Positions 1 through 64,000 of a stretch of DNA of 64,000 nt are shown here, piece after piece; the stretch's first letter is position 1; each line of letters opens with the position of its first letter. A program made the translations under genes and the position numbers. The notes beneath the pieces were generated by a model, which searched no databases, was not told the origin of the DNA, and was given only the letters and a program-made list of their open reading frames with translations. Origin of the DNA: Nitrospira japonica (lineage in GTDB: Bacteria > Nitrospirota > Thermodesulfovibrionia > Thermodesulfovibrionales > SM23-35); assembly GCA_020725385.1 (NCBI GenBank), contig DYFC01000054.1, positions 138 to 64,137 on the forward strand, written 5' to 3'.

Positions 1-2
1 CT

Positions 3-701
3 ATGAATAAAAGTAAGGAGTTAAAGAAAAAGTTTATGTGTTATTCATCAATTGCTGCCGGAGCACTTGCAATAGCAGGGCAGGCAGAAGCTGCAGTTGT
101 CTATAGCGGGCTACAGAATATTGTTATTAACACACCAAATACAAGCCAATTGATTGATTTAAATAACGATGGAACAAATGATTTTGGTTTCCGTTATGTT
201 TATAGTACTACTTATTTTGGTAATAGTAATAGAGGGTTCGATTTAGTACGTATTAATTATAATCAACATATAGATAGCTATTCGCATGCAGATCCCGCAC
301 GTTTACCGGGTGGATATTTGATCCAGCCTAATCTTCCTAATCAACCGGCATTTTATTGGGATACTGAAAACAATGATACTTTAGGTACATATTATGGTAG
401 TAGCACAATGGGTGTTTTCAGGGGTCAAACCGGATATATAGGTGTTCGATTTCAGAGTCAGACTTGTAATGGTTCAAATTATCATTATGGCTGGATACAG
501 TTTAGTCTGAATAATAATGCCACTTCCGGGACTATAATAGACTGGGCATATGAAACAAATTGTAATCAACCAATTCAAGCAGGTCAACAACAGGTTGCGG
601 TACCTGCATTTACACCAGCAGGGATTGCAGTTGCAGCAGGTCTTTTATCAGGAGCAGGCATAAGGGCATTAAGAAAAAGGAAAAAAGAGGAAAAGGCTTA
701 A
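3..701 (+). CDS. Secreted/surface protein with PEP-CTERM/IPTL-CTERM-like C-terminal sorting signal
   Basis: Signal peptide ending AEA-A; Tyr/Asn/Gly-rich body with DLNNDG motif; C-terminus VPAFTP + hydrophobic helix + RKRKK. Confidence 0.75.
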   Translation: MNKSKELKKKFMCYSSIAAGALAIAGQAEAAVVYSGLQNIVINTPNTSQLIDLNNDGTNDFGFRYVYSTTYFGNSNRGFDLVRINYNQHIDSYSHADPARLPGGYLIQPNLPNQPAFYWDTENNDTLGTYYGSSTMGVFRGQTGYIGVRFQSQTCNGSNYHYGWIQFSLNNNATSGTIIDWAYETNCNQPIQAGQQQVAVPAFTPAGIAVAAGLLSGAGIRALRKRKKEEKA

Positions 702-704
702 TAA

Positions 705-818
705 GATTCTGAAATAAGTTCAGAATGACAAATTTTTTATATCTCATACAATTTTTTTATATGTCATCCCGAACTTGATTCGGGATTTAAAAAATTTTGA
801 AATGAATTCAGCATGGCA
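705..818. repeat. Cluster of three REP-like palindromes in alternating orientation (BIME-like)
   Basis: GATTCTGAAataagTTCAGAATGACA (705-730), TGTCATCCCGAActtgaTTCGGGAT (762-786), degenerate copy 793-818. Confidence 0.7.
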
Positions 819-893
819 ATAACGAATAATATTTTATATTATTAAACTTTGGTTATAAGTAAAGAAAAAATCTATTCTTCATAATTATAAATA

Positions 894-3686
894 GTGACAT
901 TTAGAAAAGTTCTTTTAATTGGCTGGGATGGTGCGGACTGGAAGATAATACATCCTCTCCTTGACTCCGGAATGATGCCTAACCTTTCAAAAATGCTCAA
1001 AGAAGGGGTGATGGGCAATCTTTCAACTCTTTATCCTTCTTTGTCGCCAATGCTCTGGACATCGATAATAACGGGTAAACGTCCTTATAAGCATGGAATA
1101 CTCGGATTTATTGAACCAGAACCTTCCGGAGATGGAATAAGACCGATAACTAATATATCCCGCAAAACAAGGGCATTATGGAATATAATGACCTTGAATG
1201 GTCTAAAAAGTATTGTGGTCGGCTGGTGGCCATCGCATCCTGCTGAACCAATAAATGGAGTAATGGTTTCAAATCATTTTCAAAGAGCAGTTGCACCATT
1301 TGGCAAACCATGGCCTTTAAGTCCCGGAGCAATACACCCGGAAAGACTTATCAGGAATCTGACTTCTTTAAGAGTCCATCCACAAGAACTAGATGTGAAT
1401 TTGATACTTAACTTTCTACCAAAACTTTCTGAAATAGATCAGGAAAAGGATCACAGAGTTGAAACAGTTGCAAAGATAATTGCAGAATGCACAACAATCA
1501 ACAGAACAGTAGCTGCAATTATGCATCATGAACCAGGGGACTTTACTGCTGTTTACTTTGACGGGATTGATCATTTTTGTCATGGATTTATAAATTACCA
1601 TCCACCAAAATTATCATGGGTAAATGAAAAAGATTTCGAGTTATATAAAAATGTTGTGGAAAGTGGATACATTTATCACGATATTCTGCTCGGGACATTA
1701 TTAAAAGAAGCAGGAGAAGATACTGTTGTTATTCTTGTTTCAGATCATGGGTTTCATTCAGATAATTTAAGACCACGCAGTGTTCCAATGGAGCCTGCCG
1801 GGCCCGCTGTCCAACATAGACATTACGGAATCTTCGTTGCTAAGGGTCCTGGCATAAAAGAAGATGAGCTTGTATATGGAGCAAGTCTTCTTGATATTAC
1901 ACCAACTATACTTACAGTTATGGGTATGCCTGTTGGTGAAGACATGGACGGCAAACCACTTGTAAATATCTTCAAAGAAGAACCTGTTATCAAGACAATT
2001 CCAAGCTGGGATGATGCAAAAGGATATGACGGATGTCATCCACCAGATATTAAGATAGATCCTGTTGAAGCAAAAGAAGTTGTAGAGCAACTTGTGGCAC
2101 TTGGTTATATTGAAGAGCCTGATAGTAACAAAAAGAAGGCAGTAGAGGATTGTATCAGAGAACTTCAGTTTAATCTTGCAAGGTCTTATATGGATGCAGG
2201 GCTATATATAAAGAGTATTCCAATTCTTGAGGAGCTATACAAACTAAATCCAGATGAATATAGAATTGGCATACAGCTTGTGATGAGTTATCAGAGCATT
2301 AAAGACTTTAAAAAAGCAAGGATTTTATTAGAAGAAATCTTAGAGAGAAAAAAGAATAACGCAAAGAAGGCTCAAATAGAACTAAGAGAGTTCAGAAAAA
2401 CACTAAAAGACAAACCTTCTGAGAAATGGACAAAAGAAGAACAGGGAAAGTTCAGAAAACTCAGAAAAGAAGCGGGTATTAATATAGCTTCTTCAGAATT
2501 CTTATTAGGGAATCTTCTTGTTGAAGAAGGAAAGCATGAGGAGGCATTAGAGCATCTAAAAAAGGCTGAAGAAAAAGATAAGATGCGCCCTGATTTATAC
2601 AGTAGGCTTGGTGATGTGTATCTGAAGATTGAGAGATTATCGGATGCTGAAGCAAATTTCAAAAAGGCATTAGAGATTGACTCTGAAAATTCTGAAGCAC
2701 ATCTTGGACTCTGTAGAGTTTATTTGAAGCAGAAAAGAAATTTAGATGCAATTGATGAAGGACTCGCATCCATAGGATTAATATTCCACAATCCAAATGC
2801 ACATTACTATATCGGGGTAGCTTTTCATAGGCTGGGTAAGCTTATTGAAGCAATACAGGCTTTGAAGATTTCAATTTCCCAAAATCCTAACTTTGTTCAA
2901 GCTCACAAAAGGCTGGTACACATATATAGAAATAGGCTGAAAGATGAATTATTGGCAGAAAAACATGAAAAGTTTGCAAAAGAATCAGAAGAGAAAATAA
3001 AGAATATTCAAAAAACAGTGGAAGATATAAATTCCAAAAATAAAGCAGAATATGCTGAAACTTCTTTGACATCTGATCTTACATCTTTGATGGAGATGCA
3101 GAAGAAATTAATTGATAAACCATTTGATATTAAAAATACAATAGTTATTGTTACAGGATTGCCCCGCTCCGGAACATCAATGCTTATGCAGATGCTTGGA
3201 AAAGGTGGCATGGAGATATTTACCGATGAGGTTAGAAAAGCAGATGAAAATAACCCAAAAGGGTATTTTGAATATGAAGGAGTGAAAAGTTTAAAAAGAG
3301 AAAATAGCTGGTTAAAAGATGCTAAAGGTAAAGCTATAAAGATTGTTGTTCCTGTTATACAATATTTACCACGTCTTAAAAATATTGATTACAGAGTGAT
3401 ATTTGTTGAGCGTGAGCTTGATGAGGTTGTAGCCTCACAAAAAAGTATGCTTAAAAATCATGTCAACAAACTTAGCAATTCAAGTGTTAAAAAATTATTA
3501 TCCCAGCAGGTTCATCTTACGAAAGTTATGCTTGCGTTAAGGGAAATTCCAACTTTGTATATTAATTATAATAAGACACTTTCCAACCCTGATGAGATTG
3601 CAAACAAAATCAATGCATTTCTCGGAAGTTCATTGAATATATCGAGCATGATTGAATCAGTTATTCCTTCACTTAAAAGACATTAA
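894..3686 (+). CDS. Alkaline phosphatase/NPP-family domain + TPR repeats + sulfotransferase domain fusion
   Basis: IGWDGAD, PSLSPMLWTSIITG, DHFCH, VSDHGF (AlkP superfamily); central TPR-like helices; GLPRSGTS PAPS-binding loop and NPKGYFE in C-terminal domain. Confidence 0.85.
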   Translation: MTFRKVLLIGWDGADWKIIHPLLDSGMMPNLSKMLKEGVMGNLSTLYPSLSPMLWTSIITGKRPYKHGILGFIEPEPSGDGIRPITNISRKTRALWNIMTLNGLKSIVVGWWPSHPAEPINGVMVSNHFQRAVAPFGKPWPLSPGAIHPERLIRNLTSLRVHPQELDVNLILNFLPKLSEIDQEKDHRVETVAKIIAECTTINRTVAAIMHHEPGDFTAVYFDGIDHFCHGFINYHPPKLSWVNEKDFELYKNVVESGYIYHDILLGTLLKEAGEDTVVILVSDHGFHSDNLRPRSVPMEPAGPAVQHRHYGIFVAKGPGIKEDELVYGASLLDITPTILTVMGMPVGEDMDGKPLVNIFKEEPVIKTIPSWDDAKGYDGCHPPDIKIDPVEAKEVVEQLVALGYIEEPDSNKKKAVEDCIRELQFNLARSYMDAGLYIKSIPILEELYKLNPDEYRIGIQLVMSYQSIKDFKKARILLEEILERKKNNAKKAQIELREFRKTLKDKPSEKWTKEEQGKFRKLRKEAGINIASSEFLLGNLLVEEGKHEEALEHLKKAEEKDKMRPDLYSRLGDVYLKIERLSDAEANFKKALEIDSENSEAHLGLCRVYLKQKRNLDAIDEGLASIGLIFHNPNAHYYIGVAFHRLGKLIEAIQALKISISQNPNFVQAHKRLVHIYRNRLKDELLAEKHEKFAKESEEKIKNIQKTVEDINSKNKAEYAETSLTSDLTSLMEMQKKLIDKPFDIKNTIVIVTGLPRSGTSMLMQMLGKGGMEIFTDEVRKADENNPKGYFEYEGVKSLKRENSWLKDAKGKAIKIVVPVIQYLPRLKNIDYRVIFVERELDEVVASQKSMLKNHVNKLSNSSVKKLLSQQVHLTKVMLALREIPTLYINYNKTLSNPDEIANKINAFLGSSLNISSMIESVIPSLKRH

Positions 3687-3722
3687 CCCATTACTTGTTA
3701 TGTTTTAGCAATGTCTTCATTT

Positions 3723-4631
3723 TTAGGTTTGAACATTTTTCATTTTTTCAGCCAGTTCATTTAAGACAGATTCAACAGTAATCGGGTCACGGCCGGTTAT
3801 TTCTTTAAATCTATTCCTGGATGGTATTGTGTTTGTTCTAAGTCCTTCAGCGAGTGCAATTGCTACTGTATTTTTAACCCCTGTTATTAATTCTATCCAT
3901 AATGCAGAAAGTTTTATCGCAAACAATGGTAATGGAATTATTATATTTCCGAAGCCTCTGATTGACTTTCCACATAAAGATAATAAGTCTTTATACCTTA
4001 TTATATCCGAGCCTATCTCAAAAATTTCGTGTCCGTGAATGTCTTTTTCAATGAGAAAAGAAATAAAGCTTACCGCGTCCTTCAGTGCAATTGGCGCACA
4101 GTATGAATTCAACCATTTTGGAGTAATCATAATAGGCAGTCTTTTTGCAAGATAATAAATTATTTGATATGAGGCGCTACAAGTCTCTAAAAGAATACTT
4201 GCCCTGACTTCTGCGAGCGGAACACCATAAGAAGCAAGAGTCTGTCCTGTTTTCATTCTACTCGTTAGATGGGGAGAAGCATTTTCATTTTCTGGAACAA
4301 TCCCTCCGAGATAGATAATTTTTTTTACTCCCATTTTCTTAGCAGCATTTCCAGCAGCGCTTGCAAGTTTTATATCAAGTGTTTCAAAATCTTTTGCACC
4401 AAGTGAATGTATAAGGTATATAAGAATATCAGCATTTTCCATAAAACTTTCTGTAGATTTTTGAGAAAAAAGATCAACCTTTTTCCAAAGAAGTCTCTTG
4501 TCTTTTATACTATCCGGTATCTCCTCTTCTAAACGATATGAACCCGTAATAATTAATTCTTTTTTCTCAAGCAGACTACGAATAAGATTTGTTCCAACAC
4601 AACCCGGCGCTCCAAGAATTGATACATTCAT
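3723..4631 (-). CDS. NAD(P)-binding SDR/epimerase-like protein (YbjT-like)
   Basis: GAPGCVG Rossmann motif, YLIHSL, IIYLGG, HLTSR. Confidence 0.75.
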   Translation of the reverse strand: MNVSILGAPGCVGTNLIRSLLEKKELIITGSYRLEEEIPDSIKDKRLLWKKVDLFSQKSTESFMENADILIYLIHSLGAKDFETLDIKLASAAGNAAKKMGVKKIIYLGGIVPENENASPHLTSRMKTGQTLASYGVPLAEVRASILLETCSASYQIIYYLAKRLPIMITPKWLNSYCAPIALKDAVSFISFLIEKDIHGHEIFEIGSDIIRYKDLLSLCGKSIRGFGNIIIPLPLFAIKLSALWIELITGVKNTVAIALAEGLRTNTIPSRNRFKEITGRDPITVESVLNELAEKMKNVQT

Positions 4632-4652
4632 TTTTTATTTCCTTAAACCATG

Positions 4653-5447
4653 TTAGTACAGATTATACATCTCCGGTCTTCTGTCTTTAAACAAATCGTT
4701 ATATTTGTTTAGTTGTTTATCTCTTGCTTTTGCAGGATCAATTTCAATTATTGAGAATACTTCTTCATCTTCAGGAGCGCGAAAAAGTATCTGCCCATCA
4801 TAGCCTGTGATTTGGCTCTGTCCTATATATTTCAATTCCTGCTCTGGTTTTCTGTTCTCAATTCCTATTCTGTTTGATGTTACAGCAAAAACTCTGTTTT
4901 CAAGACATCTGACCGGCATAGACTGAGGGCAATACGGAAGAACCAGATTTGCTGGATGAGCAATAATTTCAGCACCTTTTAAAGCAAGGGTCCTCATTGC
5001 TTCGGGGAAAAACCAGTCAAAACAAATCATAATCCCTATACAACCGATGCTTGTATCCCAGACTTTAAATCCTGTATCACCTGGTTGAAAAAAGAGTTTC
5101 TCTTCATAGAAAAGATGTGTTTTTCTATATGTTCCGATGTAACCCTCCGGACCTGTTAAGATAGCGCTGTTATAAAATAAATTTCCATCACGTTCAGGAA
5201 GACCTGCCACAATATAACATGATTTTTTACGTGATAAATCTGATAAAGCTATTGTTGTTTTGCCATCCGGTATCGGCTCAGAAAGTTCAGATACCTCGTC
5301 CCTTGTAAGAAATTGATAGCCTGTTGCAAAAAATTCTGGAAGTACGAGGAAATCAAAGGTTGATTCAGTTAAAATTTTCAGCACTATTTCGAGATTTTTG
5401 TCTTTTTTCCCGAATTCAGGGTTAAATTGATAAAAACCTGCTTTCAA
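4653..5447 (-). CDS. Carbon-nitrogen hydrolase (nitrilase superfamily)
   Basis: Glu-Lys-Cys triad: LPEF, YRKTHL, ICFDW. Confidence 0.9.
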   Translation of the reverse strand: MKAGFYQFNPEFGKKDKNLEIVLKILTESTFDFLVLPEFFATGYQFLTRDEVSELSEPIPDGKTTIALSDLSRKKSCYIVAGLPERDGNLFYNSAILTGPEGYIGTYRKTHLFYEEKLFFQPGDTGFKVWDTSIGCIGIMICFDWFFPEAMRTLALKGAEIIAHPANLVLPYCPQSMPVRCLENRVFAVTSNRIGIENRKPEQELKYIGQSQITGYDGQILFRAPEDEEVFSIIEIDPAKARDKQLNKYNDLFKDRRPEMYNLY

Positions 5448-5882
5448 TTATTTTTTCATGCTCCTAAATTTATCAAGTTGTACAATTTTTTCATCTGTCT
5501 TGATTTCAGTTTCCCGGGTTTTAGATTCCCCATCTTTCCGGATGACTTTTTGGTTTTCCAGAATATCCCATCTGTCGAGCTTAATACGCGCATCAGGTGA
5601 AAAAACAGAGAGAATATCATCAGAATATATAAAACATCTTTCAGGTCTATTGCCTGTACCAAATCCAAGAGTTGTAATAATGTCACCATTATCTGTCCAT
5701 TCGAGATCTCTATGGTTTTTCTGGTTGAAAACTAAGATAAGCCCTTGTTTTTTTTCTTCTTCAGTAAAGCCTCTCTTGCCTATAATTGTTTTTTCAGAGT
5801 ATTTGACAATCAAATACACCCTTCCGTAATCATTAAGCAACTCATAGAATAATGTCTGGAGGTATTTAATTTGATTCTTCAT
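5448..5882 (-). CDS. SspB-like ClpXP adaptor / hypothetical protein
   Basis: LILVF...LEW...TLGF...E.C.I pattern; C-terminal KIVQLDKFR resembles the ClpX-binding tail of alphaproteobacterial SspB. Confidence 0.55.
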   Translation of the reverse strand: MKNQIKYLQTLFYELLNDYGRVYLIVKYSEKTIIGKRGFTEEEKKQGLILVFNQKNHRDLEWTDNGDIITTLGFGTGNRPERCFIYSDDILSVFSPDARIKLDRWDILENQKVIRKDGESKTRETEIKTDEKIVQLDKFRSMKK

Positions 5883-5884
5883 AA

Positions 5885-7207
5885 TTATATAAATTTAATG
5901 TTTAATAAATGCGTCGAACAGGATATACACGGATCATATGCTCTTACAAGCATTTCAGAAAGAAGGGTTATTTCTTCTTTACTTTTATCGAGTATTTCAG
6001 GTATTAACTTCATTAAATCGTATTCTATATTTCCTGTATTTTGATTCGTTGGGATTATACAGTTTGCATTCCTGATATAACCTTTTTCATCTGTCTGATA
6101 ATTGTGAAAAAGAATACCTCTTGGCACCTCTACAGCGCCCACTCCATTCCCTTCTCTTACAGGAATTTTACTGTTTTCATTTAATCCCACAACTATCTGT
6201 TCATCATGATTGATTTTTGTTTTCTTAAATTCTTCAAGTATCCCGATTGCATGTTCAAGACAATGCACACACTCGACAAGTTGTGCAGCGGTGTTTAAAA
6301 AAGGATTTATACATTTAGGCTTTAAACCTAACATTTCTGCGACTCTTTTGGCTTCTGGCAAAAGCTTCTCATAATTAAGATTAAACCTTGCAAGCGCGCC
6401 TACTGCATATGATTCTCTACTAAGCTTTGTTCGCTTGGCAGTTGAATGTGGCACAATAAATTCATTTGTAATTTTTCTGTAATCATTTTTATTTAATCTA
6501 ATTCCATCTGTAGAACCAACATCTCCAGAAAGCAATGGATATTCTCCATCATCACTTACAAGAGCAACATATTCAGTATCTCTTCCAAATTTCGGGAATT
6601 CCAATTTAGAGATAAGGTTAACAGTTTCTTCCATATCAGGTCTCATCCCTTGCAATAGACCGAGCATGTTTTCTATATCTTTTTCTCCCGGTAATTTTGT
6701 GAATCCACCTACAATTGCTGATATCGGATGAACATGCCTGCCGACAAGAATATCACAAACATCATTACATGTTTTTTTCATTCTTAAAGCTCTGCGTACA
6801 ACTTCATTATGACTGCTTATTAAAGGCACAAAACTCTTGACGCCAAGAAGATCAGGCGCAACGAGCAAGTATATATGCAACAAATGACTGTCAAGCATCT
6901 CAAGATCGAGCAAGATTTTTCTTAATTTTATTGTCTGTTCGGTTGGAATTATTCCAAGTGCATCCTCTGCTGCCTGAATTGAAGCAAGCGTATGTCCACA
7001 CGCACAAATTCCACAAATTCTGCTTGTAATGTGTTGTGCTTCGAATATAGATCTTCCGCGTAACATTCCTTCAAAAAATCTCGGGGATTCTACTATTTCG
7101 AGTTTGCAGGTCTCGAGCTTTCCTTCTTTAACATTTATGACAATATTGCCATGACCTTCAACCCTTGTGAGATATTCAACATTAATATTAAGGTTTTGTA
7201 TTGGCAT
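5885..7207 (-). CDS. hydA: Group 3b [NiFe]-hydrogenase large (alpha) subunit
   Basis: TRVEGHG, RICGIC (L1), EVPRG, DPCISCSTH (L2) + 7-aa tail. Confidence 0.95.
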   Translation of the reverse strand: MPIQNLNINVEYLTRVEGHGNIVINVKEGKLETCKLEIVESPRFFEGMLRGRSIFEAQHITSRICGICACGHTLASIQAAEDALGIIPTEQTIKLRKILLDLEMLDSHLLHIYLLVAPDLLGVKSFVPLISSHNEVVRRALRMKKTCNDVCDILVGRHVHPISAIVGGFTKLPGEKDIENMLGLLQGMRPDMEETVNLISKLEFPKFGRDTEYVALVSDDGEYPLLSGDVGSTDGIRLNKNDYRKITNEFIVPHSTAKRTKLSRESYAVGALARFNLNYEKLLPEAKRVAEMLGLKPKCINPFLNTAAQLVECVHCLEHAIGILEEFKKTKINHDEQIVVGLNENSKIPVREGNGVGAVEVPRGILFHNYQTDEKGYIRNANCIIPTNQNTGNIEYDLMKLIPEILDKSKEEITLLSEMLVRAYDPCISCSTHLLNIKFI

Positions 7208-7208
7208 C

Positions 7209-7949
7209 TTAAACGATCTCCCTGCATTTGTTATACATATTCATTTTATTCATGATTAACTCAATAGGGATATTATATTTAGCCAGAATATCCTGTGCGC
7301 TTTTTTCATTTGGATTGCTAACCATCCCTCTACAACCATAACAAATATTTCCGTTGTTTATACACCATGAATTGCACCCTGCTCGCGTAAGGGGACCAAG
7401 ACATGTTATCCCTTTTGCATACATGCAAACGTTTTCATTGAGTTTACATTCAACACAAACAGCATAATCAGGCACATAATAAGGTATCCCCTGAAGAACG
7501 GCTTTAAGAACAGTTACAAACTCAGGGATATAAACAGGACAACCATTTACAAAATAATCAACCTTTACTACCTGATGGACTGCTTTGGTAATTTCTGTCG
7601 GGAAAAATTTATAGCTTTCTCCATAAACATATTTCCTTATATCATCAAGCTCAAAATTGTTTTTCATTCCGTTGACCCCGCCGATTGTAGCACATGAACC
7701 ATAAGCTAAAAGTATGTCCGTTTTCTTTCTAATCTTTTTTATTCTTTTAACAGCATGGTTATCTGTAATACTTCCTTCGATGATTGCTACATCGTATTTT
7801 TTATCCCATTTTTCTGACATTACTTCCCGCCATTCAACAACATCAAAAGCAGCAAGAACATCAAGAACGCCTTCGCCCATATTGGCTACCTGTAACTGGC
7901 AGCCTTCGCAACATGCAAAATCAAAGAATGCTATTTTTGGCTTTTTCAT
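7209..7949 (-). CDS. hydD: [NiFe]-hydrogenase small (delta) subunit
   Basis: CCEGC, IEGS, GSCA, GCP, C-terminal Cys cluster. Confidence 0.93.
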   Translation of the reverse strand: MKKPKIAFFDFACCEGCQLQVANMGEGVLDVLAAFDVVEWREVMSEKWDKKYDVAIIEGSITDNHAVKRIKKIRKKTDILLAYGSCATIGGVNGMKNNFELDDIRKYVYGESYKFFPTEITKAVHQVVKVDYFVNGCPVYIPEFVTVLKAVLQGIPYYVPDYAVCVECKLNENVCMYAKGITCLGPLTRAGCNSWCINNGNICYGCRGMVSNPNEKSAQDILAKYNIPIELIMNKMNMYNKCREIV

Positions 7950-7950
7950 A

Positions 7951-8787
7951 TTAAATAGCCTCGCTCAAATTTTTAATCTGTTCGTAATTGAAAACAGGTC
8001 CGTCCTGACAGCAATATAAATTCTGTATCTGGCAGCGTCCGCACTTGCCATTTCCACATTTCATATTCCTCTCAAAAGAAAGTAGTATATTGCGTTCGGG
8101 AACTCCCTTAACAATCAATTCTTTTATTACAAAATTGTACATAACTGGAGGGCCAACAACCGCAGCAAAGGTTCTTGAAGGCTCTATATCTACACCCGGT
8201 ATAAGAGTTGTAATTACACCTACATTACCTGCCCAATCAGGTGAAGCTCTGTCAACTGTACATGAATAATGTATATCAGCCCGTTTATTCCATTGTTCGA
8301 GCTCATCGCTAAAAAGCATATCTTTTGGTTCTTTGCAACCAAAAAGCAAATGGACTTTGCCAAAATCACGGCGGTTATCAAGCACATAGGTAATTAATGA
8401 CCTTAAAGGCGCAAGCCCGAGGCCACCTGCGATAACAAGTAGATCATTCCCTTCAAGTATCCTGACAGGGAACCCCCTGCCATACGGGCCTCTGATACCT
8501 ACCTCATCACCTTTTTTAAGTTTATGCATACTTCTTGTTACCTTGCCAACAGCTCTAACGCATAATTCAAAATAATCAGAAATCATGGGAGAGGAACACA
8601 CAGAAATTGGTATTTCTCCAATTCCATAAAGAGATACCATAACAAACTGCCCTGGCTCGTGGTCAAGTCTTCCTTTATTTTTAAGCACCACTCTGAACAA
8701 TTTTTCGTTTTCTGTCAATTTCTTTATATCTACTATTTCGGCTTTTTCCGATTTATACGATGAATATTTTAGAGCCATCTTTTCCAT
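7951..8787 (-). CDS. hydG: Hydrogenase gamma subunit, FAD/NAD(P)-binding with 2Fe-2S
   Basis: PGQF, RGPYG, AGGLGLAP, GPPVM, MKCGNGKCGRC...CQDGPVF. Confidence 0.92.
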   Translation of the reverse strand: MEKMALKYSSYKSEKAEIVDIKKLTENEKLFRVVLKNKGRLDHEPGQFVMVSLYGIGEIPISVCSSPMISDYFELCVRAVGKVTRSMHKLKKGDEVGIRGPYGRGFPVRILEGNDLLVIAGGLGLAPLRSLITYVLDNRRDFGKVHLLFGCKEPKDMLFSDELEQWNKRADIHYSCTVDRASPDWAGNVGVITTLIPGVDIEPSRTFAAVVGPPVMYNFVIKELIVKGVPERNILLSFERNMKCGNGKCGRCQIQNLYCCQDGPVFNYEQIKNLSEAI

Positions 8788-9836
8788 ACTCTATCCTCGC
8801 TCTCCTTGACAAGTTGGTTGAGAGTTTCTTTCAGACTTATGTTTGCCATACACGTCCGGGTACACCTTCCGCAGCCTGTACAAAAGAACCGGGAAAACTT
8901 ATCAACAGGATAGCGGAATTTACGATAATACCTGTGGCGCTGCCTTACAAATCTTTCTTTCCTAAAGTTAAAGCCGCCTGCAACTTTGGCAAAAGGTTCA
9001 AGCTGGCAGGAATCCCAGACACGGTATCTTCTGCCGTGTTTCATATCAAGCTCTAATTCATCTCTTATGTCAAAGCAATAACACGTTGGGCAAACATTTG
9101 TACAATTTCCGCATGAAAGGCATCTTTCTCCGATCTCTTTCCAGACATTTGACCTGAAAGATCTATCGAATAACTCAGGTATATGTCTTCGTTCAATTGG
9201 GACCTCATTACTAAAAACTTTTCTCTTATTTTCTCTGATTTTTGTTAATTCGTTAAGATGTAATGACTCAGCTTTATTAAAAATTTCTGTAATATTTACA
9301 ATTTCTTCTCCGGATTCAGTATTAATATGAACTATAAAATACTCTCCTGCATCGGTAAATAAAAGGTCATATCCACCTGATGGAAAACTTGCATTTACAA
9401 GATGACAGCTTGCAAATTCATCACAGTATTCATTGCATTCAAGGCCGATAATTGTAATAAAATTTTTTCTCGCTAAATAGTTGTAATCTTTTGGCCGCTC
9501 GGATAAAGCCATATTCAGACACTGAATCCCTGCTATATCGCAGGTATGAAGTCCAAACAAAGTTAAAGATTCATACTCAATAAATGCTTCAACATTAGAT
9601 TTTTTACCTGTACTAAATTCAAGCAAGGTTTCATTCCGGGGCATAAAATATTTCTTAGCAGGAAGTATAGTCGGAATATATTTTAATGCTATCTGTTCCC
9701 CTGATCTGACTTCTTCATAGGCAAAATTATTGTAGCCTTTTGCGATAGGAGCTATAAGCTTTTTTATTCCTGCAAGCCTTACTATAAAATCATTGAAAAG
9801 TTCTTTTTTAAGTACAACATATTGATATTCTTCCAT
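8769..9836 (-). CDS. hydB: Hydrogenase beta subunit, 4Fe-4S (AsrA-like)
   Basis: CLSCGNCTNVCPTCYC, WDSC, CTGCGRCTRTC. Confidence 0.92.
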   Translation of the reverse strand: MEEYQYVVLKKELFNDFIVRLAGIKKLIAPIAKGYNNFAYEEVRSGEQIALKYIPTILPAKKYFMPRNETLLEFSTGKKSNVEAFIEYESLTLFGLHTCDIAGIQCLNMALSERPKDYNYLARKNFITIIGLECNEYCDEFASCHLVNASFPSGGYDLLFTDAGEYFIVHINTESGEEIVNITEIFNKAESLHLNELTKIRENKRKVFSNEVPIERRHIPELFDRSFRSNVWKEIGERCLSCGNCTNVCPTCYCFDIRDELELDMKHGRRYRVWDSCQLEPFAKVAGGFNFRKERFVRQRHRYYRKFRYPVDKFSRFFCTGCGRCTRTCMANISLKETLNQLVKESEDRVWKRWL

Positions 9837-9880
9837 ACCCGCCTCTTTTAAATTTTACTTTTTACCAAATATATTATTTT

Positions 9881-9910
9881 ACTGTAGATATATTCAAAAT
9901 AAGAAGTCAA
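9881..9910 (-). promoter_or_regulatory. Candidate sigma70 promoter of hydrogenase operon
   Basis: TTGACT-N18-TACAGT on minus strand, about 45 nt upstream of hydB. Confidence 0.4.
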
Positions 9911-9988
9911 GTAAAGTTTATTTAAGCATGGGTTTTCATAAATCTTTGTTTTTTGTTAAATTAAACAAAATTGTTAAATTTTTATTTT

Positions 9989-10819
9989 ATGAAAAAATCA
10001 AAATTGGTTCTTATATCCGGTTCGATAATCGTTTTTTTAAATCTCGTTATTGTAATCACCAGCCCCGGCGAATTATTCTCAAAAATTACAGGCTATATTT
10101 TTGCAATTATCAGCAGCTTTTCCTCTGTTGCAGGTTTGATGTTTGCTCTAAAATCCATGAAGGAAAAACAAATCAAATTAATTTATCTTTTATTGCTAAC
10201 GGGGATGTCTTTCTATTTTTTAGGTGAGTGTACCTATGCAATAATGGATCTATTGATGAAAATAAATATGAATGAAGCGTTTCCGTCTTTGCCGGATTTC
10301 TTCTGGGTTGCAGGGTATATTCCTTTATTTTCGGGGTTGGTGATAACAATAAAACATTATAAAGAAAAAACCAGCATTAGAGCGTTTAAGGGGTTAAGAT
10401 ACGCATTTACCATATTATTAATACCTTTTCTTGCAGGTTTCATATACATTTTTCTCATGCCAATTATTGAAGATTCAAAAACTACATTGGTTGCCAAATT
10501 TGTCTATCTCTTTTATCCGATAGGAGACATCTTTTTAATTGGTTGTTCGTTTTTAATCTTTTATATTGCGAGATTTTCGTATGATAAAAAATTTTTATTG
10601 CATTGGAAATATATTGCAGCAGGTTTTATTTTTATTACATTTGCAGACATAATTTATTCATACTTGACGTGGAGAGGTACATATAATCCCTCGGAACTTA
10701 TTGACGCTGCATGGAACACGGGATACTTCTTAATCGGGATAGGCGGTTTTAAAATATCAGAATATTCAAAATCAGAAAATTACCCGCAAAATTATTTTGA
10801 AAAATCTTCAAACTGGTAA
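9989..10819 (+). CDS. Multi-pass membrane protein resembling stand-alone sensor membrane domain
   Basis: About 7 hydrophobic segments; PSLPDFFW..GY, YPIGD, AD..Y motifs as in N-terminal membrane regions of signalling proteins; ATG at 9989 preferred over TTG 9971. Confidence 0.6.
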   Translation: MKKSKLVLISGSIIVFLNLVIVITSPGELFSKITGYIFAIISSFSSVAGLMFALKSMKEKQIKLIYLLLLTGMSFYFLGECTYAIMDLLMKINMNEAFPSLPDFFWVAGYIPLFSGLVITIKHYKEKTSIRAFKGLRYAFTILLIPFLAGFIYIFLMPIIEDSKTTLVAKFVYLFYPIGDIFLIGCSFLIFYIARFSYDKKFLLHWKYIAAGFIFITFADIIYSYLTWRGTYNPSELIDAAWNTGYFLIGIGGFKISEYSKSENYPQNYFEKSSNW

Positions 10820-10989
10820 GCAGACAGGCCCGGACAAATTTTAGATTTTTATTGTTCTTTTTTCTTGATTGACTATTTATTCAACAGAATGTTAACCTTT
10901 TTAGCGGAAATCTCAAACTTGAAGAATTAAACTATCATTATCCCTGAAATTGTTGAATCCTGCAAATTAACTTCTGAGGGTTTTCTAAA

Positions 10990-11898
10990 ATGAGGATAGC
11001 CAAACTTTTAAAAAGAAAAGATGGTCTCTGGTTTGTTGATAATTATGACCCTGACATGAGAATAATGTTCAAGGTCAAAAGAATTATAAAATACGAGAAA
11101 ACGCCGTTTCAGGAAATATTAATAGTTGAGATTAAAGATTTTGGCAAATGTCTTATCATTGATGGAATCACGCAAAGTTCTGAATTTGATGAATTTATTT
11201 ATCATGAATGCTTAATCCATCCAGCGCTTTTTCAGAAAAGCAACAATGAATCAATTTCAGCATTAGTTCTTGGGTACGGTGAAGGTGCAACAGTAAGAGA
11301 GCTTGTAAAATATGATAACTTAAAGCGTATAGCGGCAATTGATATTGATGAAAAAGCAGTAATGCTCTTAAGAAAATACTTCCCTTCAATGCATCAAAGT
11401 ACTTATAAAGATCCCCGGGTTAAAATACATTTTATAAGTGCAATCGATTATCTACAAAAATCTAATGAAAAATTTGATTTCATTTTTTCTGATATTAGTG
11501 ATCCAAGTTGTTTTAATTTAGCTTCTTCAAAAAATAAATCAGAACTTGCTTTTTATAGACTGATTAAGAAAACTTTAAACAGAAACGGAATTTTTATTTC
11601 CCATTCTTATTTTCTTAATGAACTAAATTATAGTGAACACAAAAAAATGCTTTTTACTTTGCAGAAAGTATTTAGAAAATCTTTCAGTATGCGGGTATTT
11701 GTGCCTTTCTATGGAAATTACTGGAGCTTTATATTATCGACAGATGACGATCATTTTGATCCAAGAAATTTTTCAAAACATGAATTTCAGAGGATAATTA
11801 AAGGCAAAGGGTTAAACGAAAAGTTAAAATATCTAAATTGGGATTCCTACAATGCATTATTTAGTTTACCCGTAGTTCTTGAGGAAAGATTAAAATGA
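10990..11898 (+). CDS. speE: Spermidine synthase-like aminopropyltransferase
   Basis: TPFQEI, LIIDGITQ, DEFIYHE, LVLGYGEGA, DID, DISDP. Confidence 0.8.
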   Translation: MRIAKLLKRKDGLWFVDNYDPDMRIMFKVKRIIKYEKTPFQEILIVEIKDFGKCLIIDGITQSSEFDEFIYHECLIHPALFQKSNNESISALVLGYGEGATVRELVKYDNLKRIAAIDIDEKAVMLLRKYFPSMHQSTYKDPRVKIHFISAIDYLQKSNEKFDFIFSDISDPSCFNLASSKNKSELAFYRLIKKTLNRNGIFISHSYFLNELNYSEHKKMLFTLQKVFRKSFSMRVFVPFYGNYWSFILSTDDDHFDPRNFSKHEFQRIIKGKGLNEKLKYLNWDSYNALFSLPVVLEERLK

Positions 11899-12009
11899 AA
11901 AAAATCTAATTAAATTGCAACTGAAATAATGCAGATAATCCATATTCAGGCTATTTTAATTATTTCGATTACCCCTCTTTTCTTAAAGAAATTTTATTTT
12001 CGATTAGCA

Positions 12010-12165
12010 ATCACGCAATCCATCCTTGCCAAAGCTTTCTGCGGCGAGCTTTTTTCTAAGGACCCCAATGACCTGTTTGCATCTGTATTGATTGAAAGGA
12101 TAAGGGCAGAGAAGGAAAAACAGGGACTAAATAGAAAAAAGAATGTTAAAATAAAACAAAAATAA
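12010..12165 (+). pseudogene. hsdS: C-terminal remnant of type I R-M specificity subunit
   Basis: ITQSILAKAFCGEL..DPND..ASVLIERIRAE is the typical HsdS C-terminus; the rest of the gene is absent. Confidence 0.7.
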
Positions 12166-12176
12166 TGGAGGATTAG

Positions 12177-12380
12177 ATGAAGACCTATGAATATTTAGCA
12201 GAGGTTTTGTCTGACGGGCATCTTTCAATTCCAAAAGATTTAAGTGATAAACTAAAGCCCGAGACCAAGGTAAGGGTAATGTTATTACTTGATGATGAAG
12301 ATACTGCATGGAATAGCTTTGCATTATCAGAATTTTTAAAGGGATATTCAGAAAAAGATGCTATCTATGATGAGTTATAA
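12177..12380 (+). CDS. Putative antitoxin
   Basis: 67 aa acidic protein overlapping the start of a PemK toxin; DGHLSIP AbrB-like motif; GGAG RBS. Confidence 0.65.
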   Translation: MKTYEYLAEVLSDGHLSIPKDLSDKLKPETKVRVMLLLDDEDTAWNSFALSEFLKGYSEKDAIYDEL

Positions 12381-12693
12381 CTTTTGCGATATTGTTCTTA
12401 TTGAATTTCCTCATGCTGACCTTCAGCACACCTCAAAAAGACCTGCTCTTGTTCTATATGATTCTGGTGATATGGATATTCTTGTAGCAAGAATAACTAC
12501 TCAAATATATTCAACAGATACTGACTACAAAATCCTTAAATGGAAAGAAAGCGGCCTTTTAGCCGAATCGTGTATAAGATTATCCAAACAGGCAACCATA
12601 GAAAAACAATATATTACAAAAAAACTTGGGAAATTGTCTGTTTCTGAGATAGAGAATATAAAAACTATTCTTCGAAAAATCTATCTCTTATAA
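12367..12693 (+). CDS. PemK/MazF family toxin
   Basis: DIVLIEFP..D...SKRPALV...ARITT...GL..ES.IR; start codon uncertain (12358/12367/12370). Confidence 0.85.
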   Translation: MMSYNFCDIVLIEFPHADLQHTSKRPALVLYDSGDMDILVARITTQIYSTDTDYKILKWKESGLLAESCIRLSKQATIEKQYITKKLGKLSVSEIENIKTILRKIYLL

Positions 12694-12698
12694 CACTT

Positions 12699-12920
12699 AT
12701 GAAAAGATTGAAGATCTTCCTGTATCAGATTACAGATATGGCATCTGCAATAATTGTTGCTCATAACCATCCATCAGGTGGATTATTACCGAGCAAAGAG
12801 GATGTTGAAATTACAAAACAATTAAAAAATGCGGGTGATATTCTCGGCATCAGACTTGTAGACCATATCATATTTAATCACAAAGAATATTACAGCTTTC
12901 TGGAAAAAGGAGAATTGTAA
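12699..12920 (+). pseudogene. radC: RadC/JAB-domain gene, internally deleted
   Basis: AHNHPSG...PSKED...LVDHII JAB motif; only 73 aa; N-terminal IEDLPVSD remnant in a shifted frame. Confidence 0.75.
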
Positions 12921-13110
12921 TAGGTTTTGATAGATGAGATAGAGTGTGTCTTGTCCGTCATTATGGTTTTACAGAGAAGGGAAAGGCTGTTACACGTAAG
13001 AGATGACAAAATTGCTAAATTTGTGGAATTTAAAAATCTCTAACTCCGAATTTTGTTATTGTAGATTCAGAAGCAACCCTAAAAAAACAAGTTCGAGACA
13101 AGATTTATAA

Positions 13111-13638
13111 TTACAACAATCCTTCCTTTTTTTCCATTTCTTCAAGTTTTTCTCTTTTTTCTTTACAGTCTATGCAGTAGATAGCATATGGAAGGATTTT
13201 AAGTCTCTGTTCGCTTATTTCCTCACCGCAGTCCTCACAAATTCCGTAAGTACCTTCATCAAGTTTCCTTAATGCTTCGTCTATTTTCTGCAAGTCTTCT
13301 CTATGTGTATTCATATGCTTGAGATTAATATCTTCAGACAAATCAACTATTGACCAGTCTCCATCGTCAAGTGCAGTATCAACAAGTTGTTTGGATTCAC
13401 CTTTTATATATTTAGACATGTCTTCTTTAATTTCTTTGAGAATTTCCTTGCGTTTTGCAAGAAGTAATTTTTTTAATCTAATCTTTCTTTCTTCTTCGGT
13501 TTCTTTTGTCTCTATTTTCTTTGCAGTTGAATGATGTTTTTTCGAAAGCATAGGTTTTTTATGTTTTAAAATATCCTTTTTCTTAGTTGAAGTCGATTTA
13601 ATTATAGACTTCTTTTTCTTTGATTTTTTTTCTGCCAT
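13111..13638 (-). CDS. dksA: DksA/TraR C4 zinc-finger protein with Lys-rich N-terminus
   Basis: GTYGICEDCGEEI...RL...P....CIDC; coiled-coil tip DDGDWS. Confidence 0.8.
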   Translation of the reverse strand: MAEKKSKKKKSIIKSTSTKKKDILKHKKPMLSKKHHSTAKKIETKETEEERKIRLKKLLLAKRKEILKEIKEDMSKYIKGESKQLVDTALDDGDWSIVDLSEDINLKHMNTHREDLQKIDEALRKLDEGTYGICEDCGEEISEQRLKILPYAIYCIDCKEKREKLEEMEKKEGLL

Positions 13639-13640
13639 TG

Positions 13641-13793
13641 TTAATTTTTTTCCTGTAAATTCTTTTCTTCTTTTACTTCTTCCTTATAAATCTCTATTAT
13701 GCTTCTGACATTTATGCCTGCTGTTTTAAGAGCTTTTTGTATGTCCAAAAGCTTTGCATCGGTTACTTTAAGAATAAAATTGCTGCTTGTCAT
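13641..13793 (-). CDS. Small protein (50 aa), not in ORF track
   Basis: MTSSNFILKVTDAKLLDIQKALKTAGINVRSIIEIYKEEVKEEKNLQEKN fills the frr-dksA gap with 1-2 nt spacing at each end. Confidence 0.65.
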   Translation of the reverse strand: MTSSNFILKVTDAKLLDIQKALKTAGINVRSIIEIYKEEVKEEKNLQEKN

Positions 13794-13794
13794 C

Positions 13795-15659
<1,865 letters not shown>

Positions 15660-15663
<4 letters not shown>

Positions 15664-16421
15664 TCTTTTACCTCTGCTTCTTCTTGTTGTATTTTCTCTT
15701 CAATTTTTGCTTTTTCTACCTCTTCAGCCTGAGTTTTCGATAAAGTTTCTTTTCCTTCAATAATAGCGTCAGCTATTTTGGAGGTTATCAATTTTATCGC
15801 TCTTATAGCATCATCATTACCCGGAATAACATAGTCAACCTCATCAGGGTCACAGTTTGTATCAACAATTGCGATAACAGGTATTTTTAATTTTTTTGCT
15901 TCAGCAATTGCGATTCTCTCTTTTTTAGGGTCAACAATGAAAATAGCTCCGGGCAACGTGTTCATTTCTTTTATCCCAGAAAGATTTTTTTCGAGTTTGT
16001 CTCTTTCTTTTTCTAAAGCCGAGACTTCTTTCTTAGGCAATAATTCATAAGTGCCGTCCTGTTTCATTGTCTCTATTTTTTTAAGTTTTTCGATGCTCTT
16101 TTTAATTGTAGAAAAATTTGTTAACATTCCACCGAGCCATCGCTGGTTAACGTAATATGCTCCTGCTCTTTCAGCTTCTTCACGAATGGCATCCTGGGAT
16201 TGCTTTTTTGTTCCGACAAAAAGGACAGGCAATCCAGCGATTGAAACTTCCTTGACGAAGTTATAAGCATCTTCAAGTCCTTTTACTGTTTTTTGAAGGT
16301 CAATGATATAGATGCCATTTCTTTCTCCAAAGATATATTTTTTCATCTTCGGATGCCATCTTTTTACCTGATGACCGAAATGAACACCTGCCTCAAGCAA
16401 TTCTTTCATTGCTGCTACCAT
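15660..16421 (-). CDS. rpsB: 30S ribosomal protein S2
   Basis: [27 protein letters not shown]. Confidence 0.98.
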
Positions 16422-16646
16422 GTTATTTTTTTCTCCTCCTGTTTCTTTACAAAAAGCACAGTCTCATTCAGTCCCCTGAATTTATTCAGATTCCTGAATT
16501 CCTCTGTTCCAGATGTGAAAATATGGATTTCCTTAAAAAGGAAAATAATTTACTTCAGGATATAAAGACTACCATAAAAAAGGCATTTTTTTCAAGGGAT
16601 ATGTAATAATAATTATTAAACAAATTTTTTATTTCGAGGTGATATT

Positions 16647-17948
16647 ATGATAGAACGTTATACCCTCAAAGAAATGGGAGATTTATGGAAGCTTGAAAAT
16701 AAATACAGAAAGTGGCTTGATGTTGAAATCGCAGTCTGTGAAGCATGGGCTGAAATCGGAGAAATACCAGTTGATGCAGTCCAGTCAATAAAAGAAAAAG
16801 CAAAGTTTGATATATCTGAAATAGATAAAATTGAGAAGGTTGTCAAACATGATGTAATAGCATTTTTAACTTCAGTTGCTCATAGTCTTGGTAATGAATC
16901 AAGATTTGTTCATAAAGGGCTTACATCTTCTGATATACTCGACACATCTCTTGCCCTTTTGCTTCGTGAAGCCTCTGATATAATCATCAAAGATATTAGA
17001 GAATTGATGGAAGTCTTAAAGCATCAGGCTTATAAATATAAAGACATTCCTGTTATTGGAAGGAGTCATGGAGTACACGCAGAACCCATGACTTTCGGCC
17101 TTAAGTTTGCTCTCTGGTATGAAGATATGAAGAGAAATTTAATAAGAATGAAAAGGGCTAAAGATATTATAAGTGTTGGCAAGCTTTCAGGAGCTGTCGG
17201 AACTTTTTCAAATATTCCGCCAATAATTGAGGAAAAAGTATGTATCAGACTGGGGCTTAAACCCGAGCCTGTTGCTACCCAGATTGTCCAGAGGGACAGG
17301 CATGCTGAATATCTGACCGTGCTTTCATTAATTGCTGCATCAATAGAAAAAATTGCTCTTGAGATAAGACATCTCCAGCGGACCGAAGTTCTGGAGGCAG
17401 AAGAACCTTTTATGAAAGGACAGAAAGGTTCTTCTGCAATGCCTCATAAAAGGAATCCGGTAGGCTGCGAAAATCTTTCAGGGCTTGCGAGAATCGTAAG
17501 AGCAAATTCTATTGCTGCTCTTGAAAACATAGCTTTATGGCATGAAAGAGATATTTCCCATTCATCCGTTGAAAGGATAATAATACCTGATAGTACTATA
17601 CTTGTTGATTATATGCTTCAGAGAATAAAAGGAATTCTCACAGGATTACAGGTATATCAAAAAAATATGAAAAAGAACTTAGAAAAGAGTTACGGCCTGT
17701 TTAATTCACAGAGAGTTCTTCTTGCGTTAATTGAAAAAGGTGTTACACGTGAAAAAGCATATGAACTAATTCAAAAGAATGCTATGAATAGCTGGAAAAC
17801 AGGGAAACAGTTTAAAATGCTTCTTAAGAAAGATAAAGAAATAAAGAAATTACTTACACCTAAAGAAATAGAAGATATTTTTGACCTGAAATATTATCTT
17901 AAAAATATTGATTATATTTTTGATAGGGTTTTCAAAAGGGTAAGCTAA
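16647..17948 (+). CDS. purB: Adenylosuccinate lyase
   Basis: GRSHGVHAEP, GSSAMPHKRNP. Confidence 0.97.
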   Translation: MIERYTLKEMGDLWKLENKYRKWLDVEIAVCEAWAEIGEIPVDAVQSIKEKAKFDISEIDKIEKVVKHDVIAFLTSVAHSLGNESRFVHKGLTSSDILDTSLALLLREASDIIIKDIRELMEVLKHQAYKYKDIPVIGRSHGVHAEPMTFGLKFALWYEDMKRNLIRMKRAKDIISVGKLSGAVGTFSNIPPIIEEKVCIRLGLKPEPVATQIVQRDRHAEYLTVLSLIAASIEKIALEIRHLQRTEVLEAEEPFMKGQKGSSAMPHKRNPVGCENLSGLARIVRANSIAALENIALWHERDISHSSVERIIIPDSTILVDYMLQRIKGILTGLQVYQKNMKKNLEKSYGLFNSQRVLLALIEKGVTREKAYELIQKNAMNSWKTGKQFKMLLKKDKEIKKLLTPKEIEDIFDLKYYLKNIDYIFDRVFKRVS

Positions 17949-20900
17949 ATGAAATTACTCCACTATTACCGTAAACCAGTTTTAAATACTTCAGGGAAAA
18001 ATTCATTGCTGTCTTCTTTAAAGGCAAAGGGTTTTTTAAATATACAGGATATTGAGACAGAGTATTGTTTTAATATTGAAATTTCTGAAAGACTGACAGA
18101 AGATGAGACTTTAAAATTAAAATGGCTCCTTTCAGAAACATTTGAACCTGATAATTTCAACGACAAAAGTTTTCTTGAAAAAGGCAAGGATAGTTCCTTT
18201 ATTATTGAGGTTGGTCCGCGTATGAATTTTACAACAGCATGGTCAACAAATGCAGTATCAATATGCCATTCATGCGGACTCAATAAAATAAAAAGAATTG
18301 AACGTTCAAGAAGATACAAACTTATATCAGATAAAAGAAATCATTCTAAAGATAATTCCGGGTCTTCTTTCATTCAAACTTTCCTGAATTTAGTTCACGA
18401 TAGAATGACAGAATGTCAGTATTTAGAGCCTCTCGAAACCTTTGAAACCGGTCTAAAACCTGAAAAAGTTTTCATTGTACCGCTTATTGAAGAAGGGAAA
18501 GATGCTCTAAGAAAAATAAATATTGATATGGGACTCGGACTTGATGAGTGGGATATAGATTATTACTACAATCTATTTGTTAAAGATATGGGGAGGAATC
18601 CTACTAATGTTGAATGTTTTGATCTCGGTCAGTCAAACAGCGAACATTCACGCCATTGGTTTTTTAAAGGAAAATTAATTATTGATGGACAGGAAATGCC
18701 TCATACATTGATGGAAATAATCAAAGAGCCTTTGGTTAAAAATCCATCAAATAGTGTGATAGCATTTAAAGATAACTCAAGCGCAATCAAGGGCTATTCT
18801 GTTTTTACTATTATTCCGTCAAATCCCGAAAAGCCATCAAGTCTGAAAAAAATAGAGCTTAAATACCATCCAATATTTACAGCAGAGACTCATAACTTCC
18901 CAACAGGAGTCGCACCATTTCCAGGAGCTGAAACAGGAACCGGAGGCAGAATTAGAGATGTACATGCTACAGGAAGGGGAAGCCTTGTCATCGCCGGCAC
19001 TGCAGCTTACTGTGTTGGTAATCTTCTAATTCCAGGCTACAATATGCCATGGGAAGACCCTTCTTTTAATTATCCTCCAAATCTTGCATCTCCTTTACAG
19101 ATAGAAATAGAAGCGAGCAATGGTGCTTCTGACTATGGAAATAAATTCGGAGAGCCAATAATTCAGGGCTTTACAAGATCATTTGGATTGAGAATGTCTG
19201 ATGGAGAAAGAAGAGAATGGATAAAACCAATTATGTTTACCGGTGGGGTTGGACAGATTGATGAAAGACATTGCGAGAAAGGTCATCCTGAAAAAGGCAT
19301 GTTTGTCATAAAAATAGGAGGACCTGCTTATAGAATAGGAATTGGCGGTGGAGCAGCTTCAAGTATGATTCAGGGTGAGAATATTGCAGAACTCGATTTT
19401 AGCGCTGTACAACGCGGGGATGCTGAAATGGAACAGAAAGTTAACCGTGTAATAAGAGCTTGTGTAGAAATGGGTGACAATAACCCGATAATAAGCATTC
19501 ATGATCAGGGTGCAGGCGGAAATTGCAATGTTGTTAAAGAAATTATTTATCCTGAAGGCGCAAAAATTAACATAAGGGAAATACACCTTGGAGATAATAC
19601 ATTGTCGGTTCTTGAAATCTGGGGAGCTGAATATCAGGAGCAGGATGCTTTACTATTAAGAAAAGAAGATTTGAATCTTTTTACAGAAATATGTTCAAGA
19701 GAAAAAGTTCCCTGTGCTGTTATCGGTGAAATTACAGGAGATGGTTTTATAGTGCTTTATGATGAGCTCGATGGAAGTACTCCTGTAAATCTTGAACTCT
19801 CCAAAATACTCGGTGACATGCCTCAAAAAACTTTTAAAACAGAACGCACTGCCAGAAATAATAAACCACTTGAATTTTCAGAAAGCCTAACAATAAGAGA
19901 AGCTCTCGATAGGGTATTGAGACTTGTTTCAGTTGGTTCAAAAAGATTTCTCACAAACAAGGTTGATCGCTCTGTAACAGGACTTATCGCAAGGCAGCAA
20001 TGTGTAGGACCTTTGCAGTTAACTTTATCGGATGTTGCTGTTGTTAGCCAAAGTCATTTTTCCAAGACAGGAATAGCAATATCAATCGGAGAACAGCCTA
20101 TAAAAGGATTGATAAATCCTGCTTCTATGGCAAGAATGTGTGTTGCTGAAGCACTTACAAATATAGTATGGGCAAAAATAAGTTCGCTTCAGGATATTAA
20201 ATGTTCGGGGAACTGGATGTGGGCAGCAAAACTTCAAGGAGAAGGAGCAAATATATACGATGCTGCTCTGGCATTGAAAGATATTTTATGCGAGCTTGGT
20301 ATAGCTATAGACGGTGGTAAAGACAGTCTTTCAATGGCTGCAAAAGTAATAAATAATGATGGAAATACTGAAATTGTAAAATCTCCGGGGACACTCGTTA
20401 TCTCAGCTTATGCAACCTGTCCTGACATTTCAAAAGTCATTACACCGGATATTAAGAGACCTGGATTAAGTAAGCTTATCTTTATAGATGTTGCCGGAGG
20501 CAAGTGCAGGCTTGGAGGCTCGGCATTAGCCCAGTGTTATAAACAAATAGGGGATGAATGTCCTGATGTTAATGACACTGAAGTATTAGAGAATGCATTC
20601 AATGCTATACAGAAAATGATCGATAGGGATTTAATTCTTTCAGGCCATGACAGAAGTGATGGTGGATTGATTGTTACATTGCTTGAGATGGCTTTTGGTG
20701 GAAATTGCGGAATAAAAATAAAAATTCAAGATTCAAAATTCAAAACTCAAGATGCGAGATACAAGATGCAAGAGAGAGGGAAAACCGGGACTTATAGCTT
20801 CTCAAATAATGATTTATTATCAGTTTTATTTTCTGAAGAAATAGGAATGGTTATTGAATATATGCCAGAGAACGAAAGTGAAATAGTTTCAATCTTAAAT

Positions 20901-21959
20901 TCAAAGAATATACCTTATCAGATAATTGGTGAAACTATTATTGATAAAAATATATCAATATCAATTAACAATCAGATTGTACTAAATGAAGATATGAGGG
21001 TTCTCAGAGATATATGGGAAGACACAAGTTATCAACTTGATAGATTGCAGGCAAATCCTGAATGTGTTGAAATCGAGAAAAAAGTTATTTTTGATAGAGA
21101 AGGGCTAAAATATAACCTTTCATTTGTTCCAGAAGAAACACCTGATATTAGCCTGATAAAAAGCATTAAACCAAAGGTTGCTATATTAAGGGAAGAAGGA
21201 AGTAATGGTGACAGAGAAATGACATCTGCTTTCTTCACAGCCGGTTTTGATGTCTGGGATATTACTATGACAGATTTGCTTGAAGAAAGAATTAGTCTTA
21301 ATGAATTCAGGGGAGTTGTTTTTGTTGGAGGCTTCAGCTATGCAGATGTTCTTGATTCTGCTAAAGGCTGGGCCGGAACAATAAGGTTCAACCAGAAACT
21401 TTATGAGCAATTTGTAGATTTCTATGAAAGAAAAGACACCTTTAGTCTTGGTGTATGCAATGGATGTCAGTTAATGGCTTTACTTGGATGGATACCATGG
21501 AGAGGTATTTCAGACACAATACAACCGAGATTTATACGGAATAAATCCGGCAGATTCGAGTCAAGGTTTTCAACAGTCAAAATACTTAAAAGCCCTTCAA
21601 TAATGCTCAAAGGAATGGAAGGCTCTGTTCTTGGAATATGGATTGCACATGGAGAAGGAAGACTTTATTTTCCTGATGAAGAAATGTTAAAGGAAGTTAT
21701 ACAACAAAATCTTGCTCCTCTAAGATATGTTGATGACAAAGGTGAAGAAACAGAAATATATCCTTTTAATCCAAATGGTTCACCTTATGGAATAACTGCT
21801 TTATGTTCACCGGATGGAAGACACCTTGCTATGATGCCCCATCCTGAGAGAGTTTTTCTCAAATGGCAATGGCCGTATATGCCTGAAGAATGGAAAAACT
21901 TAAAAGCATCACCATGGCTCAAAATGTTCCAGAATGCATTAAAGTGGTGCTCGGCCTGA
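17949..21959 (+). CDS. purL: Phosphoribosylformylglycinamidine synthase, large single-chain type
   Basis: NSEHSRH, ETHNFP, GGKDSLSM, GVCNGCQ, MPHPER; 1336 aa. Confidence 0.97.
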   Translation: MKLLHYYRKPVLNTSGKNSLLSSLKAKGFLNIQDIETEYCFNIEISERLTEDETLKLKWLLSETFEPDNFNDKSFLEKGKDSSFIIEVGPRMNFTTAWSTNAVSICHSCGLNKIKRIERSRRYKLISDKRNHSKDNSGSSFIQTFLNLVHDRMTECQYLEPLETFETGLKPEKVFIVPLIEEGKDALRKINIDMGLGLDEWDIDYYYNLFVKDMGRNPTNVECFDLGQSNSEHSRHWFFKGKLIIDGQEMPHTLMEIIKEPLVKNPSNSVIAFKDNSSAIKGYSVFTIIPSNPEKPSSLKKIELKYHPIFTAETHNFPTGVAPFPGAETGTGGRIRDVHATGRGSLVIAGTAAYCVGNLLIPGYNMPWEDPSFNYPPNLASPLQIEIEASNGASDYGNKFGEPIIQGFTRSFGLRMSDGERREWIKPIMFTGGVGQIDERHCEKGHPEKGMFVIKIGGPAYRIGIGGGAASSMIQGENIAELDFSAVQRGDAEMEQKVNRVIRACVEMGDNNPIISIHDQGAGGNCNVVKEIIYPEGAKINIREIHLGDNTLSVLEIWGAEYQEQDALLLRKEDLNLFTEICSREKVPCAVIGEITGDGFIVLYDELDGSTPVNLELSKILGDMPQKTFKTERTARNNKPLEFSESLTIREALDRVLRLVSVGSKRFLTNKVDRSVTGLIARQQCVGPLQLTLSDVAVVSQSHFSKTGIAISIGEQPIKGLINPASMARMCVAEALTNIVWAKISSLQDIKCSGNWMWAAKLQGEGANIYDAALALKDILCELGIAIDGGKDSLSMAAKVINNDGNTEIVKSPGTLVISAYATCPDISKVITPDIKRPGLSKLIFIDVAGGKCRLGGSALAQCYKQIGDECPDVNDTEVLENAFNAIQKMIDRDLILSGHDRSDGGLIVTLLEMAFGGNCGIKIKIQDSKFKTQDARYKMQERGKTGTYSFSNNDLLSVLFSEEIGMVIEYMPENESEIVSILNSKNIPYQIIGETIIDKNISISINNQIVLNEDMRVLRDIWEDTSYQLDRLQANPECVEIEKKVIFDREGLKYNLSFVPEETPDISLIKSIKPKVAILREEGSNGDREMTSAFFTAGFDVWDITMTDLLEERISLNEFRGVVFVGGFSYADVLDSAKGWAGTIRFNQKLYEQFVDFYERKDTFSLGVCNGCQLMALLGWIPWRGISDTIQPRFIRNKSGRFESRFSTVKILKSPSIMLKGMEGSVLGIWIAHGEGRLYFPDEEMLKEVIQQNLAPLRYVDDKGEETEIYPFNPNGSPYGITALCSPDGRHLAMMPHPERVFLKWQWPYMPEEWKNLKASPWLKMFQNALKWCSA
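20723..20771 (+). repeat. In-frame heptamer tandem array inside purL
   Basis: aattcaa gattcaa aattcaa aactcaa gatgcga gatacaa gatgcaa, encoding IQDSKFKTQDARYKMQ. Confidence 0.85.
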
Positions 21960-22041
21960 AAGCTTATTTGAAGTAGCGAAAAAATAAAAAATTTTTGTAA
22001 TATCTGAATTACGCGGGTTAAATAGGTTATAATCTTCTGTC

Positions 22042-24681
22042 GTGAAACTTTATCTTATTGACGGAAATTCTTATGTTTACAGGGCATATTATGCCATCAG
22101 GGAGCTCTCAAATTCTAAAGGCTTTCCAACAAATGCTATTTTTGGCTTTACAAATATGCTCCTTAAAATTATTCGTGAAAAAAAGCCCGATGAAATAGCC
22201 ATTTCATTTGATTCGCCTGTTCCAACTGAAAGACACAGACTTTTCATTGAATATAAAGCAAACAGACCCGAGGCTCCTTCAGATCTCATTCAACAGTTAC
22301 CCCACATTAGAAGAATTATCTCAGCTTTGAAAATAAAGACTTTTGAAATTCCAGGATATGAAGCTGATGATATAATCGGTACTATTGCAAAAAAAGCAGC
22401 AACTTCTGGCAAAGAGGTTTACATAGTTACAGGGGATAAAGACATGCTTCAGCTTGTTGACGATAGAATCAAAATATACGACCCAATGAAAGACAGAGTA
22501 CTTGACAGGTCATATACTATTGAACGTTATGGTGTACCACCAGAAAGAGTCCCGGAATTTATGGCGCTTACCGGTGATGCAATTGACAATATACCGGGAG
22601 TTAAGGGGATTGGCGAAAAAACAGCAAAAGAACTGCTTCAACAATTTAGAAGCCTTGAAGAGCTTTTAAAATATCCGGAAAAGATCAGGAAAGAAAAAAT
22701 AAGGAAATTAATCTCCGAAAATAATAATATTATTACTCTGAGTTTGCAGCTTGCTACCATTGATACATCTGTTCCTGTTGTAGATGATTTGAAAGACCTA
22801 AATCTTCCGGAACCTGATTGGGATTCACTAAGAAATCTTTTTGTTGAATTTGAATTTAGCAGTCTCATGAAACTCATACCTTCAAAAACAGATTCAATTA
22901 ATTATGAGGTTATACTTGAAATAGAAAAATTTCATGAATTAATACCAAAATTAAAAAATGGTTTTGCTATTGATATAGAAGCTACAGATAGGAACCCGGT
23001 TTCAGCAGATATTGTCGGGATTGCCCTTTGTTTTAGTAAAGACAAAGGATTTTATGTCCCTATCGGGCATTTGTATCCGGAAGTGCCGGAACAGTTAGAT
23101 AAAAAATCAGTTTTTGAAATTCTAAGCCCTTTGCTTACAGATAAAGAAATACCAAAAACAGGACATAATCTTAAATATGACATTGAAATCTTACAAAAAG
23201 AAGGCATAAATACGGAAGGTATTTTATATGATACCATGCTGGCTTCTTATCTGCTTAATCCTAATAAACCAGGACATAATCTTGAAGATACCGCAAATCT
23301 ATATCTTTCAAAACAGAAAAAACCTTTTACAGAAGTGCTCGGAAATAAAAAATCATTCGCAGAAATACCTCTGGATGAGGCAGCTTCTTATGCATGTAAT
23401 GATGCTTTATTAAGCTTTGAACTTAAAGAAATACTTTTTGAAGAAGTACGCAAACAGGATATCGAATCTTTATATGTAACCATTGAAATGCCTTTGATCA
23501 AAGTTCTTGCTGCTATGGAAATAACAGGCGTTAAGATTAACCCCGTTATATTTAAAAGATTTTCAAAAGAAATTGAATCAGAAATGGAGGCTATAAAAAG
23601 AAGAATATATTTTATTGCAGGAGAGGAGTTTAATATAAATTCTCCGAAACAACTAAGTAAGATATTATTTGAAAATCTTGGACTTCAGCCCGGCAAAAAG
23701 AAAAAAACCGGCTATTCAACAGAAATGAGTGTACTCGAGGAGCTTGCTAATTACCATGAGCTACCGCGTGAAATTCTTAACTATCGTAGCCTGAGTAAAT
23801 TAAAGACTACTTATATAGATGTTCTTCCTGCACTTATTAATCCGAATACAGGCAGAGTTCATACTTCATTTAACCAGACAGTTACTGCCACAGGCAGATT
23901 AAGCAGTAGCGAGCCAAATCTTCAAAATATTCCTGTTAAAGGAGATTGGGGGAAAAGAATCAGGGAAGCTTTTATTTCAGAAGGAGAAAATCTTCTTATT
24001 TCAGCAGATTATTCTCAGGTTGAATTAAGAATTCTTGCACATTTAAGCGGAGATGAAGGTTTAATTAATGCATTTAAAGAGAACATTGATATTCATGCAA
24101 GAACAGCGTCGGAGATATTGAATATGCCAATTGAGAAAATAACTCCTGATGCACGTAGAATTGCAAAAACAGTTAATTTTGGAATTATTTATGGTATATC
24201 TCCATTCGGATTATCACAATCTCTCGGAATATCAACAGAAGAGGCAAGAGATTATATCGAGAAATATTTCAATAGACATCCGGGAGTAAAGATCTATATG
24301 GATAATTGTATAAGTGATGCAAGATGCAATGGCTATGTCTCGACTCTTTTTGGTAGAAAGAGAGCTATCCCTGAAATTTTTAGCACAAACAACAGCGTCA
24401 GGCAACAGGGTGAAAGACTCGCGATAAACACACCTGTTCAGGGAACTGCCGCGGATATTATAAAACTCGCCATGATAAAAATTTATGACAAATTTAATAG
24501 AGAAAAATTTAAAACAAAAATGATTTTACAGGTACACGATGAACTTTTGTTTGAATCACCTCCTGATGAATTAAATACAGTTATTGACATTATTAAAGAA
24601 GAAATGGAAAATGTTGTAAGTTTAAATGTACCGCTCATTGTTGATATTCATACCGGTAAAAACTGGGCAGAAGCACACTGA
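22042..24681 (+). CDS. polA: DNA polymerase I
   Basis: 5'-3' exo (EADD, DNIPGV), DYSQVELR, QVHDEL. Confidence 0.98.
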   Translation: MKLYLIDGNSYVYRAYYAIRELSNSKGFPTNAIFGFTNMLLKIIREKKPDEIAISFDSPVPTERHRLFIEYKANRPEAPSDLIQQLPHIRRIISALKIKTFEIPGYEADDIIGTIAKKAATSGKEVYIVTGDKDMLQLVDDRIKIYDPMKDRVLDRSYTIERYGVPPERVPEFMALTGDAIDNIPGVKGIGEKTAKELLQQFRSLEELLKYPEKIRKEKIRKLISENNNIITLSLQLATIDTSVPVVDDLKDLNLPEPDWDSLRNLFVEFEFSSLMKLIPSKTDSINYEVILEIEKFHELIPKLKNGFAIDIEATDRNPVSADIVGIALCFSKDKGFYVPIGHLYPEVPEQLDKKSVFEILSPLLTDKEIPKTGHNLKYDIEILQKEGINTEGILYDTMLASYLLNPNKPGHNLEDTANLYLSKQKKPFTEVLGNKKSFAEIPLDEAASYACNDALLSFELKEILFEEVRKQDIESLYVTIEMPLIKVLAAMEITGVKINPVIFKRFSKEIESEMEAIKRRIYFIAGEEFNINSPKQLSKILFENLGLQPGKKKKTGYSTEMSVLEELANYHELPREILNYRSLSKLKTTYIDVLPALINPNTGRVHTSFNQTVTATGRLSSSEPNLQNIPVKGDWGKRIREAFISEGENLLISADYSQVELRILAHLSGDEGLINAFKENIDIHARTASEILNMPIEKITPDARRIAKTVNFGIIYGISPFGLSQSLGISTEEARDYIEKYFNRHPGVKIYMDNCISDARCNGYVSTLFGRKRAIPEIFSTNNSVRQQGERLAINTPVQGTAADIIKLAMIKIYDKFNREKFKTKMILQVHDELLFESPPDELNTVIDIIKEEMENVVSLNVPLIVDIHTGKNWAEAH

Positions 24682-24754
24682 AATTTATTATTAATTGAAA
24701 AATTTTTTAAATTTAAAATTAAGGAATACTTAACTTAAATAAGGGGGATTTATA

Positions 24755-27700
24755 ATGCCAAGAAGAGAAGACATTGAAAAAGTACTTATAATAGGTTCGG
24801 GACCTATTGTTATCGGTCAGGCATGTGAGTTTGATTATTCAGGAACTCAAGCCTGTAAAGCGCTAAGAGGTCTTGGATATAAAATAGTTTTGGTTAATTC
24901 CAATCCAGCGACAATAATGACTGATCCGGGAATGGCTGATATAACTTATCTTGAACCATTAACAGTTGATTCACTTGAAAAAATTATTGCAAAAGAAAGA
25001 CCCGATGCAGTCCTTCCCAATTTAGGCGGGCAGACAGGTTTAAACCTGACAGCGGATCTTTATAAAAGGGGGATTTTGCAAAAATATGGAGTTAAGATTA
25101 TAGGAGTTGAGGCAGATGCGATTGAAAGGGGCGAGGATCGAATCGCATTTAAGGAAACCATGAACAAACTCGGTATTCCCATGCCTGAAAGTGAACCTGC
25201 TTTTAGTGTTGAAGAGGCAGAAGAAATTGCATCAAAATTGGGGTATCCTGTTGTTGTGCGTCCTGCCTATACATTGGGAGGTACAGGAGGCGGTCTTGTT
25301 TACAATATCGAAGAACTTAGAACAGTTGCAAGCAGGGGCATCTCTGCAAGTCTTATAGGACAGATTCTTGTTGAAGAATCAGTCCTTGGTTGGGAAGAGC
25401 TTGAACTTGAAGTTGTACGCGATTCAAAGGATCAATGTATTACTGTATGTTTCATCGAAAATGTCGATGCAATGGGAGTGCATACAGGAGATTCTTATTG
25501 CACTGCTCCTATGCTTACGATTGATCCGGAACTTCAAAAGAAGTTACAGAAATATTCTTATGATATTGTCAAAGCAATTAAAGTCATCGGCGGAACCAAT
25601 ATACAATTTGCATATGATCCTAAAACCGGCAGGGTAGTTGTAATTGAAATAAATCCACGAACATCACGTTCTTCTGCACTTGCTTCAAAAGCAACAGGGT
25701 TTCCTATAGCCAGAGTTTCCTCTCAACTTGCTGGTGGCCTTACTCTTGATGAAATTCCATATTGGCGGGCAGGCACGCTCGATAAATATGAACCATGGGG
25801 AGACTATGTTGTTGTTAAATTTTCAAGATGGGCTTTTGAGAAATTTGAAGGTGTTGAAGATAAACTCGGCACCCAAATGAGAGCAGTTGGAGAAGTAATG
25901 AGTATAGGCAAAAATTATAAAGAAGCTTTTCAAAAGTCAATACGTTCTCTTGAAATAGGAAGATATGGACTTGGTTTTGCAAAAGATTTCAATTCAAAGG
26001 CTCTTCCCGAACTTCTTGATATGCTGTCATTTCCATCAAGCGAAAGACAATTTATTATGTACGAAGCATTGCGTAAAGGAGCTGATATTAATGTGCTGTA
26101 TCAGAAGACCCATATTAAGCCCTGGTTCATTAAACAGATGAAAGAACTTGTTGAGCTTGAAGAAAAAATACTTACTTATAAGGGTAAAAAACTTCCTGAT
26201 GAAATTCTAATACAAGCTAAAAAAGATGGTTTTGCCGATAAATATCTTGCAATACTTATAGGTTCATCTGAGAAGGAAATCCGTGAACAGAGAAAATCTC
26301 TCGGACTCGTTCAGGCATGGGAACCTGTTCCGGTAAGCGGGGTAGAAAATGCAGCTTACTATTTTTCAACTTATAATGCAGAAAATAAGGTTCAGGTTAG
26401 CAACAGAAAAAAGATTATGGTAATTGGAGGAGGGCCAAACCGTATCGGTCAGGGAATTGAGTTTGATTATTGTTGTGTACACGCAGCATTTGCTCTAAAG
26501 GAAAAAGGTTATGAAACTATCATGGTAAATTGCAATCCCGAGACTGTTTCAACTGATTATGATACTTCTGATAAGTTATATTTTGAACCCATCACAGTTG
26601 AGGATGTGCTCTCAATATATGAAAATGAAAAACCTGAAGGTGTAATAATTCAGTTTGGTGGACAGACACCTTTAAATATAGCAAGAGAACTTCATGAAGC
26701 AGGGGTGAAAATTCTCGGGACATCAACAGAAACAATTGATTTTGCCGAGGATAGAGATTTATTCAGAAAGATGATGAAAAAACTCGGTATCCCGATGCCT
26801 GAATCAGGAATGGCTAAGACTCTTGAAGAAGCTTTAAAAATAGCGGAAAAGATAGGCTATCCACTTATGGTTAGACCTTCTTTTGTTCTTGGTGGTCGCG
26901 GGATGGAAGTTGTTCACGATGAAGAAATGTTAAGGAGATATGTTACTGCAGCAGTTGAGGTTACTCCTGATAGACCTATTCTGATTGATAAATTTCTTGA
27001 GAATGCTATAGAAACAGAAGCCGATGCTATATCAGACGGGACAGATGCTTTTGTGCCCGCGGTAATGGAGCATATAGAACTTGCGGGCATACATTCAGGT
27101 GATTCAGCATGTGTGATACCTCCAATAAGCATTCCTGCAAAACATCTTGAAACAATATATGAATATACAAGAAAGATTGCTGTTGAATTGAATGTTATTG
27201 GACTAATGAATATTCAGTATGCTATTTCAGATGATATGCTTTATGTCCTGGAAGCTAATCCCCGTGCATCAAGAACAGTACCATTAGTCTCGAAAGTCTG
27301 TAATATACCAATGATAAAGATCGCCATAGAAATCATGCTCGGGAAAAAATTGAAAGATATGAATTTAAGGCAAGGGTTAATAAGGCATTTCGGTGTTAAA
27401 GAAGCAGTATTTCCATTTAATATGTTCCCGGAGGTTGACCCTATTCTTGGACCCGAAATGCGCTCAACAGGAGAAGTGCTCGGCATAGCAGATTCTTTTG
27501 GAATGGCATATTATAAAGCTCTTGAAGCTGCAAACCAGCGTCTTCCTCTGGAAGGAAATGTATTAATTACAGTTTCGGATGAGGATAAAAAAGCATCTTT
27601 ACAGGTTGCAAAACGTTTTGCAAATCTCGGATTTAAAATATATGCAACCCGCGGTACTTATAAATTTCTGAAAGATAACGGGATAAAGGCCGAGCTCATA

Positions 27701-27955
27701 AATAAAATGCATGAAGGAAGACCGAACATTGTTGATGCAATTAAAAATAAGGAAATACACTTAATAATTAATACTCCAAGCGGCAAACTTGGCAAGCATG
27801 ATGATTCATATATACGCAAATCAGCGATTAAATATAAAGTGCCTTACATAACTACTCTTGCTGCAGGCATTGCTGCAAGCCGTGGAATTGAAGCTTATAA
27901 AAACAGAAAAAGTGAGGTTAAATCTTTACAGGAATATCACGCCGATATAATTTAA
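24755..27955 (+). CDS. carB: Carbamoyl-phosphate synthase large subunit, stand-alone paralog 1
   Basis: [10 protein letters not shown], duplicated ATP-grasp domains, MGS domain. Confidence 0.96.
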   Translation: MPRREDIEKVLIIGSGPIVIGQACEFDYSGTQACKALRGLGYKIVLVNSNPATIMTDPGMADITYLEPLTVDSLEKIIAKERPDAVLPNLGGQTGLNLTADLYKRGILQKYGVKIIGVEADAIERGEDRIAFKETMNKLGIPMPESEPAFSVEEAEEIASKLGYPVVVRPAYTLGGTGGGLVYNIEELRTVASRGISASLIGQILVEESVLGWEELELEVVRDSKDQCITVCFIENVDAMGVHTGDSYCTAPMLTIDPELQKKLQKYSYDIVKAIKVIGGTNIQFAYDPKTGRVVVIEINPRTSRSSALASKATGFPIARVSSQLAGGLTLDEIPYWRAGTLDKYEPWGDYVVVKFSRWAFEKFEGVEDKLGTQMRAVGEVMSIGKNYKEAFQKSIRSLEIGRYGLGFAKDFNSKALPELLDMLSFPSSERQFIMYEALRKGADINVLYQKTHIKPWFIKQMKELVELEEKILTYKGKKLPDEILIQAKKDGFADKYLAILIGSSEKEIREQRKSLGLVQAWEPVPVSGVENAAYYFSTYNAENKVQVSNRKKIMVIGGGPNRIGQGIEFDYCCVHAAFALKEKGYETIMVNCNPETVSTDYDTSDKLYFEPITVEDVLSIYENEKPEGVIIQFGGQTPLNIARELHEAGVKILGTSTETIDFAEDRDLFRKMMKKLGIPMPESGMAKTLEEALKIAEKIGYPLMVRPSFVLGGRGMEVVHDEEMLRRYVTAAVEVTPDRPILIDKFLENAIETEADAISDGTDAFVPAVMEHIELAGIHSGDSACVIPPISIPAKHLETIYEYTRKIAVELNVIGLMNIQYAISDDMLYVLEANPRASRTVPLVSKVCNIPMIKIAIEIMLGKKLKDMNLRQGLIRHFGVKEAVFPFNMFPEVDPILGPEMRSTGEVLGIADSFGMAYYKALEAANQRLPLEGNVLITVSDEDKKASLQVAKRFANLGFKIYATRGTYKFLKDNGIKAELINKMHEGRPNIVDAIKNKEIHLIINTPSGKLGKHDDSYIRKSAIKYKVPYITTLAAGIAASRGIEAYKNRKSEVKSLQEYHADII

Positions 27956-27995
27956 CCCTAATTGAAATAATGCATTTTTAAGTTAGCTGGATATA

Positions 27996-29705
27996 TCAAG
28001 AGAAAGCCTGATATAATTCCCTGTAAGACACGTTTCTTTCTATAAGTTCTTCATGTTTCCCGATGTCGGCAATCCTTCCTTTTTCAATCATCAATATCCG
28101 GTCTGCATTTCTTATAGTTGATAAGCGGTGTGCAATGACTATTGTTGTACGCCCTTTCATGAGTTCATCCAGAGCTTTTTGTACAATCGCCTCTGATACC
28201 GAATCAAGAGACGATGTTGCTTCATCAAGAATTAAAATTGGCGGATTTTTTAAAATTGCTCTTGCAATTGCAATTCTTTGGCGTTGTCCGCCTGAAAGCT
28301 TAAGACCCCTTTCACCTATAACAGTGTTATAACCCTCGGGCAATTGCTGGATGAACTCATCTGCATAAGCAAGTTTTGCAACATTTATTATTTCATTTTC
28401 TGTTGCACCCGGTCTTCCAAATGCTATATTCTCGGCTACTGTATCATTAAAAAGAATTATATCCTGACTCACTATAGCGATGAGTTCTCTTAAAGATTGA
28501 AGTTCAATATCATTCAAAGGATAACCATCAAAAAGAATTCTGCCGGATGATGGGACATAAAATCTCGGGATTAAATCAGCGAGTGTCGATTTTCCTACAC
28601 CGCTTTTCCCGACGATCGCTATAATCTCACCGCGTTTAATTTCAAGATTAACATTTATCAGAATAGGAGCAGAATTTTCCGGGAATGTAAAAGAAACATT
28701 TTCAAAGCATATGGAATCTTTGAATCCATCAATTTTCAAGCTCCCCCTATGCTCGTATGGAGAACTTAATACAGTATCGATTCTTTCCAGAGATGCTCTT
28801 GACTCCTGCAGGACACCATAAGCCTCGCCAAGTTTTTTAACAGGAGAAAACATCATATAAACAGCGGCGAGTATTGAAAAAAAGTCTCCGGATGTTATTA
28901 TTCCATTTTTAATCATATAACCTCCGTATCCAAGAGCGAATGCTATGCCAAGACCTGTTACAATATCAATTACAAGTTTTGTAAATTCTTTGAGCTTAAT
29001 TACACGGCTTAATTCCCTGTAATATCTCTGGTTGTCTTTGATGAATTTCAAGCCCATTATATCTTCACGATTGAAGACTTTTATTATTCTTGCACCGTGA
29101 ATGCTTTCATTCAATCTATGTGTCAGAAAAGATAATTTTCTCTGCGCTTCTTTTCTCTTTCTCTTAACACCTTTACCGAATTTTTTTGTGCTGTAAGCAA
29201 GCAAAGGTAAAAGTAGAAGAGTTAAAAGAGTGAGTTCCCACTTCCTATAAAGAGCAATTCCAAGAAGAAAAATTACAGTAGGCACTTCTATTACGAATGT
29301 TTTTATGACTTCTGATATTAATCCGTTCAAGCTCTCAACATCATTCATTACTCTCGATATAATCATGCCCGAGGATTCTCTTTGAAAATGGCTTATAGGC
29401 AGGTATAAGATATGATTGTAAAGCTTGTTTCTGGTATCCCTTACCAGTTTCATCCCAGATGATTTCATTAAATATGTCTGTCCAAAACTTAAAAGTCCTT
29501 TGATAGTAAAAAGTAGGAATACACCTATGGGCAGGAAAATAAAATACTCATATTTTTTTGCAACTATTATTTCATCTACTGCCGGTTTAACAGACCATGC
29601 AATCGCTCCTGTAATTCCCGAAACACAAAGACTTACGATAATTCCAAGAACAATTCTCCGCCAGTAGGGTTTTATAAGTTCAATTAGTCTTTTTATAATT
29701 TGCAT
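27996..29705 (-). CDS. msbA: ABC exporter ATP-binding/permease, MsbA-like
   Basis: TMD + GKSGVGKST, LSGGQRQR, DEATS. Confidence 0.8.
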   Translation of the reverse strand: MQIIKRLIELIKPYWRRIVLGIIVSLCVSGITGAIAWSVKPAVDEIIVAKKYEYFIFLPIGVFLLFTIKGLLSFGQTYLMKSSGMKLVRDTRNKLYNHILYLPISHFQRESSGMIISRVMNDVESLNGLISEVIKTFVIEVPTVIFLLGIALYRKWELTLLTLLLLPLLAYSTKKFGKGVKRKRKEAQRKLSFLTHRLNESIHGARIIKVFNREDIMGLKFIKDNQRYYRELSRVIKLKEFTKLVIDIVTGLGIAFALGYGGYMIKNGIITSGDFFSILAAVYMMFSPVKKLGEAYGVLQESRASLERIDTVLSSPYEHRGSLKIDGFKDSICFENVSFTFPENSAPILINVNLEIKRGEIIAIVGKSGVGKSTLADLIPRFYVPSSGRILFDGYPLNDIELQSLRELIAIVSQDIILFNDTVAENIAFGRPGATENEIINVAKLAYADEFIQQLPEGYNTVIGERGLKLSGGQRQRIAIARAILKNPPILILDEATSSLDSVSEAIVQKALDELMKGRTTIVIAHRLSTIRNADRILMIEKGRIADIGKHEELIERNVSYRELYQAFS

Positions 29706-29755
29706 ATTGATATAAAAATATTTCCATCTTTTCAGAATTTAAAACTGTTTTCGGG

Positions 29756-30505
29756 TCAATAATAACCATCTGTGAGTGTTGCTACTATTGACCCTACCGC
29801 AACCTGGGTTTGCATCTTAACGGGCAGGCGTTTGGTATCATCTGTTATCCAGATAAATATATCCCCCTTTCGGGAAAAAATACCTTCAGACTTTAAAAGT
29901 GGTTTTATTAGTATTGTATCGAAAGTGCCTGCTGGTAATATTAATTTTTCCTTTTTTAAAACCTTAACTTCTACGTCCCAGACTTTCTTGCTGTCAAAAA
30001 TTTTCACATAAACTGACTCTCCTATTGTAAGCGGCAATGTTCTGACATAGTAAAAACTTGATACCGGATCGTATATATACTCCGGAATTTCGTAATCCTT
30101 TTTTTCATTAGTTAAATGATCTATATAAGTTGCTTTTTTCTGATTTACATTAAAAATAACCTCTTTGTTTTTTCTGTGCTTTCCTTCCCGGGTTTTTAAT
30201 CTATAATTCAAAGGAGTTGCCCACTCCTTAGTCCCGGTTTTGGCTATCAAGCTTTCTGCTATATCCTCAACTGTGTAAAAAACAGAAACCCAATCAGCGG
30301 ATCTTGCTGTGGATACAATTTTATATTTCTCACCTTCTTTTGTTATTCCAAGTGTTGCTGTGCCAGCTTTTATTCCGGTCCATGTTAGATCATAAACAAA
30401 TTTTTCAGGTATTCTGAAAGAATCTGCAAAAACATTTATTGAACATAGACTAACCCCTAATACAGTTAGAATGAATGAAATTAATAATTTAGAAATTCTT
30501 TTCAT
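29756..30505 (-). CDS. DUF3108-like exported protein
   Basis: Signal peptide from ATG 30505; E...Y.LTW.GI.AG, DP.S.FY..R, V.V...E...PAGTF, WITDD..RLPV. Confidence 0.75.
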   Translation of the reverse strand: MKRISKLLISFILTVLGVSLCSINVFADSFRIPEKFVYDLTWTGIKAGTATLGITKEGEKYKIVSTARSADWVSVFYTVEDIAESLIAKTGTKEWATPLNYRLKTREGKHRKNKEVIFNVNQKKATYIDHLTNEKKDYEIPEYIYDPVSSFYYVRTLPLTIGESVYVKIFDSKKVWDVEVKVLKKEKLILPAGTFDTILIKPLLKSEGIFSRKGDIFIWITDDTKRLPVKMQTQVAVGSIVATLTDGYY

Positions 30506-30529
30506 ACTATTTTTATGGTATATTATTTC

Positions 30530-31252
30530 ATGATAATAATTCCAGCAATAGATCTTAAAGATGGCAATTGTGTTAGGCTTACTCAAGGTAAAAAAGATGC
30601 ACAAACAGTATATTCGCGAGACCCTGTTGCTACTGCAAAAAAATGGGAATCAAATGGTGCAAAACTTCTACACATAATTGATCTTGATGGGGCGTTTTCA
30701 GGAAACCAGAAAAATCTTGAAGCTATTATAAAAATAAGAAAAGCAATTAAGATTCAGATACAGGTGGGCGGTGGCATAAGAGATATTGGAAATGTTTTGA
30801 ACTTATTTTCTGCAGGTATTAACAGAATCATTATCGGCACAAAAGCTATCGAAGACCCTGAATTTTTAACATATCTATGCAATAAATACCCGGGAAAAAT
30901 TCTAATAGGAATTGACGCAAAAAACGGGATGGTGGCAATTAAAGGCTGGGAGGAAGTTACACAAGTTTCAGCAATAGATTTAGCAAAACGTCTTGAAATG
31001 GTAGGAGCAGCAGGTATAATTTATACTGATATAAGCAGAGACGGGATGATGATAGGCCCTAACATTGAAGCAACCAGAGATATGGTTGAATCAGTTAAAA
31101 TTCCTGTTATTGCATCCGGTGGCATATCAAGTATAGATGACATCAAAAATTTAATGAAGATAAAAAATCTTTGGGGAGTGATTACTGGAAAGGCAATATA
31201 TACAGGTTCACTTGATTTAAAAGAAGCTATCAGAATCGCTGGAGGAAAATAG
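30530..31252 (+). CDS. hisA: ProFAR isomerase
   Basis: IPAIDL..G.CVRL, DLDGA, YTDISRDG. Confidence 0.96.
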   Translation: MIIIPAIDLKDGNCVRLTQGKKDAQTVYSRDPVATAKKWESNGAKLLHIIDLDGAFSGNQKNLEAIIKIRKAIKIQIQVGGGIRDIGNVLNLFSAGINRIIIGTKAIEDPEFLTYLCNKYPGKILIGIDAKNGMVAIKGWEEVTQVSAIDLAKRLEMVGAAGIIYTDISRDGMMIGPNIEATRDMVESVKIPVIASGGISSIDDIKNLMKIKNLWGVITGKAIYTGSLDLKEAIRIAGGK

Positions 31253-31255
31253 AAT

Positions 31256-32122
31256 TTGCTTGCTAAACGAATAATACCCTGTCTTGATGTAAAGGATGGC
31301 AGGGTAGTGAAGGGAATAAGTTTTGTTAATCTTAGAGACGCGGGAGATCCGGTTGAAAACGCAAAATTCTACGACCAGCAGGGAGCCGATGAACTGGTAT
31401 TTCTTGATATAACTGCATCACATGAAAAAAGAAAAATTATACTTGATGTTGTTTCAAGAACTGCTGAAGATGTATTTATGCCATTGACCGTTGGCGGCGG
31501 GATAAAGACACTTGAGGATATAAGAGATTTGTTGAATGCAGGTTGCGATAAAGTTTCAATAAATACAACCGCTGTAAAAGATCCTTATTTTATTAGAAAA
31601 GCAGCAGAGCGTTTTGGTAGCCAATGTATTGTCGTCGCAATAGATGCCAAAAGAGTAAATGCCAGCATTGTCAACGCAAGTACAGAACCATGGTTTGAAC
31701 AACCTGAATTAAAAGAGGTCTGTCTTGATATTTCTGGTTTGAAGTTTCCGGTGGAGGACTGGTACAAAAATGGAGTTTGGGCTATTTCAACACATGGTGG
31801 AAGGCAGATGAAGTTGATAGATGCCGTTAGATGGGCTATGAAAATGGAAGAACTCGGCGCAGGTGAAATTATGCTAACAAGTATGGACAAAGATGGCACA
31901 AAGGATGGATATGACATAGAGCTCACAAAAATAATTTCCGAAGCAACAAAAATACCAATTATTGCTTCGGGAGGAGCTGGAAATCTTGAACATCTCTATG
32001 AAGCTTTTGAATATGGAAAAGCTGATGCTGCACTTGCGGCTTCGATTTTTCATTATAGAGAATATACAATTGGCGAAGCAAAGAAATTTCTTAAAGATAA
32101 AGGAATTCCTGTGCGGTTATAA
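31256..32122 (+). CDS. hisF: Imidazole glycerol phosphate synthase cyclase subunit (with ~35 aa insertion)
   Basis: [30 protein letters not shown]. Confidence 0.96.
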
Positions 32123-32164
32123 ACCCGAAAAATATTGTTGTAATAATGCAGATATTGCGAAATC

Positions 32165-33637
32165 TTAATCTTCAATTTTCATTACTTTTAAAGAGGCGCC
32201 GGTTTCGCTGATTTTTTTGCCAAACTCTTCTATATATCTTTTCAGTTCAAGTTCATGTTCCTCTTGAAACACGAGAAACATTCCAATCATCTGATTCTGT
32301 TTTAGAAAACATGGTCTTTCTATTTTGAATTTGTTCGCGATAGGCTCAAGTTCTTTAAGAATTTCGGATACTCTGGAGTATCTTTCAGAAGGTTCTTTTC
32401 TTATGGTAGCCATAAAGAAATTCCTTAATTCCGGTGGAATGTTTTCCATGTCAATATGCTCATCAACAATATCTTTCTCGAGATGCCATTTAAGTATATC
32501 TTTGCCTTCGGTAACAACATACGGCCTTTTGCCCGTTAACATCTCGTAAACAGTTATGCCTAAGGAATAAATATCGGTGCGTTCATCTACAGGATTGCCT
32601 TTAATCTGTTCCGGTGATATATAATGAAGGGAACCGGGAAACAGGAAATTTGTATCAATACTTCCTCTGCGGCAGGCAAGTCCAAAATCAATAATTTTTA
32701 CTCTGCCATCTGACTGAAGAAAAATATTTCTTGGATTAATATCCTGATGAATAATGCCGAGAGCATGAGCGTACTCAAGACCATTGCATACCTGAACAAT
32801 TATATCAAGTATGCGCTCAAGGGAGAGTTTCTCAACATTGTCAAGCACATTATCAAGTGTAGCACCTTCAAGATATTCCATTATTATAAAAACTGTTTTA
32901 TAAGCCTCTTCAATATCATATACTTTTACTATATTGGGATGATTCATCCTTGCTATTGTTTTTGCTTCATTACGGAAAAGCTCTATAAAATCAGAATCCA
33001 TTGACATTTCATGTGTGAGCATTTTTATTGCAACCGGCATGTTTAAGACACTGTGAGCGCCTTTAAATACAACACCTGCTCCTCCATGACCGATTTCATT
33101 TATAACAGAATATTTGCCAATCATTCTATTGTCAGGCAGTTTTGATGAGCTTAGAATATCAATTAATACCGAAGACATAAAATTTTTTAATTCCGGAAAT
33201 TCCGATGATAGTTTTTCAAAGAGCTCCCGGTTCATAGATAACAACTCAACGTCTGTCTCTGCATGAACATGTGCACTTGAAACTTTTCCATCGAATAATG
33301 CTTCTGCTCCTATAATTTCTCCTGCACCGGGCTTGTCCACATCATAAAGAATATCAGCTCTTTCAACATTAACACCGCAAACACCATTTAATATAAGATA
33401 GAAATTTTCTGATTTTTCACCCTGTCTTATTATTCTTTCACCTCTGGAAAACTTCTTTAACTTCATATTCCTTAAGAATTGGTAACTTACTTCCTGAGAT
33501 AATGAATCAAGAAATCTGCAACAAAAATGATATTGATATATCTTTGTTATTTGTTCCTCAACTTCGGTTAAATCAATCAAAAAACAAAACTTTTCAGTAT
33601 GTGACGGCACAATATTTTTTATTGTCCTTCTATCCAT
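32165..33637 (-). CDS. cNMP-binding domain + Hanks-type Ser/Thr kinase
   Basis: GE.IIRQGE..FYLI..G cNMP domain; IGHGGAGVV, VAIK, HQDINPRN, DFG, SPE, DIYSLG. Confidence 0.88.
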   Translation of the reverse strand: MDRRTIKNIVPSHTEKFCFLIDLTEVEEQITKIYQYHFCCRFLDSLSQEVSYQFLRNMKLKKFSRGERIIRQGEKSENFYLILNGVCGVNVERADILYDVDKPGAGEIIGAEALFDGKVSSAHVHAETDVELLSMNRELFEKLSSEFPELKNFMSSVLIDILSSSKLPDNRMIGKYSVINEIGHGGAGVVFKGAHSVLNMPVAIKMLTHEMSMDSDFIELFRNEAKTIARMNHPNIVKVYDIEEAYKTVFIIMEYLEGATLDNVLDNVEKLSLERILDIIVQVCNGLEYAHALGIIHQDINPRNIFLQSDGRVKIIDFGLACRRGSIDTNFLFPGSLHYISPEQIKGNPVDERTDIYSLGITVYEMLTGKRPYVVTEGKDILKWHLEKDIVDEHIDMENIPPELRNFFMATIRKEPSERYSRVSEILKELEPIANKFKIERPCFLKQNQMIGMFLVFQEEHELELKRYIEEFGKKISETGASLKVMKIED

Positions 33638-33709
33638 AACTTAGTCCTTTATCTGTTTAACTTGTCGTTACTCTTTACTTTTTTGCTTTTTGTCTTATTG
33701 GTTTATTAA

Positions 33710-35158
33710 TTATTTTTTCCAGAACTGTGGCATAAAAAGTATAAGCACAGTATATACTTCAAGTCTTCCTGTTAGCATACAGAATGTAAGTATCCATTTC
33801 CCAATTGGTGTAATTTCAGCATAATTTTCTGCCGGTCCAGCCATCCCGAGAGCCGGTCCAACATTGCACATTGCAGATATGACAGTTGAAGTGGAAGTAA
33901 TTATATCAATTCCTGTAGCTGAAACTCCAACAATCGCCAGAGCACATACACTTAGAAATAAAAATATCATTCCCCATATGCTCCCGAGAATTTCTTTATC
34001 AAGAAATTTATTATCAAGTTTGACTGAAGTTATAGCTCTCGGATGAATAAGCTGATATAATTCCCTGTATCCCTGTTTTAAAGCAAGTAGCATTCTTACC
34101 TGCTTAAGACCCCCTCCTGTAGAACCAATCATACCACCAAAGAACATTAATAACATTAATAAAACATGGGATAAAGGATGCCATTTCTCATAATCCGCAG
34201 TTGCGTAACCTGTTGTTGTCATAACCGATGTCACCTGAAATAAAGCATATCTGAGAGATTCATGGAATTGCCCGTACGAAGAACCAAATATTGCAAAAGT
34301 AACCAGAATTGTTGCGATTAAAGTTACACTTAAGTAAAACTTAAATTCACTACTTTTCCATAGAATTGAATATTGTCCTTTGAAGAAATAAAAATAAAGA
34401 GTATAATTGACCCCGGCAAGAAACATAAATAGGCTCGTGATATATTCAATTCCGGGATTTCCAAAAGCAGCAAGGCTTGCGTTTTTTGTTGAAAATCCTC
34501 CTGTTGCCATAGTTGTAAAGGCATGACATATTGCATCAAATATATTCATGCCGGATAGATGAAGTAATAAAGCATTAATGATTGTTAGAAAGAGATAAAT
34601 AATCCATAAAGCTTTGGCTGTATCTATGATTCTTGGCCTTAGTTTATCAACGTTTATCTCGGGAACTTCTGCCCTGAAAAGTTGCATTCCTCCTGTCCCG
34701 AGAAAAGGGAGAATTGCAAGGGCAAATACTATAATGCCCATGCCACCTATCCATTGTGTTAGGCTTCTCCAGAATAAAACTCCTTCAGGAATTATTTCAA
34801 CATTTTTTATAACAGAAGCACCGGTTGTAGTGAATCCAGCCATTGATTCAAAATATGCATCTGTAAAAGAACTTAAAGTTCCTGAAAATAGAAAAGGCAG
34901 GGAACCAAATAAAGACATCATCATCCATGCCAATGTTACTATTAAGAAAGCTTCTCTATTTTTAATATCTTCTTTTTTATTTTTAGTCGTAGAAGCAAAA
35001 AGAGTAATTCCGACAAGTAAAGTTATAAGAAAAGAATATATCAAAGGCATTAAATCTTTACTGCCATTTATAATAGAAACCAGAATTGGCAGTATCATAA
35101 AAGAGGAAAGATATAAAAGGACTAACCCGTTGAAATTCATGATGACCCGGACGTTCAT
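33710..35158 (-). CDS. trkH: Trk potassium uptake membrane protein
   Basis: GFTTTG, ATGGF, TTTGY, GSTGGG, GRLE. Confidence 0.95.
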   Translation of the reverse strand: MNVRVIMNFNGLVLLYLSSFMILPILVSIINGSKDLMPLIYSFLITLLVGITLFASTTKNKKEDIKNREAFLIVTLAWMMMSLFGSLPFLFSGTLSSFTDAYFESMAGFTTTGASVIKNVEIIPEGVLFWRSLTQWIGGMGIIVFALAILPFLGTGGMQLFRAEVPEINVDKLRPRIIDTAKALWIIYLFLTIINALLLHLSGMNIFDAICHAFTTMATGGFSTKNASLAAFGNPGIEYITSLFMFLAGVNYTLYFYFFKGQYSILWKSSEFKFYLSVTLIATILVTFAIFGSSYGQFHESLRYALFQVTSVMTTTGYATADYEKWHPLSHVLLMLLMFFGGMIGSTGGGLKQVRMLLALKQGYRELYQLIHPRAITSVKLDNKFLDKEILGSIWGMIFLFLSVCALAIVGVSATGIDIITSTSTVISAMCNVGPALGMAGPAENYAEITPIGKWILTFCMLTGRLEVYTVLILFMPQFWKK

Positions 35159-35170
35159 ACAATATCTTCC

Positions 35171-36502
35171 TTACATCAGAAGTTTTTCAACATTTTTAAT
35201 TGATTCTCTTAATGTGAATATTATTAGCTTATCATTTTCTGCGAATTTATCGGTTCCTGAAGGGATTATTACATCTTTGCCTCTGATGATTGCACCTATA
35301 ATCGAAGCCTTTGTTTGAGCTTCATTAAGTGTCTTATTTATCAATGGAGAGGTTCGTCCGATTCTTCCTTCGAGAATTTCTGCTCTTCCTTCGGCAATAG
35401 ATGTAAGAGAAAGTATATCTCCTTTTCGCACATAGCGAAGTATGGTGCTTGCAGTTATCAGTCTTGGACTAAGAGCTGCCTGAAGGCCGAGACTATGAGC
35501 CAGAAATATATATTCAGTTTTATTTACAAGAGCTATATTTTTCTTTGCACCAAGTTTTTTGGCAAGTAGTGAAACCATTATATTTAATTCATCATTGTTG
35601 GAGACAGCAACAAAAGCATCCATATCTCCAATATTCTCTTCAACAAGCACTTTTTGTTCGGTTCCATCAGCATGGAGGATGAGTGAATGTTTGAGGTTTT
35701 TTGTTAGGAATTTACACCTATCAAGGTTTTTTTCGATAATTTTTATATTAGTCTTTGATTCCATGAAAGAAGCGATGTTATAGCCGACTTTTCCTCCTCC
35801 AAGAATCATGATTTTCTTTGCAGGCATACGAACAATTTTTAAAGCAGAAATAATATCCTGGATTTCCCCTTCTCTGACAGGAACATATATAATATCACCA
35901 TTTTTTACAACATCATCACCGGTTGGGATAATTGTTTTTTCTTCCCTCAAGATAAGACCTACCAAAAATTTTTTTCTGGTTTCAGCATTGAATTTACGTA
36001 AAGACTTACCTATTAAAGGAGAGTTTTCAGGAATCTTAAAACCAATAACTTTTACGAGTCCTCCTTCGAATTCTTCTATATCTGTTGCAAAAGGTGCTTC
36101 GAGAATTCTTGTTATTGCTTTTGCTATTTCAAGTTCAGGATTAATCGCAGGGTCTATATCTAAATTTCTTAATAGACTTTCATTGAAAAAATACTCAGAA
36201 TTTCTGATTCTCGCAATTTTACGTGGTATTTTAAACATTGATTTAGCCAGAAGGCAGGCAATCATATTTGTTTCATCCTGATCCGTAACAGCAAGAAGAA
36301 TATCAGCTTTATCAGCTTCAGCCTGACGCAAAGATGAAGCCGAACCTCCTTCACCTTCAACAACAGCCACATCTATTTCTTCTGAAATGCGTTTTATCTT
36401 ATTTCTATCCCTGTCGATTACAACACAATCAATCTGTTCATAAGATAGAAACTTTGCTATCTGATAACCAACCTCACCGGCTCCAACAATTATTACTCTC
36501 AT
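35171..36502 (-). CDS. trkA: Trk potassium uptake regulatory subunit
   Basis: Two RCK repeats GAGEVG / GGGKVG, adjacent to trkH. Confidence 0.95.
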   Translation of the reverse strand: MRVIIVGAGEVGYQIAKFLSYEQIDCVVIDRDRNKIKRISEEIDVAVVEGEGGSASSLRQAEADKADILLAVTDQDETNMIACLLAKSMFKIPRKIARIRNSEYFFNESLLRNLDIDPAINPELEIAKAITRILEAPFATDIEEFEGGLVKVIGFKIPENSPLIGKSLRKFNAETRKKFLVGLILREEKTIIPTGDDVVKNGDIIYVPVREGEIQDIISALKIVRMPAKKIMILGGGKVGYNIASFMESKTNIKIIEKNLDRCKFLTKNLKHSLILHADGTEQKVLVEENIGDMDAFVAVSNNDELNIMVSLLAKKLGAKKNIALVNKTEYIFLAHSLGLQAALSPRLITASTILRYVRKGDILSLTSIAEGRAEILEGRIGRTSPLINKTLNEAQTKASIIGAIIRGKDVIIPSGTDKFAENDKLIIFTLRESIKNVEKLLM

Positions 36503-36580
36503 GGAAATTTATAATACAATAAACGTGTAAAATATTTGTACAATATAAATAATCACATCCTAAAATAAACAGAGGATTTT

Positions 36581-37618
36581 ATGAAAAAAATAAACATTCT
36601 GCTATTTGTTTTTATATTATTTTCTATGTTTTCAAATGCTGAAGCTTATCAAGTTGCAGAGCCAAATAGAAGCGAAATTATTGAAGAAATTTCCAATGTT
36701 ACAGGATTAACAACAGACATGGTAAGCCTTGCGGCAAAAGAAAATCCGGAATTACTCGATAATCTTGGCGATACAGTATTTACAGTAAAAATAATTAATT
36801 CTTTTAGTGAAGCAAAGGACGTTGAAGCATTTGAAGATTTATTTAATTATTCTATAGATAAAGTCTTAACAAAAACTCTGCCGCCTCAAATGACTTTTTT
36901 TCTGACAGCATTAAGAGCTTATAAAACTTCTCTTGAGATGATAAGAGATTATATTTTAATTCCGGAGTTCGATGAAAAAATGTACTCCCGCTATTTCGAG
37001 ACCCGTCTTGCACAAATCAAACAGGGTGATATGAGCCTTGAAGCAAAGCAGCATGCATTTGCTATTGCAACAATGGACAAAAGCACAAATATGCTATTTC
37101 CTGATAGGGGCTATTATGTCTTAAAAAATAAAATGTTTGAAGATATTATTAAAGCCAGAGGATACAATCCGGACTTAGTTGGAACCGATGAAAAGCTTGG
37201 TTCATATTTATGGAAGCAAATTGACGAATTCTGGATGAACAGGATGGAAGCACGTCTGAATCAAGAACTTATCAAGAAAGGAAAAAAGGAAATAATTAAT
37301 TCAATATGGGATAATTCTTCAAAGCAACTTAAAGCCATAGAATCTGCGGCTAATAAGATAAGAAAGACGAAAGAAGAAAAAATCCCCAATAAAAAAGTTG
37401 ATGAGAATATACCGGAATTACAAAATATATTTGAAGCGCAATTTTCTAAAGATGGTAAATTAACATATAGCAAACCATGGCAATATGATGAAAAAAATAA
37501 ATGTTATACTTTCAGTTATTGTTATAAAGGTAGTCTGGGTGATACATGGTGCTGGGAAAATGTTTGTATAACTCAAGGACAGGCACAGGATATTATAAAA
37601 AGAGGTTCATGGAAATAG
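36581..37618 (+). CDS. Secreted hypothetical protein
   Basis: Signal peptide ending AEA; helical body; Cys/Trp-rich C-terminal segment; GAGG RBS. Confidence 0.6.
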   Translation: MKKINILLFVFILFSMFSNAEAYQVAEPNRSEIIEEISNVTGLTTDMVSLAAKENPELLDNLGDTVFTVKIINSFSEAKDVEAFEDLFNYSIDKVLTKTLPPQMTFFLTALRAYKTSLEMIRDYILIPEFDEKMYSRYFETRLAQIKQGDMSLEAKQHAFAIATMDKSTNMLFPDRGYYVLKNKMFEDIIKARGYNPDLVGTDEKLGSYLWKQIDEFWMNRMEARLNQELIKKGKKEIINSIWDNSSKQLKAIESAANKIRKTKEEKIPNKKVDENIPELQNIFEAQFSKDGKLTYSKPWQYDEKNKCYTFSYCYKGSLGDTWCWENVCITQGQAQDIIKRGSWK

Positions 37619-37628
37619 GATATTTATT

Positions 37629-38186
37629 TTAATAATCAATCCCTTTTTGTGGCTCTATATCCTGATGGTAGGAATGCTTTATTTCTTTCATTTCAGTCAC
37701 TATATTTGCTCTTTTGATAATATCCGCATGGGCATCTCTTCCGGTTAATATTAAATGCATCAAAGGTGGTTTAATATCTATCAATTCAATTACCTGCGAA
37801 ATGTCAATAAGATTCAAATTTACTGCATTATTAATTTCGTCAAGAACCAATATATCAAATTTTCCTGAAAGAATTTTTTCTTTTGCAAGTCTAATTGCTT
37901 CCTGTGCTTTTTCTTTATGCTCATTATAGACAGAGGGGTTATCTTTATTAGTAAAAAATCCTTTACCCATGACGTGTATTTCAACATCTTCTCCGAGTTT
38001 TTTAATACCATCAATCTCTCCTGAATATATATCTCCCTTTATGAACTGAATAATGCAGACCTTCATATCATATCCCGCAGCCCGCAAAACTGTACCGAGA
38101 GCTGCTGTTGTTTTCCCTTTACCGTTTCCGGTAAAGACTAAAACAAGGCCAGTTTTTTCTTTAGTATCAATATGACGATTTTTCAT
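37629..38186 (-). CDS. cobO: Cob(I)yrinic acid a,c-diamide adenosyltransferase (CobO/BtuR)
   Basis: TGNGKGKTTAA, QFIKG, LDEI, LTGR, KH. Confidence 0.92.
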   Translation of the reverse strand: MKNRHIDTKEKTGLVLVFTGNGKGKTTAALGTVLRAAGYDMKVCIIQFIKGDIYSGEIDGIKKLGEDVEIHVMGKGFFTNKDNPSVYNEHKEKAQEAIRLAKEKILSGKFDILVLDEINNAVNLNLIDISQVIELIDIKPPLMHLILTGRDAHADIIKRANIVTEMKEIKHSYHQDIEPQKGIDY

Positions 38187-38290
38187 ATTTGAATCTTCTT
38201 ATGGTACAGCCTCCGATCCATGGGATGGTAAGCTGACAGTTTTTTTATGTTTCACATTGTTTGAGTTATGTATTCATTATTTTTATAATA

Positions 38291-41200
38291 TTATTTCCTG
38301 TGATATTCCTGTAGAGATTTAATTTTCATCTTTTTCTTTTTTAATATTTCTATGGCTTTTAAAGCGGCTTTTGCTCCTGTTATGGTAGTTGTAAAAGGAA
38401 TTCTGTACTGTAAAGCGCTTCTTCTTATTGAGAAGGAATCTCTCTGTGCCTGAGTTCCTGAAACAGTATTAATCACAAAATTTATCTCTCTGTTTTTAAT
38501 TTTATCAACAATATGCGGCCTGCCTTCTGTAACTTTATTTATAACCTCTACACTAATACCATGTTCATTAAGATATTTTGCTGTTCCCCTTGTTGCTATC
38601 ACAGAAAAGCCAAGTTCTATTAATTTCTTTACAATCGAGACCGATGAAGGTTTATCTTTATCTTTCAAGCTTATGAATATCTTTCCCGATAATGGAATAC
38701 TGTTACCACATGAAATCTGGGATTTACCATAAGCAAGGCCGAATTCTCTATCAATGCCCATAACCTCGCCTGTTGACTTCATTTCAGGACCTAAAATTGT
38801 ATCTACTCCCGTGAATCTGTCAAAAGGAAAGACCGCTTCTTTTACAGCAATATGTTTAATTTTCTTCTCTTTTGTAAATCCCAGTTCTTTCAAGCTTTTG
38901 CCTGTCATTACTTTTGCCGCTAATTTTGCGAGAGGAATTCCTGTAGCTTTACTAACAAAAGGTATTGTCCTTGATGCTCTTGGATTAACTTCAAGTATAT
39001 ATATTTCATCTCCTTTAACAGCAAATTGTATATTCATGAGCCCGATAACATTGAGTTCTTTTGCCAGTGCTTTGGTTTGCCGCTTTATTTCCTTTATTTT
39101 ATCTTTAGGCAGAGAATACGGAGGCAATGAACAGGCAGAATCGCCTGAATGTATTCCGGCTTCTTCAATATGCTCCATCACGCCTCCAATAATAACCTGA
39201 CTTCCGTCAGAGATAGCATCAACATCTATTTCAATTGCATCTTCAAGATATTTATCAATAAGCACAGGATGCTCAGGTGATGCTTTCACCGCCCGTCTCA
39301 TATACTCTATTAAAGACTTTTCATCATAAACTATCTCCATAGCCCTGCCACCGAGTACATATGATGGCCTGACCATTACAGGATAGCCTATTTTTGAAGC
39401 TGCACTAAGAGCTTCTTCTATGGACATGGCTGTATCGCTTTCAGCTTGTTTGAGCTTTAGTTTATCAAGAAGTTCTTTGAATCTTTTTCTATCTTCTGCC
39501 CTATCAATTGAATCAGGTGATGTGCCAAGAATTTTAACCCCTTCTTTTTCCAGTGGCACAGCAAGTTTCAAAGGTGTCTGACCGCCAAATTGAACAATGA
39601 TACCTTCGGGTTTTTCAATATGAATAATGTTTAAAACATCTTCAAGAGTAAGAGGCTCAAAATAAAGTCTATCAGCAGTATCGTAGTCAGTGCTAACAGT
39701 TTCCGGATTGCAGTTTACCATTATAGTCTCATACCCCAATTCTTTTAGTGCGAAAACAGCGTGAACACAGCAATAATCAAATTCAATTCCCTGTCCAATT
39801 CTGTTAGGACCTGAACCAAGTATGATTACTTTTTGCCTGCTTGAGGGATTTGCTTCACATTCAGTAGTGTCAGAGTGTCCACATGTCAGAGTATCAGAGT
39901 CTTTGACACTTTGATACTTTGACTCTTTGATACTATTAAAAGGAGTTTCATAGGTTGAATACATATACGGTGTATATGCTTCAAACTCTGCCCCGCAGGT
40001 ATCAACCATTTTGTAAACAGCATGTATGTTATATTGTTGTCTTAAATGTCTTATATCGGATTCTTTTACATCAATAAGTTGAGCGATTCTTCCATCGGAA
40101 AATCCATATTGTTTTGCTTTCTTTAACTTTTCGATACAATTAGGATTTTGAATATCGAATTTTGAATCTTGAATTCTTTTTTCAGTTTCAATAATCTGCT
40201 TCATATTTTCAAGAAACCACGGGTCTATCCATGTAAGTTCATATATTTCACGGATGCTCATTCCTTCCCTTATAGCCTGAGCTATGTACCAGATACGTTC
40301 TGAATTAGGTGTCTTGAGCTTTGATTTAATTTCTGACAGTTCTGCTTTAATAGTCTCAAATCCATAACTGCTGATTTCAAGGCTTCTTATAGCCTTTTGA
40401 AGTGATTCTTTAAAAGTCCTGCCGATTGACATTACTTCACCTACGGATTTCATTTGAGTGTTGAGGGTAGGGTCTGCTTCAGGAAATTTTTCAAAAGCAA
40501 ATCTCGGGATTTTTGTAACAACGTAATCTATTGTTGGTTCAAAAGATGCAGGAGTTTCTCTTGTTATATCATTTGGAATTTCCTCGAGGGTAAGTCCTAC
40601 GGCAAGTTTTGCAGCAATTTTTGCTATTGGAAATCCTGTAGCCTTTGACGCAAGGGCAGAACTTCTTGAGACTCGTGGATTCATCTCTATAACAACCATC
40701 CTGCCATTGTTTTGATTCACTGCAAATTGTATATTAGAGCCGCCTGTATCAACACCAATTTCACGTATTATTGCTATAGATGCATCACGCATCCGCTGGT
40801 ATTCTTTATCTGTTAAGGTTTGTGCAGGAGCAACAGTTATTGAATCACCTGTATGCACACCCATTGGATCAAAATTTTCTATAGAGCAGATTATTACTAC
40901 ATTATCCATGCTATCGCGCATTACTTCAAGCTCATATTCCTTCCAGCCTAATACAGATTCTTCAACAAGAACCTGATTGACAGGACTGAGTTTCAACCCT
41001 CTCTCGAGCATTTCTTTATATTCTTCCATGTTGTAAGCTATTCCGCCGCCTGTTCCACCAAGTGTAAAAGATGGCCTTAGAATAACAGGAAATCCAGTAT
41101 ATTCAACTGCTTCGAGTCCTTCTTTAATAGAGCCTACGTGCGAGCTTTTAGGAACTTCGAGTCCTATTTTTTTCGTAGCCTCTTTAAAAAGTTCTCTATC

Positions 41201-41581
41201 CTCTGCTTTTTTAATTGCATGAATTTTCGCACCGATTAATTCAACCTTGTATTTTTCGAGTATGCCTTTTTCAGAGAGTTCAACCGCAAGATTTAACGCA
41301 GTCTGCCCGCCCATGGTTGGCAATAATGCATCAGGTCTCTCTTTTTTTATAATCATCTCAAGAACATCTGAAGTTAGCGGTTCAATATAAGTTGAATCAG
41401 CCATTTCAGGATCAGTCATGATTGTTGCGGGATTAGAGTTTACAAGAACAACTTGATACCCTTCCTCACGCAAAGCCTTGCATGCTTGAGTACCGGAATA
41501 GTCGAATTCACAAGCCTGGCCGATTATTATCGGACCGGAGCCGATTAACAAAATCTTTTTAATATCGTTTCTTTTTGGCAT
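38291..41581 (-). CDS. carB: Carbamoyl-phosphate synthase large subunit, pyr-operon paralog 2
   Basis: Canonical CarB motifs ([18 protein letters not shown]); co-oriented with pyrRBC-carA. Confidence 0.97.
39863..39934 (-). repeat. In-frame octamer arrays in inverted arrangement inside carB
   Basis: Coding strand agtatcaa agagtcaa agtatcaa agtgtcaa | agactctg atactctg acatgtgg acactctg acactact; absent from the other carB. Confidence 0.85.
40141..40175 (-). repeat. In-frame heptamer array inside carB
   Basis: Coding strand aattcaa gattcaa aattcga tattcaa aatccta ([11 protein letters not shown]). Confidence 0.8.
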
Positions 41582-41596
41582 AAAAAATATAAACCT

Positions 41597-41758
41597 CTAA
41601 ATATCAGATAAATCTGAAAGTGAAAGATATGATAATGTTTCTAACTCAGTGATAAAAGAAATATAAAAATCACCCTCGGGTAAGTTTTTTGCAGTAATTT
41701 TTTTACCCATTAAATATAACAATATATTAGTATCTAAAAGATATTTATCTCCATTCAC
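41597..41758 (-). pseudogene. Truncated PIN/VapC toxin
   Basis: GTG-start MNGDKYLLDTNILLY...ISFITELETLSY then stop at 53 aa; overlaps the antitoxin end. Confidence 0.75.
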
Positions 41759-41960
41759 TCCGTATTTTCCTTTGAAAATCCATTGGGTCTTCTTTGATAT
41801 TTATAATTCCTAAGTACTTGATTAGTTTTCCTTTTGTCATTTTTTTTTGATAACTTTTTAAAATCTGTTCAATTTCCTTCCATTCTTTATATTTGATAAT
41901 TACTTCTGAGGGATTATTATTTTCATCCATAACAATCTTTTTATGTATATTTTTCAACAT
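41745..41960 (-). CDS. Putative antitoxin of PIN toxin
   Basis: 71 aa; ends EDPMDFQRKIRSEW, a tail typical of small proteins preceding PIN toxins. Confidence 0.65.
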   Translation of the reverse strand: MLKNIHKKIVMDENNNPSEVIIKYKEWKEIEQILKSYQKKMTKGKLIKYLGIINIKEDPMDFQRKIRSEWR

Positions 41961-42013
41961 ATATATTTGTCTCCGTTGTAAATGTTTATTACTTTATTAG
42001 CCAGTAAAATTAC

Positions 42014-42538
42014 CTATTTAAAATACACTATCTTGCTTCCTGCAAGGTGGAGTGGTATTTCTGATTTTTCTGTCCATTGTCCTTTTTTGAAATATCTATC
42101 GTCAACACTTGCTGATAGGACTTTGCCGAAAAATGCATAACATTCGCCTGCATCAACTGCCTTCCATAGTCTGCATTCTATATAGCCTATACAATTTTTT
42201 ATCAAGGGAGCTTTCACCTTTTTGCCGTTAATTATTTCAAGCTTTGCTTTTGTGAATTTATCTGTATCCCTGCCCGATGATTTTCCACATATCCATATAG
42301 CAGGCAGAAGTTTCTTAGTTGGTATATTAATAACAAACTCCTTCGTTTGCCTGATTAATTTTGTCGTATGATGTTCCTTTGAAACACAAACAATTACAAT
42401 TGGTGGTTCATCACTTACAGGAGTCGCCCATGCACATGTCATCACATTCGGCTTCCCATTTTTATCAATACTTGTCAATAAAAAAGTCAATTTCGGATGC
42501 AAAAGATGATATATCTCTGATTTAATTTCTTTTAGCAT
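42014..42538 (-). CDS. Flavin reductase family protein
   Basis: PNVMTCAW, EFVINIP, CG..SGRD.DKF, IECR. Confidence 0.9.
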   Translation of the reverse strand: MLKEIKSEIYHLLHPKLTFLLTSIDKNGKPNVMTCAWATPVSDEPPIVIVCVSKEHHTTKLIRQTKEFVINIPTKKLLPAIWICGKSSGRDTDKFTKAKLEIINGKKVKAPLIKNCIGYIECRLWKAVDAGECYAFFGKVLSASVDDRYFKKGQWTEKSEIPLHLAGSKIVYFK

Positions 42539-42539
42539 A

Positions 42540-43607
42540 TTATTCTCCTATCAATAAAACTTCTTCCAACTCATTTATGCTCAATACATATTTGTAGTCT
42601 TTTCGCTTTATCGCATGCACACTATGTTTATATTTTTTAAGAATATCTAAAAGTTCATCTATTGATGGAATTCCATCAGAACGATATGAAACAACAAGAA
42701 TACTGTCTCTAAACTTGCAAAATAAGTTATCAAAAGCAGAGTGTATTTTATTCTTATCCATCCAGACAGTAGGAATAGATTTAAGTTTTTTATGTTTTGA
42801 ATTATAGTCAATCGTGTTTGCCCAGTTATCATAATTAACAAGTCCCTCAAGAAAATGATAAAACTCAAGATAATCTACTCCCACCCCTTTTTTAGAAATA
42901 TAGGGCGTATCAATATATACAAGCTCATAATTTCCCTGAATATCAAAAACATCCATATTTAATGCAGTATTTTTTCTACCATTAGAAAATACAGCGTCAT
43001 TTGCTTCGCTAATAAACTTTTTAAAATGAACCTCAAACGGTGTATCCCAGGTAGCTTTATTACCAAAATCTCTTTTCACATCAGCAAATCTTAAATAAAG
43101 ATTTTTTCTGTGAAATAAATTAAAAGGTCTTTTTACAAGACATGCCTGAAATAATGCAAAATATGCTAATGCTTGTTTATATTTATCTTCAAGCAATCTA
43201 ATATTGGTCGAAATCATATCAATCCATGTATTTTCTTCATCTGTATAATAGATGTCTTTAAAAGTATCAGCTATAAATGTTGGATAGACTACTCCGTTAT
43301 GCTTTGTAAGAAGAAAAGTCATATCATCATCTGAAAGTGTAATTTCATCGTTTTCAATTAATGCAAGTCCTACATAATAGTTAAATTTCAGGATGTCATT
43401 GTATGTAACCTGCTTACCATTTTCTTTAAGTTTATATGCTACGCATCCTGTGCCTCCAAAAGCATCAAGAGCGGTACGAAAATCTAAATTCTTAATAGCC
43501 TGCCAGATCCAATCAACAATTTTCAGCTTGCTTCCCTGAAAGCGGGTTGAGGGAAAAGCAGGGGCTGGTTTAATTAAGGTCATCTGTTCTTTAGTAACAC
43601 ATTTCAT
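42540..43607 (-). CDS. DNA adenine methyltransferase (D12/Dam-like class)
   Basis: RFQGSK, DAFGGTG, ND, YIDTPY, VSY (motif I before motif IV). Confidence 0.88.
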   Translation of the reverse strand: MKCVTKEQMTLIKPAPAFPSTRFQGSKLKIVDWIWQAIKNLDFRTALDAFGGTGCVAYKLKENGKQVTYNDILKFNYYVGLALIENDEITLSDDDMTFLLTKHNGVVYPTFIADTFKDIYYTDEENTWIDMISTNIRLLEDKYKQALAYFALFQACLVKRPFNLFHRKNLYLRFADVKRDFGNKATWDTPFEVHFKKFISEANDAVFSNGRKNTALNMDVFDIQGNYELVYIDTPYISKKGVGVDYLEFYHFLEGLVNYDNWANTIDYNSKHKKLKSIPTVWMDKNKIHSAFDNLFCKFRDSILVVSYRSDGIPSIDELLDILKKYKHSVHAIKRKDYKYVLSINELEEVLLIGE

Positions 43608-43622
43608 TTCGTAATCTATTTT

Positions 43623-44678
43623 TTATCCAACTTTTCTGCCTTTTAGTTTATCAATCCAATCTTTATCAATCTTTAAGGTTAATGACCTCAAAATACCTTT
43701 AATAAATAAAGAAACGGATAATTTGCCAAAATTTCGTTCTTTTTCACTGAGAACATCTTCACCTTTTAGGATTACTTCTTCAAGTCCTGCTGGCACATCA
43801 AAATAAAATCGCCTTCTTTGTTCATCAGCAGAAAATTCAAGCCATATCGGAATATCTTGTGGTAATGGATTGCCATCATAATATATTTTACAGAGTTCTT
43901 CGTCAGAATTGGCAAACAATTCATCAGGGAATAAATCTTTGCTAAGAAAATGTAATAACACACCTGTTGATGTCATTCCGAAAAAACTTGTTTTAACTGG
44001 TAAGAGTGATTCATGAAGATTACTAAGTAAATTTCTTCTATTATTCATATCATATTTTTCCAAAAAATTATTAATGTTTGATGAATAATCTTCTAACAAA
44101 TTTTCTAAATCTCTCATAAAAGTTGAATGTTTTCCAAAACTGATAGTTTTGCGCCACGAAAGACCATCGCTTTCTAATAATTCGATATCTTTCTTTATTT
44201 CTGCCATTTGCTGATTGGTACGATAAGAAATTGTCTTTATTCCATGGGCAAAAGCTAAATTAACTGCTTGTTCTTGAAACCCATTTGCTGAGAAAAATAC
44301 TCCTAAATCAGTGTATCTATTTTGGGAGTCAATAGTATGAGAACCATCAATAAAATAGTTTTCAGAAATGTCTTTTATTACACCGATAAAAGATCGTATT
44401 TTATCTTTATTAACTTCATGGTTGTAATATTTTGCTTCTACAAGAAGTCTTAAAGGATATGTAAAGGGAATCCTCCTAGAAAAAATACAAGGTGTATCTA
44501 TTTGATGCCATGTTCCTCTACCTTTAATCTCAATTTTATATTCTCCATTGATTCTAATTCTCTCACTTTCATTGGCTGACAGAAGTGACCATCCATTCTT
44601 CTTAAGTAGATGACGGACAACGACTTCGAATATATACCCTCTTAATTGTCCTCTTTTGAACCCTTTTTCTCCTCTCAT
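43623..44678 (-). CDS. PD-(D/E)xK nuclease, Mrr-like N-terminal domain
   Basis: RGYIFE, HQID, VEAKYY, FSANGFQ..A...A..HGI. Confidence 0.72.
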   Translation of the reverse strand: MRGEKGFKRGQLRGYIFEVVVRHLLKKNGWSLLSANESERIRINGEYKIEIKGRGTWHQIDTPCIFSRRIPFTYPLRLLVEAKYYNHEVNKDKIRSFIGVIKDISENYFIDGSHTIDSQNRYTDLGVFFSANGFQEQAVNLAFAHGIKTISYRTNQQMAEIKKDIELLESDGLSWRKTISFGKHSTFMRDLENLLEDYSSNINNFLEKYDMNNRRNLLSNLHESLLPVKTSFFGMTSTGVLLHFLSKDLFPDELFANSDEELCKIYYDGNPLPQDIPIWLEFSADEQRRRFYFDVPAGLEEVILKGEDVLSEKERNFGKLSVSLFIKGILRSLTLKIDKDWIDKLKGRKVG

Positions 44679-44727
44679 ACTCAGTTCTTTATTGTCCTAT
44701 TTAAACTTTCGATAATAAAACTAAGTC

Positions 44728-45546
44728 TCATTTCTTCAACTTCTTATATTCCCTATACTCCTTTAAATTCTTATACGGAGCGCCTTTGAGGTCAACTGCC
44801 TTTGCCATATCTTTTGTCATATAATACATCCAGTAGTCATTAAAAATATCTTCCCCAAGTTCGGCGAATGGCCCCTTTCCATAAATTAATTCATCAATTT
44901 TTGTAACAGAACCTATATTTTTTGTATTGCCACTCCCCGGTCGGTCAAGGGCAATACGATATTTCTCCTGAATAAAAAATGTAAAGTCTTTAATAACAGA
45001 TGTAATGTTTTGCAGGTCATCCAACTTATATATTTTTCTCTCATCTAAATCTTTATCTGTTCTGGAATAGATTACACCAAGGACAAAATGCCCGACATAT
45101 TCGTCATAGGGAAAAGTGATATTCTTTTTACTTTTCCTGTCTCGGAAATATCCTGTAAATGCTCCTAAGGTCATACCATTTACCTCTTTCCCGTTCTTTC
45201 GATAGGTGCTTTTTAGGTCAACTGCATATTTATTATCTTTGTCATCTATAAATGTAATATCGGGGTAAAAATTCTGCTCCTTGCAAAGAACCATTTTGTA
45301 ATTATTATCTTGAGCAAATTGACAAATTTTAGGAAAAAGAAGAAGCTCCATAACCTTTGAAACAACTTTGGTGTCAAAAGAAATTGTATAAATATTTTTT
45401 GCAATATCAATAAATCCTTTAACTACCCAGTCTCCTTCTCCAGTAGAAACTGCTGCATTAAACAATTCAACATACTTGAGAAGCTGGTTTCTGAACTTCT
45501 CTTTTAGTTTTTGTTTTTCTTCTAAATTCTCCATATTTTCCTTCAA
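44728..45546 (-). CDS. Type II restriction endonuclease, EcoRV family
   Basis: DTKVVSK.MEL, QNFYPD, AVDLKSTY, TLGAFTGYFR, GSGNTKNIGS, F.DYW. Confidence 0.85.
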   Translation of the reverse strand: MKENMENLEEKQKLKEKFRNQLLKYVELFNAAVSTGEGDWVVKGFIDIAKNIYTISFDTKVVSKVMELLLFPKICQFAQDNNYKMVLCKEQNFYPDITFIDDKDNKYAVDLKSTYRKNGKEVNGMTLGAFTGYFRDRKSKKNITFPYDEYVGHFVLGVIYSRTDKDLDERKIYKLDDLQNITSVIKDFTFFIQEKYRIALDRPGSGNTKNIGSVTKIDELIYGKGPFAELGEDIFNDYWMYYMTKDMAKAVDLKGAPYKNLKEYREYKKLKK

Positions 45547-46363
45547 TTCGGTCTTTTATAAGCTGGCAATAGTTTGAATCTATCTCAATCATGATACATT
45601 TTCTATTGAGCCCTTGCGCAACATATCCTGTTGTACCAGAGCCAGCAAAGGGATCAAGAATCAAATCGCATTCATTGCTTCCAGCCAGTATCACATATTC
45701 CAAAACAATCGTTTGTTTTGTAGCAGGGTGGCGAAAAGGATTTTTCTCGGCCCAGTATTCCCAGATATTTTTCATCTGAATCCCACCATTTAATTCCTTC
45801 ATAACTTTGTAATTAAATTTTGTCCTTCCTTTTGTATTCTTTTTTGCCCATAACATAGTCTCGGTAACAGCCCTGAAGCATGAACCTTTAAAATTAGGTG
45901 GAGCATTTCTTTTATGAAGAATTATATCATTAAGTATCTTGAAACCTAAGTCTTGAAGAACAACATTTATTACCCCTATACTGTGGTATGTCCCTGTAAC
46001 CCAGATTGTAGCTCCTTCTTTAAGAATACGCTGGGCTTCTTTTAGCCAGCTATAATGAAATTCAAACTGATAATTAAGGGATTTAGAATAAGCCCATTGA
46101 GCCTTCTGAGTATCGAATGAATCAGCATGACCATCGTTGCGCTTTATAACCAGTCCTGATTGATTTCCAAAGTAGGGAGGATCGGCAAAAATAAGATCTA
46201 TATACTTATCAGGGACCCTTTTTAATAAATTTAATGCATCACCGTTGTAAAGTGCTATCTTTCTTTTGTCATCATAAAAGTAAGGTTTTATGGCCTCATA
46301 CTTACCATAAGAAGTTTTTTCCTCTGCACAAATAAAACCCGTAGTTTCGAACTGTTCGATCAT
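45467..46363 (-). CDS. N6A/N4C DNA methyltransferase (beta class)
   Basis: IFADPPY ... HPATK ... LDPFAGSGTT (motif IV before motif I). Confidence 0.9.
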   Translation of the reverse strand: MIEQFETTGFICAEEKTSYGKYEAIKPYFYDDKRKIALYNGDALNLLKRVPDKYIDLIFADPPYFGNQSGLVIKRNDGHADSFDTQKAQWAYSKSLNYQFEFHYSWLKEAQRILKEGATIWVTGTYHSIGVINVVLQDLGFKILNDIILHKRNAPPNFKGSCFRAVTETMLWAKKNTKGRTKFNYKVMKELNGGIQMKNIWEYWAEKNPFRHPATKQTIVLEYVILAGSNECDLILDPFAGSGTTGYVAQGLNRKCIMIEIDSNYCQLIKDRIEGKYGEFRRKTKTKREVQKPASQVC

Positions 46364-46411
46364 TGTGTTTCCTTCATCATCTATCTAATTTCCACCCTTG
46401 ATTTATTTATC

Positions 46412-46585
46412 CTATATCTTTCCACTTCTAAACAACTCCTGGATTTCTATTGTTTTTTTAGGTAAAGATTTTCTTAATTTGTTGCCATAATAAAGCCACT
46501 TGAGTTTTCTTTCTATAGGCCATTTACGGTATTCATCCAACTGCTCTTCACTCACAAAATATGTAAATCCTCCCTTTTTCTCCAT
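46412..46585 (-). CDS. Small protein (57 aa), partner of nucleotidyltransferase; not in ORF track
   Basis: MEKKGGFTYFVSEEQLDEYRKWPIERKLKWL...FRSGKI; TAATG overlap with upstream gene. Confidence 0.7.
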   Translation of the reverse strand: MEKKGGFTYFVSEEQLDEYRKWPIERKLKWLYYGNKLRKSLPKKTIEIQELFRSGKI

Positions 46586-47076
46586 TATCTCTCCAGTATC
46601 TTTTTCAGGTATTCTACATCTGAAATATCCTGTTTGCGTCCTGAATGTTGTTTAAGTGTTATGAGATCATGTATTGAGATAGTTGGAATTCCTATCCCCT
46701 CAATCTCGAATATAACGGCTCTGCTCTTTAAGTCACTATAAGGAATCGGAGAATGAAAAACAATATCGATTTCTCCAATTGGTAATTTATCATTGTAAAA
46801 GCTTAATGCTCTCATTTCTTTTTCAAGCGTCCACTTTTCTCTTATTTCTTTATCAGCAATTTCTATTGGATTAACCGGAACTTTCGGACGATAGCCTAAA
46901 TCATTTAGTTTATTAATTAATCTATTTACATTTTCGCTTTCAAGCAATATCATAAGATCAATATCATAAGTCATTCTTGGAATACCGTGAAAATTTACTG
47001 CTAAACCTCCAACAACAAGATAATCTATTTTGAGTTCATTAAATGTTTTGAATATATTTTTAAAATCCATTTCCAT
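46585..47076 (-). CDS. Nucleotidyltransferase (DUF6036/AbiEii-like)
   Basis: YLVVGGLAV..HG.PR.T.DID ... LITLK...GRKQD..DV..L. Confidence 0.82.
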   Translation of the reverse strand: MEMDFKNIFKTFNELKIDYLVVGGLAVNFHGIPRMTYDIDLMILLESENVNRLINKLNDLGYRPKVPVNPIEIADKEIREKWTLEKEMRALSFYNDKLPIGEIDIVFHSPIPYSDLKSRAVIFEIEGIGIPTISIHDLITLKQHSGRKQDISDVEYLKKILER

Positions 47077-48293
47077 TATTTATAACTCTCGATCATTTCT
47101 TTAAATCTTTTAAAAATATGCGCTGAATCATTTGGGCCCGGACCAGCTTCAGGATGATGCTGAACCGAGAAAATTGGCAGCTCAACGTGCTGCATACCTT
47201 CTTCAGTCCCGTCATAAAGATTCTTATGGGTAAGCCTTACCTGACCTTTAAGGCTATTTATATCAACACAATAGTTATGATTTTGAGAAGTAATCTCAAC
47301 CCTCCCGGTTGTTAAATCTTTTACAGGATGGTTTCCTCCATGATGTCCGAACTTAAGCTTATAAGTTGTTCCACCCATTGAAAGTCCAAGAATCTGATGG
47401 CCGAGACATATACCAAAAATAGGTTTTTTCCCCATCAATCTTTTTGTGTTCTCAATGCCATATGTAACAGTTTGGGGGTCACCTGGCCCGTTACTAAGAA
47501 CTATTCCATCGGGATTCATGTCAAGAACTTCTTCAGCAGGTGTTTGTGCTGGTATAACCGTAACTTCAAAACCTGCTTCAACAAGATTCCGAAGAATATT
47601 GAATTTTACTCCAAAATCATAGACAGCAATCCTAATCCCCCTCAGCCCCCCTTTACCAAAGGGGGGTAAGGGGGGATTTTTCTGACTTTCTAAATTCTGC
47701 TTTCTGACTTCAGTTTGAGTAGGTTCCCATTTCCAGCAACCTTTGTTCCATTCATATTTTTCTTTTGTTGTTACATCCTTCACAAGATCAAAAGCAGAAA
47801 TTCCAGGATGTGCTCTGACTTTTTCCAAAAGACTTACAGGATTCAGGTCAACAGTTGAAATAATACCCATCTGTGCTCCGTAGTTTCTTAAATGTCTTGT
47901 CAAAGCACGCGTGTCAATGCCTTCTATTCCAACTATCCCATATTCTTTTAAATAATCTCCTAATGAGTTTGTTAATTTTGAATCTTGAATTTTGAATTTT
48001 GAATTTTCAGCCCTCCAGTTGCTCGGAAAATCAATATATTCTTTTACAACAAATCCTTCCACTTTTGGACCACCAAACGACTCTAAGTCTTCATCATTTA
48101 TTCCATAATTTCCAATTTGTGAATATGTCATTACAACAATTTGTCCTTTATAAGAAGGATCTGTAAGTATTTCTTGATAACCTGTCATTGATGTATTGAA
48201 AACAACCTCTCCTATGGTTTCTCCTTCAGCACCAAAATTTTCCCCTTCAAATACAACTCCATCAGAAAGCACAAGAAATGCCTTACCACTCAT
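47076..48293 (-). CDS. carA: Carbamoyl-phosphate synthase small subunit (with repeat-derived insertions)
   Basis: GEVVFNT.MTGYQE, SNGPGDP, GICLGHQ, HPEA; real start MSGKAFLVL at 48293. Confidence 0.96.
   Translation of the reverse strand: MSGKAFLVLSDGVVFEGENFGAEGETIGEVVFNTSMTGYQEILTDPSYKGQIVVMTYSQIGNYGINDEDLESFGGPKVEGFVVKEYIDFPSNWRAENSKFKIQDSKLTNSLGDYLKEYGIVGIEGIDTRALTRHLRNYGAQMGIISTVDLNPVSLLEKVRAHPGISAFDLVKDVTTKEKYEWNKGCWKWEPTQTEVRKQNLESQKNPPLPPFGKGGLRGIRIAVYDFGVKFNILRNLVEAGFEVTVIPAQTPAEEVLDMNPDGIVLSNGPGDPQTVTYGIENTKRLMGKKPIFGICLGHQILGLSMGGTTYKLKFGHHGGNHPVKDLTTGRVEITSQNHNYCVDINSLKGQVRLTHKNLYDGTEEGMQHVELPIFSVQHHPEAGPGPNDSAHIFKRFKEMIESYK
47634..47711 (-). repeat. GC-rich palindrome plus GAAGTCA-type heptamers in frame inside carA
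   Basis: AATCCCCCtcagCCCCCCTTT-acc-AAAGGGGGGtaagGGGGGATT (47634-47678) encoding NPPLPPFGKGGLRGI; upstream in the gene gaagtca gaaagca gaattta gaaagtca. Confidence 0.85.
47971..48005 (-). repeat. In-frame heptamer array inside carA
   Basis: Coding strand aattcaa aattcaa aattcaa gattcaa aattaac (NSKFKIQDSKLT). Confidence 0.85.
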
Positions 48294-49578
48294 AAATTTT
48301 TCCTTTATAAATCGTAAAAACAGGGCAACCCCTAAGTGCCCAGCCATCAAAAGGCGTGTTTTTCCCCTTTGATACAAAATCCTCTGCCTTAACTATATAT
48401 TCTTTACTTTCATTTATAATCACGATATTTGCAAAAGAACCTGGTTTAAGATTTCCTTCGTTTAGCCCGAGAATTTTTGCCGGATTAACCGTCATTTTTT
48501 CTATAAGAGCTTTTTTTGTAAGAACATCTTCCTGAACCAACTTCAGACTTAATCCAAGTGCTGTTTCAAGTCCTGAAATTCCAAAAGGAGCAGAATCAAA
48601 AGGGTTCAGCTTTTCATCAATATGATGAGGAGCATGGTCTGTTGCAATAACATCAATAGTACCATCTTTTAAACCTTCTTTTATGGCTTCAATATCATAA
48701 AGGGTTCTTAAGGGTGGATTAACTTTTGCGTTTGTATTATATCCCTGAACCATATCTTCAGTAATACTGAAATAATGTGGACATGTCTCAGAGGTGATAT
48801 TTACACCGCGCTTTTTGGCTTCCCTGATTAATTTGACAGAACCTGAAGTAGAAACATGGGCAATATGAAGTCTTCCACCTGTTGATTCTGCAAGTAGAAT
48901 ATCCCTGAAAATCATAATTTGTTCTGCTTCAGGTGGAATTCCTCTTAACCCGAGTTTGACGGATAAAAGTCCTTCATTCATTACACCACCTTCAGATAGA
49001 GTCAAATCCTCACTATGGGAAATAATCGGCACATTAAATGTTTTTGAATATTCAAGGGCTCTTTTCATTACAGTGCTATTTATAACAGGTCTTCCATCAT
49101 CAGAAAATGCAACGCAGCCTTCATTTTTCATTGTTCCTATTTCTGCAAGCTCATCACCTTTCTGGCCTTTGGTTATAGCGCCTATAGGATAAACTGAGCA
49201 AAAACCTTCCTGTTTGGCTTTTCTTATAATAAATTCGGTTACACTTTCATGATCATTAACAGGATTTGTATTAGGCATGCAACATACAGTTGTGAATCCT
49301 CCTTTTATTGCTGCAAATGTCCCTGTTTTAATGGTTTCTTTATATTCAAATCCAGGCTCTCTTAAATGGACATGCATATCAATAAGCCCGGGTATCACTA
49401 AAAAACCGTTAGCATCAATGATTCTATCAACATGGATATTTTCTTTATGTTTCTGACGATGTTCTTTACTTTTTATAATTACTTCCTTGATTTTTTGGTC
49501 TTCAATTAATATATCTCCCTTACAATCTATATTTTGCGAGGGATCAAGAATATAACCGTCCTTAATTAATATCTTCAT
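48283..49578 (-). CDS. pyrC: Dihydroorotase
   Basis: [21 protein letters not shown]. Confidence 0.96.
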
Positions 49579-50495
49579 TTTCGACTCCCTGCAAGCAAAT
49601 ACATAACAGCCATTCTTATTGCTATGCCATTTGTAACCTGCTCGAGTATGACCGAACTCGGTCCATCTGCGACTTCAGATGTGATTTCAATTCCTCTATT
49701 CATTGGTCCTGGATGCATAACTATAGCATCTTTTTTTGCAAAGGATAATCTTTTAGATGTTAAACACCAGTTCCTGACATATTCTTCTGTGGTGGGAAAA
49801 AATCCTTTGTCCTGCCTCTCCATCTGGATTCTAAGCATCATTATGACATCCACATTCTGAAGCCCTTCTTCCATAGCGTGAAAAACTTCCACACCTAATT
49901 TTTCAATATTCTTAGGTATTAATGTAGGAGGTCCGATAAGTCTTACTTCTGCACCTAATTTTGTAAGACTGTAAATATTAGACTTAGCTACCCTACTGTG
50001 CGCAATATCGCCGACTATTGCTATTTTCAGGTTTTTGAAATCACCTTTTTTTTCTCTGATTGTAAAGGCATCAAGCAGAGCCTGTGTTGGATGTTCATTT
50101 ATTCCGTCTCCTGCATTTATTATTGATGCTTTAAGTTTGCCTGAAAGAAGATGAGGAACTCCCGAGGATGAATGTCTGATAATGATGAAATCTGCTCCAA
50201 GAGCCTGAACAGTCATTGCTGTATCAATCAGGCTTTCACCTTTAACCACGCTGCTTGTCGGCACTGAAAAATTTATTACGTCTGTGCTGAGCCTTTTTGC
50301 TGCAAGTTCAAATGATGTTCTTGTTCTTGTAGAAGGCTCAAAAAAAAGATTAACTGTGGTTTTACCCCTAAGGGCGGGAACTTTCTTTATATCCCTGCTG
50401 ATTACGTCTCTAAAACCCGCTGCTGTATCGAGCACAAGGATAATCTCCTCGGCAGAAAGTTCCTTGATCCCGAGAAGATCTTTACTTTTAAGCAT
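49575..50495 (-). CDS. pyrB: Aspartate carbamoyltransferase catalytic subunit
   Basis: [23 protein letters not shown]. Confidence 0.97.
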
Positions 50496-51039
50496 CAAAA
50501 TCTCCTTTTTGAAGAATTACCTTATCTTCTCCACTCTCTTCTGCAAATTGAACTACAACAGTCTCGGAACGGGAAGTAGGGATATTCTTTCCAGCATAAT
50601 CAGCTTTTATAGGTAATTCACGATGACCCCTGTCAACAAGGACAGCAAGTTGTATCGAAGAAGGTCTTCCTATGTCCATTAAAGCATCCATCGCAGCTCT
50701 TATTGACCTTCCTGTAAATAGAACATCGTCAACAAGAACGATTTTCATGTCTGTTATCTCAAAATTTATTTCAGTTTTTCTGACCACAGGTTGTTCTTTT
50801 CGGATATTTAAATCGTCTCTATAAAACGCTATATCAAGAGAACCAACTGGTAAAATATTTTTCTCAATGTTTCTTATTTTTTCAGCAAGTCTGTTTGCGA
50901 GATAAACTCCTCCTCTTTGTATTCCAATAAGGCAGAGTTTTTCTATGCCCTTATTTCTTTCGACTATTTCGTGAGCCATTCTTGTTATAGCCCTATCAAT
51001 ATCCTCTTTGTTTAGTAATTCTTTATACATAGCGGTCAC
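50488..51039 (-). CDS. pyrR: Pyrimidine operon attenuation protein / UPRT
   Basis: [28 protein letters not shown]. Confidence 0.96.
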
Positions 51040-51115
51040 CTTTTGTAATGTAAAGCTTAAAGTGTCAATTCGTAATTATCTGGCTTAGAATCGGTATATT
51101 GCCTTAAAAAGACAT

Positions 51116-51148
51116 AAAAAAACCTTCCTCTTGAAAAGATGGAAGGTT
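51116..51148 (-). terminator. Attenuator terminator of pyr leader
   Basis: AACCTTCC-atcttttcaaga-GGAAGGTT followed by U-run on minus strand. Confidence 0.8.
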
Positions 51149-51183
51149 ATGTTTTCATATTTACAGCTCAATCTATCTCCTTT

Positions 51184-51216
51184 ACCTTTTCAGTCTCACA
51201 GGACTAATTTAAAGGT
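51184..51216 (-). promoter_or_regulatory. PyrR-binding RNA leader element
   Basis: ACCUUUAAauuAGUCCUGUGAGACUGAAAAGGU matches the PyrR binding loop consensus; TTGACA upstream at 51246-51251. Confidence 0.88.
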
Positions 51217-51367
51217 GATTTATTTAAACATATAGATAGATGGGTTGTCAAATTATCTCTTCCTCCTTCCTTTATTAAATAAATTTATCAATTTGATGTA
51301 AGAAATTCGTCAGTTTAATGTAGTAGGAAACTCCGGATAGTCTGGAAAAAAATTTTCTACATTTATG

Positions 51368-51721
51368 CTATTCAACATTTAATTCTTTTTTTAACCATTT
51401 TTTAAGTTCTCCTTCAGGCGCATACACTCCATTAAAATGATAGAATTTATGCTGAAATTTTTCTGGTACTTCAATCTTTGCAATATCTACTGCCTGATGC
51501 GGGGATAATTGTATCAAATTTAAAAAACAAGGTTTTGAAGCACAATTCAAAATAAAATAAACAGAATAATCATTTTTAGAACGGATTAAGTAACCCCTGT
51601 TAATATCAGACCATACATTTCCCCATTCAAGATGAAGCCTTACAGCCATTTCAGGTGTCATCTCCCAATCAATAGAATTTATTAACTGCCTGTCTTTTTT
51701 TAATTCTTCAAGTGTAAGCAT
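51368..51721 (-). CDS. DVU0772-like conserved protein of anaerobes
   Basis: IDWEMTPE.AV.L.LEWGN motif; C-terminal KKWLKKEL; GGAGG RBS. Confidence 0.65.
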   Translation of the reverse strand: MLTLEELKKDRQLINSIDWEMTPEMAVRLHLEWGNVWSDINRGYLIRSKNDYSVYFILNCASKPCFLNLIQLSPHQAVDIAKIEVPEKFQHKFYHFNGVYAPEGELKKWLKKELNVE

Positions 51722-51904
51722 ATAACCCTCCTTTTCAATTAATTTATATAAATATATTATTAATTATATTATTTAAGAAAATAAATTTCAAGTGAATTTT
51801 AAGTAGATTGGATAACAATAAAATAAGGATTGGAATTGAAAGTAGTATCATGTGATATAATTTTAATAAATTATATTATTTAATCGTCCGGTATAAGGTT
51901 AATT

Positions 51905-52744
51905 TTGCTGAAATATCATAAAATATATCTTGGAAATCTTTGTAATAATAAATGTATTCACTGCATTTCTAAAAACATATCTCCTAAATATAATTTGGAT
52001 ACTGTTTTAAATTCTTCAGAAAAAATAGAAAACATCTTACTTTACGGCGGTGAGCCAACTTTAAGAACAGATATTTTACTAATAATCCAGAACCTTGTTA
52101 AGTCCGGAGCTAAAAGAATAAAAATTCTTACCAATGGTCGTGTTCTCTCGGATATTAATAATCTATACAGACTAGTTGATGCAGGGTGTTTTCTATTTGA
52201 AATAAAGTTATGGGGTTCAAATCCAATTGCTCATGATAAAATTACTCGTGTCTCAGGCAGCTTTCACGAGACCATCAATGGTCTTAATAATCTTACATCT
52301 ATTCAGGATAAATTTGTTGCTATGCGTATCCCTATTTGTAGAGATAATTATAGAGATATTCAGGATATGGTGATACTTTCAATAAATTTCGGTGCAAACC
52401 GGATAATTCTCAGTCATAATGATCCTAAACTTTCTTTTAAAGAAGTTTTACCTTTTGTATTCAATTCTATAAATATCAGCTTGTTTAACCGTACGTGGAT
52501 TCTGACAGAGAATTTCCCATTTTGTGTAATGAAAGGCTTTGAGAAACATATGAATGAAATTTATGAAGGCAAAGCTCTATTGTTTGATACAAATATTAAA
52601 TATAATGAAAAATGTTCTGTCTGTATTTTTAAAACAATATGTTCAGGAATCAATTCCGAATATATCAGAAATAATGGCATGGAGTTTTTACCTGTGATTG
52701 AAAGTAAATATTTTGATGATATCAGGCGGCTTTATGAATCCTAA
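51905..52744 (+). CDS. Radical SAM protein, HxsC-like
   Basis: CNNKCIHC, GGEPTL, TNGR, HD.IT...GSF, NFPFC, CSVC.....CSG. Confidence 0.8.
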   Translation: MLKYHKIYLGNLCNNKCIHCISKNISPKYNLDTVLNSSEKIENILLYGGEPTLRTDILLIIQNLVKSGAKRIKILTNGRVLSDINNLYRLVDAGCFLFEIKLWGSNPIAHDKITRVSGSFHETINGLNNLTSIQDKFVAMRIPICRDNYRDIQDMVILSINFGANRIILSHNDPKLSFKEVLPFVFNSINISLFNRTWILTENFPFCVMKGFEKHMNEIYEGKALLFDTNIKYNEKCSVCIFKTICSGINSEYIRNNGMEFLPVIESKYFDDIRRLYES

Positions 52745-54011
52745 AAAGAAAGTAGCTCTCATATCATTTAATTGGGCAAACCATTTTTCACTTGCTCTCG
52801 GCTATCTTAAAGCATACGCCTTAAAAGATGATTTAATAAGACAGAATATTGATATAGAGATAATTGATTTTGATACTGAAATTCTAAATGTTCAGCAGGT
52901 TATTTATTACTTATCACAAATAAGACCGGATCTGATAGGTTTTTCATGCTATTGCTGGAATATTTTGAAAGTACTTGATACAGCACGAATAATCAAAAAA
53001 TTATTTCCGGATACCAGGATTATTCTTGGCGGGCCTGAAGCAGGGCCTGCTGGGATAAAATATCTTACAGAAAATCCATTTATTGATATTGTTGTAAAAG
53101 GAGAAGGTGAAATAACTTTTTCAGAGGTGCTCAGAAATTCTTTGAGCAATTCAAGCCTAAGGGAAATACCGGGTATTTTATTCAGACAAAATGAAAGCAT
53201 TATTGAAAATCCTGACAGAGAACCAATTGAAAATTTGAGTGAAATTCCTTCTCCATATTTAGAGGGGATATTAACCCCAAAAGATAAAGTTACATATATT
53301 GAGACTTATCGAGGCTGTATTTTTAGATGTCATTATTGTTATGAAGGAAAGAACCTCCCAAAGCTTAGGTTTTTCCCTGAAGAAAGAGTAAAAAAAGAAA
53401 TAGAATTAATATTGAGCAACCCTGATATAAAAAGTTTTCACTTCATTGATACAGTTTTTAATTTAAAGAAAGAAAGACTCGAAAGGCTTGCCAATATGAT
53501 TGCCTCTGCTAATCGTTTCGGGAGTGAACTTAGAACCGTTGAGATTATTGCTGAATTTGTTGACGAAGAAACTGTATCCATGTTTAAAAAAGCAAATGTT
53601 AAAAGTGTTGAAACAGGCCCTCAAACTGTAAATGAGGATACATTAAAAATTGTTAATAGATTTTACAAGAGAGAGAAGTTCGAAAAAGCAGTAAGACTTC
53701 TTGAACAAAATGGAATTGAAGTAACCTCTGATCTTATTATCGGTCTGCCTGGCGATAACTTTTTTAAGTTTGTTAACTCGGCAAAAACAATCATTAACAT
53801 AAAGCCCTCAAATATTGTTTTCAGTATCTTGCATGTACTCCCTGGAACAATTCTTTATGAAAAGAGTGCAGAATTTAATTTAAAGTTTGATGATAAAGCA
53901 CCTCATCTAATCCTTGAATCTCCTGGATTTCCTTATGAAGATATTGATACAGCAGTGATAATGGCATATAGCATAGACAAAGAATACAATGTTAAAAAAC
54001 CTGATGGTTGA
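52734..54011 (+). CDS. Cobalamin-binding radical SAM protein
   Basis: LALGYL, GFSCYCWN, LGGPE, GEGE, PSPY, RGCIFRCHYC, IIGLPG; start MNPKK at 52734. Confidence 0.88.
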   Translation: MNPKKKVALISFNWANHFSLALGYLKAYALKDDLIRQNIDIEIIDFDTEILNVQQVIYYLSQIRPDLIGFSCYCWNILKVLDTARIIKKLFPDTRIILGGPEAGPAGIKYLTENPFIDIVVKGEGEITFSEVLRNSLSNSSLREIPGILFRQNESIIENPDREPIENLSEIPSPYLEGILTPKDKVTYIETYRGCIFRCHYCYEGKNLPKLRFFPEERVKKEIELILSNPDIKSFHFIDTVFNLKKERLERLANMIASANRFGSELRTVEIIAEFVDEETVSMFKKANVKSVETGPQTVNEDTLKIVNRFYKREKFEKAVRLLEQNGIEVTSDLIIGLPGDNFFKFVNSAKTIINIKPSNIVFSILHVLPGTILYEKSAEFNLKFDDKAPHLILESPGFPYEDIDTAVIMAYSIDKEYNVKKPDG

Positions 54012-54063
54012 TGATATTTATATAAAATTTGCTTTTTTTATGTTAAAGTGTGTAAATAAGATT

Positions 54064-54364
54064 ATGAGCCCTGTATTAAAAATAAAAAATCATGATGAAA
54101 GAAAAGAATTGATCTTTGAATTGGAATATCTTTTATCTTTAACAACTCGTCAAAGATTTGAAATGATGTTCAAAAAATCGGAAGAAATGAAAAAAAATGT
54201 TAAGAAAAAGTGGATACAGAAAAACTTCTAAAATTATTAAAAGAACATAAAGTTGACTTATTAAAATGAAGAAAGCGGCTGGTAGGGCAAAAGACATTGA
54301 AGATTTAAAGGTTTTAAAACAATTAAAAAGATTAAAAAAAACAAGCGATAATAAAATGAATTAA
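54064..54364 (+). pseudogene. Decayed small-protein + nucleotidyltransferase pair
   Basis: MSPVLK...LTTRQRFEMM with apparent frameshift in A8 run; GTG 54210 MDTEKLLKLLKEHKVD joined out of frame to LIKMKKAAGRAKDIEDLKVL (NTase C-terminus). Confidence 0.7.
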
Positions 54365-54371
54365 CTAAATT

Positions 54372-55052
54372 ATGAAACTTATATTATTTGACATAGATGG
54401 AACATTGATTGATTCTGGTGGAGCAGGAGTTCGCTCACTCAATCTTGCATTCAAAAAAGTTTTCTCTATTGAGAATGCATTTAAAGGTATCAGCATGGCT
54501 GGGAAAACAGATTCACAAATTATAAAGGAATGCTTGCAAAAACATGGCCTTTCAGAAAATGGAGAATTTGGAACAGTTATTGAAGCTTACTTATACCATC
54601 TAAGAATAGAAATTAATAACAATAAAAAACATGTTAAGCCGGGAATTTATGACATTTTAAATAGTTTAAGTCAAACAAAAAATGTTTCAACAGGTCTTCT
54701 TACAGGAAATATTGAAAAAGGTGCAAGAATAAAACTTGAACCTTTTAGACTTAATGAATTTTTTCCTACCGGTGCATTTGGTAGTGACCATGAGGATAGA
54801 AATCAACTTCTCCCGATTGCAGTAAAAAGGTTCACAAATCTTTATAAGACGGGTATAGACATAAAAAAATGCATGGTTATTGGTGACACTCCACGTGATG
54901 TTGAGTGTGCACATATTTATGGAGCTATTTCAATTGGTGTTGCAACAGGGCCTTACAGTATTGAAGAGCTTATTGAAGCAGGAGCGGATTATGTAGTACA
55001 GAACTTTTCTAAGCCTTATGATTTTTTAGAAACAATTTTTAATTTGATTTAA
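54372..55052 (+). CDS. HAD-superfamily hydrolase
   Basis: FDIDGTL, LTGN, IGDTPRD. Confidence 0.9.
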
Positions 55053-55890
55053 AAAGCTTTTTGATTTTTTCAAGAATAGTTGTTTGAACTTTAACTTTCA
55101 AATACAAATCCCCTGATTCATCACCGTGCTCGCCACCCTTTCCCATACCTTTAAGTTTTATCTTTTGACCTTCTTTTATACCGGCTGGAATTTTTATCAT
55201 TATTTGGCGAGGATTGTCAGGATTAGAATAAAAGTAACTGACTTTGCCGCCTGCTAAAGCGATTTTCGGAGAAATAGTGATTTCATCTTCAATATCTTTT
55301 ACTTTTCCTGGTATCTCAAGACCGTATTTCTTTGCCAGGTTTTTCTGCATCGCTTTGATACCCTTAAGCAAGATTTTTGATAAAAAAGAAGGATTATTGT
55401 TTTCGATGTGTTCTGTTTTATATTGACGGTTTTTTAAAATATCTTCATATGGTCTTGATATATTTCCAAAAAAGAAAAATCCTTTTCCTGTAAATCCAGG
55501 ACCTTTAAACTGGAAAGTTCTGAACTGGTCCCCGTAAAAATTACTTTGTGTAAAAATATCTTCAGGTCTATTGAATCCAAATGCTCTACTAAATTCAGCA
55601 AAGATTTGATTAATATCAGAACCCCTGAATATATCCTGTTCAGAATAAGTCTGCCTGAATTTATCCCTTGCATTGAATCCAAAATTATGCCTATAAAAAT
55701 CGTACTCTTTTCTCTTTTTTTCGTCGGAAAGTACGGCATAAGCTTCGTTGAGTTCTTTCATCATTTCTTCATTGCCCGGATTTTTATCTGGATGATATTG
55801 GAAAGCAAGTTTACGGTAAGTCTTCTTTATTTCTTCAAAAGAAGCGTTTTCACTTACACCAAGAATTTTGTAATAATCCTTCTGTTCCAT
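55039..55890 (-). CDS. J-domain protein (CbpA-like, no Zn finger)
   Basis: [16 protein letters not shown]-rich linker, [14 protein letters not shown]...GDLYL. Confidence 0.88.
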
Positions 55891-55960
55891 GTAATTTTAT
55901 TTTACCTGAAAAATGCGGACTTAAAACAGAACATAAAAAAATGCGGACATTAAAAATTGG

Positions 55961-55990
55961 TAGCTTACCAGCTTGATAGCTTGAAAGCTT
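55961..55990. repeat. Octamer tandem array downstream of lpxI
   Basis: tagcttac cagcttga tagcttga aagctt. Confidence 0.65.
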
Positions 55991-56829
55991 TATAAACTTA
56001 GTTTTTCGGGGGAATAACCAACTATAGAAATACAGGCCTTCTGGGCTTCTTTTATAAAAAGTTCTTTTGAAAGGATTAGACTTTTATTAGCTTCTACTGC
56101 AAGTACACTCCCGCCGTATTCTTTTATTACATTTAATGTCTGTAAGCCTACAGCAGGAACATCAAATCTCATATCTTGCTCGGGTTTACTGACTTTTACA
56201 ACTACTGCTCCTTTACCCGCAAGCTTACATCCTCTTTTAATGGCTTCATCAGTTCCTTCTATTGCTTCAACTGCCATGACAGCGCAATTTTTTATGACTA
56301 CTGTCTGACCTATATCAAGTCTTCCAATTTCTTTTGCAATTTTCCATCCAAATTCAATGTCTTTCCATTCCTCTTTTGTGGGTTTGTTTTTAGTCAGTAT
56401 TCCTTCAGGCATTAAAATCTTTGTACTAAACTGAGTTATCTCAAGAAGTTTAATTCCTTCATTTGCAAGTTCATTAGTAATCGCAATCAAAATAGAATCA
56501 TCTTTTCTGTCTTTAAGAGAAAAGAGAAGTTTTACAGCTCTTAAATCAGGTGTGATTTTGCTTTTATAAAGAAGTGATTTTGAGACTTTTCCTGCCATAA
56601 CAGCTTCAGAAATTCCTGCTTTTTTTAAGGTCTCAATAAGTTTACCAAATTTTCCAACATTAACCCATTTTATTTCATCAACATATTTTGCAAGAGATTC
56701 GTCTGCCAAAGATTCAAGAGCAGCAGCAAAGACTGAATATCCCTGTGACTTTGCTTCAACAGCAATCGCAGCAGGAAGTTCACCATTACCAGCAATGATA
56801 CCGAGTTTTTTAGATGATTCGCTTTGCAT
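55990..56829 (-). CDS. lpxI: UDP-2,3-diacylglucosamine pyrophosphatase
   Basis: IIAGNGELP, DIGQ, EAIEGTD, KP.QDMRFDVP; follows lpxA. Confidence 0.93.
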   Translation of the reverse strand: MQSESSKKLGIIAGNGELPAAIAVEAKSQGYSVFAAALESLADESLAKYVDEIKWVNVGKFGKLIETLKKAGISEAVMAGKVSKSLLYKSKITPDLRAVKLLFSLKDRKDDSILIAITNELANEGIKLLEITQFSTKILMPEGILTKNKPTKEEWKDIEFGWKIAKEIGRLDIGQTVVIKNCAVMAVEAIEGTDEAIKRGCKLAGKGAVVVKVSKPEQDMRFDVPAVGLQTLNVIKEYGGSVLAVEANKSLILSKELFIKEAQKACISIVGYSPEKLSL

Positions 56830-56867
56830 TCTTTACTCTCTGCTCTATGCTCTTCGCTCTACGCTTT
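56826..56867. repeat. Heptamer tandem array at lpxI start
   Basis: Minus strand aaagcgt agagcga agagcat agagcag agagtaa agaATGc. Confidence 0.75.
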
Positions 56868-56921
56868 TTTTACATGTTTACTATGGTGACCACAATCGAT
56901 AGGTCATAGAATTTTTTAAAA

Positions 56922-57713
56922 TTAGTCTTCCTGTTTTCTACAAATCCCGCGTTTATTTTTTTGTATAAATTCAATTAAATGTTTAATCTCATCCGTATAG
57001 GGTAATTCTTCCTGCACTTTTTTAATAGCTTCTTTTAATGTATGTTTTTCCCTGAAAATAATTTTATAAGCCTTTTTGAGTTCGCTTATTGTCTGCTCTG
57101 AAAAGCCATGACGTTTCAATCCAATTGTATTCAAGCCATAGAGTCTTACTCTTGCACCTGAAGCAATTGTATATGGCGGAATATCCTGATTGATTCCGCT
57201 AAAACCGCCTACCATTGCATATGCTCCAATCCTTGTAAATTGATGAATCGCAGCAAGGCCACCTATTACAGCGTAATCTTCAACCTGAACATGTCCACCC
57301 AATGTAGCTACGTTTGCCATTATAATATTATTCCCGATCTTACAATCGTGTGCGATATGAACATAAGCCATTAAAAAATTATTGTTGCCGATTGTTGTTA
57401 CACCGTCTCCGGATACCGATGCTCTGTGAATAGTGATATATTCTCGAATTGTATTATTATTACCAATCTTAACAGATGTTTTTTCACCTTTATATTTTAA
57501 ATCCTGAGGAGGCAATCCAATACTTGTAAAAGGATATATGGTGCAATTTTCGCCTATTTCAACATTGCTTTCTATTACAACATTTGAGATAAGCTTTGTG
57601 CCCTTTTTTATATAGGCTCCTTCATTTACAATGCAGAATGGACCAATATTGACTTCATCTTCTATTTCTGCATGAGTATTAATAATAGCAGTGGGATGAA
57701 TTTCTTTTGGCAT
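56922..57713 (-). CDS. lpxA: UDP-N-acetylglucosamine acyltransferase
   Basis: IHPTA, hexapeptide repeats, PQDLKY, HIAHDC, HQF. Confidence 0.96.
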   Translation of the reverse strand: MPKEIHPTAIINTHAEIEDEVNIGPFCIVNEGAYIKKGTKLISNVVIESNVEIGENCTIYPFTSIGLPPQDLKYKGEKTSVKIGNNNTIREYITIHRASVSGDGVTTIGNNNFLMAYVHIAHDCKIGNNIIMANVATLGGHVQVEDYAVIGGLAAIHQFTRIGAYAMVGGFSGINQDIPPYTIASGARVRLYGLNTIGLKRHGFSEQTISELKKAYKIIFREKHTLKEAIKKVQEELPYTDEIKHLIEFIQKNKRGICRKQED

Positions 57714-57716
57714 ATT

Positions 57717-58151
57717 TTATATCTCCTTATCTGTAACCATAGCTGTAAATTCTGCTTCTGCAGCAATTTTATCATCAACTATCGCATTTCCTGTAAATTT
57801 CCAGACCTGACTTCTCTGGTGTAATATACTAACTTCAAGTTTCAATTGGTCGCCCGGAACAACTGGCTTTCTGAATTTAGCTTTCTCAATAGTCATAAAA
57901 TAAACTGTCTTGCCAGGGGTAACACCCGAACGAAAAGCCAGAATTCCGCCAACCTGGGCAAGGGCTTCTATAATCAAAACACCCGGCATGATTGGATTGC
58001 CTGGGAAATGACCCTGAAAAAATCCTTCATTTATAGTAACATTTTTTATTCCAACAGCTCTTTTGCCCGGTTCAAGTTCAATAATTTTATCAACCAGCAA
58101 AAAGGGATAACGATGCGGTAAAAGTTCTTGAATTTCTTTTGTATTAATCAT
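57717..58151 (-). CDS. fabZ: 3-hydroxyacyl-ACP dehydratase
   Basis: [26 protein letters not shown]. Confidence 0.97.
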
Positions 58152-59170
58152 GGATTATTCCTCCCTTCAAGTTCTTTGAGCTTATCTTCCAGTTCCTTTA
58201 TTTTTTTATGCATTTCAGGAAGTTTCGCAAAAATTGTCTGCGCTTTGAGCCACTCTCTATGTGGTAAGGCAGGGGAACCTGAATAAACACCTTTTGGTAC
58301 ATTTCCCATAATTCCTGATTGTGCACCAATCATTGTCTGGGATTCAATTTTTGCATGATCAGCTACGCCGACCTGACCGCCGAGTGTTACATAATCTCCA
58401 ATTTCAGTACTGCCAGCTATCCCAACCTGGGCAATTATCAATGAATTCGAGCCAATTTTTACATTGTGAGCTATTTGGGAAAGGTTATCAATCTTTGTCC
58501 CTTTACCTATTATTGTGTTTCCCAAGGTTGCTCTGTCAATTGATACATTTGAGCCAATTTCAACATCATCTTCGATGATAACACCACCTACTTGAGGGAT
58601 TTTGTTGTGAACTCCATTATCAAATACATAACCAAAACCATCTGAGCCTATGACTGTGCCTGAATGAATAATTACTTTATTGCCAATTTCGATATTTTCT
58701 CTAACAGTAACATTTGGGTATATCAAACAGTTGTTGCCTATTTTTGTATTTTCTCCTATATATACAAAAGGGTATATAATCGTTTCATCTCCAATAACAG
58801 CGCCTTCACTTATGAAAACAGATGGGAAAATAGTCACATTATTACCAATAGTAGCTTTATCAGAGATAATTGCTGATTTACTAATTCCTTTATGAATGAA
58901 TGGTTTTACATAGAAGAACTCAAGAAGTTTTGCAAAGGCAAGATAGGGATTTGAAACTTTTAGCTGAGAAATGGAGATACCTTCAACTGGTTCTTTTACG
59001 ATTAATGCCGATGCTTTGCAATTACCAATTTCTTTGAGATATTTCTTAGATGATATAAAAGTTATATCACCCGGCTTAGCATCAAGTATCCCAGAGACGC
59101 CTGTGATTTCGAGTTCATGGTCTCCAAAGATTTCTCCGTTTACTAATTTTGCAATATCTTCAAGCTTCAT
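58148..59170 (-). CDS. lpxD: UDP-3-O-acyl-glucosamine N-acyltransferase
   Basis: GSDGFGY, IPQVG, KIDNL.QIAHN. Confidence 0.96.
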
Positions 59171-59187
59171 AAGTAAGAAATTACCTT

Positions 59188-59985
59188 TTATTTTTGAGGA
59201 TTTTTTTCAATACCTGATGGAACAGGTTTTTTAGTTTCATCGTATTTTTTTATGAATAAATCCGTTATATCTATTTTTTCGTCTCCGTACAAGATTTGAC
59301 CTTTATCGAGTATCAAAGTATATTTTTCTTTTTCGCCAATAATACTTGATAATGTTAGAATTTCATGAAGCATATTGGTATAGAGTTCATCATATTTAGA
59401 TTCGAGTTCTTTTTCAGAGTCCTGTCCGAATCTTTCAAGCTCTGTCTCGAGTCTGTCTATTTCTTCAAATTTTTTCTTCAAAGCAGCTTCAGTTAAACCA
59501 GCTTTCTGAATCTCAAGATTAAACCTTAGATTATCAATAGATTTTCTCTTTTCATCGATGACTTCCTGTTTTAATTTAGCCAAAGAATTATATTCATCAG
59601 TTGCTTTTCTACCTGCAATGGACTCTTCGGCAACTTTCTGCAAATCAATAACTCCGAGTTTAAATATATCCTCTGCTGTAATTTCAGATTCCTTTTTTAT
59701 TTGCGATTCTTTTAATGGTGATTCAGCAGGTTTTTCAGATGGTTCAATGATTTCTGTTTTAGATGGATGTTCTTCAATAACTTCTTTCATTTGTACGGGT
59801 GGTTCTTGTACTTTTACATTTTCTACTTTAGTAGTCTCTTTTGGAGCTTCCAAGATAACATTAGTTTCAACAGGTTTCTTGCTTTTGGAAGAACAACCTG
59901 ATGAAAGCAAACTCAAGCTTAGAAATATTATTAATGCTGCAAATATATTCATTATTGTTTTATTTTTCTTAAAATTAAATCTCAT
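59188..59985 (-). CDS. OmpH/Skp-domain lipoprotein with long charged linker
   Basis: Lipobox-like LSSGC, P/E/K-rich linker, [10 protein letters not shown]...ES.AG...YTLILD...DITD. Confidence 0.75.
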
Positions 59986-60124
59986 AGTTTAAAAATAGAA
60001 AGTAATAAAGTATGCGGCTTGATAATGCATTTATTGTTCTCAAAACGTGAAACGTAACAACTAATATACTGTCATTCTGTGTCCCTCTGGTTAATCCAAA
60101 GGTAGATTTTACTTGAGGAACCGA

Positions 60125-60196
60125 TCATACCACAACTTGATTGTGGTATCCAGAGAAAAGAGCTTCTAGATTACCCGATTAAATCGGGTAATGACA
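60125..60196. repeat. Pair of REP-like palindromes
   Basis: TCATACCACAActtgaTTGTGGTATCCAG and CTAGATTACCCGATtaaATCGGGTAATGACA; same loop and ends as the 705-818 cluster. Confidence 0.75.
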
Positions 60197-60251
60197 AATT
60201 GGAACACGGTATCGACATTTCAAATAACATTTTACTAGTTTATTTTGAATT

Positions 60252-60773
60252 CTATTTCTTTAGTTCATTGAATTTCTTGAGTACTGTGTCTGTAATATCA
60301 ATAACTTTGTTTGAGTAAAGTATTACAGTTGCAGGAAGAATCAGGGTGTAATCTCCTTCTTTGCCAATTTTCTGTATGATATTAACAAGGTCATTTAATA
60401 TTGAATTTTCCATTTCTCTCTGTTTTTTTGCAAGTTCTGCCTCTGAATCAGAAACAAATCTTCTAATATCTCTATCCATTTTTTCGAGTTCTTCGACCTT
60501 TGACTTTTTTGCTTCATCAGAGAGAATGTTTTGTTGTTTCTTTAATTCTTCGTCAAGTTTCTTTGCAGTGTTTACCATTTTTTCGAGTTCTTTTTCTTTT
60601 GATGATTTTAGTGATTCAAGAGTGCTTCTTACTTTTTTGGATTCATCAGATTGCTCTAATACTTTTTGAATATCAACATAACCTATTTTTATCATATCTG
60701 CTGCAGAAGCAAAACTACATAAGAATAAAGAAATAATAATTGATGTGCATAACAAAAGTTTTCTATTTTTCAT
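60252..60773 (-). CDS. skp: Periplasmic chaperone Skp/OmpH
   Basis: Signal peptide, KIGYVD, coiled coil, DITD; follows bamA. Confidence 0.9.
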   Translation of the reverse strand: MKNRKLLLCTSIIISLFLCSFASAADMIKIGYVDIQKVLEQSDESKKVRSTLESLKSSKEKELEKMVNTAKKLDEELKKQQNILSDEAKKSKVEELEKMDRDIRRFVSDSEAELAKKQREMENSILNDLVNIIQKIGKEGDYTLILPATVILYSNKVIDITDTVLKKFNELKK

Positions 60774-60791
60774 TTTTCCTCCTGAAAAAAA

Positions 60792-63050
60792 TTAAAAGAA
60801 TGTTCCGAATGCAAATTCGAATCTGCTTGATTCTTCGCCGGGTTTTTTATCAATATTGTAACCCCATTCAAGCCTTATTGGTCCCATTGGAGAGATCCAT
60901 CTAACACCAAGGCCTGTTGTATATCTTAATTTACCAAAATCATGCATTTTATCATACGCATTTCCTGCATCAAAGAATGTCACACCCTTTAGCCTTATTT
61001 CACTAACGAGCGGGAAAATATATTCAATATTAAAGATTAGTTCTTCTGTTCCACCAATAAGATCGCCTTCTTTGGATGTGTCTTCAACTTTTCCTCTTGG
61101 TCCTGCTTCTCCGTATCCAAGACCTCTGATAGTATAAATACCTCCGACATAAAATCTTTCATACAAAGGCAATTCTTTTCCACCAAGTCCTCTTGCGTAA
61201 CCAAATCTTCCTCTAAACATTACTGATGTACTCCCAATGGGGAAATACCAAGCTGAATCAATCTCGCTTTTTACAAAATTATTAGTCCCGCCTATGCCTG
61301 CATAGGTTACATATAAAGAATTTCTTGAGCCTCTTGAAGGGTCAAGATAATTATCTCTTGAATCTCTTGTAACAGAAGGTGTAATGCTACTTGTTGTTCT
61401 TGTTCCTTTCTGATCCTTTACTATAGAAGAAGCATCATCGGATATATTTGATATTTTTGCTTTTTCAAAATTATAAGAAATATCTCCAGCCCAGTATTCA
61501 GAGAATCTTTTACCGAAAGATATCCCAAAACCAGTTGCATTTTTATCATAATCTATGTAATTTCGACTTATTTTATATATATTTGTTGAAAATGTAAGGG
61601 GCTTATCAAGAAACCAAGGATCTCTAAAAGAAATGTCGTAATAATTTGTTCTTCCACCAAGTTCTGCTCTTAGTTTAATATATTGTCCTCTTCCGAAAAG
61701 ATTACCCTGAGATAATTCTGCCATTGCGATAAATTTTTCAACAGAACTATATCCACCACCAATACTGAAAAAGCCTGTTGGTCTTTCTTTTACTTTTACG
61801 TCTAAATCAACAATCTTTTCTTCTGGCTGTGGTTTTGGTATCAATTCAACTGTCTCAAAATAATTTAGATTATTGATTCTTTCATAACTTCTTTTAATTA
61901 ACGCACTATTAAAGGTATCACCTTCATCGAGCCTTATTTCCCGTCTAATGACTTTATCCCTGGTTTTTGTGTTCCCTATTATTTCGATTCTTCCAATTTT
62001 ATATTTATCTCCTTCGTCTATTTTCAAGCCGAGTTTTAAAGTTTTAGTAGCATCATCCGGGAAAAGTTCTGGGGATACTGAAACCATTGCATATCCATTT
62101 TCAGTGTATTGCTCGGAAATAGAAATTATGTCTTTTCTTAACATCTCTTTACTGAAAGGTTTATCGATTGCCATTTTCAGACGTTTTCTTAATATATCTT
62201 CATTGAATACTTTATTGCCCGACAAAGAAATTGAAGAGACCTTGTATTGTTCTCCTTCTGAAACAGGTATGGAAATATTCATCCCCTTTTTATCATCTGT
62301 AAGACTTATTTTCGGCTCACCAATTGTAATCTTGATATAGCCATTGTTTAGATAAAAGTCCCTTATTTTTTCGATGTCCATATCCATCCGCTCTTTTTGG
62401 AAATAGCCTGATGAGGTAATAAAAGAGAAAAGCCACCATTCTTTTGTATCCATCTGTTTTTTAATTTTGCTATCACTGAAAACTTTATTGCCTTCGATGT
62501 CAATTTTCTTAATGCGAACTTTTGAACCTTCTGTTATCTGATAGGTAAGGCTTACTTCGTCTTGGTTTATTATCCTAATTACGGGGACTATTTGAGAAAG
62601 CCAGTAGCCTTCTTCTTCATAAAATGCTCTTATTTTATTTGCATTGTCCTGTATTAAAACAGAGTCTGCTATTGCGCCTGCTGTAATATTTATTTTTTCT
62701 TTAATCTTATCATCATCAAATTCTTTATTGCCCTGAAAATCTATTTTTATAATTGTTGGTTTTTCTCTGACAACATAAATTAATTTGATTCCACCTTCAA
62801 AAGAATCAATTTCAGCTCTTACATCATCAAAATATCCCATTTTGAAAATGGCCTTAATATCATCATTTGTCTTATCCTGCGACAAAGGTTCTCCTGCTTT
62901 CTGGGATATTTTTGCCTTAACAGAAGACTCCTCGATTCTTTTAAGACCTTTAATTTCAATAGAATTAATGAGAGGTTGTGCCTCTGCAAAAAGTAATGCA
63001 GGTATGGCTAAAATTGCAATCAGGATAATTAATATTTTTTTATAACACAT
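60792..63050 (-). CDS. bamA: Outer membrane protein assembly factor
   Basis: POTRA repeats (GNTKTRDKVIRRE), IRGL, SPMGPI, terminal F. Confidence 0.96.
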   Translation of the reverse strand: MCYKKILIILIAILAIPALLFAEAQPLINSIEIKGLKRIEESSVKAKISQKAGEPLSQDKTNDDIKAIFKMGYFDDVRAEIDSFEGGIKLIYVVREKPTIIKIDFQGNKEFDDDKIKEKINITAGAIADSVLIQDNANKIRAFYEEEGYWLSQIVPVIRIINQDEVSLTYQITEGSKVRIKKIDIEGNKVFSDSKIKKQMDTKEWWLFSFITSSGYFQKERMDMDIEKIRDFYLNNGYIKITIGEPKISLTDDKKGMNISIPVSEGEQYKVSSISLSGNKVFNEDILRKRLKMAIDKPFSKEMLRKDIISISEQYTENGYAMVSVSPELFPDDATKTLKLGLKIDEGDKYKIGRIEIIGNTKTRDKVIRREIRLDEGDTFNSALIKRSYERINNLNYFETVELIPKPQPEEKIVDLDVKVKERPTGFFSIGGGYSSVEKFIAMAELSQGNLFGRGQYIKLRAELGGRTNYYDISFRDPWFLDKPLTFSTNIYKISRNYIDYDKNATGFGISFGKRFSEYWAGDISYNFEKAKISNISDDASSIVKDQKGTRTTSSITPSVTRDSRDNYLDPSRGSRNSLYVTYAGIGGTNNFVKSEIDSAWYFPIGSTSVMFRGRFGYARGLGGKELPLYERFYVGGIYTIRGLGYGEAGPRGKVEDTSKEGDLIGGTEELIFNIEYIFPLVSEIRLKGVTFFDAGNAYDKMHDFGKLRYTTGLGVRWISPMGPIRLEWGYNIDKKPGEESSRFEFAFGTFF

Positions 63051-63122
63051 ACAATCAATTTTTAAGTATTATAGATTCAAAAAGTATAGCATAAAAAGTA
63101 TGACAATTTATAGAGATATTTT

Positions 63123-63767
63123 ATGAGTTTAAAAATTGAAATAAACGAATTACTCAAAGGGCGGAATTTTGAAGAACTTATAAATCGTTGCGATAAAGAA
63201 AAGCGCGCATGGCAGGAGGTGCGGTATAGACTATACTCGCTTGATGAAGTTATCCGCTGGGCTACAATTGAGACAATTGGATATTTGATGAAATTCTGGT
63301 GGCAGGATAAGAGGGAAGAAAAAGTCAGAAATTATATCAGGACTTTATTTTGGTCAATGAATGACGAATCAGGAGGAATTGGCTGGAGTTCACCCCAGAC
63401 TGTTGCAGAAATAATAGCAAATATACCCGAAATAATAGACCCGTATGGAAGCATGATGATAGCTCATTGTATAGATGAGCCTCCACTTATTAAAGGGTGT
63501 CTCTGGGGAATCGGTCGCCTTGGTGTTTTAATAACTGATTCGGTTGAATTTTTTAAAAATCAGATATTTAAGCTTTTTAATTCAGAAGACCCGGAAATTA
63601 TCGGACTTTTATGCTGGGCAATGGGACAAGCAAAATTTATTCCTGCAAAATCTTATATAAAACAAAAATTTTTTATAAGTGATCAAATAAAAATTTATAT
63701 TAAAGGAAATTTTATTATAAAGCCTGTTTCTCTATGGGCAAAAGAAGCAATATCAAAAATTGATTAG
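63123..63767 (+). CDS. HEAT-repeat protein, DVU0298-like
   Basis: LFWSMNDESGGIGW motif, WGIGRL. Confidence 0.7.
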   Translation: MSLKIEINELLKGRNFEELINRCDKEKRAWQEVRYRLYSLDEVIRWATIETIGYLMKFWWQDKREEKVRNYIRTLFWSMNDESGGIGWSSPQTVAEIIANIPEIIDPYGSMMIAHCIDEPPLIKGCLWGIGRLGVLITDSVEFFKNQIFKLFNSEDPEIIGLLCWAMGQAKFIPAKSYIKQKFFISDQIKIYIKGNFIIKPVSLWAKEAISKID

Positions 63768-63778
63768 CGCATAACTTA

Positions 63779-63792
63779 TTGATTTAAATCAA
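63779..63792. promoter_or_regulatory. FNR/CRP-family box
   Basis: Perfect TTGAT-ttaa-ATCAA. Confidence 0.45.
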
Positions 63793-63906
63793 AAAATTAT
63801 ATAATATTTAATAGCTAAATTTAATCCCGCATAAAATAAATTCAAAATAAAGAAATGTAAAATTATGATAATCAGGTGATTTAATTAAAATATAATAATT
63901 CCTTAC

Positions 63907-63935
63907 TTGACAAAAAAAAAAGAGTTGATTATCAT
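63907..63935 (+). promoter_or_regulatory. Sigma70 promoter for a gene beyond the window
   Basis: TTGACA-N17-TATCAT. Confidence 0.7.
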
Positions 63936-64000
63936 TAAACACCTTTCTTTTGAGCTCAAAAAGCAGAATGTATATTTCTGTTTAAACAATGTTAGTAAAA

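Follow-up and report, generated by a model that had tools for sequence, protein, structure and literature searches.

The window, by which we mean the whole 64,000-nt stretch of DNA analyzed here (contig DYFC01000054.1, positions 138–64,137 of the forward strand, of the Nitrospira japonica MAG GCA_020725385.1), carries heptamer arrays of the RAYTCAA family in frame inside three enzyme genes, purL, carB and carA. The host genome, a 71-contig MAG of the GTDB lineage Nitrospirota; Thermodesulfovibrionia; Thermodesulfovibrionales; SM23-35, is labeled G000 below, and the contig that holds the window is its C53. The relevant features are the following.

17949..21959, + strand: purL, large-type FGAM synthase, host gene (ORF, translation, match to solved PurL chains)
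20723..20771, + strand: purL heptamer array, encoding KIQDSKFKTQDARYKMQ (AATTCAA GATTCAA AATTCAA AACTCAA, then degenerate units)
38291..41581, − strand: carB, carbamoyl-phosphate synthase large subunit, host gene (ORF, match to solved CarB chains)
39861..39934, − strand: carB interdomain-linker octamer arrays, GTCAAAGT-type, then ACTCTGAC-type (TRF period 8/16)
40141..40175, − strand: carB heptamer array (coding strand AATTCAA GATTCAA AATTCGA TATTCAA)
47076..48377, − strand: carA, carbamoyl-phosphate synthase small subunit, host gene (match to solved CarA chains); the true start is likely the ATG at 48287 (MSGKAFLV)
47637..47675, − strand: GC-rich palindrome, in frame in the carA interdomain loop, encoding NPPLPPFGKGGLRGI (single copy in the genome)
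47679..47710, − strand: second, weaker carA heptamer array (GTCAGAA-type) in the same loop, encoding TEVRKQNLESQK (TRF period 7, 4.2 copies, 69% matches)
47970..48005, − strand: carA 36-nt heptamer insert, encoding NSKFKIQDSKLT (AATTCAA three times, GATTCAA, AATTAAC)
56842..56865, strand unassigned: intergenic heptamer array GCTCTAC (TRF; between ORFs 55990–56829 and 56922–57713)

In-frame arrays and their positions in the enzymes

The first-pass annotation proposed that a single core, AATTCAAGATTCAAAATT, lies within all three enzyme arrays, and this core is present at each site; the purL array has it on the + strand, the carB and carA arrays on the − strand. TRF assigned a period of 7 to every array: 20724–20773 in purL (7.1 copies, 79% matches), 40145–40175 in carB (4.4 copies, 75% matches) and 47974–48007 in carA (4.9 copies, 92% matches). 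The translations agree that each array encodes IQDSK, three occurrences in all, with F next in two of them; NSKFKIQDSKL is one array translation among the host ORFs. The accompanying argument about orientation also holds when read from the sequence, the opposite orientation TTGAATT meeting TGA after three units cycle through all frames. Period-7 nucleotide identity (0.87 in purL, 0.74 in carB and 0.91 in carA) exceeds the level implied by the peptides, because synonymous-codon shuffles that keep the peptide seldom reach the observed values (6, 28 and 3 of 2000 shuffles, respectively).

Alignment with relatives and with solved chains, as the first-pass annotation had advised, places the three arrays at hypervariable sites that are gaps or linkers relative to solved structures. 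The purL array occupies the hypervariable loop after GNCGIxIxI, as seen when relatives are aligned; here PurL is ∼23 residues longer than chain 9n9w_A, between residues 934 and 940 of that chain, and at this site the PurL of the closest relative, G005, has 7 aa (21 nt) fewer than that of the window. The carB array lies in an oligomerization-domain loop that varies in 28/28 aligned relatives, and, being only ∼3 residues longer than E. coli CarB at this site, it is a replacement of an existing loop rather than a clean insertion. The CarA insert is missing from E. coli CarA, where it would sit between R93 and N94. Its placement was made by sequence against solved chains, since the AlphaFold2 model of CarA (54-row alignment; mean pLDDT 66.9) was too poor for this purpose, even in conserved residues 55–100. 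The idea that the arrays supply peptide to enzyme loops is borne out: extra or replaced loop peptide is translated in conserved enzymes.

Further repeats occur in the same genes. The carB linker with the octamer arrays is variable in relatives and exceeds that of E. coli CarB by ∼27 residues at 548/550. A hairpin role for these arrays was rejected: the minimum-energy fold pairs them, yet z is 0.30 and 116/200 shuffles fold equally well. The interdomain loop of CarA is filled with repeat-like peptides in relatives. The fold of its GC-rich palindrome beats 198/200 shuffles (z −2.77), and peptides near-identical to the palindrome product are present in other genes of relatives. The intergenic array at 56842..56865 belongs to an AAAGAGC-type family, the other large heptamer family of G000.

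Wrong joining of repeats into genes, during assembly or binning, could in principle produce such a picture; the source is a fragmented MAG, and the repeats draw many partial contigs, with loose ends at 47972–47974 and 48005–48007. However, contigs of two metagenomes from other studies (X3 and X7) bridge the carA array with 0 differences, a strain in a third (X8), ∼5% diverged, covers both carB repeat sites with a single gap, located elsewhere, the frames of purL, carB and carA remain open, and the insert recurs in 13 further CarA sequences, whose MAGs were deposited independently. We give an artefact practically no credence. On the contigs of four metagenomes from four studies (X1, X3, X7 and X8), which drop rare variants, no indel was found at the carA or carB arrays, the only indels listed in the comparison being those at 41582 and 43872. 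A phase-variable contingency locus was rejected because array-length variation was not seen in the contigs of these four runs, where rare variants can hide.

A dispersed heptamer family with genome-specific units

The genome scan suggested by the first-pass annotation found 22 arrays of the RAYTCAA family in G000 (three or more units, each with no more than 1 mismatch; the AARDYTC unit used below is RAYTCAA in another register), compared to 0, 1, 3, 6, 1, 2, 5, 3, 0 and 2 arrays in ten order-5 Markov genomes (mean 2.3). Three arrays (C2:60156, C28:51332 and C64:1255) were discarded by eye as degenerate chance matches, leaving 19 credible arrays; the arrays are short, at 28–56 bp. Eight of the 19 are internal to Pfam-annotated proteins (PurL, CarB, CarA, HemC, AroC, QueC, a histidine kinase and a UvrD-like helicase), another three provide MurG, Cas6 and an IVP protein with C-terminal tails, and some copies directly precede a gene (flgI, IVP) or lie at a 3′ end. 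When a stop-free frame plus a Pfam match is taken as coding, more than half of the copies are coding, and all in-gene arrays of G000 run in the sole stop-free orientation. A strict count gave 12 loci with the units AAAACTC (26), AAAATTC (25), AAGATTC (20) and AAAGTTC (3). The flanks of the 22 arrays displayed no target-site duplication and no shared sequence, only A-rich partial units; membership in a transposon or MITE family was rejected on the lack of a target-site duplication or terminal sequence beyond the array at these loci.

Independent slippage at each locus would require like units to arise by coincidence, or because selection in an AT-rich genome converged on coding units that are hydrophilic and free of stops. 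It has some points in its favor: heptamers are the favored long-SSR unit in bacteria according to the available text of two studies (PMC4692102, PMC4679880), only stop-free units can persist in genes, and G000 is rich in other heptamer families, with 101 merged period-7 arrays in total. However, one unit recurs at 19 loci, intergenic ones included, the Markov controls yield about one-tenth of the observed array count, and unrelated variants such as ACGGTTC are limited to particular genomes, where they occupy 4 to ∼11 loci. We consider local slippage very improbable, in keeping with the original argument that it is unlikely to give the same unit at three loci.

The CarA site offers a direct comparison among relatives. 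Fourteen of the 101 distinct CarA sequences compared have the insert (that of the window and 13 others); it is exactly 12 aa long in 13 of these bearers and stands in all 14 between common flanks, CTGAAAAG ... GTTATAAA-TC-TTAGG-GAT. Its 36 nt correspond to 5 units plus 1 base and are no multiple of 21, a further point against slippage, and this fixed length is unlike what simple slippage predicts. The units differ between genomes and are uniform within each array (AAAATTC, AAGATTC, AAAGTTC, ACGGTTC, AAAGTCA, GGAGTCA and GGAGTGC). For five of six variants tested, the CarA unit is also dispersed in its own genome and is missing or rare in other genomes. Thus, G014 has 32 array loci, 12 of them purely AAAGTTC, both its CarA arrays included (the reversed-pattern control is high in this genome, with 30 matches, because the reversed unit is itself near the family); ACGGTTC occurs at 4 loci in G031 and ∼11 in G032 (0 in G000, G014 and G033), AAGTCAA at 5 loci in G033 and 2 in G014 (0 in G000, G031 and G034), and GGAGTCA at 4 loci in G034 and 2 each in G035 and G014 (0 in G000 and G010). 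G011 holds mixed variants, none dominant, and no dispersed copies of GGAGTTC, the unit of a degenerate CarA array, were found in its own genome, G010, where the single match has 2 mismatches. Other sites common to relatives (MurD and a PGM/PMM-type mutase) also bear genome-typical units, and four tandem AARDYTC units are present in 25 of 81 sampled Thermodesulfovibrionales genomes, representing 18 of 51 genera.

The CarA array is missing in the closest relatives, G005 and G013. G013 is the closest relative overall (81–92% per alignment window), yet falls to 69% beside the insert, where the insert bearers climb to 81–88%; by this comparison the carA segment around the insert is a mosaic. The insert requires 10 changes on the CarA tree. 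A single-clade origin was rejected (p-AU 0.004, for a group chosen after viewing the first FastTree). Judged by its distribution, the CarA array is an old allele, common to 13 other sequences; this, together with the lack of length variants in the contigs of the four metagenomes, leaves the original view that the system is actively writing now unsupported.

The units are near-perfect even though they are read in every frame, a uniformity that selection on the protein cannot uphold. This would suit arrays that are selected as cis-elements, namely DNA or mRNA sites for a repeat-recognizing protein or translation-pausing sites, with uniformity within a genome reflecting co-evolution with the binder. 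Array length is identical in ∼95% identical strains from other studies, the copies upstream of flgI and IVP or at 3′ ends are placed suitably, and, in Beggiatoaceae, intergenic TAACTGA repeats have been suggested to act in regulation (available text of PMC4679880). A conserved site of this kind is nevertheless hard to reconcile with an array confined to so few CarA sequences and missing in G005 and G013; moreover, the host genes have no common pathway and no candidate binder was identified. Selection as cis-elements appears distinctly improbable.

PF05635 cassettes and the mobilizer question

The first-pass annotation named four-helix-bundle genes among those that might be flanked by arrays and act as a mobilizer. 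G000 contains eight such genes of the PF05635 family (23S-rRNA-IVP, bAvd-like), and the flanking itself is confirmed: an array of period 6–8 (or 14/16) lies within 100 bp of 7 of the 8, versus 281 of 3000 random segments, and the inverted-flank alignment score exceeds the random 95th percentile for 5 of the 8. The Cas6-adjacent cassette bears exactly the AATTCAA family, another cassette is flanked by the AAAGAGC family, and the same layout surrounds high-scoring PF05635 genes of G011, G010, G001 and G005, each with its own unit. These observations are consistent with a dedicated machinery that inserts or re-templates arrays, the candidate being the PF05635 cassette with its inverted short-unit arrays; in-gene arrays would then be cassette footprints or ORF-less derivatives, comparable to the MITEs of transposons. 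A variant common throughout a genome is what a master copy would yield, and arrays followed by their own inverted copy are found in enzyme loops of relatives. However, G014, with its 32 array loci, has no PF05635 match at 96% completeness, the cassette units of G011 and G001 differ from their CarA units, no target-site duplication or common flank surrounds the 19 arrays, contig C53 has no PF05635 match, the sole reverse transcriptase of G000 neighbors cas1-cas2 at a type III CRISPR locus, and the cassette RNA folds no better than shuffles (z +1.45). In these unsystematic comparisons no nuclease or recombinase partner turned up. No mobilizer could be tied to the in-gene arrays, and we regard such machinery as unlikely.

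Three related assignments were rejected. The IVP cassette was considered as a long stem, and its arrays do pair in the minimum-energy fold, yet the whole-molecule energy is worse than that of shuffles. DGR-like rewriting, or a DGR target, was set aside because the single PF00078 match in the genome is the CRISPR-associated one next to cas1-cas2. An IVS-type cassette identity for the arrays of the window was likewise discarded, as 0 of the 8 PF05635 matches fall on C53; the feature is found at other G000 loci. Two IVP cassettes lie inside CRISPR arrays, in spacer positions. Our literature search, which covered few subscription journals, returned no paper on PF05635 genes flanked by heptamer repeats.

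Known repeat systems and a proposed origin

The arrays are STRR-like in being 7-nt tandem units of at least 3 copies, dispersed at many loci above chance and forming lineage-specific families. As with the STRR heptamers of heterocystous cyanobacteria, one unit recurs at many loci, and copies are tolerated in a variable region of an essential gene. The STRR units are CCCCAGT, TTGGTCA and CAACAGT. Because the host here is a member of Nitrospirota and the units differ, membership in the cyanobacterial families STRR1-3 was rejected, and only STRR-like behavior is claimed. Unlike STRR, the hosts here are protein-coding enzymes read in frame, and an orthologous site carries genome-specific units that match the genome's own dispersed copies, a situation for which we found no report. 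The same search, with the limited journal coverage given above, did not yield any publication describing heptamer repeats in Thermodesulfovibrionales. The Rickettsia palindromic elements that Ogata et al. reportedly described in 2000 are said to be selfish, 100–150 bp palindromes lying in frame at tolerated surface positions. The heptamer arrays resemble them in their in-frame insertion into conserved proteins at variable surface positions, but they are direct repeats, so a palindromic hairpin unit of the Rickettsia type was rejected for them; only the separate carA GC palindrome (z −2.77) qualifies and is the closer analogue.

Among other heptamers, TAACTGA direct repeats occur at more than 100 loci in marine Beggiatoaceae, some Cyanobacteria and Bacteroidetes (MacGregor 2015, PMC4679880); in the available text of that study, their orientation in ORFs is set by stop codons, and a mobile origin is discussed with no mechanism. 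A minority lies within ORFs, one such place being the extreme end of MurG, where G000 also has an array, but most are intergenic, directly upstream of start codons, and the in-ORF copies lie at the protein periphery, whereas here the unit is different and 8 of 19 arrays are internal to conserved enzymes. The GGGAATC and GGGGAYT repeats of Xanthomonas and Nostoc are likewise scattered heptamer SSRs, whose arrays favor about four units and show 83% position conservation between two related species; according to the available text (PMC4692102) they are rich in G, form G-quadruplexes and are depleted from coding regions, in contrast to the AT-rich and mostly coding copies described here. Borg tandem repeats are also fast-evolving, add low-complexity peptide and create disordered protein regions, but they arise independently and locally (available text of PMC9879509), whereas one unit family spans many loci here, with a unit length that is no multiple of three. 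Phase-variable contingency loci (pathogen SSRs) share short tandem repeats within ORFs; here the arrays sit in internal loops of housekeeping enzymes, and no length polymorphism was seen.

We propose, as the probable explanation, that a single STRR-like heptamer family is homogenized within genomes and passed between lineages as recombined gene segments. The likeness across loci would arise from a DNA-level process, most likely ectopic gene conversion between arrays combined with replication slippage, by which a new unit spelling could reach many loci, including arrays in essential genes. No conversion event, tract or length variant was directly observed, and arrays of 28–56 bp are near the lower limit for RecA-type exchange. 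In-gene copies would persist only in the stop-free orientation and where the protein tolerates filler, such as hypervariable surface loops, interdomain linkers and C-terminal tails. The translated arrays would supply hydrophilic low-complexity peptide (e.g., KFKIQDS), which we infer to be neutral and to have no catalytic role, and array-bearing gene segments could cross lineages by homologous recombination. More speculatively, and doubtful in our view, a genome-wide sequence-directed process might rewrite arrays to the genome's master unit, with the IVP cassettes as its autonomous form or template.

Dispersed heptamer repeats, STRR and the like, have been known for decades, and we know of no mechanism for their spread. 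The CarA site provides a natural experiment, in which the unit at one codon position of an essential enzyme is re-spelled, at fixed length, to match each genome's other copies; it separates local slippage from a genome-wide homogenizing or re-inserting process, and the question of mechanism becomes testable by comparative genomics and simple recombination assays. Conserved enzymes can thus gain peptide from non-triplet repeats and stay intact, and PF05635, a widespread family of unknown function, is linked both to CRISPR arrays and to short-unit arrays in inverted orientation. If the rewriting process were true, an orthologous protein loop would be re-spelled in each lineage to its current master unit.

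A dispersed heptamer family in coding and intergenic DNA

The source assembly comprises 2.46 Mb in 71 contigs (34.7% G+C), and among public genomes the CarA loci nearest to its own belong to MAGs labelled Nitrospirota/Nitrospirae and Thermodesulfovibrionales. The first-pass annotation had described heptamer arrays in three enzyme genes, a description that proved exact when we checked the sequence at purL, carB and carA. These arrays and other features of the window are:

20723..20771, forward strand: heptamer array in purL
24755-27955, forward strand: second CarB-like ORF (1066 aa)
39861-39934, reverse strand: octamer arrays in the carB interdomain linker
40141..40175, reverse strand: heptamer array in carB
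47637-47675, reverse strand: GC-rich palindrome in carA
47970..48005, reverse strand: heptamer array in carA

All three arrays carry RAYTCAA units (AARDYTC in another register) on the coding strand. Their host ORFs are stop-free in translation and match solved PurL, CarB and CarA chains, and the encoded peptides include NSKFKIQDSKL. Three heptamers traverse all three reading frames, so the reverse strand (TTGAATT or TTGAATC) reaches TGA within 21 nt, which leaves the sense orientation as the only one able to survive within a gene. Because the array peptide is itself periodic, we compared each gene with 2000 shuffles of its synonymous codons. Of these, 6 for purL, 28 for carB and 3 for carA attained the real period-7 identities (0.87, 0.74 and 0.91, respectively); a peptide conserved without nucleotide periodicity, the outcome that the annotation had set against its own reading, is thus not what we observe.

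The family unit forms 22 runs in the genome (at least 3 units, at most 1 mismatch per unit), compared with 0 to 6 (mean 2.3) in 10 genomes simulated with an order-5 Markov model. Setting aside 3 runs by eye as degenerate chance matches leaves 19 arrays, which constitute a dispersed family. Eight lie inside Pfam-annotated proteins (PurL, CarB, CarA, porphobilinogen deaminase, chorismate synthase, QueC, the HATPase_c domain of a histidine kinase and a UvrD-like helicase), three make C-terminal tails (MurG, Cas6 and a 23S-rRNA-IVP protein), and the remaining eight fall between genes or a short way upstream of them. A TRF census found 101 merged period-7 arrays with two large families, one of the AAAATTC/AAGATTC/AAAACTC type (about 17 arrays) and one of the AAAGAGC type (about 30, almost all intergenic). 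Across the order sample, a run of four units is present in 25 of 81 genomes and 18 of 51 genera, with differing dominant spellings.

Other array-rich loci were also seen. Contig C10 of the source genome (18300-23000) holds a cluster of several unit types (AGCATAG, AAAACGT, TGTTCTA, CGTGAAA and TTTTTAC), where two directly oriented TGTTCTA arrays flank a 79-aa ORF, a putative HicB-type antitoxin as judged by eye, beside other small ORFs. Another genome of the order, G081, has two AAGGTTC arrays of ~19 perfect units each at contig ends (C26:5-137 and C33:7-139), much longer than any array in the source genome.

Arrays and other filler in protein loops

We aligned PurL, CarB and CarA with relatives of the same genus, family and order. 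The in-gene arrays are restricted to tolerant protein positions and to the stop-free orientation. CarA has a 12-residue insert following NWRxE, at the position between R93 and N94 in the E. coli protein. In PurL, the array occupies a loop beyond GNCGIxIxI that varies in both length and sequence in nearly every relative; this loop exceeds that of chain 9n9w_A by ~23 residues and that of G005, the closest relative, by exactly 7. In CarB, a variable oligomerisation-domain loop holds the array, which adds only ~3 residues relative to E. coli and overwrites the loop rather than lengthening it.

Other filler occupies the same proteins. In the CarB interdomain linker, octamer arrays of GTCAAAGT type and then ACTCTGAC type, roughly reverse complements of each other, add about 27 residues; their predicted fold is no better than that of shuffles. 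The CarA interdomain loop contains a second heptamer array and the GC-rich palindrome, which is in frame, codes NPPLPPFGKGGLRGI, is single-copy in the genome and has a fold z of -2.77 against shuffles. Near-identical peptides occur in CarB of G011, PurL of G015 and CarA of G008 and G016. The loops of relatives, whether these or different ones, hold further heptamer peptides as well as NPPLPPF-KGG, the peptide that the palindrome encodes. The palindrome resembles a Rickettsia palindromic element and represents a second kind of in-frame mini-insert besides the heptamer arrays. The second CarB-like ORF is ~44% identical to part of carB, and several relatives have a similar paralogue.

One CarA site, many spellings

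From 106 full-length CarA loci we removed 5 duplicates, leaving 101 distinct sequences, 14 of which carry an insert at the same codon (13 of exactly 36 nt and one of 24 nt). All 14 have common borders, 5' CTGAAAAG and 3' GTTATAAA-TC-TTAGG-GAT, and the inserts are therefore homologous rather than independent insertions of unrelated repeats. The unit itself is genome-specific and nearly uniform within each array: AAAATTC in the source genome, AAGATTC, AAAGTTC, ACGGTTC, AAAGTCA, GGAGTCA or GGAGTGC in others, and degenerate in three.

The spelling of a CarA array is not private to the gene but recurs in other arrays of its genome. G014 has 32 family loci, of which 12 are purely AAAGTTC, both CarA arrays among these, and only 2 purely of source-genome spellings; the source genome has 12 strict loci, only one of them AAAGTTC. 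The exception is G010, where the CarA array is degenerate and we found no dispersed copies of its unit.

Loci of three unit spellings in the source genome (G000) and its relatives
ACGGTTC: 4 in G031, about 11 in G032; 0 in G000, G014 and G033
AAGTCAA: 5 in G033, 2 in G014; 0 in three other genomes
GGAGTCA: 4 in G034, 2 in G035, 2 in G014; 0 in G000 and G010

Two further proteins show the same behaviour, with genome-typical units at shared positions: MurD, between the N-terminal and middle domains (L209 and L229; G011 and G014), and a PGM/PMM-type phosphohexomutase, at the start of domain III (L208 and L217; G017 and G014). In the source genome, the loops at both positions are ordinary.

A CarA tree computed with the insert columns removed requires 10 state changes for the insert. 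A single clade of the 14 bearers, a group defined after the first tree had been seen, was rejected (lnL difference 201, p-AU 0.004). The gene is a mosaic. G013, which has no insert, is closest to the source genome over most of carA (81-92% windowed nucleotide identity) and falls to 69% beside the insert, where insert bearers reach 81-88% against a background of about 70-78%; this pattern explains the patchy distribution. The second carA loop shows a like pattern with G016 (85%). Lineages thus exchange loop segments by homologous recombination.

Contigs from four metagenome runs, each of a different study, were aligned to 38200-48400 of the window and showed no indel at any array there. The carA array is bridged without any difference by contigs of two studies other than the source's own, and both carB repeat sites are covered by a ~5% diverged strain whose single gap lies elsewhere. 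Many unrelated contigs end at array borders, which shows that those samples contain the repeat at further loci. Within the limits of the contig data, the absence of indels at arrays rules out contingency loci.

PF05635 cassettes and a probable homogenisation of arrays

The first-pass annotation had suggested looking for genes flanked by arrays, four-helix-bundle genes for example, as a candidate mobiliser. The association was borne out: seven of the eight PF05635 (23S_rRNA_IVP, bAvd-like) genes lie within 100 bp of a tandem array of short units, compared with 281 of 3000 random segments. In these cassettes the two flanking arrays, 5' and 3', are reverse complements of each other, with inverted-flank scores above the random 95th percentile for five of the eight, and each has its own unit (AATTCAA, beside cas6; AAAGAGC; CAGTTTA; CGGAAGT; GTGAAAG; GTCTGTT). 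High-scoring PF05635 genes of G011, G010, G001 and G005 have the same layout. Several results speak against a mobiliser role: G014 has 32 array loci but no PF05635 match, cassette units differ from CarA units in G011 and G001, array flanks gave no insertion signature, and the predicted fold of the cassette transcript is no better than that of shuffles. Furthermore, the sole reverse transcriptase (the only PF00078 match in the genome) belongs to a type III CRISPR-Cas locus, which also argues against a dedicated activity that rewrites or inserts arrays, an explanation we consider unlikely.

That CRISPR-Cas locus (C29:42000-57000; loci L235, L184 and L186) encodes Cas2, Cas1, the stand-alone reverse transcriptase, RAMP proteins, a Cas10-like protein and Cas6. 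A PF05635 gene with inverted arrays sits between two of its 37-nt repeats, in the place of a spacer, with repeat spacing of 480-558 where 73-82 is usual. A further such gene closely follows cas6. At C4:10248-10568 (L187), octamer arrays flank another PF05635 gene, which has copies of a different direct repeat, ending in GGGATTGCGAC, on either side; these look like a second CRISPR-type array at a contig end. Long AAAGAGC-type arrays, reaching 150 bp, abound on contig C45 (10800-30200; L183), most of them in intergenic positions. A pair of these arrays surrounds a PF05635 gene, and in G010 the orthologous cassette comes after the same upstream gene.

As far as the accessible parts of their descriptions extend, the STRR-type heptamers of heterocystous cyanobacteria and the TAACTGA (PMC4679880) and GGGAATC (PMC4692102) heptamers behave like the present family and are mainly intergenic; unlike here, those parts contain no orthologous in-gene arrays re-spelled to each genome's family. 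Our literature search, mostly without subscription journals or supplements, returned no report of re-spelled in-gene heptamer arrays in Thermodesulfovibrionales or of PF05635 genes flanked by heptamer arrays.

Successive units of an array are read in all three frames, so that a change to the unit affects three codons. Selection on the protein thus cannot hold the units identical, and the force acts at the DNA level. Selection of the arrays as a binding site is improbable, less likely still than a dedicated rewriting activity. We favor homogenisation by ectopic gene conversion among arrays together with slippage. As only 21-nt changes keep the frame in an essential gene, an array that lost three units and then regained them would likewise become homogenised.
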